From the NCBI GenBank assembly GCA_951406725.2, contig OX597820.1, positions 4,464,001 to 4,528,000 on the forward strand: DNA of 64,000 nt, written 5' to 3'. Of the stretch, positions 1 to 64,000 are shown in pieces. This stretch comes from Octopus vulgaris (Eukaryota). The translations under genes and the position numbers were made by a program. The first letter of the stretch is position 1. Each line of letters starts with the position of its first letter. The notes below the pieces were generated by a model. That model searched no databases. It worked only from the letters and a program-made list of their open reading frames with translations, and had not been told where the DNA came from.

Positions 1-1095
1 CTTGGTCATTGCCTCCGTGAGGTTGAACACTTGAAAGGAGCTCAGCCACTTTGCATCTGTGAAGCCTAACATTTGAAGGGTGCATTTTACGTGCCACTGG
101 CACAGGTGCCAGTTACATGACACCAGGATCAGCCATGACTACAATTTCACTTGGCTTGACGAGTCCTCTCAAGCTCAGTACATCATCAAAGGTCTTGGTC
201 ACCAGTCATTGCCTCCATGAGGCCCAACATTCGAAGATCATACTTCACCACTTTGTCCCATGTCTTCCTGGGTTCCCTCCATAGTTAGAGATTGGCACTG
301 CTTTACACAACTGTCCTCGATGAAACACGTCACATGACCATAGCAGTACAGTTATCTCTCTTGCACACCACACCTGATGCATCTTATGCCCAATTTTCCT
401 CTCACGATGCTTACACCCTGTTGAACATGCACATCCAACAATGCATACTGGCTTCATCCCTCTCAAGCCTATGCATGTCCTCGGCTGTCGCAGCCCATGT
501 TTCACTGCCATGTGGCATAGCTGTTCACACACAGATATCAAACAATCTGCTTTTCATTCTGAGAGAGAGGCCCTTTGTTACCAGCAGGGGTAGGATCTCT
601 CTGAACTTCGTCAAGCCTAATCTTATTCTCACAGCTACGCTCTCGGAGCATCCACCTCCACTACTAACTTGGTCACCTAGATAACGGAAGCTATCTACTA
701 CCTCTAGCTTACCCACCTGGCAGTTGATGGAATCTATTTTCTGTACATTTTCAGCATTTATTGTACTTGTGCATCTTCCACATACAAAAGTTAGTTTCTC
801 TGTTAACCTTCCTCTGATATTGCTGCTACTTTTGTGAGTCTAAAGCTTACATTGGAAGCATCTTATGGAGTTTCTACCTACGCCTTTTGTACAGATTGAG
901 CAGGACCATCTACCTGAAGAGATTTGTTATTTGTCTGTCTTCCTACTTACTAAGACTTTGGTTTTTGCTAGGTTAACTCTAAGGCCCTTTGAGTCTAGAC
1001 CTTGCTTCCATACTTGGAACTTCTCTGGTTCTGGTAGTGATTCAAGTATAAGAGCAAAGTCATCAACATAGAGGAGCTCCCAGGGGCAGCTCTTT
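1..1095 (-). mobile_element. RTE-clade LINE remnant (RT C-terminus plus 3' UTR), degenerate
   Basis: Minus strand gives ELLYVDDFALI (YADD motif) near 1050-1080 and LEVVDSFRYLGDQVSSGGGC (ORF 525-716). Homologous to the RTE pieces at 8200 and 22425. Confidence 0.85.
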
Positions 1096-1136
1096 GTCTA
1101 TTGACAAGAAACCTTGAAATAAAACTAAATAATGTT

Positions 1137-1250
1137 ATACATATATGCATGCATACATACATACATACACACACACTAACATAAATACATACATACATAC
1201 ATACATACATACATCCCAACACACGCTTACAAGCATACATACATACATAT
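1137..1250. repeat. (TACA)n/(CA)n microsatellite
   Basis: Directly visible. Confidence 0.95.
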
Positions 1251-1670
1251 TACTCTTTTACTCTTTTACTCTTTTGCTTGTTTCAGTCATTTGACTGCGG
1301 CCATGCTGGAGGACCGCCTTTAGTCGAGCAAATCGACCCCGGAACTTATTCTTTGTAAGCCCAGTACTTATTCTATCGCTCTCTTTTTGCTGAACTGCTA
1401 AGTGACGGGGACGTAAACACACCAGCATCGGTTGTCAAGCAATGCTAGGGGGACAGACACAGACACACAAACATATACACACACACTTATATATATATAC
1501 ATATATACGACAGGCTTCTTTCAGTTTCCGTCTACCAAATCCACTCACAAGGTATTGGTCAACCTGAGGCTATAGTAGAAGACACTTGCCCAAGATGCCA
1601 CGCAGTGGGACTGAACCCGGAACCATGTGGTTGGTTAGCAAGCTACTTACCACACAGCCACTTCTGTGCC
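1251..1670 (-). mobile_element. tRNA-derived SINE, family A (CORE-like centre, internal TA/TG tract, (TAAAAGAG)n tail)
   Basis: Minus strand: tRNA-like head with box A/B (GTGGCTGTGTGGTAAG ... GGTTCAGTCCC), then CTTGGGCAAGTGTCTT and tail CAGCATGGCCGCAGTCAAATGACTGAAAC. Multiple copies in the window. Confidence 0.85.
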
Positions 1671-1756
1671 TATATATATATATATACATGTAGAATTTCC
1701 ATTTACGAGTCAAGTCACAACTATGCTGAGGACATTTCTTTAAGAACCACATATTT

Positions 1757-2600
1757 CCTCCTCCTCCTCCTCATCATCATCGTTTAACGTCCACTTTCCA
1801 TGCTGTCATGGGTTGGACGGATTGACTGAATACTGGTAAGCTGAGGAGCTGCACCAGGTTCCAATCTGATTTAGCATGATTTCTACAGCTGGATGCCCTT
1901 CCTAATGCCAACCACTCCAAGAGTGTAGCAGGTGCTTTCCATGTGCCACCGGCACAATGGGTGCCATTGACGTGACACTACCTATTTCTTTACTACCCAC
2001 AAGGGGCTAAAAACAGAGGGGGCAAGCAAAGACAGACAAACGGATTAAGTCAATTACATCGACCCCAGTGCGTAACTGGTACTTAATTTATCGACCCCGA
2101 AAGGATGAAAGGCAAAGTCGACCTCGGCGGAATTTGAACTCACAACGTAATGGCAGCTGAAATACTGCAAAGCATTTCGCCCGACGTGCTAACGATTCTG
2201 CCAGCTCGCCGCCTTGACGTGACACTACCATTGGCCACAACTATGATCTCATGGCTTGACAGGTCTTCACAAGCACAGCATATCACCAAAGGTCTTGGTC
2301 ACCTGTCACTGCTTCCATGAGGTCCAAAGCTCAAATGGTGCTTTTTTTCATGCCACTGGCTTGGGTGCCAGTCAGGCAGCACTGGTATTGGCTACAACTT
2401 TGATTTCACTTGGCTCGAAAGGTCTTCATAAGCACAGTATATCACCCGACGTTTGAAGGGTACTTTTTACATGCCAGTTGCACGGCACTGGCATCAGCCA
2501 TGACTACGATCTCACTTGGCTTGAGGGGTCTTCTTCTCAAGCCTGGCATATTGCCAAACGCCTCACTCACTTGTCATTACTTCCGTGAGCCCCAACACAT
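1757..2600 (-). mobile_element. RTE LINE 3' UTR ending in (GAT/GAG)n, interrupted by a SINE
   Basis: Reverse complement of the RTE terminus CCAACCCATG..GGAAAG.GGACGTTAAACGATGATG seen at 23440-23500. Confidence 0.75.
1983..2213 (-). mobile_element. tRNA-derived SINE, family B, with 16-bp TSD
   Basis: Head GGCGGCGAGCTGGCAGAATCGTTAGC, box B GAGTTCAAATTCC. TTGACGTGACACTACC is duplicated at 1967-1982 and 2214-2229. Confidence 0.9.
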
Positions 2601-2842
2601 GGCTATCAAAAGAAACCCTATTTTTGAATGATCAAAGAAATCCTATGTTTGAATGATACTGTAGTACAGAGTGCTTCTAAAAGGTATAGGTAAAATGGGA
2701 TGGAAAAATAATACGTGAAATTTAGACATAGAGAGAAATATTTAGAAAATCGTGAATGAATGGTTTTGAGGTTACAAAAACGAAAGGAGAGTTCTGTACT
2801 TAGACAAGGGAGACAACTATATTTGACTGTCCAATGTATATT

Positions 2843-3075
2843 TATTTTTTTTATTGCCCACAGGGAGCTAAACATAGAGGGGACAAACAAAAACAGACAA
2901 AGGAATTAAGGTGATTACATTGACCCCAGTGTGTAACTGGTACTTATTTAATTGACTCTTGAAAGGATGAAAGGAAAAGTCAGCCTCGGCGGAATTTGAG
3001 CTCAGAATGTAACAGCAGACAAAGTACCGCTAAGCATTTCGCCCTGCGTGCTAACGATTCTGCCAGCTTGCCGCC
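2843..3075 (-). mobile_element. SINE family B
   Basis: Homologous to 1983-2213. CAATGTATATT flanks at 2832-2842 and 3084-3094 (probable TSD). Confidence 0.85.
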
Positions 3076-3505
3076 CCACGGTTCAATGTATATTGCAAAC
3101 AAAAATGAGGAATAACTCGAATTAGCCATTGATATGTATTTGAACATAGACTAATACAGGTCTGTCAAATACCATACAACATAAACTCTTGATTTATTAA
3201 AATTGTCTTCACCTCCAGAGGACGTGTCATAATTACCAAATGGCAATTAAGACTAACCAATTGCCGTCTCGAAGGAGAGAATCTCAGCATTCAAGGATTC
3301 ACCAAAATTGATTTGCCAATAAGTCATGGGTTACCGCAAGTTCTTAGCTAAATTCTTGTTTAAATTATGTAAATCACTTAAGCCATAAGTGTTTTCTACT
3401 CTTGTTTTTATATAAGTCTAAGTTATAAGTCTTTGGATAGTTGTGGTGCTGATGACAACTATTGAGGTAGAAACATGTGTTATCCAGATAATAAGCTTGC
3501 CAATT

Positions 3506-3881
3506 GGAGGCACAATGGCCCAGTGGTTAGGGCAGCGGACTCGCGGTCGTAGGATCGCGGTTTTGATTCCCAGACCGGGCGTTGTGAGTGTTTATTGAGC
3601 GAAAACACCTAAAGCTCCACGAGGCTCCGGCAGGGATGGTGGTGATCCCTGCTGTACTCTTTCACCACAACTTTCTCTCACTCTTACTTCCTGTTTCTGT
3701 TGTACCTGTATTTCAAAGGGCCGGCCTTGTCACTCTCTGTGTCACGCTGAATATCCCCGAGAACTGCGTTAAGGGTACACGTGTCTGTGGAGTGCTCAGC
3801 CACTTACACGTTAATTTCACGAGCAGGCTGTTCCATTGATCGGATCAACTGGAACCCTCATCGTTGTAACCGACGGAGTGC
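3506..3881 (+). mobile_element. tRNA-derived SINE, family C (central region Deu/Nin-like)
   Basis: tRNA-like head TGGCCCAGTGGTTAGGGCAGCGGACTCGCG ... GGTTTTGATTCCC, followed by ~300 bp of non-tRNA body. The domain name is from recall. Confidence 0.7.
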
Positions 3882-3890
3882 TTCTCTCTT

Positions 3891-4385
3891 AATTGGTGAA
3901 TTTGGAAGTATCAGAACTCAACTACTAAGATTGGTGCTGCAAGTGTGACGGTAGAACACCTACAAAAATCAGCATTGCTTGGAACTGCAAGAATTCTTTG
4001 CAGGATTCTTGAGGCATGACCATTAAACGAGTGACTCCTTAGTCTGCTGGTTGGGGACAGCTGACCCTTTCCATTCTACCCAGCGAAATAAGCCGAAAGT
4101 TTTCAACAAATAATGATATTAACCCTGATAGAAGTGCAGCAACTGTCGTTGCAAAGAAGGTGAAATCGATGGCAAAGCAAAATGCATTTGAACAATTGGC
4201 TGATAGGTGGGAACAAAATCTTCTGTATGGCAAATATATGGCCTGTAGCAGAGAAGCTGATGTAGACCAGAAGCACACCCATCAGTGGCTATGGATCTCA
4301 GGGCTAAAGGCAGAGAGTGAAGCCTTTGTCTTGGTTGCCCAAGATCAGAGCGCATTGACTACTGAATGATAATAATAATAATCAT
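3891..4385 (+). mobile_element. Two R4/Dong-clade (RLE non-LTR) fragments
   Basis: 3955-4019 encodes EHLQKSALLGTARILCRILEA* (R4/Dong C-terminus). ORF 4160-4369 has HQWLWISGLKAESEAFVLVAQDQS (WL..G.LK.ETEG...AAQDQ motif). Ends in (TAA)n-like sequence. Confidence 0.7.
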
Positions 4386-4579
4386 AAAAGTATGTTATGA
4401 CTTACGTTTATATATTTGTTTTGCAAGATTTTTGATGTGAAATCATGTGTTGAAGCAGATTTGCTGTATTTCAGAATGGTCATTTTGCCAGTTTAGCCAA
4501 TAAAAACACACGCACTATATATTTGGTGTTAATTTGCTTCAGTGTTATTCATTTTTTACATTAATCTTAATCTTATTTC

Positions 4580-4624
4580 GGCCAGAGTTCTTTCGTCACA
4601 CTCCTGTGACCTCATCAGTGGTCC
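4580..4624 (-). ncRNA. Minimal type I hammerhead ribozyme (Penelope-type)
   Basis: Minus strand: GGACCA-CUGAUGA-G-GUCAC(AGGAGU)GUGAC-GAAA-GAAC-UC-UGGCC, a canonical core. Confidence 0.7.
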
Positions 4625-4810
4625 TTTGCTTTCTTCTTTCTTATTTGTGTGTCTCTCCTTGCCAGCGGTCAGCCATGTTGTATTTTGTATTTCAGTTGTA
4701 TGTGTCTTCATTTGCGCATGCGTATACCTCTCTGTGTGTCTATGTTTATTTAGTGTGTGTGCGTAGGGGGAGGGGGCAAGTATCTGTAATATTTGTATCT
4801 CCTGTTTATA

Positions 4811-5042
4811 TACTCTCTTTTTTACTCTTTTACTCTTTTACTTGTTTCAGTCATTTGACTGCGGCCATGCTGGAGCACCGCCTTTAATCGAGCAACTCGA
4901 CCTCGGGACTTATTCTTTGTAAGCCCAGTACTTATTCTATCGGTCTCTTTTGCCGAACCGCTAAGTGACGGGGACATAAACACACCAGCATCGGTTGTCA
5001 AGCGATGTTGGGGGGACAAACACAGATATACAAACTCTCTCT

Positions 5043-5078
<36 letters not shown>

Positions 5079-5170
5079 CATATATACAACGGGCTTCTTT
5101 CAGTTTCCATCTACCAAATCCACTCACAAGGCTTTGGTCGGCCCGAGGCTATAGTAGAAGACACTTGCCC
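4811..5170 (-). mobile_element. SINE family A, head missing
   Basis: Near-identical to 1251-1590. Confidence 0.85.
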
Positions 5171-5222
5171 AGAAATACTAAACTTCTAAATCTCTCGTAG
5201 AGACATGTACGGTGGTGGGGCG

Positions 5223-5660
5223 ATAGAATGGTTGTATACTGTCAATCTAACACGAACGTGACAGTAGGGGGTACACCACTGCTGTTTAGCCCTAGGAAGC
5301 CTCGGTGCCTCCTGATGGCTTTGACACATTTTTCCTGTGTCCTTATATACATTTACGAAGGGGAGACAAACACCCCCAGCCGCCCGGGGCTGCATCTAGG
5401 GACACGTGTTTCAGGATGATTGTCCTTCGTCGGTGACTGCTACTCTAGGCCGACGAAGGACAATCATCCTGAAACACGTGTCCCTAGATGCAGCCCCGGG
5501 CGGCTGGGCGTGTTTGTCTCCCCTTCGTAAATGTATATAAGGACACAGGAAAAATGTGTCAAAGCCATCAGGAGGCGTCGAGGCTTCCTAGGGCTAAACA
5601 GCGGTGGTGTACCCCCTACTGTCACGTTCGTGTTAGATTGACAGTATACAACCATTCTAT
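5223..5660. repeat. Long inverted repeat (~210-bp arms, 16-nt spacer), probable inverted Penelope pseudo-LTR pair
   Basis: 5223-5433 is the reverse complement of 5450-5660 with few mismatches. Mirrored ORFs appear in the track. Confidence 0.9.
5444..5488 (+). ncRNA. Minimal hammerhead ribozyme (CCGACGA core variant, palindromic stem III)
   Basis: UCUAGG-CCGACGA-AGGA(CAAUCA)UCCU-GAAA-CACGUG-UC-CCUAGA. Confidence 0.65.
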
Positions 5661-6137
5661 ATATATATATATATATTTGTAAAAAATGAAGTTCGAAAAT
5701 GCTGCTATATTATACAAATTTTAATTTTTATATATACATTATAACATGTTTCAGTTCCTGAAATGAACCTTATCAAAAAGAGTTATATATAAAAAAAGAC
5801 AGCTCATGCCGTCAAACACAAGAAATTCATTTATAATACACAACGAAGTCAGACATCTTTAAAGTTCAAATATAGTTTGAAGTAAGTTCATTCATGCTAT
5901 ATGTTCAAAGTGTTCGATGCAGTGGCCCACGGTGGCGATACATATTCAATACAAAAAACAGATCAAAGTGGTGGAAAGTAGTCAATACAGAAGATTGATG
6001 TTCCCGAAAGAGCGAGGAATTCATTTTTACCTTGAGCAATTGTGATGACCCATGGTGGATGTTCGCTGGGTGATTCTAGTGAGTCTTGTGAGTTGTTCGG
6101 GTTTTATAATGCCTGTTAGGTGGTCAGTCCAGCGTAG

Positions 6138-6692
6138 CGTGACGTCATTAACGTTTTGACCAATCGTTTCGTTAGGTGGCTTTAGTCAAGCAGAACGGTA
6201 CGTCATCAACATTCTGACCAATCGTGACCTATCGCTGTATTATGACTGTCTCTTGTCTGTATCCTGTTTTGACCAGTCGTTTCGTTAGGTGGCTTAGTCA
6301 AGCAGGACGGTACGTCATCATGATTCTGACCAATCTCGACTTATAGCTGTATTAGATCTGCCCCTTTTCGTTAGGTGGCTTAGTCAAGCAGAACGGGATG
6401 TCATCAGCATTCTGACCAATCGTGACCTATCGCTGTATTATAACTGCCTCTTGTCTGTATCCTGTTTTCACCAGTCGTTTCGTTAGGTGGCTTAGACAAG
6501 CAGAACGGGACGTCATCAAGATTCTGCCCAATCACGACTTATAGCTGCATTAGATCTGCCCCCTGTCTGTATTTTGTTAGGTGACTAGTCAAGCAGAAAG
6601 GTACGTCATCAATATTCTGACTAATCTCTGCACCCTGTTTGTATCCTGTCCATTCTAGCAGAACTAGACGTCATCAGCGTGTTGACCAATCA
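6138..6692. repeat. Degenerate tandem repeat, 7 copies of an ACGTCA-N12-CCAAT module
   Basis: Modules near 6140, 6200, 6312, 6398, 6510, 6603 and 6668, with shared GTTAGGTGGCTTAGTCAAGCAGAAC. Confidence 0.8.
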
Positions 6693-6868
6693 GAATCGGG
6701 TCTGACCCTTAGCTGTATCGTATGTGGTCAGTCCATCAGGGTCAGATTTGCACGAAAGAATTTTTTTCCTTTTTTACTAAGGCATATTTCCGTCAGTGCG
6801 AGTGACTGTTTAAGGTAGCGGCCGTGGTGGAATTTTGCTTCTCCTTTTCGGAGGACTTATCTTTTGTT

Positions 6869-8026
6869 TTAATATTCCTGGCCCAGGGTGTTTAAACTTG
6901 GTCTAAATTTTTTTATGAAATACAGTTCTTTATTTTGGCGTTGTGTGAAGGTTGCGTTGTCACTGAATTTATAGAGCGGGTTAGTTGTAAATTTCAGATT
7001 TACATTTCCAGCACATCTATCTATGTGTCCGCTGACCGGTATTTTGCGGTAATCAGGGTTTCTAATTTGTGATTTATGCACCGCCATCCTGTTACGTAAG
7101 CTATTTTTTGTATGGCCTATATACTGCCTATTGCAGCCTGCGCATGTTATGACGTAAATTAAGTTTTCTGATGCGCAGGTGAAGTTTGTTCTAATGGTGA
7201 ACTGGTGGCCTTGTTCCAGTATAAATTCTGATCCTTCTTTCAAGATGACACAGATTCCGCAGTTGGGCCTTCCACATTTTCTAACTGCTGGTTTTGTGGT
7301 TGATGTTGAGTGCAGTGTAGCTTGGGTTAAAATCCTTTTCAAGGATTTTGGTTGCCGTTTACTTTTAATGATGGTGTGTGTTTCGAGGATCCGGTTCATC
7401 TTTGGGTCTCCCTTTAGTAGGGCTGTGCTTTGTAGTATGGTGTTGAAGGCCTCATTGTTGAGTGGGTTGTGTGTAGAGATGTAGGGAAGGGTTTTTAATT
7501 GTTCTTTCTTTTTTGGTTTTGTTTGTCTCAGGTCTTCTATACTTAATTTAAGTACCCGTTGGATTGCACTGTCTATTAGGGGCTGTGGATAGTTTCTATT
7601 TGTGAGTGTGGTTCTAAGTTCCTGGAGACGTGTGTGTCGGGTGTTTGTGTCTGATATTATGGTGCAAATCCTTCTAGCTAAACAAAAAGGGACATTCATT
7701 CTAGTGTGTCGTGGGTGGCATGAATCAAAGGGTAGGTACTGTTTAGAGTCTGTCGGTTTATAGTAGATATCTGTCTCTATTTTGTTGCCGGTTTTCTTAA
7801 TGAGGATGTCTAAAAATGGTAATTCTTTTTCGTTGTGGTCCATCGTGAATTGTATATTGTCATTTATTCCATTTAATAGTATTTTAAATTCCTCAAGTTT
7901 CTCTATACCTTTGTCCCAGATGATGAAACAGTCATCGAGGTATCTTTTCCAGTTGTTATGGATATAGGTGGCGAAGGTGTTTCCATATTTCTCGAGTGTT
8001 ATCCGGTATAGTATTTTCTCGGTATA

Positions 8027-8027
<1 letters not shown>
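6869..8027 (-). mobile_element. Penelope-like element (Neptune-type), 5'-truncated ORF: RT C-terminus, Cys-rich linker, GIY-YIG endonuclease
   Basis: [54 protein letters not shown]. The frame is uninterrupted. The ORF track's N-terminal extension is microsatellite. Confidence 0.93.
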
Positions 8028-8113
<86 letters not shown>

Positions 8114-8151
8114 CATACATACATAGATATATAAATACATACATATATACA

Positions 8152-8187
<36 letters not shown>

Positions 8188-8202
8188 TGTGTGTGTGTGT
8201 GT
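8028..8202. repeat. (TA)n/(TACA)n/(TG)n microsatellite
   Basis: Directly visible. Confidence 0.95.
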
Positions 8203-8834
8203 ATGGTAGTGAAACATGGGCTGTGACTACTGAGGACATGCGTAAGCTCTCAAGGAATGAAGCCAGTATGATCTGATGGATGTGTAATGTCAGTGTGCAT
8301 ACTCAACAGAGTGTAAGTGCCTTGAGAGAAAAGTTGGACCTAAGAAGCATCAGATGTGATGTGCAAGAGAGACGACTGCACTGGTATGGTCATGTGGTGA
8401 GAATGGAGGACGATAGCTGTGTGAAAAAGTGCCACACCCTAGCGGTTGAGGGACCCTGTGGAAGAGGTAGACCCAGGAAGACCTGGGATGAAGTGGTGAA
8501 GCATGACCTTCGAACTTTAGGCCTCACCAAGGAAATGACCAGAGACCGAGACCTTTGGAAATATGCCATGCGTGAGAAGACCCGACAAGCCAAATGAGAC
8601 CATAACTTCGTGGCCTATGCCAGGATTCGAGCAAAGTCATTGCCAGTACTTGACTGGCCCCTTGCCAGTGGCACATTAAAGTAACCCACTACACTCTCGG
8701 AGTGGTTGGCACTAGGAAGGGCATCCAGCTGTAGAAACTCTGCCAGATCAAGATTGAAGCCTGATGCAGCCATCTGGTTCGTCAGCCCTCAGTCAAATCG
8801 TCCAACCCATGCTAGCACGACGATGATGATGATG
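8201..8834 (+). mobile_element. RTE LINE 3' end (ORF C-terminus, UTR, (GAT)n)
   Basis: [30 protein letters not shown]. Confidence 0.9.
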
Positions 8835-9541
8835 AAATGACAATTTGTGTTGAGCACACCAATTTGGACAGAGTTATCATTTTTATAAGAATGGATTGTA
8901 TCTGAAAAGAGTTTCAGGAGTTGTGAAGATTGAATTTGTAATTAGTCTGTTTCTGTCTAATCATTAAACCATTGATTTAATTGATCCAACATTAAGTGCT
9001 GTAACATGCATTTGCTGATCTTGAGAAAATCTCATCTCGCTTCTCTCTTCAGACTCACGCCTTTGGTTTTCTACAATCATCCTTGCTTTATACTTGTTTC
9101 GGGAGAGATTATGTCTTTTCTGTGTTTCTCCCACTCATTCCGTAAAAATTTGTTTGAAGAGAGCAGAAATTGAAAGAAGAGAAAGCGTAATGGACAGAGA
9201 GTGAAAGTGAAAGATGTATGTGCGTCTGTATGAAATGGACGTGTGTGTGTGTGAGAGAGAAAGAGAGTGACAAAGAGAGATAGAATGAGTGAGTAAAGGT
9301 GTCTGTCGTGATGATTGATGTCAAGGTACACACACACACATATAAACTATGCGACGTCATCGTATAAAATGTTTACGATCGTTGAGTTGATTTAGGGAAA
9401 AGATTATAATGATAAATTTTTGAAATGCAAATATATGAATAGAAATTAAGCTTAATCTATACCCGAAATAGTACTAAATCTTTTGATACCCCATATGTCA
9501 AAATCTGTTACTCATTTTGGAATGCATAAGGAATATAAATA

Positions 9542-9542
<1 letters not shown>

Positions 9543-9632
<90 letters not shown>
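9543..9632. repeat. (TATC)n microsatellite
   Basis: Directly visible. Confidence 0.95.
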
Positions 9633-9633
9633 A

Positions 9634-10033
9634 TCTTTATATATAAAAGAGAAGTTGTGTGTCTGTCTCCTACGATTTAGATTCCTAACTACTCCCACAT
9701 TTTGCGGTGCAGTGTAACCAAAACCGGGTATCTTATAGTCGTGATTCATATCGAGCCCTTCTGGGTATTAGCTCGCGTCTACGATGAGTCTACGATCTTA
9801 AAAAAAGTTTACCATCATTTTTCCCCATTTTTAATGCATTTTTTTGCTATTATATAAGGGAAGTAACTCTCTAAAAATGTATTATTAAATCTCAGAACGT
9901 AAAAAGCTACAGTAGCACCCCCTTCCCTTTGTGGTTAGCCATATTGAGATGGCTATTATACTTTACATCTCTAAAAAATGCTTATATAGTTATTTCCCTT
10001 ACAAACCCGAGCAACGCCGGGCGATACTGCTAG
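9634..10033 (+). mobile_element. Non-autonomous Helitron (~400 bp)
   Basis: A|TC...CTAG|T termini, subterminal hairpin CCCGAGCAACGCCGGG, no TSD. Three copies in the window. Confidence 0.85.
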
Positions 10034-10331
10034 TATATATATATAGGACAGACTTCTTTCAAACTGAAAGTATTATCTCATATTACGATAGAGATGTAAT
10101 ACTGAAATAGTGTAAGATATGAGATTGCATTAGGCTGGAAGTTGGACATTTTTTTGGCCCATGACACTGCATGGACCTTGGCTTTTGTATTCGATGACTG
10201 TTACTTCAAGTATTTTATTTTGATTTTATGTATATATGTATGTATGAGCCAATGAGGGAGACCTAAAAACGTCTTAATCCCATTTTAACAGATATATTTA
10301 CCAAAATTACATAAAAATATCTTGAAATATA

Positions 10332-10715
10332 GGCGCAGCAGGAGTAGCTTGTTTACCAACCACATGGTTCCGGGTTCAGTCCCACTGCGTGGAACCTTGT
10401 GCAAGTGTCTTCTACTATAGCCTCATGGTGACCAAAGCCTTGTGAGTGGATTTGGAAGACGGAAACTGAAAGAAGCCCGTCGTATATATGTATATATATA
10501 TGCGTGTGTGTCTGTATTTGTACCCCTAGCATTGCTTGACAACCGATGCTGGTGTGTTTATGTCCCCGTTACTTAGCAGTTCGGCAAAAGAGACCGATAA
10601 AATAAGTACTGGGCTTACAAAAGAATAAGTCCCGAGGTCGAGTTGCTCGATTAAAGGTGGTGCTCCAGCATGGCCACAGTCGAATGACTGAAACAAGTAA
10701 AAGAGTAAAAGAGTA
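10332..10715 (+). mobile_element. SINE family A, near full length
   Basis: Head, CORE-like segment and (TAAAAGAG) tail. Confidence 0.85.
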
Positions 10716-10724
10716 CTGAAAAGT

Positions 10725-11195
10725 AAATTTATTCAATAAAATCACAATTGTCTTCAACCACAGCATTCAGACGACTTCAGAATCTCCTGCAACTCTTCTG
10801 GGTGGTCTCCTTGTTTAAGTTGGTGAATGCTGCCATAATCCTTGCCTTCAGTTCATCTTTGGAGTTAGAAGGAGTTCTGTTGGTTTCTCGGCCAACTGTT
10901 CCCCACATAAGATAATCAAAGGGGAGTTAGGTGGCCTGATGTTAGGGGTGGTGTGCTCACAGAAATTGTCTGACAGCCACGACTGGGTTCTCCTGCTTGT
11001 GTGGCATGGTGCAGAGTCCTGTTGCCTTACATAGGGTCTTCCAGCAGCCACCCTCTTGATCCAGGGTTGTGCTACCTCCTCCAAGCACTTGATGCAGACC
11101 TCTGTGTTGAGTGTAAGGCTGTGTGGGAAGATGAATAGTGTCACCATCACTAGTGATCAATCCAAACACCATGAGGTTGACTGGATGTTTGATTT
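10725..11195 (-). mobile_element. Tc1/mariner-superfamily transposase C-terminal remnant (maT/DD37D-like)
   Basis: MVFGLITSDG ... QQDSAPCHTSRRTQSWLSDNF ... PPNSP, with a small deletion before LDY. Spacing fits DD37D if the deleted DCNP is restored (inference). Confidence 0.75.
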
Positions 11196-11289
11196 TTATT
11201 GCTTTCTATACATGTCCTCAGATTGACACCAAAACTCTGAAATGTTAACTTTGGATCTTCCTGTGTAAATTCCCAGCAGTACAACATGT

Positions 11290-11935
11290 GATGGTTGAGC
11301 ATATCTAGGTCGTCCCTTGAGTAGCTTTTGACATGGTTGAGGAATGGTTTTTAAGAGGGTGTCTAAAAAGTTACTGAGATGATGAGTTTCGCATGCAGGG
11401 CCTGCTATCATGGGTCTTAATTTGAGGTCATTAGGAGTGGGTAACTTGACTATTATGTCTGTGGCTTCCCTGTATGCGTTACTTATTTTTTTCACTTTTG
11501 TGTATCTTAGGGATACCGAAGAATTGACAGGATTTACTACTGAAGTTAGTCATATAGTTGTATACATTAAGTCAGCGAGCTGGCAGAATTGTTAGCCCGC
11601 TGGGGGAAATGCTTTGCGGTATTTCATTTGTCTTCATGTTCTGAGTTCAAATTCCACTGAGGTCGACTTTGTCTTTCATCATTTTGGGGTCGATAAATTA
11701 AGAACCAGTTGCTTACTGGAGTCGATCTAATCGACTAGACCCCTCCCACAAAATTTTGGGCCTTGCGCCTTGAGTAGAAAAAGAAAAAGAAAAAGAATAT
11801 AGCCGTATTCCTTGTCAGTGATCCCTTTTCTGTATAGGGTAAACATTGTTTTTAGGCTTTTCCTTATTTTCTGCTGACTGTAGTGTTGTACCTTTTCATA
11901 ATATGTTGTGTCTTCTGATATGGATTGTACTACGA
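11290..11935 (-). mobile_element. Penelope-like RT N-terminal remnant, split by a SINE
   Basis: Minus strand: DTTYYEKV ... YMTNFSSKSCQFFGIPKIHKS ... LKLRPMIAGPACETHHLSNFLDTLLK (PKIHK and RP motifs), with frameshifts. Confidence 0.75.
11575..11795 (+). mobile_element. SINE with family B head and a different 3' tail
   Basis: GCGAGCTGGCAGAATTGTTAGC head. Tail CCCTCCCACAAAATTTTGGGCCTTGCGCC plus A-rich end. Confidence 0.8.
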
Positions 11936-12131
11936 GCGAAATGCTTAGCGGTATTTCGTCTGCGTTACGTTGTGAGTTCAAATTCCGCGGAAGTCAACTT
12001 TGCCTTTCATCCTTTCAGGGTCGATAAATTAAGTACCAGTTACGCACTGGGGTGGATGTAATCGACTTAATACCTATGTCTGTCCTTGTTTGTCCCCTCT
12101 GGGTTTAGCCCCTTGTGGGTAATAAAGAAAT
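11936..12131 (+). mobile_element. SINE family B, 5'-clipped
   Basis: Reverse complement of 1983-2180. Confidence 0.85.
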
Positions 12132-12145
12132 AGGTTATATATTAT

Positions 12146-13560
12146 TGGCACATAAAAGGCATCATTCGAGTGTGATTGTTACCAGTGTCACCTTACTGGC
12201 ACTTGTGCCTGTGCTAGTAGGGTGCCAAGAGCACCATCTTCTGAGCATGATTGTTGCCAGAGTGGCTAACTGGCTTCCATTTGGTGGCACGTAAAAGGCA
12301 TCATTCGAGCATGAAAATTACCAGTGTCGCCTTACTGGCACCTGTGCCAGTGGCATGTGTAAAAAGATTCGAGTGAGGTCGTTGCCAGTACTGCCTGACT
12401 GGCCCCATGCCAGTGGCACATAAAAAGCACGCACTACACCCTCGGAGTGGTTGGCATTAGGAAGGGCATCCAGCTGTAGAAACTCTGCCAGATCAAGATT
12501 GGAGCCTGGTGCAGCCATCTGGTTCGCCAGCCCTCAGTCAAAATCGTCCAACCCATGTGTAAAAAGATTCGAGTGAGGTCGTTGCCAGTACTGCCTGACT
12601 GGCCCCATGCCAGTGGCACATAAAAAGCATCCACTACACCCTCGGAGTGGTTGGCATTAGGAAGGGCATCCAGCTGTAGAAACTCTGCCAGATCAAGATT
12701 GGAGCCTGGTGCAGCCATCTGGTTCGCCAGCCTCAATGAAAATCGTCCAACCCATGTGTAAAAAGATTCGAGTGAGGTCGTTGCCAGTACTGCCTGACTG
12801 GCCCCATGCCAGTGGCACATAAAAAGCATCCACTACACCCTCGGAGTGGTTGGCATTAGGAAGGGCATCCAGCTGTAGAAACTCTGCCAGATCAAGATTG
12901 GAGCCTGGTGCAGCCATCTGGTTCGCCAGCCATCAATGAAAATCGTCCAACCCATGTGTAAAAAGATTCGAGTGAGGTCGTTGCCAGTACTGCCTGACTG
13001 GCCCCATGCCAGTGGCACATAAAAAGCATCCACTACACCCTCGGAGTGGTTGGCATTAGGAAGGGCATCCAGCTGTAGAAACTCTGCCAGATCAAGATTG
13101 GAGCCTGGTGCAGCCATCTGGTTCGCCAGCCATCATGAAAATCGTCCAACCCATGTGTAAAAAGATTCGAGTGAGGTCGTTGCCAGTACCGCCTGACTGG
13201 CCCCATGCCGGTGGCACATAAAAAGCATCCACTACACCCTCGGAGTGGTTGGCGTTAGGAAGAGCATCCAGCTGTAGAAACTCTGCCAGATCAAGATTGG
13301 AGCCTGGTGCAGCCATCTGGTTCGCCAGCCATCAATGAAAATCGTCCAACCCATGTGTAAAAAGATTCGAGTGAGGTCGTTGCCAGTACTGCCTGACTGG
13401 CCCCATGCCAGTGGCACATAAAAAGCATCCACTACACCCTCGGAGTGGTTGGCGTTAGGAAGGGCATCCAGCTGTAGAAACTCTGCCAGATCAAGATTGG
13501 AGCCTGGTGCAGCCATCTGGAAAGCGGACGTTAGACGATGATGATGATGATGATGATAAT
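12146..13560 (+). mobile_element. RTE LINE 3' UTR containing an internal tandem expansion
   Basis: RTE UTR motifs and terminal (GAT)n at 13538-13560. Confidence 0.8.
12354..13520 (+). repeat. ~200-bp tandem repeat, ~5.8 near-identical copies
   Basis: CATGTGTAAAAAGATTCG starts at 12354, 12554, 12753, 12953, 13152 and 13352. Confidence 0.95.
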
Positions 13561-13829
13561 GATATATATATACACGTAAATAGTAAGGAGATACTACATA
13601 TCAGTCGTGTCTAGTTCGAGGGATGTGTTGAGTTTTAGCAGTATTTGTATGCTTCACTTGTCATTACGACAATGCTGTTGTGACACAGTTTTCTTGATTG
13701 AACGAGATGTAAATCTCACCTGCTATTTGATATAAAGTGTGTACATACATATAGGAAGGCAGTCACCAACATACCTACCTACTTAGCTACACCCTTACAT
13801 GCAGTGCTGCCTTTATCCTTTGTTTCATT

Positions 13830-13853
13830 ATATCTATCTATCTACCTACCTAC

Positions 13854-13889
<36 letters not shown>

Positions 13890-13938
13890 ATATATATATA
13901 TATATCTATCTATCTATCTATATATATATATATATATA

Positions 13939-14037
<99 letters not shown>

Positions 14038-14064
14038 ATGTCTATCTATCTATATATCTATCTT

Positions 14065-14158
<94 letters not shown>
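13830..14158. repeat. Compound (TATC)n/(TA)n microsatellite
   Basis: Directly visible. Confidence 0.95.
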
Positions 14159-14159
<1 letters not shown>

Positions 14160-15150
14160 GACGAGCTCGGGGCGAACCTGGACGTCGACAAGGAATACCT
14201 GACTCGCCTGTTCAGGACAACTTTCGGGCCAGGGCCCATGGACAACTTCCAGAGATCCCTGGCCTGGCAGTGCTACCGAGAAGCGCTACCCATTCGGGAT
14301 AAGCTCTACAGACACTGCTCAAGAAACACGGGCCCGACCTGCCCGAGATGCGGTCAGAGCGACGAAACCGTTCTGCACGCACTTGTGCAGTGTCCAACAA
14401 TTTCCGACCTGTGGGCTTATGTCGAACAACTGCTGTCACGTGTGGGACGAGTTGGTTTATCAGCTGAGTCTATCGTCAATATTGTCACGCCTCCTTCCTT
14501 CAAACGGGAAGGAAGAGCTATTTTCATCATCCTTGTGGCTATGGCGAAAGAATGTATCTGGTGGACGCGTCTGAAAGGATTGGAGACAAACACTTTCCTC
14601 TCTGGTCAACCTCTCATCAACTTCTTCAAATACCACTTGAAGAGGAAAGTGAGAGTAGAGAGGCAAGTTTTGTCTAGCGAACATTTTAAAAAAAGATGGA
14701 TGAATGTAGCAAAGATGGCATGTATGAATGACGAAGCCACCTTGAGCATGATCCTATGAACCCAGAAATTGAAAACAGAGGGTTACCCACTTGCAAACAA
14801 ATGTGGTAACATATAACAATATTGACCAAGGTTACCGTGGTCTTTTTCGTAGGCTTTTCTTCCCACGGATAAACCTTACTTGCTTTCCCCTTTACACCAT
14901 ACATCATGACACTGTGATACACAATCCCTATTGATCATTTTTTTTCCTCTTTTTTCTTCTTTTTTCATTTTTCTTTTCTTTTGTTCCTTTCCCTTTTTCT
15001 TTTTTTCTTTTCCTTTTTTTTCTCCCCTTTTACGATCCCTTTTGATCGAAAACCTACGCCACCTTTTTTTTTTTTTTCATCCCCCAAAAGAAAAGCTCTA
15101 CCTTGTAACTTGTCCCATCTGTGTGCAGCCCTGTGTGGCCAATAAAGAAA
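14159..15150 (+). mobile_element. Tx1/L1-clade LINE 3' end (CCHC zinc finger, T-rich 3' UTR, AATAAA)
   Basis: [12 protein letters not shown] ... [18 protein letters not shown] (zf-RVT) ... IWWTR. Stop at 14759. Confidence 0.85.
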
Positions 15151-15199
15151 CTTATCTATCTCTCTCTATATATATATGTTTGTCTATCTATCTATCTAT

Positions 15200-16020
15200 C
15201 TTGGAAGTGGTCTAACGATTGGGACCTGTGTCTGAACGTGTCAAAGTGCTGTCATCTGCCTGTCGGCTCTACTCCTGCAACTCAACTTGATTTCGAGCCG
15301 GGTCGTCTGCTGCTGGAGAGGACCGATCAGGTAAAGGACCTGGGTATCTTGGTGGATTCCTCCTTTTCGCCTTCGGCCCAGTGCGTCCATGCTGCCAACA
15401 AAGCGCGCGGAATTCTGTTTTTGATTCGACGGTCATTCGGAATGCTCACAGCAGCCATATTCCTGCCACTCTATGTCACGCTGGTGAGACCCATATTGGA
15501 GTATGGGATTCAAGCCTCTTCTCCTTATCTCCTCAAAGACATACAGCACCTCGAAAGAGTCCAGAGGCTGGCTACCCGCATGGTTCATGGTCTCAAAAAT
15601 TTGTCCTACGAAGAAAGGCTGAGGACGCTCGACCTTTGTTCTCTTGAAAAACGCCGCCGCCGTGGTGATCTCATTCTCGCCCACAACATCATAAGCGGGA
15701 AGTGTAACCTCTCGAAAGAGCTGTTCTTCACTCCTGCTCCGGAGCGTCGGCTGCGGGGTCATTCCGAAAAGCTCTACCTGCGACGATTTCATCTCAATCG
15801 AAGGAGAGGAGCTTTCTCCGTCCGGGTTGCGGATCCGTGGAACAAGCTGCCAGACGAGATGGTGAAGATGCCGACGACCGCTTTGTTCAAAGCCTCCCTG
15901 GACCTCAAGTGGCCTGAACTCTTTACATGAACACCACCCTGTACTTAACTCCATGTCCCCCTACATGGCCTTGCTATTTGCTTTTGAGCCAACTTAACTA
16001 ACTAACTAACTAACTAACTA
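15200..16020 (+). mobile_element. CR1-group LINE 3' end, 5'-truncated, open frame, (TAAC)n tail
   Basis: WSNDWDLCLNVSKC, VKDLGILVD, LVRPILEY, LERVQRLATRMV, SYEERL, RRRRGDLI. Confidence 0.9.
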
Positions 16021-16250
<230 letters not shown>

Positions 16251-16259
16251 TAAAATGTA

Positions 16260-16458
16260 GGGGCAGGTGTGGCTGTGTGGTAAGAAGCTTGCTTCCCAAC
16301 TACATGGCTCCTGGTTCAGTTCCACAGTGTGGCACCATGCTCAAGTGTTTTCTAATATTGCCTCAGGCCAACCAAAGCCTTGTGGGTGGAATTGGTAGGC
16401 AGAAACTGAAAGAAGCCCGTTATATACATATATATATATGTGTGTGTGTGTGTGTGTA
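16260..16458 (+). mobile_element. SINE family A 5' half
   Basis: Head plus CORE-like segment, ending in the TA/TG tract where the mariner inserted. Confidence 0.75.
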
Positions 16459-16466
16459 CATATATA

Positions 16467-17374
16467 TTGGGTCATCCCATAAAAAATGTCGATTTTTATA
16501 CTTCTTTTATTTTTCAAAATTAAGATAAAGTTCTTTTTTAATCTTAAATATACTCTCCTTCATTTTCTACAATGCTCTTCCATCTATCTGGTAGATTTGC
16601 AAACCCCCTCTTCCAAAATTTACTTGTCTGTGATGGAAAATACTCCTCCAGTATTGTTCTCACCTTGTCTACTGAATTCATATTTTTTACATCCAAATGG
16701 TTTTGAAGACTGCGGAATAAATGATAATTAGATGGCGCAATGTCCAGCGAATATGATGGGTGGAACATCGTTTCTCATTTAAACTGCTGCAGCCTTTGGA
16801 ATTCCATCCTCGCTGTATGTGTCTGAGCATTATCCTGATGGAAGAACACTTTTCATCTCGAAACCAAAGATGGTCATTTTTCTTCTAGCACAGGTGTTGA
16901 TGAATAGTTGAATGACCATATCCAAGCTTCTTAGCTAGTTCCTCAAGTTATGATGGGATTTTGTTCCACCAGGGTTTGCAGGTCGTTCTTATCAAACTCT
17001 ACAGATCTTCCAGGACAAGGCTTGTCTTCTAGGCTGTAGTTTCCAGCTCAGAACCACCATTGACACTGGCTTACGCTTATTGTGCAATCCCAATATACTG
17101 CATTAATATTCCTCGTACTTTCCGTTGCATTGTTGCCTTTATTGAACTCATAAAGCAAAATATGCTGAATATGCACCTTTGTCACTTCCATCATAGCTTT
17201 GAAAAAATACCTGTTAAAGTTGAACTGCACCCTTCAAAACTTGCACTAAGAATAAATACAAGGTAAAATTACTACCTGTTTCTATAGCAAGTTCAAGCAG
17301 GTTGTTTATCCCATCCTCCTCCGACTTTTAGTTCATGCAATTGAAGAAACGCATTATTTATAGGATGACCCCAA
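16467..17374 (-). mobile_element. Mariner (DD34D) element, internally deleted, with TIRs and TA TSD
   Basis: TA|TTGGGTCATCCCATAAA ... TTTATAGGATGACCCCAA|TA. HIQHILLYEFNKGNNATES (HTH), FHQDNA, HPSYSLDIAPSNYHLFRSLQN. Confidence 0.9.
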
Positions 17375-17553
17375 TATATATATATATTTATAAAAGTTTC
17401 TAATGTAAATATGTGAATGAAAATGAAGTTTAGTGGGTAGCTAAAAGCTTACTGAACCTTTTGATATCCTATACAACAAAACTGGTGACTCAGGTTTGGA
17501 ATGCATAAAGAACATAGGCACCCCCACACACACCCACACACACTAACTAGATG

Positions 17554-17913
17554 TACTCTTTTTACTCTTTATTCTTTTCCTTGTTTCAGTCATTTGACTG
17601 CGGCCATGCTGGAGCACCGCCTTTAGTCGAACAAATCGACCCCAGGACTTATTCTTTGTAAGCCTAGTACTTATTCTATCATTCTCTTTTGGTGAACTGC
17701 TAAGTTACGCGAACGTAAACACACCAGCATCGGTTGTCAAGCGATGCTGGGAGAACAAACACAGACACACAAACACACACAAACACACACACACACATAA
17801 ACATATATACATATATATATATGATGGGCTTCTTTCAGTTTCTGTCTACCAAATCCACTCACGAGGCTTCGGTCAGCCCGAGGCTATAGTAGAAGACACT
17901 TGCCCAAGGTGCC
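17554..17913 (-). mobile_element. SINE family A, head missing
   Basis: Homologous to 1251-1600. Confidence 0.85.
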
Positions 17914-18315
17914 AGTCAAATAACTGAAACAAGTAGAAGAATAAAAGAATATATATACACACACACATACACACATACATATATAAATGCGTGCGTGTGT
18001 GTGTATACACAAGTATATGTTTATATACATGTGTGAGTGTGTGAATGTGTGTATAAAAATATATTTATGTTTCAGGAACGATTTTTTTAAAAATTAAGAA
18101 TTATTAATTATATTAAAAAAATTAGAAAAACACAATGGCTCTTACCTGTTTTGAAGGAAGTTTCTGTACTGACTGCCCGTGTGGTTTCACTAGCAAGTTT
18201 TTATGTCATCGTACGACTGCGTTCAACCAAACTATTGAATGTCATACATTGCTGATCACAAAAGGCTATCAATTTTTTGGGTTAAGTGATTCTTTTTTCT
18301 AAATTGGGAGCGGCC

Positions 18316-18360
<45 letters not shown>

Positions 18361-18363
<3 letters not shown>

Positions 18364-21300
18364 TCCAGCTCAGAGCTGCAGCCATGCTGATGCACTGCTG
18401 TTTTGTGCTACACTGTTATTACGAAGAACCTCCTCTAATATGTGGTACTTGGTGAAGAATGGAGTTTGATATAGCTACTCTCATTTGCACCTCTTGCCGT
18501 GAGGTAGGTTCATCTGGGACTCTCGACAGGAAGATGTCCAGCTTTGATTTAAAAACCGCTACATCTACTTTGGGCAAGTTCCTCAGACTCTTTGGGAGAA
18601 TATTAAAAAGCTGTGGGCCCTTGAAACCCAGGCTGTTGCAGTAGCTGGTCCTGAAGCGTGATGGCATTGCTGGGATCTTTGGCACTATGCAGTATCGTCC
18701 TGTTCTAGCATTGGTGTAGCTTACAATGCCAAAATTTGGCACAATTCCTTCCAGGATCTTCCAGATATATATTACTGCATACCTCTCCCGTCTTCTCTCC
18801 AGGGAGTAGAGTCTTAGCTGTTTCAACCTTTCCCAGTAGCTGAGCTGTTGCAAAGAGACGATCTTCTTTGTGAATCTTCTCTGGATTGCTTCAAGGTCCG
18901 CTGTTAATTTCACACTAGTGGGTGACCATATCTGTGAGCAGTAATCCAGGCGACTGAGGACGAATGTCCGCCAGAGAACCATCATAGTTTCCTTATCTCT
19001 GGTTCTGAATGTTCTTAGTATCCACCCAGCCAGTCGTCTGCACTTTGTCGCCATCCTGGTAATGTGCACTTGGAAAGAGGTATCATCACTCATGTCAATA
19101 CCCAGGTCCCTCACAGACTTAGGCTCTGGGATTGAAATTCCTTGTGGACCAGTGTACCCTGTAAGTTTAATATTCAGTTTTGGATGCTGGTAGTGCAGGG
19201 CCTGGAATTTTTCAGCATTAAACTGCATATTATTATCCTCAGCCCATCTGTAGATTGAGTCCAACTCCTGCTGCAGGTGTGCAACATCGCTGGGGTTCTG
19301 TATTTTCTGCGAGACTTTCGTATCGTTTGCATAGCTTGCCAGAATGGCTATCCGGGCATTTGAGGGCATATCTGAGAGGGCCACTATAAAAAGCAGTGGT
19401 CCCAAGACAGTGCCCTGTTTGTGTGTTCATAGAGGTGGCTTCATTAACCACTACTGCCTGACTCCTATCTTTCAGGAAGTCATGTTTTCCAGCTATGCCG
19501 AGGTCACACAGTTTGTGGCATATCATACCATGATCCAACTTGTCAAAAGCTTTTGTAAAATCAAGGTAGATTACGTCCACATTTGATTTGTTGAGTAACT
19601 GCCTCATCACCTAGTCATAATGTTGTAAGAGCTGGGTCAGGCAGCTCCTACCTGGTCGAAAACCATGCTGGGTATCACTCAGCAAATCTTTTTTTTCAAG
19701 GAATGTGATTAGTTTCCCTCTGACTATCCTTTCCATGACTTTGCTGATGTGTGAAGTCAGAGAGATAGGCCTATAGTTTTTGGCATCTGCTCTACTTCCC
19801 CCTTTATGTATTGGGCATATTATTCCCTCCTTCAGCTTGCTTGGCAGTTTGCCATTTGTAAGAAAGATCTGGAAGAGAATCTTGAGGGGTTTTGCCAGGG
19901 CATGCTGACACGCTTTCAGGAGGATTGCTGGGAAACCGTCTGGACCAGCAGCTGAGTTTGTGTCCACTTCATCTATGGCTAGTAGGACATCTTCTTCGCT
20001 ATTGTCAATGTATTCTATTATAACTGCCTCGCTGGTTATAGGTGAGGCGGCAAAGAAGTCCACTGGTTCGTTCACTTGTCTGTGTTCCAATGGGTTGGTA
20101 AAGACACTTTTGAACTGGTCATTCAGTATCTCACTGATCTTAGTTGGACTGGCTGTGAGGGAGCCATCCTTTTGGAGGAGGGGTCCTATCTTGTAGTGCA
20201 CTGAGACTGTTTCTTTCGCGTAATGAAAGAAGGCCTTTGGGTTTGATTTAATGTTTTTTATAACCCAGGCTTCTTTGTCTGCTTTCTCCCTCACATAGGA
20301 TTGTTGGAGCCTTTTTTCAATCTCCATCAGTGTTGTTTTTAGGCAGGATGTTTCGCTACTTTTGGGATGTTGGTTGAGTCGATTTGCAACCTTCGTCCGT
20401 CGTCTCATGAGGATCTTCCTGTCCCTTGGAATCTTGCTTTGGCTTTGTGCTCTGGGACATATTTCTGGCATATGGCTTGCACAGAAGACATGAAACATTC
20501 TAGTTTCATGTCAATGTCTGGTGTGGAGATACATTCCGGCCAGTCTTCTCTGAGGATCTCTTTTTGGATCGATTTCCAATCTGCTTTGTGGAAGTTCAGA
20601 TTGAAGAGATTTCGGGTGCTTCCTTTAGGCTGTATGTCTCTGGTTGATTTCGGCCCAAACATAGACAGCTCTATTATGTTGTGATCCGAGATTAATGTCG
20701 GTGTCACTTTCACATCATGAATGATATCCATATTGTTCATGAAGCAGAAATCCAGAATGTTATTCGCCCTAGTTGGCTTAAGTACAACTTGCTCCATGAA
20801 TAAGGCATTAGTGAGGTTGAGCAGATGCTCCACCTGTACTTGCTTGCAATGATTCATTCCTGAGAATATGAGACCTTCGGGCCATTTGGCATTGGGGAAG
20901 TTGAAATCACCCATAAGAAATATGGGTACATGGTGTTCCAGATTCATGAGGATTTCTTTAATTCTTGTGAAGCAATCTTCAAACTTGCCTATGTGATTTG
21001 GGGCATCCGGTGGGGAATATGTATTGCATATGACTATATTATGTTGTCTTATGTATACAATTAAAGTGTCACATACCGAATTTGAGTATGTCAGTAAGAC
21101 CTGGGGTGTGAGGTCATCCCGGATGTATACAGCAACTCCAGCATGGCTCCTTTCCCTTCTGTCTGTTCGCAGTATGGCATAGTTTGATATGTGTACTTCT
21201 GCGTCCTCTATATCAGGGTTGAGGTGAGTTTCCACAAGTGCTATGCATAGGGCTTGATTGCATGCAGTAAGATCTCTCAGGAAAGAAATTTTATTTCTAT

Positions 21301-21420
21301 TTTGATGCAACAGGCCCCCAATATTTAGTAAAAGTATTGGGGTGACGGCTGTGCAGGCGTTAGGAGAGGCCATCCCATGTCTGTTGACTGTGGTGGTGGT
21401 CGTCTTGCATAGTGGTGGGC
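18361..21420 (-). mobile_element. CR1/Jockey-group LINE, nearly complete ORF2 (APE endonuclease + RT), inactivated by frameshifts, stops and deletions
   Basis: LLNIGGL, ALVETHL, GDFNFP, SDH (APE). GPDG, NYRPISLTS, QHGFRPGRSC, YLDFTKAFD, GPLLF, YANDTK (RT). Confidence 0.92.
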
Positions 21421-21439
21421 AGGGTTCCCTCTTTGTGCT

Positions 21440-21729
21440 TGGTGTAGGCCAGCCTCGCCTGGCCCCCGTGCCAGTGGCATGTAAAAGCACCATCCGTTCA
21501 TGGCCGTTTGCCAGCTCTGTCTGGCACCTGTGCTGGTGGCACGTAAAAAGCACCCATTACACTCACGGAGTGGTTGGCATTAGGAAGGGCATCCAGCCGT
21601 AGAAACACTGCCAGATCTGACTGGGCCTGATGAAGCCTTCCGGCTTCACAGACCCCAGTTGAACCGTCCAACCCATGCTAGCATGGAAAACGGACGCTAA
21701 ATGATGATGATGATGATGATGATGATGAT
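21440..21729 (+). mobile_element. RTE 3' UTR end with (GAT)n
   Basis: Same terminus as 23300-23500. Confidence 0.85.
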
Positions 21730-21736
21730 ATATATA

Positions 21737-22146
21737 TCTTTATATATAAAAGTCAAGTTGTGTGTCTGTCTCCTACGATTTAGATTCCTAACTACTCCCA
21801 TATTTTGTGGTGCAGTTTAACCAAAAGCGGTTATCTTATAGTCGTGATTCATATCGAGCCCTTCTGGGTATTAGCGCGTGTCTACGATGAGTCTACGATT
21901 TAAAAAAAAAATTACCATCATTTTTTTCCATTTTTAATGCATTTTTTCGCTATTATATAAGGGAAGTAACTCTCTAAAAATGTCTAGGATGAGTCAACGA
22001 TTTAAAAAAAAATTTACCATCATTTTTTCCCATTTTTAATTCCTTTTTTTTTGCATTTTTTTGCTATTTTTTGGCTACAACTCTCTAAAAATGCTTATAT
22101 AGTTATTTCCCTTACAAACCCGAGCAACGCCGGGCGATACTGCTAG
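21737..22146 (+). mobile_element. Non-autonomous Helitron, copy 2
   Basis: A|TC...hairpin...CTAG|T, homologous to 9634-10033. Confidence 0.85.
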
Positions 22147-22390
22147 TATATATATATATATAATATAATATATAATATATATATATAAATAAACACTTTG
22201 TCTCCTGTTGCTCTGTGATCACATTGTCACTAGATGTGTTGATGTGTTGTAAACTGAGCACCTGTCAGGTAACGTCAATTTGATGAAAAAGGTAAGCTCA
22301 TAATTTTGACTATAAACAAATCATTTGAGTTGAACAACCTGATCTCACCGTCAATGTGAGGATTCCATCAGATATATATGTATATATGTA

Positions 22391-22421
<31 letters not shown>

Positions 22422-22422
<1 letters not shown>

Positions 22423-23500
22423 AGGCCTCTCGCTCAGAGTAAAAGGCAGACTGTATGATGCATGTGTACGAACAGCTATGCTACATGGCAGTGAAACATG
22501 GGCCGTGACTGCTGAGGACATGCGTAAGCTCGTGAGGAACGAAGCCAGTATGCTCCGATGGATGTGTAATGTCAGTGTACTTACTCGACAGAGTGTTAGT
22601 ACCTTGAGAGAAATGTTGTACCTAAGAAGCATCAGTTGTTGTGTGCAAGAGAGACGATTGCGCTGGTATGGTCATGTGGCGAGAATGGATGAAGATAGGT
22701 GTGTGAGAAAGTGCCAATCCCTAGCAGTTGAGGGAACCCGTGGAAGAGGTAGACCCAGGAAAACCTGGGACGAGGTGGTGAAGCATGACCTTCGGACGTT
22801 AGGTCTCACCATGGAAATGACTAGAGACCGAGACCTATGGAAGTATGCTGTGCGTGAGAAGACCCGGCAAGACTAGTGAAGCCATAATCCGTGACCCCTA
22901 CCTGGGACGTAGTCAGTCCACCTGTGCATACCTTCCTTCTTGTGACACTTGTGAAGACCTGTTGAGGCAAGTGTGAATCGAATCGTATCGAATCAAATCG
23001 AACCAAATCAAAATAGATGAACATCAATGGAATTTGTATCCTTGTGGTACCAGTGCCGGTGGCACATAAGAAAACCATCCGAACGTGACCGTAGCCAGTA
23101 CCGCAATGACTGGCCTCCGTGCTGAGGGCACGTAACAAACACCATCCGAGCGTGGCCGTCCGCCAGCCTCATCTGGCACCTGTGTCGGTGACACATAAGA
23201 AAACACCATCCGAGCGTGGCCATCTGCCAGCCTCGTCTGGCACCTGTGTCAGTGGCACATAAAAAACACCATCCGAGCGTGGCCGTCTGCCAGCCTCGTC
23301 TGGCACCTGTGTCGGTGGCACATAAAATCACCCACTACACTCTCGGAGTGGTTGGCGTTAGGAAGGGCATCCAGCTGTAGAAACACTGCCACATCTGACT
23401 GGCCTGGTGCAGCCTTCGGGCTTCCCAGACCCCAGTTGAACCGTCCAACCCATGCTAGCATGGAAAGCGGACGTTAAACGATGATGATGATGATGATGAT
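22422..23500 (+). mobile_element. RTE LINE 3' ~1.1 kb, including a ~62-bp tandem repeat in the UTR
   Basis: [11 protein letters not shown] ... RRLRWYGHVARM ... RGRGRPRKTW. ACCATCCGAGCGTGGCC units at ~23141, 23206 and 23268. (GAT)n tail. Confidence 0.92.
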
Positions 23501-23830
23501 GTTCTTCTACCTCCATTTTTCCACTTGTGTCGCCACCACTTACACCTACACAGACATTCACCACTTCTCAACATGCCTGACTTCTACTCTTCTGTCTTTG
23601 AAAACATCTTTCTTCACCCTTTTCCTTCCAGTCTTTCAATATGTGACCTCATGAGTACCGCTGGCGATTTTTTTCCTCTGTCTTCCCTTCTCGGGATCTT
23701 TCCTTCTCCTATGTTTCTGACGAAGAGCTCCGCTCGAAACGTTAAACCCTCCTTCTTTCCTTCTTTCCTGAGCGTCCAATAATACTATATTTGTTCCACG
23801 TCCTCGCGTTGTTGTGTTTTTTTTGTGCTT
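23501..23830 (+). mobile_element. Penelope-like 3' end/pLTR remnant
   Basis: Pyrimidine-rich segment with a hammerhead motif, related to 24400-24580, 25870-26060 and 27750-27960. Confidence 0.6.
23713..23747 (+). ncRNA. Minimal hammerhead ribozyme
   Basis: GUUU-CUGACGA-A-GAGC(UCC)GCUC-GAAA-CG-UU-AAAC. Confidence 0.7.
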
Positions 23831-23868
23831 TCTTGTTTGGATTAACTATATATATATATGTATATATG

Positions 23869-23940
<72 letters not shown>

Positions 23941-24234
23941 TATATGTGTATATATATATACATATATATATATTTAATGTAGGATAAAATTTTTACAAAA
24001 AAAAATTTTATCAATGGCCAGCATATTAAAAAATACCTTTAAAGGTTAAATTTATAAACAACTTATAAATAAGGGCGAACGAAAAAATTTCTAATGCCAA
24101 ATATGCTGAAATTAGACATATTGTCCATAACCATTATAATTTTTTTTTCACAATATGCACACTACTCAAAAAGTATTTATAAGTTGCATATATATATATA
24201 TATATATATATACTTTATTTAAAGCAGCAGAAAA

Positions 24235-24585
24235 TTCAATTGCCCTCTGCCCTCCAATCCCATGCCCAACTACCAACAGACTGTGTCCTCCACTATTAAT
24301 GACCTCATTTCCTCCTCTCATCTTTCTCTCTCTCTCACCACCTCTAACCTCATTGCCCACACTCCATGCGTTCCCACTATTTACTTCCTTCCCCTTCGCC
24401 ATGAAGGATTGCTGAAATCTACAAGTTTTATTCTCTCTCTCTCTCTGTTTATTTTCTCTTGTTCCTTTCTGCTGAAGAGCACAGGCTCAAAATGTAAAAG
24501 ACTTTCTCACCTTCCCGAGCATCAAACTAACACACCTGCTTGTTGTTCATACACCTGTCTCCGTCTTTTGTATCTCTAAAAATTT
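24235..24585 (+). mobile_element. Internally deleted Penelope-like remnant (RT N-terminal piece joined to 3' end with decayed hammerhead at 24465-24500)
   Basis: NPMPNYQQTVSSTINDLI ... TPCVPTIYFLP resembles the segment preceding PKIHK. It then jumps to pLTR-like sequence. Confidence 0.6.
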
Positions 24586-24616
24586 CAACAAGGAGTTGCA
24601 GTGTGGTAAGAAGGTT

Positions 24617-25520
24617 CCCCCAACAGAGCACCCTGCTCCTTCATTGGAGGGAGAGAGGGAGAAAGTCGAGGAGGAGGTAACCTCCTCGAAAAAAGGAATA
24701 AAAAGAAAGAAGGTGGGCAACAATGGTTGCCCACCGATGGATCCTGAGGCGGCGGGGGAGGGAAGGAGGGATCTACGGACAAGTCAGAGAAACCTCACCC
24801 TCCCACCGTGAAAAAGGGGAAAAAAAAAAAAAACGAGGCATCACTGGTGGCGGCATGCCTTGAAACTCCTTTGGTGGGATGTGTGCCACCGGAGTGGGAG
24901 AAGAAGATAACCTCGTTGGTGGGATGTGTGCCACCAAGTGAGAGAGTTGAGGCCCCTCCCAGTGAAAGTGGTGAAGAATATATGTTCTTATACCTCTGGG
25001 GAGGGGCTATTGACAATTTCGTAGAAACGGAGATGGATAGGCGGGTTCTGATGGACCCGACTTTTATTGACAAACCAGAGTGGCCTCTGCAGGTGACTGC
25101 TCTGGTACTGGAAAAAAAAGTACTGCAATTTTATAAGTAACTCATATAAAAATGAGAAATATAGAATGCGTTTTTGGGACCCCGGATTGCAGTTGCAGGA
25201 AAGCCTACAGATTGCAAGAGAACTGCTCGGGGAAGGGTTGTAGAGGTTAGTTGCCTCAAGTTGAATATGAATTGTATATTATATTTGTATTATATTTGTA
25301 AGTCCAAATATTGTATTTTAAAAATTGTAAGAGGGTTAAGACCTCAGTTTATGTGTTTTGTAAAGAACAATGTTATAGAGAAGCAGAGGGTCGGCAGGTG
25401 GTTTCTGGCTTCTCCCATCTTTTTCATTAGTGTATCATTATCATTCATCTCATTAATGTTTGTGTCCAGCCTGGAAAGCTACATTATCTGTGTTCTGCCT
25501 TCATGGCAATGCAAGAAATA
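24617..25520 (+). mobile_element. Unclassified retroposed insert with degenerate coding region and terminal AATAAA
   Basis: Sits inside the SINE tRNA head, flanked by AAGAAGGTT / AAGTAGGTT. ORF 24808-25140. Confidence 0.5.
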
Positions 25521-25669
25521 AAGTAGGTTGCTTACCAGCCACATGGTTCTGGGTTCATTCCCACTGCATGGCACCTTGGGCAAGTGTCTTATAAAGCCGC
25601 GGGCCAACCAAAGCCTTGCGAGTGGATTTGGTAATGGAAACTGAAAGAAGCCTGTTGTATATATATTTG

Positions 25670-26062
25670 AACCGTTTGAACTTTTCCAGACTTTTTTGTA
25701 CTTTCTGCTTCTTCCTATTGTTGTTTCTCTCAATCCACACTTGTTACCTTGCCTCTCTCTCCCTCTCTTTCTTTTTCCCTTTTGTCTTCTCTTCTCTCTT
25801 TCTTTCCCTTTCTCTTTGTTTATCTCCCCTTCTTCCTAGCTCTCCTGTCTGACCACCTCTGTCCGGCATTCGCCATGATAGATCACTGGCCACTAAACCT
25901 TTTTCCTATTTTCTCTCCCTGTTTATTTCTGTGTTCCTTTCTGTTGAAGAGCTTAGGCTCGAAACGTAAAAGATTTTCTCACCATCCTGAGCGTTAAACT
26001 AATACACCTGCTTGTTGTTTACACACCTGTCTTCGTCTTTTGTTTTTTTGTAAATTCTCACT
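25670..26062 (+). mobile_element. Penelope-like 3' end remnant
   Basis: Homologous to 24396-24580 and carries a hammerhead motif. Confidence 0.6.
25937..25972 (+). ncRNA. Minimal hammerhead motif, CUGUUGA core variant
   Basis: CUUU-CUGUUGA-A-GAGC(UUAG)GCUC-GAAA-CG-UA-AAAG. Confidence 0.55.
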
Positions 26063-26069
26063 ATATATG

Positions 26070-26151
<82 letters not shown>

Positions 26152-26629
26152 TGTGTCTGTGTTTGTCCCCCCAAAATCGCTTGACAACCGATGCTGGTGT
26201 GTTTACATCCCCGTAACTTAGTAGTTCTGCAAAATAGACCAATAGGATAACTACTAGGCTTACAAAGAATAAGATCTGGGGTCGATATGCTTGACTAAAG
26301 GTAGTGCTCCAGCATGGCTGCAGTCAAATGACTGAAACAAATAAAAAAACAATAATAGAATATATACATTGTATATATCTGATGCACCCTACATACACAA
26401 ACACTTTTCAGACCCCACATGACCCCCTCTTTTTAGTGACTTTCCCCACACACTTTATTAAAAAAACATTTTATTCTATTTTATATTTGTTTATTTTCTT
26501 TTTATTTTTATTACTGATTTAGTTATATAATCTTTTTCATTTTTTATTATTTTTATTTTTTATTTTCTATTATTTTTTATTATTTGTTTTATTTTTCACT
26601 TGTATTTTTGATTAATTTTTTCACATAGT

Positions 26630-26930
26630 CAAGTGAAGTCCTTGTCGTGGCTAATGACAGTACCATCTGATTGGAACCTGTGTCGGGGGCACGTAAAAAG
26701 CACCATTCGAACATGGTCAGTGCCAGTACTGCCTGACTGGCCCTCGTGCCAGTGGCATGTAAAAAGCACCCACTACACTCTCGGAGTGGTTGGCGTTAGG
26801 AATGGCATCCAACTGTAGAAACTTTGCCAGATCAGATTGGAGCCTGGTGCAGCCTCCTGGCTTGCCAGCCCTCAGTCAAACCATCCAACCCATGCCAGCA
26901 TGGAAAACAGATGTTAAATGATGATGATGA
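26630..26930 (+). mobile_element. RTE 3' UTR end
   Basis: Same terminus, with (GAT)n. Confidence 0.85.
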
Positions 26931-27680
26931 CACACACACACACACATACACACGCCTTCATATGCATGCGCTCACTCATATACATATATGCACACACACA
27001 CACACACACACATGTACATATACCTCCCACACACACAACCCTCTACACACACAACACACATACACACACACACATGTACATACATACACTTTGACACACA
27101 CACACATACCCACACGCAAGCACGTACACACAGACATTCTTTTATCCTTTTACCTGCTTCAGCCATTTGACTGTGGCCATGCTGGAGCACCACCTTTTCT
27201 TTAATAAAATGACACCAGCACTTATTCTTTGTAAGCCTACTACTTATTTTGTCGGCCTCTTTTGCCATACCACTAATTTAAGGGGACATAAACACACCAA
27301 CAGCGGTTGTCAAGTGATGGTGGGGGGCACAAACACAGGCACACAAACATATACACACACACACACACACACATATATATACATAAATACATATATATAT
27401 AAATACATGTATATATAAATACATGTATATATAAATACATGTATATATATACATGTGCATACACATATACATGTGCATACACACACACACACACATGTGC
27501 ATGCACCACCACACACACATGCAGTTACTGCCACACACACGCACTCAATTACTGCCACACACACACATGCTACCATATATACACACACATACACATGCAC
27601 GCACCACCACACACACACATGCAGTTACTGCTACACACACACACTCAATTACTGCCACACACACACACACACACACATAG
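26931..27680. repeat. CA/TA low-complexity region containing a SINE A 3' half (27137-27350, minus) and a duplicated ~100-bp CA-rich unit
   Basis: Directly visible. CATGCAGTTACTG...CTCAATTACTGCC occurs twice. Confidence 0.8.
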
Positions 27681-27689
27681 TGATCATCT

Positions 27690-27960
27690 TCACACTCTCC
27701 CATCCCAGGAACCATTTTTTTTTTCTCCTTCTACTTCTGGTCCCTACAGAAATGTAATCACACGTGGACTGTGGGCGATTTTTTCCTCACTTTCCCTTCT
27801 TTTCCTTTGGACTTTCCTGTTTCCGATGAAGAGTTATGCTCGAAATATTAACACCAGCTCTCTCCCTTCACTGAGCATCAAATTAACATATTTCTTGTGC
27901 ATGTCCTCATTTTTGTTTTTCTTTCTTTTTACTCTGTTTTTTAATTGTCTGTTTATTTGA
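27690..27960 (+). mobile_element. Old Penelope-like 3' end with decayed hammerhead (27818-27853)
   Basis: TGTTT-CCGATGA-AGAGT(TAT)GCTC-GAAA-TA-TT-AACA, similar to 23660-23830. Confidence 0.5.
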
Positions 27961-27970
27961 ATTGATTATA

Positions 27971-28794
27971 CAGAGGGTGCGGACAGTATTTGAGGACCCA
28001 TGCAGTTTTAGTCATTACTAGCAATATCGCCCGGCGTTGCTCGGGTCTGTAAGGGAAATAACTATATAAGCATTTTTAGAGTTATAGCCAAAAAATAGCA
28101 AAAAAATGCATTAAAAATGGAATAAAAATGATGGTAAATTTTTTTTTAAATCGTTGACTCATCGTAGACATTTTTAGAGAGTTACTTCCCTTATATAATA
28201 GCGAAAAAATGCATTAAAATGGAAAAAAATGATGGTAAATTATTTTAAAAATCGTAGACTCATCGTAGACGTGCGCTAATACCCAGAAGGGCTCGATATG
28301 AATCACGACTATAAGATACCCGGTTTTGGTTAAACTGCACCGCAAAATGTGGGAGTAGTTAGGAATCTAAATCGTAGGAGACAGACACACAACTTCACTT
28401 TTATATATAAAGATTTTATTTGACTAATTTTTATTGAACTTCTATTTCAGAACATTACAATGACAGGCCCTATGCTTAGTAATGAAATGAAAAGCCATGC
28501 TGTGATTGTGGCTGATTTAGAAATTTCTGCAAGATCTTTTGTCCACAAGATTTGGTGTGAGTCAGAGAAAGATGATCGAAGTATATCACCTGTATCAAAA
28601 TGTAAAAAACATTCCAAACACTCTGATTCTATCAAGACACATGAATTTATTCAGGAAGTTAAGCAAAACATTGAAGATAATCCAAGAAAATCAATGAAGG
28701 TCAATTGCAAAAAAAATTGTATGTCAGAAAAAACAATCAGAAATGTTGTACATGAAGACATCAGACACAAGTGATACGGGATGAGGAGAGGTCA
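27971..28794 (+). mobile_element. 5' half of a Tc1/mariner-superfamily (maT-like) transposon: putative left TIR plus degenerate transposase N-terminus
   Basis: TA|CAGAGGGTGCGG start. ORF 28460-28774 has KTHEFIQEVKQNIEDNPRKSM ... MSEKTIRNVVHEDIRHK (second HTH) and continues in frame as *YGMRRG. Confidence 0.75.
28018..28413 (-). mobile_element. Non-autonomous Helitron, copy 3, nested in the transposon 5' UTR
   Basis: Reverse complement of 21737-22146, with A|TC...CTAG|T. Confidence 0.88.
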
Positions 28795-31700
28795 TACGGG
28801 ATGAGGAGAGGTCATACGGGATGAGGAGAGATCATACGGGATGAGGAGAGATCATACGGGATGAGGAGAGATCATACGGGATGAGGAGAGGTTATACGGG
28901 ATGAGGAGAGGTCATACGGGATGAGGAGAGGTCATACGGGATGAGGAGAGTCATACGGGATGAGGAGAGGTCATACGGGATGAGGAGAGTCATACGGGAT
29001 GAGGAGAGGTCATACGGGATGAGGAGAGGTCATACGGGATGAGGAGAGGTCATACGGGATGAGGAGAGGTCATACGGGATGAGGAGAGGTCATACGGGAT
29101 GAGGAGAGATCATAGGGGATGAGGAGAGGTCATACGGGATGAGGAGAGGTCATACGGGATGAGGAGAGGTCATACGGGATGAGGAGAGGTCATACGGGAT
29201 GAGGAGAGGTCATACGGGATGAGGAGAGTCATACGGGATGAGGAGAGGTCATACGGGATGAGGAGAGGTCATACGGGATGAGGAGAGGTCATACGGGATG
29301 AGGAGAGGTCATACGGGATGAGGAGAGGTCATACGGGATGAGGAGAGGTCACACGGGATGAGGAGAGGTCATAGGGATGAGGAGAGGTCATACGGGATGG
29401 GGAGAGGTCATACGGGATGGGGAGAGGTCATAGGGATGAGGAGAGGTCATACGGGATGAGGAGAGGTCATACGGGATGAGGAGAGTCAGACGGGATGAGG
29501 AGAGGTCAAACAGGATGAGGAGAGGTCATACGGGATGAGGAGAGGTCATACGGGATGAGGAGAGGTCATACGGGATGAGGAGAGGTCATACGGGATGATG
29601 AGAGGTCATACGGGATGAGGAGAGGTCATACGGGATGAGGAGAGGTCATATGGGATGAGGAGAGGTCATACGGGATGAGGAGAGGTCATACGGGATGAGG
29701 AGAGGTCATACGGGATGAGGAGAGGTCATACGGGATGGCGATAGGTCATACGGGATGGGGAGAGGTCATACGGGATGAGGAGAGGTCATACGGGTTGAGG
29801 AGAGGTCATACGGGATGAGGAGAGGTCACACGGGATGAGGAGAGGTCACACGGGATGAGGAGAGGTCACACGGGATGAGGAGAGGTCATACGGGATAAGG
29901 AGAGGTCATACGGGATGAGGAGAAGTCATACGGGAAGAGGAGAGTCACACGGAATGAGGAGAGGTCATACGGGATGAGGAGAGGTCATACGGGATGAGGA
30001 GAGGTCATACGGGATGAGGAGAGGTCATACGGGATGAGGAGAGGTCATACGGGATGAGGAGAGGTCCAACGGGATGAGGAGAGGTCAAACGGGATCAGGA
30101 GAGGTCATACGGGATGAGGAGAGGTCATACGGGATGAGGAGAGGACAAACGGGTTGAGGAGAGGTCATACGGGATGAGGAGAGGTCATACGGGATGAGGA
30201 GAGGTCATACGGGATGAGGAGAGGTCATACGGGATGAGGAGAGGTCATACGGGATGAGGAGGGGTCATACGGGATGAGGAGAGGTCATACGGGATGAGGA
30301 GAGGTCATACGGGAAGAGGAGAGGTCACACGGGATGAGGAGAGGTCATACGGGATGAGGAGAGGTCATACGGGATGAGGAGAGGTCATACGGGATGAGGA
30401 GAGGTCATACAGGATGAGGAGAGGTCATACGGGATGAGGAGAGGTCATACGGGATGAGGAGAGGTCATACGGGATGAGGAGAGGTCATACGGGACGAGGA
30501 GAGTCATACGGGATGAGGAGAGGTCATACGGGATGAGGAGAGGTCATACGGGATGAGGAGAGGTCATACGGGATGAGGAGAGTCATACGGGATGAGGAGA
30601 GGTCATACGGGATGAGGAGAGGTCATACGGGATGAGGAGAGGTCATACGGGATGAGGAGAGGTCAAACGGGATGAGGAGAGGTCATACGGGATGAGGAGA
30701 GGTCATACGGGATGAGGAGAGGTCAAACGGGATGAGGAGAGGTCATACGGGATGAGGAGAGGTCATACGGGATGAGGAGAGGTCAAACGGGATGAGGAGA
30801 GGTCATACGGGATGAGGAGAGGTCATACGGGATGAGGAGAGGTCATAGGGGATGAGGAGAGGTCATACGGGATGAGGAGAGGTCACACGGGATGAGGAGA
30901 GGTCAAACGGGATGAGGAGAGGTCATACGGGATGAGGAGAGGTCATACGGGATGAGGAGAGGTCATACGGGATGAGGAGAGGTCATACGGGATGAGGAGA
31001 GGTCATACGGGATGAGGAGAGGTCATACGGCATGTGGAGAGTCAAACGGGATGAGGAGAGATCATACGGGATGAGGAGAGGTCATACGGGATGAGGAGAG
31101 GTCATACGGGATGAGGAGAGGTCATACGGGATGAGGAGAGGTCATACGGGATGAGGAGAGGTCATACGGGATGAGGAGAGGTCATACGGGATGAGGAAAG
31201 GTCATACGGGATGAGGAGAGGTCATACGGGATGAGGAGAGGTCATACGGGATGAGGAGAGGTCATACGGGATGAGGAGAGGTCATACGGGATGAGGAGAG
31301 GTCATACGGAATGAGGAGAGGTCATACGGGATGAGGAGAGTCATACGGGATGAGGAGAGGTCATACGGGATGAGGAGAGGTCATACGGGATGAGGAGAGG
31401 TCATACGGGATGAGGAGAGGTCAAACGGGATGAGGAGAGGTCATACGGGATGAGGAGAGGTCATACGGGATGAGGAGAGGTCAAACGGGATGAGGAGAGG
31501 TCATACGGGATGAGGAGAGGTCATACGGGATGAGGAGAGGTCATACGGGATGAGGAGAGGTCATACGGGATGAGGAGAGGTCATAAGGGATGAGGAGAGG
31601 TCATACGGGATGAGGAGAGGTCATACGGATGAGGAGAGGTCACACGGGATGAGGAGAGGTCAAACGGGATGAGGAGAGGTCATACGGGATGAGGAGAGGT

Positions 31701-34700
31701 CATACGGGATGAGGAGAGGTCATACGGGATGAGGAGAGGTCATACGGGATGAGGAGAGGTTATACGGGACGAGGAGAGGTCATACGGGATGAGGAGAGGT
31801 CATACGGGATGTGGAGAGTGAAACGGGATGAGGAGAGATCATACGGGATGAGGAGAGGTCATACGGGATGAGGAGAGATCATACGGGATGAGGGGAGATC
31901 ATACGGGATGAGGAGAGTCATACGGGATGAGGAGAGGTCATACGGGATGGGGAGAGGTCATAGGAGATGGGGAGAGGTCATACGGGATGAGGAGAGGTCA
32001 AACGGCATGAGGAGAGGTCATAGGGGATGAGGAGAGATCATACGGGATGAGGAGAGGTCATTCGGGATGAGGAGAGTCATACGGGATGAGGAGAGGTCAT
32101 ACGGGATGAGGAGAGGTCATACGGGATGAGGAGAGTCATACGGGATGAGGAGAGGTCAAACGGCATGAGGAGAGGTCATACGGGATGAGGAGAGATCATA
32201 CGGGATGAGGAGAGTCATACGGGATGAGGAGAGGTCATACGGGATGAGGAGAGGTCATACGGGATGAGGAGAGGTCATACGGGATGAGGAGAGGTCATAC
32301 GGGATGAGGAGAGGTCATACGGGATGAGGAGAGGTCATACGGGATGAGGAGAGGTCATACGGGATGAGGAGAGGTCATACGGGATGGGGAGAGGTCATAC
32401 GGGATGGGGAGAGGTCATAGGAGATGGGGAGAGGTCATACGGGATGAGGAGAGGTCAAACGGCATGAGGAGAGGTCATACGGGATGAGGAGAGGTCATAC
32501 GGGATGAGGAGAGTCATACGGGATGAGGAGAGGTCATACGGGATGAGGAGAGGTCATTCGGGATGAGGAGAGTCATACGGGATGAGGAGAGGTCATACGG
32601 GATGAGGAGAGGTCATACGGGATGAGGAGAGGTCATACGGGATGAGGAGAGGTCAAACGGGATGAGGAGAGGTCATACGGGATGAGGAGAGGTCATACGG
32701 GATGAGGAGAGGTCAAACGGGATGAGGAGAGGTCATACGGGATGAGGAGAGGTCAAACGGGATGAGGAGAGGTCAAACGGGATGAGGAGAGGTCATACGG
32801 GATGAGGAGAGGTCAAACGGGATGAGGAGAGGTCATACGGGATGAGGAGAGGTCATACGGGATGAGGAGAGGTCAAACGGAATGAGGAGAGGTCATACGG
32901 GATGAGGAGAGGTCATACGGGATGAGGAGAGGTCATACGGCATGAGGAGAGGTCAAACGGCATGAGGAGAGGTCAAACGGGATGAGGAGAGGTCATACGG
33001 GATGAGGAGAGGTCATACGGGATGAGGAGAGATCATACGGGATGAGGAGAGATCATACGGGATGAGGAGAGTCATACGGGATGAGGAGAGGTCATACGGG
33101 ATGAGGAGAGGTCATACGGGATGAGGAGAGGTCATACGGGATGAGGAGAGTCATACAGGAGGAGGAGAGGTCATACGGGATGAGGAGAGGTCATACGGGA
33201 TGAGGAGAGGTCATACGGGATGAGGAGAGGTCATACGGGATGAGAAGAGGTCAAACGGGATGAGGAGAGGTCATACGGGATGAGGAGAGGTCATACGGGA
33301 TGAGGAGAGGTCATACGGGATGAGGAGAGGTCAAACGGGATGAGGAGAGGTCATACGGGATGAGGAGAGGTCATACGGGATGAGGAGAGGTCATACGGGC
33401 ATGAGGAGAGGTCAAACGGCATGAGGAGAGGTCAAACGGGATGAGGAGAGGTCATACGGGATGAGGAGAGGTCATACGGGATGAGGAGAGATCATACGGG
33501 ATGAGGAGAGATCATACGGGATGAGGAGAGTCATACGGGATGAGGAGAGGTCATACGGGATGAGGAGAGTCATACGGGATGAGGAGAGGTCATACGGGAT
33601 GAGGAGAGGTCATACGGGATGAGGAGAGTCATACGGGATGAGGAGAGGTCATACGGGATGAGGAGAGGTCATACGGGATGAGGAGAGGTCATACGGGATG
33701 AGGAGAGGTCATACGGGATGAGGAGAGGTCATACGGGATGAGGAGAGGTCAAACGGGATGAGGAGAGGTCATACAGGATGAGGAGAGGTCATACGGGATG
33801 AGGAGAGGTCATACGGGATGAGGAGAGGTCATACGGGATGAGGAGAGGTCATACGGGATGAGGAGAGGTCACACGGGATGAGGAGAGGTCACACGGGATG
33901 AGGAGAGGTCACACGGGATGAGGAGAGGTCAAACGGGATGAGGAGAGGTCATACGGGATGAGGAGAGGTCATACGGGATTAGGAAAGGTCATACGGGATG
34001 AGGAGAGGTCATACGGGATGAGGAGAGGTCATTCGGGATGAGGAGAGTCATACGGGATGAGGAGAGGTCATACGGGATGAGGAGAGGTCATACGGGATGA
34101 GGAGAGTCATACGGGATGAGGAGAGGTCATACGGGATGAGGAGAGGTCATACGGGATGAGGAGAGGTCATACGGGATGAGGAGAGGTCAAACGGGATGAG
34201 GAGAGGTCATACGGGATGAGGAGAGGTCATACGGGATGAGGAGAGGTCAAACGGGATGAGGAGAGGTCATACGGGATGAGGAGAGGTCAAACGGGATGAG
34301 GAGAGGTCATACGGGATGAGGAGAGGTCATACGGGATGAGGAGAGGTCATACGGGATGAGGAGAGGTCATACGGGATGAGGAGAAGTCATACGGGATTAG
34401 GAGAGGTCATACGGGATGAGGAGAGGTCATACGGGATAAGGAGAGGTCATACGGGATGAGGAGAGGTCATACGGGATGAGGAGAGGTCATACGGGATGAG
34501 GAGAGGTCATACGGGATGAGGAGAGGTCATACGGGATGAGGAGAGGTCATACGGGATGAGGAGAGGTCATACGGGATGAGGAGAGGTTATACGGGATGAG
34601 GAGAGGTCAAACGGGATGAGGAGAGGTCATACGGGATGAGGAGAGGTCATACGGGATGAGGAGAGGTCAAACGGGATGAGGAGAGTCATACGGGATGAGG

Positions 34701-37700
34701 ACAGGTCATACGGGATGAGGAGAGGTCAGACGGGATGAGGAGAGGTCAAACGGGAAGAGGAGAGGTCATACGGTATGAGGAGAGGTCATACGTGATGAGG
34801 AGAGGTCAAACGGGATGAGGAGAGGTCATACGGGATGAGGAGAGGTCATACGGGATGAGGAGAGGTCATACGGGATGAGGAGGGGTCATACGGGATGAGG
34901 AGAGGTCACACGGGATGAGGAGAGGTCATACGGGATGAGGAGAGGTCATACGGGATGAGGAGAGTTCATACGGGATGAGGAGAGGTCATACGGGCTGAGG
35001 AGAGGTCATACGGGATGAAGAGAGGTCACACGGGATGAGGAGAGGTCACACGGGATGAGGAGAGGTCATACGGGATGGGGAGAGGTCAAACGGGATGAGG
35101 AGAGGTCATACGGGATGAGGAGAGTTCATACGGGATGAGGAGAGGTCATACGGGATGAGGAGAGGTCATACGGGATGAGGAGAGGTCATACGGGATGAGG
35201 AGAGGTCATACGGGATGATGAGAGGTCATACGCGATGAAGAGAGGTCATACGGGATGAGGAGAGATCATACGGGATGAGGAGAGGTCATACATGATGAGG
35301 AGAGGTCATACGGGATGAGGAGAGGTCATACGGGATGGGGAGAGGTCATAGGAGATGGGGAGAGGTCATACGGGATGAGGAGAGGTCAAACGGCATGAGG
35401 AGAGGTCATACGGGATGAGGAGAGGTCATACGGGATGAGGAGAGGTCATACGGGATGAGGAGAGGTCATACGGGATGAGGAGAGGTCATTCGGGATGAGG
35501 AGAGTCATACGGGATGAGGAGAGGTCATACGGGATGAGGAGAGGTCATACGGGATGAGGAGAGTCATACGGGATGAGGAGAGGTCATACGGGATGAGGAG
35601 AGGTCATACGGGATGAGGAGAGGTCATACGGGATGAGGAGAGGTCAAACGGGATGAGGAGAGGTCATACGGGATGAGGAGAGGTCATACGGGATGAGGAG
35701 AGGTCAAACGGGATGAGGAGAGGTCATACGGGATGAGGAGAGGTCAAACGGGATGAGGAGAGGTCAAACGGGATGAGGAGAGGTCATACGGGATGAGGAG
35801 AGGTCAAACGGGATGAGGAGAGGTCATACGGGATGAGGAGAGGTCATACGGGATGAGGAGAGGTCATACGGGATGAGGAGAGGTCATACGGGTTGAGGAG
35901 AGGTCATACGGGATGAGGAGAGGTCAAACGGGATGAGGAGAGGTCATACGGGATGAGGAGAGGTCATACGGGATGAGGAGAGGTCAAACGGGATGAGGAG
36001 AGTCATACGGGAAGAGGAGAGGTCAAACGGGATGAGGAGAGGTCAAACGGGATGAGCAGAGGTCATACGGGATGAGGAGTGGTCATACGGGATGAGGAGA
36101 GGTCATACGGGATGAGGAGAGGTCAAACGGGATGAGGAGAGGTCATACGGGATGAGGAGAGGTCATACGGGATGAGGAGAGGTCATACGGGATGAGGAGA
36201 GGTCATACGGGATGAGGAGAGGTCATACGGGATGAGAAGAGGTCAAACGGGATGAGGAGAGGTCATACGGGATGAGGAGAGGTCATACGGGATGAGGAGA
36301 GGTCATACGGGATGAGGAGAGGTCAAATGGGATGAGGAGAGGTCATACGGGATGAGGAGAGGTCAAACGGCATGAGGAGAGGTCATACGGGATGAGGAGA
36401 GGTCATACGGGATGAGGAGAGGTCATACGGGAGAGGTGAGAGGTCATACGGGATGAGGAGAGGTCATACGGGATGAGGAGAGGTCATACGGGATGAGGAG
36501 AGGTCATACGGGATGAGGAGAGGTCATACGGGATGAGGAGAGGTCATACGGGATGAGGAGAGGTCATACGGGATGAGGAGAGGTCATACGGGATGAGGAG
36601 AGGTCATACGGGATGAGGAGAGGTCATACGGGATGAGGAGAGGTCATACGGGATGAGGAGAGGTCAAACGGGATGAGGAGAGGTCATACGGGATGAGGAG
36701 AGGTCATACGGGATGAGGAGAGGTCATACGGGATGAGGAGAGGTCAAACGGGATGAGGAGAGGTCATACGGGATGAGGAGAGGTCATACGGGATGAGGAG
36801 AGGTCATACGGCATGAGGAGAGGTCATACGGGATGAGGAGAGGTCATACGGGATGAGGAGAGTCATACGGGATGAGGAGAGGTCATACGGGATGAGGAGA
36901 GGTCATACGGGATGAGGAGAGGTCATACGGGATGAGGAGAGGTCATACGGGATGAGGAGAGGTCATACGGGATGAGGAGAGGTCATACGGGATGAGGAGA
37001 GGTCATACGGGATGAGGAGAGGTCATACGGGATGAGGAGAGGTCATATGGGATGAGGAGAGGTCATACGGGATGAGGAGAGGTCATACGGGATGAGGAGA
37101 GGTCATACGGGATGAGGAGAGAGGTCAAACGGGATGGCGATAGGTCATACGGGATGAGGAGAGGTCATACGGGATGAGGAGAGGTCATACGGGTTGAGAA
37201 GAGGTCATACGGGATGAGGAGAGGTCACACGGGATGAGGAGAGGTCACACGGGATGAGGAGAGGTCACACGGGATGAGGAGAGGTCATACGGGATAAGGA
37301 GAGGTCATACGGGATGAGGAGAGGTCATACGGGAAGAGGAGAGTCACACGGAATGAGGAGAGGTCATACGGGATGAGGAGAGGTCATACGGGATGAGGAG
37401 AGGTCATACGGGATGAGGAGAGGTCATACGGGATGAGGAGAGGTCATACGGGATGAGGAGAGGTCATACGGGATGGGGATAGGTCATACGGGATGGGGAG
37501 AGGTCATAGGGATGAGGAGAGGTTATACGGGATGAGGAGAGGTCATACGGGATGAGGAGAGGTCATACGGGATGAGGAGAGTCATACGGGATGAGGAGAG
37601 GTCATACGGGATGAGGAGAGGTCATACGGGATGAGGAGAGGTCACACGGGATGAGGAGAGGTCATACGGGATGAGGAGAGGTCATACGGGATGAGGAGAG

Positions 37701-40700
37701 GTCATACGGGATGAGGAGAGGTCATACGGGATGAGGAGAGTGATACGGGATGAGGAGAGGTCATACGGGATGAGGAGAGGTCAGACGGGATGAGGAGAGG
37801 TCATACGCAATGAGGAGAGGTCACACGGGATGAGGAGAGGTCATACGGGATGAGGAGAGGTCACACGGGTTGAGGAGAGGTCATACGGGATCAGGAGAGG
37901 TCACACGGGATGGGGAGGTCATACGGGATGAGGAGAGGTCATACGGGAAGAGGAGAGGTCATACGGGATGAGGAGAGGTCACACGGGATGAGGAGAGGTC
38001 ATACGGGATGAGGAGAGGTCACACGGGATGAGGAGACGTCATACGGGATGAGGAGAGGTCATACGGGATGAGGAGAGGTCATACGGGATGAGGAGAGGTC
38101 ATACGGGATGAGGAGAGGTCATACGGGATGAGGAGAGGTCATACGGGATGAGGAGAGGTCATACGGGATGAGGAGAGGTCATACGGGATGGGGATAGGTC
38201 ATACGGGATGGGGAGATGTTATACGGGATGGGGATAGGTCATACGGGATGGGGAGGGTCATAGGGATGAGGAGAGGTCAAACGGGATGAGGAGAGGTCAA
38301 ACGGGATGAGGAGAGGTCATACGGGATGAGGAGAGGTCATACGGGATGAGGAGAGGTCATACGGGATGAGGAGAGGTCATGGGGGATGAGGAGAGGTCAT
38401 GCGGGTTGAGGAGAGGTCATACGGGATGAGGAGAGGTCATACGGTGAGAAGAGGTCACACGGGATGAGGAGAGGTCACACGGGATGAGGAGAAGTCATAC
38501 GGGATGAGGAGAGGTCATACGGGATGAGGAGAGGTCATACGGGATGAGGAGAGGTCATACGGGATGAGGAGAGGTCATACGGGATGAGGAGAGTCATACG
38601 GGATGAGGAGAGGTCATACGGGATGAGGAGAGGTCATACGGGATGAGGAGAGGTCATACGGGATGAGGAGAGGTCATACGGGATGAGGAGAGGTCATAAG
38701 GGATGATGAGAGTCATACGGGATGAGGAGAGGTCATATGGGATGAGGAGAGGTCATACGGGATGAGGAGAGGTCATACGGGATGAGGAGAGGTCATACGG
38801 GATGAGGAGAGGTCATACGGGATGAGGAGAGGTCATACGGGATGAGGAGAGGTCACACGGGATGAGGAGAGGTCAGACGGGATGAGGAGAGGTCATACGG
38901 GATGAGGAGAGGTCATACGGGATGAGGAGAGGTCATACGGGATGAGGAGAGGTCATACGGGATGAGGAGAGGTCATACGGGATGAGGAGAGGTCACACGG
39001 ATGAGGAGAGGTCACACGGATGTGGAGAGGTCACACGGGATGAGGAGAGGTCACACGGGATGAGGAGAGGTCACACGGGATGAGGAGATGTCATACGGGA
39101 TGAGGAGAGGTCACACGGATGAGGAGAGGTCACACGGATGAGGAGAGGTCACACGGGATGAGGAGAGGTCACACAGGATGAGGAGAGGTCACACGGGATG
39201 AGGAGAGGTCATACGGGATGAGGAGAGGTCATACGGGATGAGGAGAGGTCATACGGGATGAGGAGAGGTCATACGGGATGAGGAGAGGTCATACGGGATG
39301 AGGAGAGGTCATACGGGATGAGGAGAGGTCATACGGGATGAGGAGAGGTCATACGGGATGAGGAGAGGTCATACGGGATGAGGAGAGGTCATACGGGATG
39401 AGGAGAGGTCATACGGGATGAGGAGAGGTCATACGGGATGAGGAGAGGTCATACGGGATGAGGAGGTCATACGGGATGAGGAGAGGTCATACGGGATGAG
39501 GAGAGGTCATACGGGATGAGGAGAGGTCATACGGGATGAGGAGAGGTCAAACGAAATGAGGAGAGGTCAAACGGGATGAGGAGAGGTCATACGGGATGAG
39601 GAGAGGTCATGGGGGATGAGGAGAGGTCATGCGGGTTGAGGAGAGGTCATACGGGATGAGGAGAGGTCATACGGGATGAGAAGAGGTCACACGGGATGAG
39701 GAGAGGTCACACGGGATGAGGAGAAGTCATACGGGATGGGGAGAGGTCATACGGGATGAGGAGAGGTCATACGGGATGAGGAGAGGTCATACGGGATGAG
39801 GAGAGGTCATACGGGATGAGGAGAGGTCATACGGGATGAGGAGAGGTCATACGGGATGAGGAGAGGTCATACGGGATGAGGAGAGGTCATACGGGATGAG
39901 GAGAGGTCATACGGGATGAGGAGAGGTCATACGGGATGAGGAGAGGTCATAAGGGATGATGAGAGTCATACGGGATGAGGAGAGGTCATACGGGATGAGG
40001 AGAGGTCATACGGGATGAGGAGAGGTCATACGGGATGAGGAGAGGTCATACGGGATGAGGAGAGGTCATACGGGATGGGGAGAGGTCATACGGGATGAGG
40101 AGAGGTCATACGGGATGAGGAGAGGTCAGACGGGATGAGGAGAGGTCAGACGGGATGAGGAGAGGTCATACGGGATGAGGAGAGGTCATACGGGATGAGG
40201 AGAGGTCATACGGGATGAGGAGAGGTCACACGGGATGAGGAGAGGTCATACGGGATGATGATGGAGAGGTCACACGGATGAGGAGAGGTCACACGGATGA
40301 GGAGAGGTCACACGGGATGAGGAGAGGTCACACGGGATGAGGAGAGGTCACACGGGATGAGGAGAGGTCATACGGGATGAGGAGAGGTCACACGGATGAG
40401 GAGAGGTCACACGGATGAGGAGAGGTCACACGGGATGAGGAGAGGTCACACGGGATGAGGAGAGGTCACACGGGATGAGGAGAGGTCATACGGGATGAGG
40501 AGAGGTCATACGGGATGAGGAGAGGTCATACGGGATGAGGAGAGGTCATACGGGATGAGGAGAGGTCATACGGGATGAGGAGAGGTCATACGGGATGAGG
40601 AGAGGTCACACGGATGAGGAGAGGTCACACGGATGTGGAGAGGTCACACGGGATGAGGAGAGGTCACACGGGATGAGGAGAGGTCACACGGGATGAGGAG

Positions 40701-43700
40701 AGGTCATACGGGATGAGGAGAGGTCACACGGATGAGGAGAGGTCACACGGAAGAGGAGAGGTCACACGGGATGAGGAGAGGTCACACGGGATGAGGAGAG
40801 GTCACACGGGATGAGGAGAGGTCATACGGGATGAGGAGAGGTCATACGGGATGAGGAGAGGTCATACGGGATGAGGAGAGGTCATACGGGATGAGGAGAC
40901 GTCATACGGGATGGGGAGAGGTCATACGGGATGGGGAGAGGTCATACGGGATGAGGAGAGGTTAAACGGGATGAGGAGAGGTAATACGGGATGAGGAGGG
41001 GTCATACGGGATGAGGAGAGGTCATACGGGAAGAGGAGAGTCATACGGGATGAGGAGAGGTCATACGGGATGAGGAGAGGTCATACGGGATGAGGAGAGG
41101 TCATACGGGATGAGGAGAGGTCATACGGGATGAGGAGAGGTCATACGGGATGAGGAGAGGTCATACGGGATGAGGAGAGGTCATACGGGATGAGGAGAGG
41201 TCATACGGGTTGAGGAGAGGTCATACGGGATGAGGAGAGGTCACACGGGATGAGGAGAGGTCACACGGGATGAGGAGAGGTCATACGGGATGAGGAGAGT
41301 CATACGGGATGATGAGAGGTCATACGGGACGAGGAGAGGTCATACGGGATGAGGAGAGGTCATACGGGATGAGGAGAGGTCATACGGGATGAGGAGAGGT
41401 CATACGGGATGAGGAGAGGTCATACGGGATGAGGAGAGGTCATACGGGTTGAGGAGAGGTCATACGGGATGAGGAGAGGTCATACGGGATGAGGAGAGTC
41501 ATACGGGATGATGAGAGGTCATACGGGACGAGGAGAGGTCATACGGGATGAGGGGATGTCATGCGGGATGAGGAGAGGTCATACGGGATGAGGAGAGGTC
41601 ATACGGGATGAGGAGAGGTCATACGGGGTGAGGAGAGGTCATACGGAATGAGGAGAGGTCATACGGGATGAGGAGAGTCATACGGGATGAGGAGAGTCAT
41701 ACGGGATGAGGAGAGGTCATACGGGATGAGGAGAGGTCATACGGGATGAGGAGAGTCATACGGGATGAGGAGAGGTCATACTGGATGAGGAGAGTCATAC
41801 GGGATGAGGAGAGGTCATACGGGATGAGGAGAGGTCATACGGGATGAGGAGAGGTCATACAGGATGAGGAGAGGTCATACGGGATGAGGAGAGGTCATAC
41901 GGGATTAGGAGAGGGCATACGGGATGAGGGGAGGTCATACGGGATGAGGAGAGGTCATACGGGATGAGGAGAGGTCATACGGGATGAGGAGAGTCATACG
42001 GGATGAGGAGAGGTCATACGGGATGAGGAGAGGTCACACGGGATGAGGAGAGGTCACACGGGATGAGGAGAGGTCATAGGGATGAGGAGAGGTCATACGG
42101 GATGAGGAGAGGTCATACGGGATGAGGAGAGGTCAGACGGGATGAGGAGAGGTCATACGGGATGAGGAGAGGTCATACGGGATGAGGAGAGGTCACACGG
42201 GTTGAGGAGAGGTCATACGGGATGAGGAGAGGTCACACGGGATGGGGAGGTCATACGGGATGAGGAGAGGTCATACGGGAAGAGGAGAGGTCATACGGGA
42301 TGAGGAGAGGTCACACGGGTTGAGGAGAGGTCATACGGGATGAGGAGAGGTCACACGGGATGAGGAGACGTCATACGGGATGAGGAGAGGTCACACGGGA
42401 TGAGGAGAGGTCATACGGGATGAGGAGAGGTCATACGGGATGAGGAGAGGTCATACGGGTTGAGGAGAGGTCATACGGGATGAGGAGATGTCACACGGGA
42501 TGAAGAGAGGTCACACGGGATGAGGAGAGGTCACACGGGATGAGGAGAGGTCATACGGGATAAGGAGAGGTTATACGGGATGAGGAGAGGTCATACGGGA
42601 AGAGGAGAGTCACACGGAATGAGGAGAGGTCATACGGGATGAGGAGAGGTCATACGGGATGAGGAGAGGTCATACGGGATGAGGAGAGGTCATACGGGAT
42701 GAGGTGAGGTCATACGGGATGAGGAGAGGTCATACGGAATGAGGAGAGGTCATACGGGATGAGGAGAGGTCATACGGGATTAGGAGAGGTCATACGGGAT
42801 GAGGAGAGGTCATACGGGATGAGGAGAGGTCATACGGGATGAGGAGAGGTCATACGGGAAGAGGAGAGTCACACGGAATGAGGAGAGGTCATACGGGATG
42901 AGGAGAGGTCATACGGGATGAGGAGAGGTCATACGGGATGAGGAGAGGTCATACGGGATGAGGAGAGGTCATACGGGATGAGGAGAGGTCATACGGGATG
43001 GGGAGAGGTCATACGGGATGGGGAGAGGTCATAGGGATGAGGAGAGGTTATACGGGATGAGGAGAGGTCATACGGGATGAGGAGAGGTCATACGGGATGA
43101 GGAGAGTCATACGGGATGAGGAGAGGTCATACGGGATGAGGAGAGGTCACACGGGATGAGGAGAGGTCACACGGGATGAGGAGATCATACGGGATGAGGA
43201 GAGGTCATACGGGATGAGGAGAGGTCATACGGGATGAGGAGAGGTCATACGGGATGAGGAGAGTCATACGGGATGAGGAGAGGTCATACGGGATGAGGAG
43301 AGGTCAGACAGGATGAGGAGAGGTCATACGGGATGAGGAGAGGTCACACGGGATGAGGAGAGGTCATACGGGATGAGGAGAGGTCACACGGGTTGAGGAG
43401 AGGTCATACGGGATGAGGAGAGGTCACACGGGATGGGGAGGTCATCCGGGATGAGGAGAGGTCATACGGGAAGAGGAGAGGTCATACGGGATGAGGAGAG
43501 GTCACACGGGTTGAGGAGAGGTCATACGGGATGAGGAGAGGTCACACGGGATGAGGAGACGTCATACGGGATGAGGATAGGTCATACGGGATGAGGAGAT
43601 GTCATACGGGATGAGGAGAGGTCATACGGGATGAGGAGAGGTCATACGGGATGAGGAGAGGTCATACGGGATGAGGAGAGGTCATACGGGATGAGGAGAG

Positions 43701-46700
43701 GTCATACGGGATGAGGAGAGGTCATACGGGATGAGGAGAGGTCATACGGGATGGGGATAGGTCATACGGGATGGGGAGAGGTCATAGGGATGAGGAGAGG
43801 TTATACGGGATGAGGAGAGGTCAAACGGGATGAGGAGAGGTCATACGGGATGAGGAGAGGTCATACGGGATGAGGAGAGGTCATACGGGATGAGGAGAGG
43901 TCATGGGGGATGAGGAGAGGTCATGCGGGTTGAGGAGAGGTCATACGGGATGAGGAGAGGTCATACGGGATGAGGAGAGGTCATACGGGATGAGGAGAGG
44001 TCACACGGGATGAGGAGAGGTCACACGGGATGAGGAGAGGTCATACGGGATGAGGAGAGGTCATACGGGATGAGGAGAGGTCATACGGGATGAGGAGAGG
44101 TCATACGGGATGAGGAGAGGTCATACGGGATGAGGAGAGGTCATACGGGATGAGGAGAGGTCATACGGGATGAGGAGAGGTCATACGGGATGAGGAGAGG
44201 TCATACGGGATGAGGAGAGGTCATACGGGATGAGGAGAGGTCATAAGGGATGATGAGAGGTCACACGGGATGAGGAGAGGTCATACGGGATGAGGAGAGG
44301 TCATATGGGATGAGGAGAGGTCATACGGGATGAGGAGAGGTCATACGGGATGAGGAGAGGTCATACGGGATGAGGAGAGGTCATACGGGATGAGGAGAGG
44401 TCATACATGATGAGGAGAGGTCATACGGGATGAGGAGAGGTCACACGGGATGAGGAGAGGTCAGACGGGATGAGGAGAGGTCATACGGGATGAGGAGAGG
44501 TCATACGGGATGAGGAGAGGTCATACGGGATGAGGAGAGGTCACACGGGATGAGGAGAGGTCATACGGGATGAGGAGAGGTCACACGGATGAGGAGAGGT
44601 CACACGGATGTGGAGAGGTCAACGGGATGAGGAGAGGTCACACGGGATGAGGAGAGGTCACACGGGATGAGGAGAGGTCATACGGGATGAGGAGAGGTCA
44701 CACGGATGAGGAGAGGTCACACGGATGAGGAGAGGTCACACGGGATGAGGAGAGGTCACACGGGATGAGGAGAGGTCACACGGGATGAGGAGAGGTCATA
44801 CGGGATGAGGAGAGGTCATACGGGATGAGGAGAGGTCATACGGGATGAGGAGATGTCATACGGGAAGAGGAGAGGTCATACGGGATGAGGAGAGGTCATA
44901 CGGGATGAGGAGAGGTCATACGGGATGAGGAGAGATCATACGGTATGAGGAGAGGTCATACGGGATGAGGAGAGATCATACGGGATGAGGAGAGGTCATA
45001 CGGGATGAGGAGAGGTCATACGGGATGAGGAGAGGTCATACGGGATGAGGAGAGTCATACGGGATGAGGAGAGGTCATACGGGATGAGGAGAGGTCATTC
45101 GGAATGAGGAGAGGTCATACGGGATGAGGAGAGGTCAAACGAAATGAGGAGAGGTCAAACGGGATGAGGAGAGGTCATACGGGATGAGGAGAGGTCATAC
45201 GGGATGAGGAGAGGTCATACGGGATGAGGAGAGGTCATGGGGGATGAGGAGAGGTCATGCGGGTTGAGGAGAGGTCATACGGGATGAGGAGAGGTCATAC
45301 GGGATGAGAAGAGGTCACACGGGATGAGGAGAGGTCACACGGGATGAGGAGAAGTCATACGGGATGAGGAGAGGTCATACGGGATGAGGAGAGGTCATAC
45401 GGGATGAGGAGAGGTCATACGGGATGAGGAGAGGTCATACGGGATGAGGAGAGTCATACGGGATGAGGAGAGGTCATACGGGATGAGGAGATTTCATACG
45501 GGATGAGGAGAGGTCATACGGGATGAGGAGAGGTCATACGGGATGAGGAGAGGTCATACGGGATGAGGAGAGGTCATAAGGGATGATGAGAGTCATACGG
45601 GATGAGGAGAGGTCATATGGGATGAGGAGAGGTCATACGGGATGAGGAGAGGTCATACGGGATGAGGAGAGGTCATACGGGATGAGGAGAGGTCATACGG
45701 GATGAGGAGAGGTCATACGGGATGAGGAGAGGTCATACGGGATGCGGAGAGGTCAGACGGGATGAGGAGAGGTCAGACGGGATGAGGAGAGGTCATACGG
45801 GATGAGGAGAGGTCATACGGGATGAGGAGAGGTCATACGGGATGAGGAGAGGTCACACGGGATGAGGAGAGGTCATACGGGATGAGGAGAGGTCACACGG
45901 ATGAGGAGAGGTCACACGGATGTGGAGAGGTCACACGGGATGAGGAGAGGTCACACGGGATGAGGAGAGGTCACACGGGATGAGGAGAGGTCATACGGGA
46001 TGAGGAGAGGTCACACGGATGAGGAGAGGTCACACGGATGAGGAGAGGTCACACGGGATGAGGAGAGGTCACACGGGATGAGGAGAGGTCACACGGGATG
46101 AGGAGAGGTCATACGGGATGAGGAGAGGTCATACGGGATGAGGAGAGGTCATACGGGATGAGGAGAGGTCATACGGGATGAGGAGAGGTCATACGGGATG
46201 AGGAGAGGTCATACGGGATGAGGAGAGGTCATACGGGATGAGGAGAGGTCACACGGATGAGGAGAGGTCACACGGATGTGGAGAGGTCACACGGGATGAG
46301 GAGAGGTCACACGGGATGAGGAGAGGTCACACGGGATGAGGAGAGGTCATACGGGATGAGGAGAGGTCACACGGATGAGGAGAGGTCACACGGATGAGGA
46401 GAGGTCACACGGGATGAGGAGAGGTCACACGGGATGAGGAGAGGTCACACGGGATGAGGAGAGGTCATACGGGATGAGGAGAGGTCATACGGGATGAGGA
46501 GAGGTCATACGGGATGAGGAGAGGTCATACGGGATGAGGAGAGGTCATACGGGATGGGGAGAGGTCATACGGGATGGGGAGAGGTCATACGGGATGGGGA
46601 GAGGTCATACGGGATGAGGAGAGGTCAAACGGGATGAGGAGAGGTCATACGGGATGAGGAGGGGTCATACGGGATGAGGAGAGGTCATACGGGAAGAGGA

Positions 46701-49700
46701 GAGTCATACGGGATGAGGAGAGGTCATACGGGATGAGGAAAGGTCATACGGGATGAGGAGAGGTCATACAGGATGAGGAGAGGTCATACGGGATGAGGAG
46801 AGGTCATACGGGATTAGGAGAGGGCATACGGGATGAGGAGAGGTCATACGGGATGAGGAGAGGTCATACGGGATGAGGAGAGGTCATACGGGATGAGGAG
46901 AGTCATACGGGATGAGGAGAGGTCATACGGGATGAGGAGAGGTCACGGGATGAGGAGAGGTCACACGGGATGAGGAGAGGTCATACGGGTTGAGGAGAGG
47001 TCATACGGGATGAGGAGAGGTCATACGGGATGAGGAGAGGTCATACGGGATGAGGAGAGGTCATACGGGTTGAGGAGAGGTCATACGGGATGAGGAGAGG
47101 TCATACGGGATGAGGAGAGGTCACACGGGATGAGGAGAGGTCATACGGGATGAGGAGAGTCATACGGGATGATGAGAGGTCATACGGGACGAGGAGAGGT
47201 CATACGGGATGAGGGGATGTCATACGGGATGAGGAGAGGTCATACGGGATGAGGAGAGGTCATACGGGATGAGGAGAGGTCATACGGGATGAGGAGAGGT
47301 CATACGGAATGAGGAGAGGTCATACGGGATGAGGAGTCATACGGGATGAGGAGAGTCATACGGGATGAGGAGAGGTCATACGGGATGAGGAGAGGTCATA
47401 CGGGATGAGGAGAGTCATACGGGATGAGGAGAGGTCATACGGGATGAGGAGAGGTCATACAGGATGAGGAGAGGTCATACGGGATGAGGAGAGGTCATAC
47501 GGGATTAGGAGAGTCAAACGGGATGAGGAGAGGTCATACGGGATGAGGAGAGGTCATACGGGATGAGGAGAGGTCATACGGGATGAGGAGAGTCATACGG
47601 GATGAGGAGAGGTCATACGGGATGAGGAGAGGTCATACGGGATGAGGAGAGGTCACACGGGATGAGGAGAGGTCATAGGGATGAGGAGAGGTCATACGGG
47701 ATGAGGAGAGGTCATACGGGATGAAGAGAGGTCAAACGGGATGAGGAGAGTGTATACGGGATGAGGAGAGGTCATACGGGATGAGGAGAGGTCAGACGGG
47801 ATGAGGAGAGGTCATACGGGATGAGGAGAGGTCATACGGGATGAGGAGAGGTCACACGGGTTGAGGAGAGGTCATACGGGATGAGGAGAGGTCACACGGG
47901 ATGGGGAGGTCATACGGGATGAGGAGAGGTCATACGGGAAGAGGAGAGGTCATACGGGATGAGGAGAGGTCACACGGGTTGAGGAGAGGTCAAACGGGAT
48001 GAGGAGAGGTCACACGGGATGAGGAGACGTCATACGGGATGAGGAGAGGTCACACGGGATGAGGAGAGGTCATACGGGATGAGGAGAGGTCATACGGGAT
48101 GAGGAGAGGTCATACGGGATGAGGAAAGGTCATACGGGATGAGGAGAGGTCATACGGGATGAGGAGAGGTCATACGGGATGAGGAGAGGTCCTACGGGAT
48201 GAGGAGAGGTCATACGGGATGAGGAGAGGTCATACGGGATGAGGAGAGGTCATACGGGATGAGGAGAGGTCATACGGGATGAGGAGAGGTCATACGGGAT
48301 GATGGGAGGTACATAGGGGAGAGGGAGAGGTCATACGGGATGAGGAGAGGTCATATGGGATGAGGAGAGGTCATACGGGATGAGGAGAGGTCATACGGGA
48401 TGAGGAGAGGTCATACGGGATGAGGAGAGGTCATACGGGATGGCGATAGGTCATACGGGATGAGGAGAGGTCATACGGGATGAGGAGAGGTCATACGGGA
48501 TGAGGAGAGGTCATACGGGATGAGGAGAGGTCACACGGGATGAGGAGAGGTCATACGGGATGAGGAGAGGTCACACGGGATGAGGAGAGGTCATACGGGA
48601 TAAGGAGAGGTCATACGGGATGAGGAGAGGTCATACGGGATGAGGAGAGGTCACACGGAATGAGGAGAGGTCATACGGGATGAGGAGAGGTCATACGGGA
48701 TGAGGAGAGGTCATACGGGATGAGGAGAGGTCATACGGGATGAGGAGAGGTCATACGGGATGAGGAGAGGTCATACGGGATGGGGATAGGTCATACGGGA
48801 TGGGGAGAGGTCATAGGGATGAGGAGAGGTTATACGGGATGAGGAGAGGTCATACGGGATGAGGAGAGGTCATACGGGATGAGGAGAGGTCATACGGGAT
48901 GAGGAGAGGTCATACGGGATGAGGAGAGGTCACACGGGATGAGGAGAGGTCACACGGGATGAGGAGAGGGCATACGGGATGAGGAGAGGTCATACGGGAT
49001 GAGGAGAGGTCATACGGGATGAGGAGAGGTCATACGGGATGAGGAGAGTGATACGGGATGAGGAGAGGTCATACGGGATGAGGAGAGGTCAGACGGGATG
49101 AGGAGAGGTCATACGCAATGAGGAGAGGTCACACGGGATGAGGAGAGGTCATACGGGATGAGGAGAGGTCACACGGGTTGAGGAGAGGTCATACGGGATG
49201 AGGAGAGGTCACACGGGATGGGGAGGTCATACGGGATGAGGAGAGGTCATACGGGAAGAGGAGAGGTCATACGGGATGAGGAGAGGTCACACGGGTTGAG
49301 GAGAGGTCATACGGGATGAGGAGAGGTCACACGGGATGAGGAGACGTCATACGGGATGAGGAGAGGTCACACGGGATGAGGAGAGGTCATACGGGATGAG
49401 GAGAGGTCATACGGGATGAGGAGAGGTCATACGGGATGAGGAGAGGTCATACGGGATGAGGAGAGGTCATACGGGATGAGGAGAGGTCATACGGGATGAG
49501 GAGAGGTCATACGGGATGAGGAGAGGTCATACGGGATGGGGATAGGTCATACGGGATGGGGAGAGGTCATAGGGATGAGGAGAGGTTATACGGGATGAGG
49601 AGAGGTCAAACGGGATGAGGAGAGGTCATACGGGATGAGGAGAGGTCATACGGGATGAGGAGAGGTCATACGGGATGAGGAGAGGTCATGGGGGATGAGG

Positions 49701-52700
49701 AGAGGTCATGCGGGTTGAGGAGAGGTCATACGGGATGAGGAGAGGTCATACGGGATGAGAAGAGGTCACACGGGATGAGGAGAGGTCACACGGGATGAGG
49801 AGAAGTCATACGGGATGAGGAGAGGTCATACGGGATGAGGAGAGGTCATACGGGATGAGGAGAGGTCATACGGGATGAGGAGAGGTCATACGGGATGAGG
49901 AGAGGTCATACGGGATGGGGAGAGGTCATACGGGATGAGGAGAGGTCATACGGGATGAGGAGAGGTCATACGGGATGAGGAGAGGTCATACGGGATGAGG
50001 AGAGGTCATAAGGGATGATGAGAGTCATACGGGATGAGGAGAGGTCATATGGGATGAGGAGAGGTCATACGGGATGAGGAGAGGTCATACGGGATGAGGA
50101 GAGGTCATACGGGATGAGGAGAGGTCATACGGGATGAGGAGAGGTCATACGGGATGAGGAGAGGTCACACGGGATGAGGAGAGGTCAGACGGGATGAGGA
50201 GAGGTCATACGGGATGAGGAGAGGTCATACGGGATGAGGAGAGGTCATACGGGATGAGGAGAGGTCACACGGGATGAGGAGAGGTCATACGGGATGAGGA
50301 GAGGTCACACGGATGAGGAGAGGTCACACGGATGTGGAGAGGTCACACGGGATGAGGAGAGGTCACACGGGATGAGGAGAGGTCACACGGGATGAGGAGA
50401 GGTCATACGGGATGAGGAGAGGTCACACGGGATGAGGAGAGGTCACACGGGATGAGGAGAGGTCACACGGGATGAGGAGAGGTCACACAGGGATGAGGAG
50501 AGGTCACACGGGATGAGGAGAGGTCATACGGGATGAGGAGAGGTCATACGGGATGAGGAGAGGTCATACGGGATGAGGAGAGGTCATACGGGATGAGGAG
50601 AGGTCATACGGGATGAGGAGAGGTCATACGGGATGAGGAGAGGTCATACGGGATGAGGAGAGGTCATACGGGATGAGGAGAGGTCATACGGGATGAGGAG
50701 AGGTCATACGGGATGAGGAGAGGTCATACGGGATGAGGAGAGGTCATACGGGATGAGGAGAGGTCATACAGGATGAGGAGAGTCATACGGGATGAGGAGA
50801 GGTCATACGGGATGAGGAGAGGTCATTCGGAATGAGGAGAGGTCATACGGGATGAGGAGAGGTCAAACGAAATGAGGAGAGGTCAAACGGGATGAGGAGA
50901 GGTCATACGGGATGAGGAGAGGTCATGGGGGATGAGGAGAGGTCATGCGGGATGAGGAGAGGTCATACGGGATGAGGAGAGGTCATACGGGATGAGAAGA
51001 GGTCACACGGGATGAGGAGAGGTCACACGGGATGAGGAGAGGTCATACGGGATGAGGAGAGGTCATACGGGATGAGGAGAGGTCATACGGGATGAGGAGA
51101 GGTCATACGGGATGAGGAGAGGTCATACGGGATGAGGAGGGTCATACGGGATGAGGAGAGGTCATACGGGATGAGGAGAGGTCATACGGGATGAGGAGAG
51201 GTCATACGGGATGAGGAGAGGTCATACGGGATGAGGAGAGGTCATACGGGATGAGGAGAGGTCATAAGGGATGAGGAGAGGTCATACGGGATGAGGAGAG
51301 GTCATATGGGATGAGGAGAGGTCATACGGGATGAGGAGAGGTCATACGGGATGAGGAGAGGTCATACGGGATGAGGAGAGGTCATACGGGATGAGGAGAG
51401 GTCATACGGGATGAGGAGAGGTCATACGGGATGAGGAGAGGTCAGACGGGATGAGGAGAGGTCAGACGGGATGAGGAGAGGTCATACGGGATGAGGAGAG
51501 GTCATACGGGATGAGGAGAGGTCATACGGGATGAGGAGAGGTCACACGGGATGAGGAGAGGTCATACGGGATGAGGAGAGGTCACACGGGATGAGGAGAG
51601 GTCACACGGGATGTGGAGAGGTCACACGGGATGAGGAGAGGTCACACGGGATGAGGAGAGGTCACACGGGATGAGGAGAGGTCATACGGGATGAGGAGAG
51701 GTCACACGGGATGAGGAGAGGTCACACGGGATGAGGAGAGGTCACACGGGATGAGGAGAGGTCACACGGGATGAGGGAGAGGTCACACGGGATGAGGAGA
51801 GGTCATACGGGATGAGGAGAGGTCATACGGGATGAGGAGAGGTCAAACGGGATGAGGAGAGGTCATACGGGATGAGGAGAGGTCATACGGGATGAGGAGA
51901 GGTCATACGGGATGGGGAGAGGTCACACGGATGAGGAGAGGTCACACGGGATGTGGAGAGGTCACACGGGATGAGGAGAGGTCACACGGGATGAGGAGAG
52001 GTCATACGGGATGAGGAGAGGTCATACGGGATGAGGAGAGGTCACACGGGATGAGGAGAGGTCACACGGAAGAGGAGAGGTCACACGGGATGAGGAGAGG
52101 TCACACGGGATGAGGAGAGGTCACACGGGATGAGGAGAGGTCATACGGGATGAGGAGAGGTCATACGGGATGAGGAGAGGTCATACGGGATGAGGAGAGG
52201 TCATACGGGATGAGGAGAGGTCATACGGGATGGGGAGAGGTCATACGGGATGGGGAGAGGTCATACGGGATGAGGAGAGGTTAAACGGGATGAGGAGAGG
52301 TAATACGGGATGAGGAGGGGGTCATACGGGATGAGGAGAGGTCATACGGGAAGAGGAGAGTCATACGGGATGAGGAGAGGTCATACGGGATGAGGAGAGG
52401 TCATACGGGATGAGGAGAGGTCATACGGGATGGGGAGAGGTCATACGGGATGAGGAGAGGTCATACGGGATGAGGAGAGGTCATACGGGATGAGGAGAGG
52501 GTCATACGGGATGAGGAGAGGTCATACGGGTTGAGGAGAGGTCATACGGGATGAGGAGAGGTCACACGGGATGAGGAGAGGTCACACGGGATGAGGAGAG
52601 GTCATACGGGATGAGGAGAGTCATACGGGATGAGGAGAGGTCATACGGGACGAGGAGAGGTCATACGGGATGAGGAGAGGTCATACGGGATGAGGAGAGG

Positions 52701-55700
52701 TCATACGGGATGAGGAGAGGTCATACGGGATGAGGAGAGGTCATACGGGATGAGGAGAGGTCATACGGGATGAGGAGAGGTCATACGGGATGAGGAGAGG
52801 TCATACGGGATGAGGAGAGTCATACGGGATGATGAGAGGTCATACGGGACGAGGAGAGGTCATACGGGATGAGGGGATGTCATACGGGATGAGGAGAGGT
52901 CATACGGGATGAGGAGAGGTCATACGGGATGAGGAGAGGTCATACGGGGTGAGGAGAGGTCATACGGAATGAGGAGAGGTCATACGGGATGAGGAGAGTC
53001 ATACGGGATGAGGAGAGTCATACGGGATGAGGAGAGGTCATACGGGATGAGGAGAGGTCATACGGGATGAGGAGAGGTCATACGGGATGAGGAGAGGTCA
53101 TACTGGATGAGGAGAGTCATACGGGATGAGGAGAGGTCATACGGGATGAGGAGAGGTCATACGGGATGAGGAGAGGTCATACGGGATGAGGAGAGGTCAT
53201 ACGGGATGAGGAGAGGTCATACGGGATTAGGAGAGGGCATACGGGATGAGGGAGGTCATACGGGATGAGGAGAGGTCATACGGGATGAGGAGAGGTCATA
53301 CGGGATGAGGAGAGGTCATACGGGATGAGGAGAGGTCATACGGGATGAGGAGAGGTCACACGGGATGAGGAGAGGTCACACGGGATGAGGAGAGGTCATA
53401 GGGATGAGGAGAGGTCATACGGGATGAGGAGAGGTCATACGGGATGAGGAGAGGTCAGACGGGATGAGGAGAGGTCATACGGGATGAGGAGAGGTCATAC
53501 GGGATGAGGAGAGGTCACACGGGTTGAGGAGAGGTCATACGGGATGAGGAGAGGTCACACGGGATGGGGAGGTCATACGGGATGAGGAGAGGTCATACGG
53601 GAAGAGGAGAGGTCATACGAGATGAGGAGAGGTCACACGGGTTGAGGAGAGGTCATACGGGATGAGGAGAGGTCACACGGGATGAGGAGACGTCATACGG
53701 GATGAGGAGAGGTCACACGGGATGAGGAGAGGTCATACGGGATGAGGAGAGGTCATACGGGATGAGGAGAGGTCATACGGGTTGAGGAGAGGTCATACGG
53801 GATGAGGAGATGTCACACGGGATGAAGGAGAGGTCACACGGGATGAGGAGAGGTCACACGGGATGAGGAGAGGTCATACGGGATAAGGAGAGGTTATACG
53901 GGATGAGGAGAGGTCATACGGGAAGAGGAGAGGTCACACGGAATGAGGAGAGGTCATACGGGATGAGGAGAGGTCATACGGGATGAGGAGAGGTCATACG
54001 GGATGAGGAGAGGTCATACGGGATGAGGTGAGGTCATACGGGATGAGGAGAGGTCATACGGAATGAGGAGAGGTCATACGGGATGAGGAGAGGTCATACG
54101 GGATGAGGAGAGGTCATACGGGATGAGGAGAGGTCATACGGGATGAGGAGAGGTCATACGGGATGAGGAGAGGTCATACGGGATGAGAGAGGTCACACGG
54201 ATGAGGAGAGGTCATACGGGATGAGGAGAGGTCATACGGGATGAGGAGAGGTCATACGGGATGAGGAGAGGTCATACGGGATGAGGAGAGGTCATACGGG
54301 ATGAGGAGAGGTCATACGGGATGGGGAGAGGTCATACGGGATGGAGGGAGAGGTCATAGGGATGAGGAGAGGGTCATACGGGATGAGGAGAGGTCATACG
54401 GGATGAGGAGAGGTCATACGGGATGAGGAGAGTCATACGGGATGAGGAGAGGTCATACGGGATGAGGAGAGGTCACACGGGATGAGGAGAGGTCACACGG
54501 GATGAGGAGAGGTCATACGGGATGAGGAGAGGTCATACGGGATGAGGAGAGGTCATACGGGATGAGGAGAGGTGATACGGGATGAGGAGAGGTCATACGG
54601 GATGAGGAGAGGTCAGACGGGATGAGGAGAGGTCATACGGGATGAGGAGAGGTCACACGGGATGAGGAGAGGTCATACGGGATGAGGAGAGGTCACACGG
54701 GATGAGGAGAGGTCATACGGGATGAGGAGAGGTCACACGGGATGGGGAGGTCATACGGGATGAGGAGAGGTCATACGGGAAGAGGAGAGGTCATACGGGA
54801 TGAGGAGAGGTCACACGGGTTGAGGAGAGGTCATACGGGATGAGGAGAGGTCACACGGGATGAGGAGACGTCATACGGGATGAGGATCAGGTCATACGGG
54901 ATGAGGAGAGGTCATACGGGATGAGGAGAGGTCATACGGGATGAGGAGAGGTCATACGGGATGAGGAGAGGTCATACGGGATGAGGAGAGGTCATACGGG
55001 ATGAGGAGAGGTCATACGGGATGAGGAGAGGTCATACGGGATGAGGAGAGGTCATACGGGATGGGGATAGGTCATACGGGATGGGGAGAGGTCATAGGGA
55101 TGAGGAGAGGTCATACGGGATGAGGAGAGGTCAAACGGGATGAGGAGAGGTCATACGGGATGAGGAGAGGTCATACGGGATGAGGAGAGGTCATACGGGA
55201 TGAGGAGAGGTCATGGGGGATGAGGAGAGGTCATGCGGGTTGAGGAGAGGTCATACGGGATGAGGAGAGGTCATACGGGATGAGGAGGAGGTCACACGGG
55301 ATGAGGAGAGGTCACACGGGATGAGGAGAAGTCATACGGGATGAGGAGAGGTCATACGGGATGAGGAGAGGTCATACGGGATGAGGAGAGGTCATACGGG
55401 ATGAGGAGAGGTCATACAGGATGAGGAGAGGTCATACGGGATGAGGAGAGGTCATACGGGATGAGGAGAGGTCATACGGGATGAGGAGAGGTCATACGGG
55501 ATGAGGAGAGGTCATACGGGATGAGGAGAGGTCATACGGGATGAGGAGAGGTCATAAGGGATGATGAGAGGTCACACGGGATGAGGAGAGGTCATACGGG
55601 ATGAGGAGAGGTCATATGGGATGAGGAGAGGTCATACGGGATGAGGAGAGGTCATACGGGATGAGGAGAGGTCATACGGGATGAGGAGAGGTCATACGGG

Positions 55701-58700
55701 ATGAGGAGAGGTCATACATGATGAGGAGAGGTCATACGGGATGAGGGAGAGGTCACACGGGATGAGGAGAGGTCAGACGGGATGAGGAGAGGTCATACGG
55801 GATGAGGAGAGGTCATACGGGATGAGGAGAGGTCATACGGGATGAGGAGAGGTCACACGGGATGAGGAGAGGTCATACGGGATGAGGAGAGGTCACACGG
55901 ATGAGGAGAGGTCACACGGATGTGGAGAGGTCACACGGGATGAGGAGAGGTCACACGGGATGAGGAGAGGTCACACGGGATGAGGAGAGGTCATACGGGA
56001 TGAGGAGAGGTCACACGGGATGAGGAGAGGTCACACGGATGAGGAGAGGTCACACGGGATGAGGAGAGGTCACACGGGATGAGGAGAGGTCACACGGGAT
56101 GAGGAGAGGTCATACGGGATGAGGAGAGGTCATACGGGATGAGGAGAGGTCATACGGGATGAGGAGATGGTCATACGGGAAGAGGAGAGGTCATACGGGA
56201 TGAGGAGAGGTCATACGGGATGAGGAGAGGTCATACGGGATGAGGAGAGATCATACGGTATGAGGAGAGGTCATACGGGATGAGGAGAGATCATACGGGA
56301 TGAGGGAGAGGTCATACGGGATGAGGAGAGGTCATACGGGATGAGGAGAGGTCATACGGGATGAGGAGAGTCATACGGGATGAGGAGAGGTCATACGGGA
56401 TGAGGAGAGGTCATTCGGAATGAGGAGAGGTCATACGGGATGAGGAGAGGTCAAACGAAATGAGGAGAGGTCAAACGGGATGAGGAGAGGTCATACGGGA
56501 TGAGGAGAGGTCATACGGGATGAGGAGAGGTCATACGGGATGAGGAGAGGTCATGGGGGATGAGGAGAGGTCATGCGGGTTGAGGAGAGGTCATACGGGA
56601 TGAGGAGAGGTCATACGGGATGAGAAGAGGTCACACGGGATGAGGAGAGGTCACACGGGATGAGGAGAAGTCATACGGGATGAGGAGAGGTCATACGGGA
56701 TGAGGGAGAGGTCATACGGGATGAGGAGAGGTCATACGGGATGAGGAGAGGTCATACGGGATGAGGAGAGTCATACGGGATGAGGAGAGGTCATACGGGA
56801 TGAGGAGATTTCATACGGGATGAGGAGAGGTCATACGGGATGAGGGAGAGGTCATACGGGATGAGGAGAGGTCATACGGGATGAGGAGAGGTCATAAGGG
56901 ATGATGAGAGTCATACGGGATGAGGAGAGGTCATATGGGATGAGGAGAGGTCATACGGGATGAGGAGAGGTCATACGGGATGAGGAGAGGTCATACGGGA
57001 TGAGGAGAGGTCATACGGGATGAGGAGAGGTCATACGGGATGAGGAGAGGTCATACGGGATGCGGAGAGGTCAGACGGGATGAGGAGAGGTCAGACGGGA
57101 TGAGGAGAGGTCATACGGGATGAGGAGAGGTCATACGGGATGAGGAGAGGTCATACGGGATGAGGAGAGGTCACACGGGATGAGGAGAGGTCATACGGGA
57201 TGAGGAGAGGTCATACGGGATGAGGAGAGGTCACACGGATGTGGAGAGGTCACACGGGATGAGGAGAGGTCACACGGGATGAGGAGAGGTCACACGGGAT
57301 GAGGAGAGGTCATACGGGATGAGGAGAGGTCACACGGATGAGGAGAGGTCACACGGATGAGGAGAGGTCACACGGGATGAGGAGAGGTCACACGGGATGA
57401 GGAGAGGTCACACGGGATGAGGAGAGGTCATACGGGATGAGGAGAGGTCATACGGGATGAGGAGAGGTCATACGGGATGAGGAGAGGTCATACGGGATGA
57501 GGAGAGGTCATACGGGATGAGGAGAGGTCACACGGGATGAGGAGAGGTCATACGGGATGAGGAGAGGTCACACGGATGAGGAGAGGTCACACGGATGTGG
57601 AGAGGTCACACGGGATGAGGAGAGGTCACACGGGATGAGGAGAGGTCACACGGGATGAGGAGAGGTCATACGGGATGAGGAGAGGTCACACGGATGAGGA
57701 GAGGTCACACGGATGAGGAGAGGTCACACGGGATGAGGAGAGGTCACACGGGATGAGGAGAGGTCACACGGGATGAGGAGAGGTCATACGGGATGAGGAG
57801 AGGTCATACGGGATGAGGAGAGGTCATACAGGATGAGGAGAGGTCATACGGGATGAGAGGTCATACGGGATGGGGAGAGGTCATACGGGATGGGGAGAGG
57901 TCATACGGGATGGGGAGAGGTCATACGGGATGAGGAGAGGTTAAACGGGATGAGGAGAGGTCATACGGGATGAGGAGGGGTCATACGGGATGAGGAGAGG
58001 TCATACGGGAAGAGGAGAGTCATACGGGATGAGGAGAGGTCATACGGGATGAGGAGAGGTCATACGGGATGAGGAGAGGTCATACAGGATGAGGAGAGGT
58101 CATACGGGATGAGGAGAGGTCATACGGGATTAGGAGAGGGCATACGGGATGAGGAGAGGTCATACGGGATGAGGAGAGGTCATACGGGATGAGGAGAGGT
58201 CATACGGGATGAGGAGAGTCATACGGGATGAGGAGAGGTCATACGGGATGAGGAGAGGTCACACGGGATGAGGAGAGGTCACACGGGATGAGGAGAGGTC
58301 ATACGGGTTGAGGAGAGGTCATACGGGATGAGGAGAGGTCATACGGGATGAGGAGAGGTCATACGGGATGAGGGAGAGGTCATACGGGTTGAGGAGAGGT
58401 CATACGGGATGAGGAGAGGTCATACGGGATGAGGAGAGGTCACACGGGATGAGGAGAGGTCATACGGGATGAGGAGAGTCATACGGGATGATGAGAGGTC
58501 ATACGGGACGAGGAGAGGTCATACGGGATGAGGGGATGTCATACGGGATGAGGAGAGGTCATACGGGATGAGGAGAGGTCATACGGGATGAGGAGAGGTC
58601 ATACGGGATGAGGAGAGGTCATACGGAATGAGGAGAGGTCATACGGGATGAGGAGTCATACGGGATGAGGAGAGTCATACAGGGATGAGGAGAGGTCATA

Positions 58701-59782
58701 CAGGATGAGGAGAGGTCATACGGGATGAGGAGAGTCATACGGGATGAGGAGAGGTCATACGGGATGAGGAGAGGTCATACAGGATGAGGAGAGGTCATAC
58801 GGGATGAGGAGAGGTCATACGGGATTAGGAGAGGGCATACGGGATGAGGAGAGGTCATACGGGATGAGGAGAGGTCATACGGGATGAGGAGAGGTCATAC
58901 GGGATGAGGAGAGTCATACGGGATGAGGAGAGGTCATACGGGATGAGGAGAGGTCACACGGGATGAGGAGAGGTCACACGGGATGAGGAGAGGTCATAGG
59001 GATGAGGAGAGGTCATACGGGTTGAGGAGAGGTCATACGGGATGAAGAGAGGTCAAACGGGATGAGGAGAGTGATACGGGATGAGGAGAGGTCATACGGG
59101 ATGAGGAGAGGTCAGACGGGATGAGGAGAGGTCATACGGGATGAGGAGAGGTCATACGGGATGAGGAGAGGTCACACGGGTTGAGGAGAGGTCATACGGG
59201 ATGAGGAGAGGTCACACGGGATGGGGAGGTCATACGGGATGAGGAGAGGGTCATACGGGAAGAGGAGAGGTCATACGGGATGAGGAGAGGTCACACGGGT
59301 TGAGGAGAGGTCAAACGGGATGAGGAGAGGTCACACGGGATGAGGAGACGTCATACGGGATGAGGAGAGGTCACACGGGATGAGGAGAGGTCATACGGGA
59401 TGAGGAGAGGTCATACGGGATGAGGAGAGGTCATACGGGATGAGGAAAGGTCATACAGGATGAGGAGAGGTCATACGCAGGATGAGGAGAGGTCATACGG
59501 GATGAGGAGAGGTCATACGGGATGAGGAGAGGTCATACGGGATGAGGAGAGGTCATACGGGATGAGGAGAGGTCATACGGGATGAGGAGAGGTCATACGG
59601 GATGAGGAGAGGTCATACGGGATTAGGAGAGGTCATACGGGATGAGGAGAGGTCATACGGGATGAGGAGAGGTCATATGGGATGAGGAGAGGTCATACGG
59701 GATGAGGAGAGGTCATACGGGATGAGGAGAGGTCATACGGGATGAGGAGAGGTCATACGGGATGGCGATAGGTCATACGGGA
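28771..59782 (+). repeat. Satellite array, 20-bp monomer GTCATACGGGATGAGGAGAG, ~1,550 copies, truncated by an assembly gap
   Basis: Directly visible. Copy number is length divided by 20. No interspersed insertions were seen. Confidence 0.99.
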
Positions 59783-59882
59783 NNNNNNNNNNNNNNNNNN
59801 NNNNNNNNNNNNNNNNNNNNNNNNNNNNNNNNNNNNNNNNNNNNNNNNNNNNNNNNNNNNNNNNNNNNNNNNNNNNNNNNNN
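59783..59882. other. Assembly gap (100 N, true size unknown)
   Basis: Run of N. Confidence 0.99.
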
Positions 59883-60036
59883 CTTTGACCTTCCGTATAA
59901 CAACTACTGCAACAAGATGTCTTGTAAACAGGCTACAAAATTCTGATTCCTTCTTCTCCCTTAGGGATCTTAATTTATTGTCATTTACCAATTTCATTCC
60001 AAATATTATATTACCTACTTATTTAGATTTTGTGAA

Positions 60037-60158
60037 GGCACTTGGCTCAGTGGTTAGAGTGTCGAGCTTACAATCGTGAGGTTATGAGTTCAATTGCCGG
60101 ACCAGGCTGCGCATTGTTTTCTTGAGCAAGACTCTTTATTTCACGTTGCTCCAGTTCC
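60037..60158 (+). mobile_element. tRNA-derived SINE head, family D, truncated
   Basis: TGGCTCAGTGGTTAGAG ... GAGTTCAATTGCC followed by CTTGAGCAAGAC.CTTTATTTC. Confidence 0.65.
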
Positions 60159-60244
60159 AAGAGGATGGAGAGTCTCTGAAGAGGCCACAGGATGTGTGAT
60201 GAAAGATTTCAGACAAAGGACGCTAAGATAAGACCAATAATATA

Positions 60245-60454
60245 TTTCTTTTCTACCCACAAGGGGCTAAACACAGAGGGGGACAAACAAGGACAGACAA
60301 ACGGATTAAGTCGATTACATCGACCCCAGTGCGTAACTGGTACTTATTTTAATCGACTCCGAAAGGATGAAAGGCTAAGTTGACCTCAGCGGGATTTGAA
60401 CCCAGAACGTAACGGCAGACGAAATACGGCTACGCATTTCGCCAGCTCGCCGCC
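60245..60454 (-). mobile_element. SINE family B
   Basis: Homologous to 1983-2213. CAATAATA on both flanks. Confidence 0.85.
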
Positions 60455-60924
60455 CTCAATAATAAAGCTGATGTGAAGAACAAGTATATCGTATTTGTGG
60501 TTATTGTAGCAAAAAGAAGGGGGGGAAAAAGAAAGATATCTCATATCTGGTTGTGGTGTCAGAGTTAAAAATTTCTGGTTTCGTGAGCCCTTTCTACTCC
60601 CACAGTTTGTTGGAAGTGGTGAAATGGTTGGAATTGTAATAACTGACCAAGTGAGAAATAAACACCAACAGTCCGTGTTACTGGTCAGTTCTTGTTGATA
60701 ATGGTTGTGTTGTTTAATAGACTGTGATCAATAAACAACTCACATATCTGTAGATTATTTCCTTCTAATTAAAAAACAAAATTGTTTCACCTTTGTCTAG
60801 TCTGTTCTCTTTCCTGGATGGTATTATTATTATTAATATTATTTGCCAAACCACTAAGTTATGGGGACATATCCATACCGATGTCGGTTGTCCAGCAGTG
60901 GTACGGGTCAAACACTAGCACAAA

Positions 60925-60967
<43 letters not shown>

Positions 60968-60994
60968 ATATATATATATGTAAGCAGCCCACTT

Positions 60995-61485
60995 GTGAGT
61001 ACCACTCATACATTGGACAGTAAACTTGTGAAGACCTATTGAGGTAAGTGAAATCAAATCAAAATTGCTGTCGTGGCCGATGACAGTACCACCTGATTGG
61101 CACTCATGCCAGTGGAACGTTGAACGCACATCTGAACACGATTGTTACCAGGGCCATGGATTGGCTCCCGTAAAAAGCACCATTCGAGCGTGAATGTTGC
61201 ATTGCCTTACTGGCACATGAAAAACAACATTTGAGCGTGGCCGTTGCCAGTTCCGCCCGACTGGCCCCTGTGCCAGTGACATGTAAAAGTACCCACTACA
61301 CTCTCGGAGTGGTTGGCGTTAGGAAGGGCATCCGGCTGTAGAAACTCTGCCAGATTGGATTGGAGCCTGGTGCAGCCTTCTGGCTTGCCGGTCCTCAGTC
61401 AAACTGTCCAACCCATGCCAGCATGGAAAGCGGACCTTAAACGATGACGCCACCGCCGATGATGATAATGGTGATGATGATGATG
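60995..61485 (+). mobile_element. RTE 3' UTR
   Basis: Homologous to 22945-23500. Confidence 0.85.
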
Positions 61486-61697
61486 TGTGTGTGTGTATTA
61501 TTAATATTTAGCAGGAGTAAAAGAGTGACTCAAGGTTTGAGAGTTCTGTGCGATGGCGCTTACCAAACTTGTCTGATAAGTGCCAATGCACGAAACTCTT
61601 GGATCTCGAGTCACTCTCTTACCTCTGCGAAATATTAATAAAAATCTGCAAATGCTCATATTTTGAGTTCTATGTTTCCTGTTTGCACCAACATACC

Positions 61698-61742
<45 letters not shown>

Positions 61743-61784
61743 TTGTATATGTAAGTGTGGATTGTGCTAGTGACTGCTACTGTA

Positions 61785-61828
<44 letters not shown>

Positions 61829-62249
61829 TATGAAACAGTTGTGAAGAGTATGGTGTTGGCGGCGTGGGAAGTGAGGTTCGTTTCTGTTCAGTCACCATTG
61901 ATGTGTTTATGTTGACCTGTCAGTGGTGTGGGGGATGGGAATTTCAATACTGAAACATTCACCCCACCCCCACCCTACACATTGTCTGCTCTGCTGAAAG
62001 CAACTTCCTCCCACTATCACTGCCACCACCACCATTACTACTACTACTACTACTACTTTTTCTGTTCAACTGACAAATTGACAGACCAAGAAAATTTAAT
62101 ATTTCACACCACCACCACTACCACAACCACCACTACCACAACCACCACAACCACAAGCACCTTGGTAGGTTGGTAAATGGTTAGTTAGATGAATTAGTAG
62201 GTAAATAAGTAAACAGACAGACAGACAGATAGATAGATAGCCAACCAGC

Positions 62250-62620
62250 ATTGGCCACACAGGGCTGGACACAGAGGGGACAAATACAAATGTAGAGCTT
62301 TTCTTTTTGAAGATGGAAAAGGAAAAAGATTAAAAAAAAGGAAACAAATGTAAAATTTCGATCAAAAGGGATCAGACAAAACAAAAAAAAAACCAATCAA
62401 AAGGGATCGTGTATCACAGAAAGAAAATTTTTTTTTTCTAAAGTAACAAACAAGATTAGGTTCATCCGTGGAAAGAAAAGCCTACAGAAAAGACCACGGT
62501 AACCTCAGGCAGGGAGGAAATAAACACGAGAGCAAAGTGCTCTCTCTCTCTCTCTCTCTTTTGCGATTTACAGGATCATGCTCAAAGTGGTTTCGTCACT
62601 CGTACGCACCATCTTTGCTA
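62250..62620 (-). mobile_element. Tx1/L1-clade LINE 3' end, second copy
   Basis: Matches the ORF end (AKMVRTSDETTLSMIL*) and UTR of 14707-15143. Flanked by (GATA)n. Confidence 0.8.
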
Positions 62621-63469
62621 GATAGATAGACAGGTAGATATGCTAGTTGGTAGATAGATATGTTAATAGATAAGTTGGATAGATAGCTATGTTGATAGAT
62701 ATGTAGGTAGGTAGATGGATGGATAGATAGATTGATAAATTAATAAAGACTAAGTTAATGCTAACACATTTATGGACACGGGAGATAACTTCAAACATAT
62801 TTCAGTCTTATTATGACCTCATTAGGGAAGTATATAGTTCACCAGAGTGTTATATATAGGGCACAGTGTGGGTTAATTGGTTCGGAGAAAAACAAGGAGT
62901 TTGCTAATGGATAAAGATACATATTGGCAATCATTGTTGTTTAGCTCAGGGCCACCAATAAATATATAGAGCTTTGATTAAAGCCTTTCCAACACTGACC
63001 ATCCCAACCATCTAGGCTTTAGAGAAAGGGTAATCTAACATTACATTATTTATTGACCTCCTTTTTTTAAATGTTAGATCATGATTTGAGGAAGATTTGG
63101 CAGTGTTTTCTAGCAAACCAAAGGAGCATGAAGAGGCCCTAATTTTGGTTTGATTGATTGGTGTAGTGTTGGCAGTGGTTGTAGCGGGTAGCATAGGGGT
63201 GTATGGTTGCTGGAGAGATATATGGGGTGAAGGGTGGATGTTTGGGGTGGAATTAGAAAAATAAAGTCTTGTGTGGTCCGATATATAGTTTCATCTGTTT
63301 TCAATTGATTTCCTTATTTCTGCTGTTGTTGTTGTTGTCGTTGTGGTTCCTCATTCTTTCTGTATTCAAACATGGCGGCTGTCTTTTACCATTCCTGGTT
63401 CTCTGCCAACTCATGGAGTGTCTTCAACATTTAATTACACACCTGTCTCTCTTTTTTCCATACATACAA

Positions 63470-63489
63470 GCGTACATACATACATACTG

Positions 63490-63526
<37 letters not shown>

Positions 63527-63570
63527 TATGTATATACATATATATATATATACATATACACACACATATG

Positions 63571-63628
<58 letters not shown>

Positions 63629-63711
63629 CACATATACACACACATATATATATATACACACATACACATATATATACACACACATCTATATATGTACATA
63701 TATATATGTAC

Positions 63712-63761
<50 letters not shown>

Positions 63762-63875
63762 ACACACACATTGCATTCTATTTGTATAGACAGATGTAAA
63801 CACGTTGTCTTTGTAGACATGTATATACTCACATACATACACATGCATGCATACATACGTGTGTGTGTGTGTATA
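63470..63875. repeat. (TA)n/(CA)n compound microsatellite
   Basis: Directly visible. Confidence 0.95.
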
Positions 63876-64000
63876 TTTAGCCCACACCATTTGTATAGAC
63901 GCAGATATAGGAACCTACTTTATTGATAATATGCTTATAGACAGAAAAAGAAGGATCTCTTAGGATTTCATCTGTGACTGGGTCCCCTCTTTAACTGCAC

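Follow-up and report, generated by a model that had tools for sequence, protein, structure and literature searches.

A 20-bp satellite array in register with a decayed Tc1/mariner transposase fragment in which it likely began

The window, by which we mean the whole 64,000-nucleotide stretch of DNA analysed, contains the left end of a Tc1/mariner element, the N-terminal part of its transposase and a long 20-bp tandem array entered directly from the transposase frame (Table 1). The flanks of the array region consist of retroelement and transposon relics.

Table 1. Features of the locus, in window coordinates.
Feature	Position	Strand	Remarks
TA target site, left of element	27969..27970	+	From sequence; TA/CAG start shared with TIRs of L001, L002 and L007
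Left TIR of Tc1/mariner element, CAGAGGGTGCGGACAGTATTTGAGGAC	27971..27997	+	2 extra bases relative to L001
Helitron-like non-autonomous insertion (396 bp) in the element's 5' region	28018..28413	-	Empty site in other copies; termini
Decayed N-terminal (DNA-binding) part of transposase, 104 aa	28460..28771	+	Related to DD37D/maT; 47% identity to P0001
Putative birth segment (first unit plus GTCA)	28771..28794	+	Matches K/S-Y-V-M-R-R-G-Q coding stretch, single in other copies
20-bp tandem array	28771..59782	+	1,557 full units, consensus GTCATACGGGATGAGGAGAG, every unit on the same strand
First copy of ~11.3-kb block (568-569 units)	37022..48430	+	Two ~5.65-kb (~284-unit) sub-blocks
Second copy of ~11.3-kb block	48330..59752	+	Alignment to first copy
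Assembly gap of 100 N	59783..59882	.	Scaffold gap where the array breaks off

The left TIR matches, at 83-85% over 24-34 bp, at least one TIR arm of each of the related loci L001, L002, L004, L006, L007, L011 and L013; in those scanned for arm pairs (all of these except L011), the arms are 24-38 nt long and lie about 1.2 kb apart. The transposase fragment aligns with residues 1-111 of P0001, a 345-aa DD37D transposase (E 5e-28), and matches 94 representatives at E<=0.001. A Pfam search with the window's fragment alone gave no match; its homologues P0003, P0005 and P0017 match HTH_Tnp_Tc3_2 or HTH_23, and these domains, together with the identity to P0001, place it in the N-terminal HTH region of the single transposase ORF typical of DD37D/maT. 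The DD37D catalytic triad is present in P0001, the nearest homologue of full length (D154, D246 and D284, with 37 residues separating the last two, and a DDE_3 match); the window does not contain the catalytic half of the host copy. Around 28,513-28,528 the fragment has undergone two short deletions; it also carries compensating frameshifts, at about 28,697 and 28,718, and differs by 10-16% from other family copies in four public runs. The host copy thus reads as the dead 5' half of a Tc1/mariner element related to DD37D/maT. Neither a transposase 3' half nor a right TIR was found in 59,883-64,000 by tblastn of P0001 or blastn of the L001 and L007 elements; the right end may be hidden by the gap or lost.

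Helitrons begin with 5' TC, end in 3' CTAG, insert between A and T without duplication and carry a hairpin near the 3' end. The insert at the element's 5' side has every one of these features, and we take it to be Helitron-like. Other copies run from TTTAGTCATT straight to 28,413 in all four runs (17-22 contigs each), and depth in these contigs, very high over the insertion, jumps about 20-fold across bins 28,390-28,419. An origin of the array by Helitron rolling-circle replication was rejected, as Helitron sequence is absent from the array, which is situated to the 5' side of the insert.

Phased on its consensus, the array starts at 28,771; TRF reports a single array at 28,774-59,782 (period 20, 1,557.4 copies, 95% matches). 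The consensus is matched exactly by 845 of the full units, the mean difference being 0.63 per unit (3% over the array), and a pattern allowing up to three mismatches gives 1,475 matches against 0.10 expected in shuffles. Because the array runs into the gap, the length of 31 kb given in the initial annotation is confirmed as a minimum; the element itself starts about 490 bp further left than was then proposed, at its TA and TIR. No repeat units occur to the right of the array (59,883-64,000), and elsewhere outside it only chance matches with five mismatches were seen, near 21,105 and 21,356. A coding repeat was rejected, since stops interrupt all six frames and the longest stop-free stretch is 53 codons. 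The array is therefore a satellite in the usual sense of a long head-to-tail array (at least 31 kb) of near-identical non-coding units. An Rfam search and exact motif scans of genome contigs and viral contigs gave no matches, the 14-nt core of the unit and its reverse complement had no occurrences in the literature searched, and a search on octopus repeats, at the level of listings and abstracts, returned no paper on this 20-bp repeat.

The identity of the unit is apparent from the junction and from other members of the family. The frame 28,460-28,771 translates as ...IRNVVHEDIRHK and passes, without spacer, into TGA-TAC-GGG-ATG-AGG-AGA-GGT-CAT; sequence and translation thus bear out the direct entry into the first monomer described initially, and the junction is in register in this assembly (contig OX597820.1). 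For comparison we used the contigs of four public runs (X1, X2, X3 and X6, of 24 listed). In all four, loose ends behind 28,794 read ATTCATGTCAGAAAA (11, 11, 9 and 9 contigs), the other copies crossing the unit exactly once before continuing G-Q-F-M-S-E-K, so that the unit corresponds to the segment coding for S-Y-V-M-R-R-G. The earlier proposal that it represents the coding segment following HEDIRxK, single in other copies, is upheld: the array repeats 20 bp of the transposase ORF that are found once in other members of the family. A continuation SYxxR[RK]GQ is present in 36 of the 63 homologues reaching the query end, and likewise in P0001, and a DNA alignment with five relatives also supports the segment. 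Behind 28,770, the X6 loose end ATCTTACGTGATGAGGAGAGGTCAATTCAT (7 contigs) shares 17 of 20 bases with the consensus unit, which fits the 10-16% difference between copies. This comparison covers only 20-24 bp, which could be thought to leave room for a chance resemblance, or for insertion of a pre-existing satellite into the transposon. Such an origin is extremely unlikely and already largely refuted by the public-run contigs: the correspondence keeps the register, falls on the exact codon and is followed by a shared GTCA, the segment encodes a motif kept across dozens of homologues, and in organisms B and C the unit is essentially confined to the transposon.

The internal structure of the array records its growth. 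The two ~11.3-kb blocks, aligned over 573 units, share 310 variants, with 143 unshared, and differ by 1.25%; the ~5.65-kb sub-blocks recur four times and differ by 1.8%, as against 6.0% between random unit pairs. The array has grown by nested duplications of blocks of ~5.65 and ~11.3 kb, which may have arisen by unequal crossing-over or break-induced template switching. An older, more diverged layer was not seen at the junction end: junction-proximal units carry 0.51 changes per unit and distal units 0.65-0.69, so no old layer marks the end at which the array would have begun. Units 43-64 share variant patterns with units 414-435, with a score of 41.4, the highest value among 20 shuffles being 14.5. 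Four units (at 34,785, 35,285, 44,400 and 55,711) have the T of the family at position 9; they lie inside the array and are no commoner than other single changes there, and are therefore read as back-mutations.

No contig listed from the four public runs, all of them short, spans the junction. Those reaching 28,794 carry 23-38 other letters and so derive from other copies rather than the host copy. Together with the ending of the array at a scaffold gap and the small difference (1.25%) between the two 11.3-kb blocks, this could be taken to indicate an assembly artefact, in which a genuine satellite contig and a transposon copy were fused via the shared 24 bp, or two haplotypes were placed in tandem as the 11.3-kb duplication, or both. 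We consider this quite improbable, since a variant-resolved array of 31 kb would imply accurate long reads, and an overlap of 24 bp is much too small to join these, since the first unit has a change of its own (GTGA), and since the four sub-block recurrences argue that at least one level of duplication is real. Even if an artefact were accepted, the origin of the unit in the transposase would stand.

The transposon family is common to organisms A, B and C. Deletion joints of A recur in B and C, and X1, X2 and X6 all connect 28,513 to 28,590 through the same intervening letters. Depth of the array repeat is huge in both organism A runs and near zero in B and C, its ratio (28,795-28,809 against the conserved transposase bin 28,750-28,764) being 28.6 in X1 and 11.8 in X3 but 0.008 in X2 and 0 in X6. 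Across 28,795-28,830, X2 (organism B) shows single-copy depth (94, 52 and 15), and X6 none. Given the high depth in A alone, despite the shared family, the amplification appears to be recent and confined to one lineage. Summed repeat depth in X1 is ~10^4 times that of a single-copy contig, a value that reflects overlapping short contigs and is not a copy number.

Such depth would allow more than one locus, and the variant patterns shared by junction-near units and a distal block, with no older layer, might suggest that the satellite, though derived from the transposase, was born in another copy and was recombined or gene-converted into the present one via the 24-bp homology, or that arrays arose from more than one copy, as in Chenopodium, where several junctions are described (PMC7320549); one junction was seen at the present locus. 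This remains unlikely in our estimation. Homogenisation alone accounts for the missing old layer, summed depth overstates copy number, perhaps about 20-fold, so that one locus would fit, and 24 bp is generally regarded as short for ectopic exchange. The earlier interpretation is retained in part; the host copy is the likely birth site, though no listed contig crosses the junction. Overall, we find it probable that this non-coding satellite began inside the decayed host copy and underwent a recent expansion in a single lineage.

Under this preferred reading, a single 20-bp tandem duplication would have occurred inside an already decayed transposon copy, the first duplicate perhaps arising when the template slipped at a GTC(A) repeat of 3-4 bp, and the array would then have expanded as progressively larger blocks were exchanged unequally. 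Seeding by a GTCA direct repeat, as envisaged in the initial annotation, has modest support: it gains from the rarity of such microhomology (4 bp or more at 2.9%, and 3 bp or more at 7.1%, of 5,854 lag-20 positions by chance) but loses from other features: the first unit reads GTGA where later units have GTCA, the GTCA of later units is derivable wholly from Gly-Gln codons, and the Ser codon, at which the family is mixed, is TCT rather than TCA in loose-end groups behind 28,770 (X1, 10 contigs; X6, 7) and behind 28,772 (X1, 10; X2, 10; X3, 9); a further table of the contig comparison covers this region with 40 listed rows of 137, which end before 28,750. In four of 16 related loci (L004, L008, L010 and L012) a lag-20 repeat of at least 4 bp at the corresponding spot stands undisturbed, without duplication, so that such a repeat is not sufficient. 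GTCA slippage is thus plausible but unproven. The G at unit position 9 (T in the family; Val codon GTG to GGG) may be a private change of the host copy fixed by amplification. It raises the G4Hunter mean from 0.50 to 0.85, the value for the array, whose best window reaches 1.04; the usual cut-off is 1.2. With scores below that cut-off, and no quadruplex predicted by ViennaRNA, a G-quadruplex is a weak candidate for the driver of amplification. We propose no function, neutral runaway amplification in a transposon-rich region being most likely. More speculatively, and with less than even confidence, one locus may keep three stages of birth across sister species, namely the single unit of the family, a seed of 2-3 units in B and, in A, the runaway array of >1,500 units whose higher-order blocks are just emerging, helped by the private T-to-G GGG tract; if true, this would offer a datable natural experiment in the passage from chance duplication to satellite.

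The origins of new satellites are usually inferred from loose transposon similarity, when no trace of the birthplace is left. At this locus, other copies of the element give the ancestral single-copy state to the base, the junction keeps the register, and related organisms that share the transposon are without the large array. The initial duplication, the time at which amplification took place and the growth by blocks thereby become directly testable with long reads; the array could also serve as a species-diagnostic marker. Compared with the DD37D/maT family of IS630-Tc1-mariner, as characterized in part in PMC7325037, the host element has, at its left end, the TA target and a ~27-bp TIR as in ~1.25-kb relatives, and also the N-terminal HTH region, but unlike intact members is a dead 5' half. 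In minisatellites derived from transposable elements, too, a short stretch within a dispersed element has been duplicated in situ; examples include human cases from Alu, ERV and L1, the Alu-derived ones averaging 2.3-2.4 units (PMC3389668), and mouse Ms6-hm and Hm-2 from MaLR LTRs and (GGCAGA)n from B1 (PMC9659126, PMC6947457). To these the short-flanking-repeat slippage model of Haber and Louis is applied, for repeats of 5-10 bp (PMC6947457), as against 3-4 bp here. As far as the cited sections go, they stem from retroelements, mostly non-coding parts, whereas the present array derives from a DNA-transposase ORF and is about 600-fold longer than the Alu average. The closest parallel is CficCl-61-40 of Chenopodium (Belyayev et al. 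2020, PMC7320549), a satellite whose ~40-bp unit derives from tnp2, the transposase of the CACTA-like element Jozin. It was confirmed by PCR and nanopore reads, is present genus-wide and is attached at several loci in arrays of 8-125 units, up to 5 kb. This precedent weakens the unusualness claimed at first for our locus. In both, a short unit comes from the interior of a DNA-transposon transposase ORF, and the start monomer is a fragment of it, in the same orientation and with the array attached; similarity to the parent is 82-95% there and 17/20 here. According to the sections of that report cited here, complete tnp2 domains are without the start motif of the monomer, whereas the other copies of the present family carry the unit exactly once, within a conserved motif; the plant satellite is genus-wide, ours amplified in one of three organisms tested; and its attached arrays are short beside the nested-block array of no fewer than 1,557 units in a Tc1/mariner element that is apparently animal. 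A satellite from a transposase ORF has thus already been described in a plant, and the present array is a cleaner, longer, animal example, indicating that the Chenopodium route is neither plant- nor CACTA-specific.

The 104-residue frame from 28,460 ends in VVHEDIRHK and, as the initial annotation had described, enters TGA TAC GGG ATG AGG AGA GGT CAT with no spacer. Decomposition against GTCATACGGGATGAGGAGAG places the first of 1,557 full units at 28,771 (845 identical to the consensus; mean 0.63 differences per unit), and Tandem Repeats Finder reports a single array (28,774-59,782, period 20, 1,557.4 copies). The unit pattern is matched 1,475 times versus 0.10 in shuffles, which excludes a chance array; the feature is real. 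Its right limit is a 100-N gap (59,783-59,882), so that the array length is a lower bound; the part of the window right of the gap yielded no repeat unit and neither the 3' half of the transposase nor a right TIR. Directly past the gap (59,884-59,902), CTTTGACCTTCCGTATAAC has some loose similarity to the unit in reverse complement (TGACCT...CCGTAT); no 20-mer there lies within 5 mismatches of the unit, and the likeness is probably one of chance.

The unit had been proposed to be the coding segment following HEDIRxK, occurring once in other copies, and the comparison named with that proposal as its test upheld it. P0001, the closest full-length DD37D transposase homologue, continues at the unit position as HEDLRYK-SYVMRRGQF. 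Among 95 proteins, 63 align to the query end with 8 further residues; 50 of the 63 continue with SY and 36 with SYxxR[RK]GQ, many of the latter being near-identical SYALRKGQ sequences and hence not independent. In the DNA comparison, contigs from four public runs were aligned to 28,390-28,830, and in all four a group (11, 11, 9 and 9 contigs) aligns up to 28,794, then departs from the array as ATTCATGTCAGAAAA, encoding G-Q-F-M-S-E-K. The sequence by which contigs of run X6 (organism C) diverge from the array behind 28,770, ATCTTACGTGATGAGGAGAGGTCAATTCAT, agrees with the unit in 17 of its 20 bases. The one notable fixed difference lies at unit position 9, where the family has GTG (Val) and the array GGG. 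Derivation of the unit from the transposase is nearly certain.

A Pfam search with the window's transposase fragment gave no match. The fragment shares 47% identity with residues 1-111 of P0001, a DDE_3 protein of 345 aa whose D154, D246 and D284 give the DD37D spacing that, in the available text of PMC7325037, defines maT. A search of cluster representatives returned 94 matches, and relatives are encoded at 16 metagenome loci; TA|CAG-type inverted repeats (24-38 nt, ~1.2 kb apart) are listed in seven of eight scanned loci, and the eighth, L008, has a 25-nt CAGG-type pair. Two short deletions, compensating frameshifts and 10-16% difference from other copies mark the window copy, on sequence grounds, as old and dead. 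The insertion interrupting its 5' region is absent from other family copies in contigs of the public runs; the Helitron-like element itself is of very high copy, and at this locus provides a specific marker for the orthologous copy in other species. Some 90 bp upstream of the array (28,694-28,708), ATGAAGGTCAATTGC resembles the family's post-unit GAGAGGTCAATTC (common AGGTCAATT), a similarity internal to the element that may explain why one record per run in X2 and X6 fits two places.

Table. Features of the parent copy and other elements in the window
Feature	Position	Strand	Remarks
Target site TA	27,969-27,970		left end, matching relatives' TA|CAG type
Left TIR	27,971-27,997		match to relatives' inverted repeats
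Helitron-like insertion	28,018-28,413	-	396 bp, Helitron-type ends; interrupts element's 5' region
GIY-YIG endonuclease ORF	6,872-8,023	-	retroelement relic
zf-RVT fragment	14,160-14,756	+	retroelement relic
Broken LINE	18,422-21,556	-	retroelement relic; endonuclease and RT parts
Tandem array	6,167-6,626		~198/86/112-bp units
Tandem array	12,354-13,520		200-bp unit x 5.8, 98% matches
Tandem array	23,127-23,327		63-bp x 3.2

We recognised no host gene in the window and take the GIY-YIG ORF to be Penelope-like. A second, separate DD37D-like relic (10,732-11,132, reverse strand) retains the catalytic half (QQDSAPCH...SP..PFDY), with 51% and 36% identity to P0001 over two frames; because it lies upstream on the other strand, it is not the half that the 28-kb copy lacks. 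Since the 200-bp and 63-bp units resemble, by eye, a dispersed repeat at ~61,050-61,440, dispersed elements in this genome may commonly turn into tandem arrays.

For organism A, represented by two samples from two studies, contig depth summed across 28,795-28,809 reaches 617,257 (X1) and 76,144 (X3); it is 93.8 for organism B (X2) and 0 for organism C (X6). Divided by the depth of the conserved transposase bin at 28,750-28,764, these values become 28.6, 11.8, 0.008 and 0; depth is not copy number, and contigs show presence, not absence, but despite these caveats the >1,000-fold contrast argues for amplification in organism A only. Organisms B and C carry the same transposon family, even the same deletion joints, and are therefore close relatives. 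We infer that the window is from organism A, X1 holding 0.63 of sampled words as well as the repeat. In X2, depths of 94, 52 and 15 across 28,795-28,830 are single-copy-like up to the stretch end, although contigs of parent copies would not extend beyond 28,794; this is a hint that organism B, a sister species, may hold a short tandem, a seed of 2-3 units, with contamination or misplacement as possible alternatives.

Slipped-strand mispairing or unequal exchange at short flanking repeats would fit an initial tandem duplication of 20 bp bounded on either side by GTC(A); the short-flanking-repeat model, in the available text of PMC6947457, involves repeats of 5-10 bp. Among 5,854 random lag-20 junction positions in five related elements, 2.9% have microhomology of at least 4 bp and 7.1% of at least 3 bp, so that support for the GTC(A) step is modest. 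Seeding by a GTCA direct repeat, as originally proposed, fits the duplication ends, but is weakened by the GTGA of the first unit, by TCT at the Ser codon in host-family groups of departing contigs (40 of 137 rows of the family contig table being listed), and by 4 of 16 relatives in which a repeat of at least 4 bp stands at the duplication spot without duplication. Short repeats of this kind, at lags of 10-30, number 93-137 in every related element. As read from the codons, the GTCA of later units can derive entirely from Gly-Gln, and the consensus is thus no proof of the Ser codon; for the first unit, a change from TCA to TGA remains the one-step reading. The repeat may have made the event possible, but it does not account for the runaway at this site. 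GTCA slippage as the first step stands at an even chance; the window copy is probably the birth site, with a true junction.

The distal 22.7 kb comprises two copies of a ~11.3-kb block (1.25% different over 573 aligned units), built of ~5.65-kb sub-blocks (1.8% different) with 62-67-unit repeats inside, versus 6.0% between random unit pairs, the block percentages leaning low because alignment favours shared variants. Short duplications and a distinct set of variants characterise the proximal 8 kb: T5A is found in 53 units among the first 400 but in 25 of the remaining 1,157. The pattern of units 43-64 recurs where the distal block begins (a score of 41.4, where none of 20 shuffles exceeded 14.5), and divergence at the junction does not exceed that of distal units. 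To judge from these variants, the array bears the marks of unequal exchange or template switching that took place recently and on progressively larger scales; its top block level could be a haplotype artefact. Mean G4Hunter score is 0.85 for the array versus 0.50 with the family's T; no quadruplex was predicted, and any contribution of such structures to growth would be weak.

In the literature searched, mostly outside subscription journals, the unit's 14-nt core did not occur, and no paper describing this repeat, or a satellite derived from a Tc1/mariner ORF, was found. The initial annotation called a short-period satellite from inside a transposase ORF, with its birth junction intact, unusual; this is weakened by Chenopodium CficCl-61-40 (available text of PMC7320549). 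The accessible parts of two reviews (PMC9659126, PMC12628747) catalogue numerous repeats of TE origin, most of them taken from TIRs, LTRs and UTRs, with some from retroelement ORFs and this one from a DNA-transposase domain. In the Chenopodium satellite a piece of tnp2, ~40 bp long, serves as the start monomer and has the array attached to it, as PCR and nanopore reads confirmed; attached arrays have 8-125 units (PMC7320549, same text). The present array appears to work in the same way, differing in superfamily, apparent kingdom and unit length, in its at least 1,557 units, nested blocks and lineage restriction, and in that other copies document the ancestral single-copy state, something the Chenopodium study could not demonstrate for complete tnp2 domains (PMC7320549). 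The mechanism itself is already known; the present array is an unusually clean, testable record of satellite birth.
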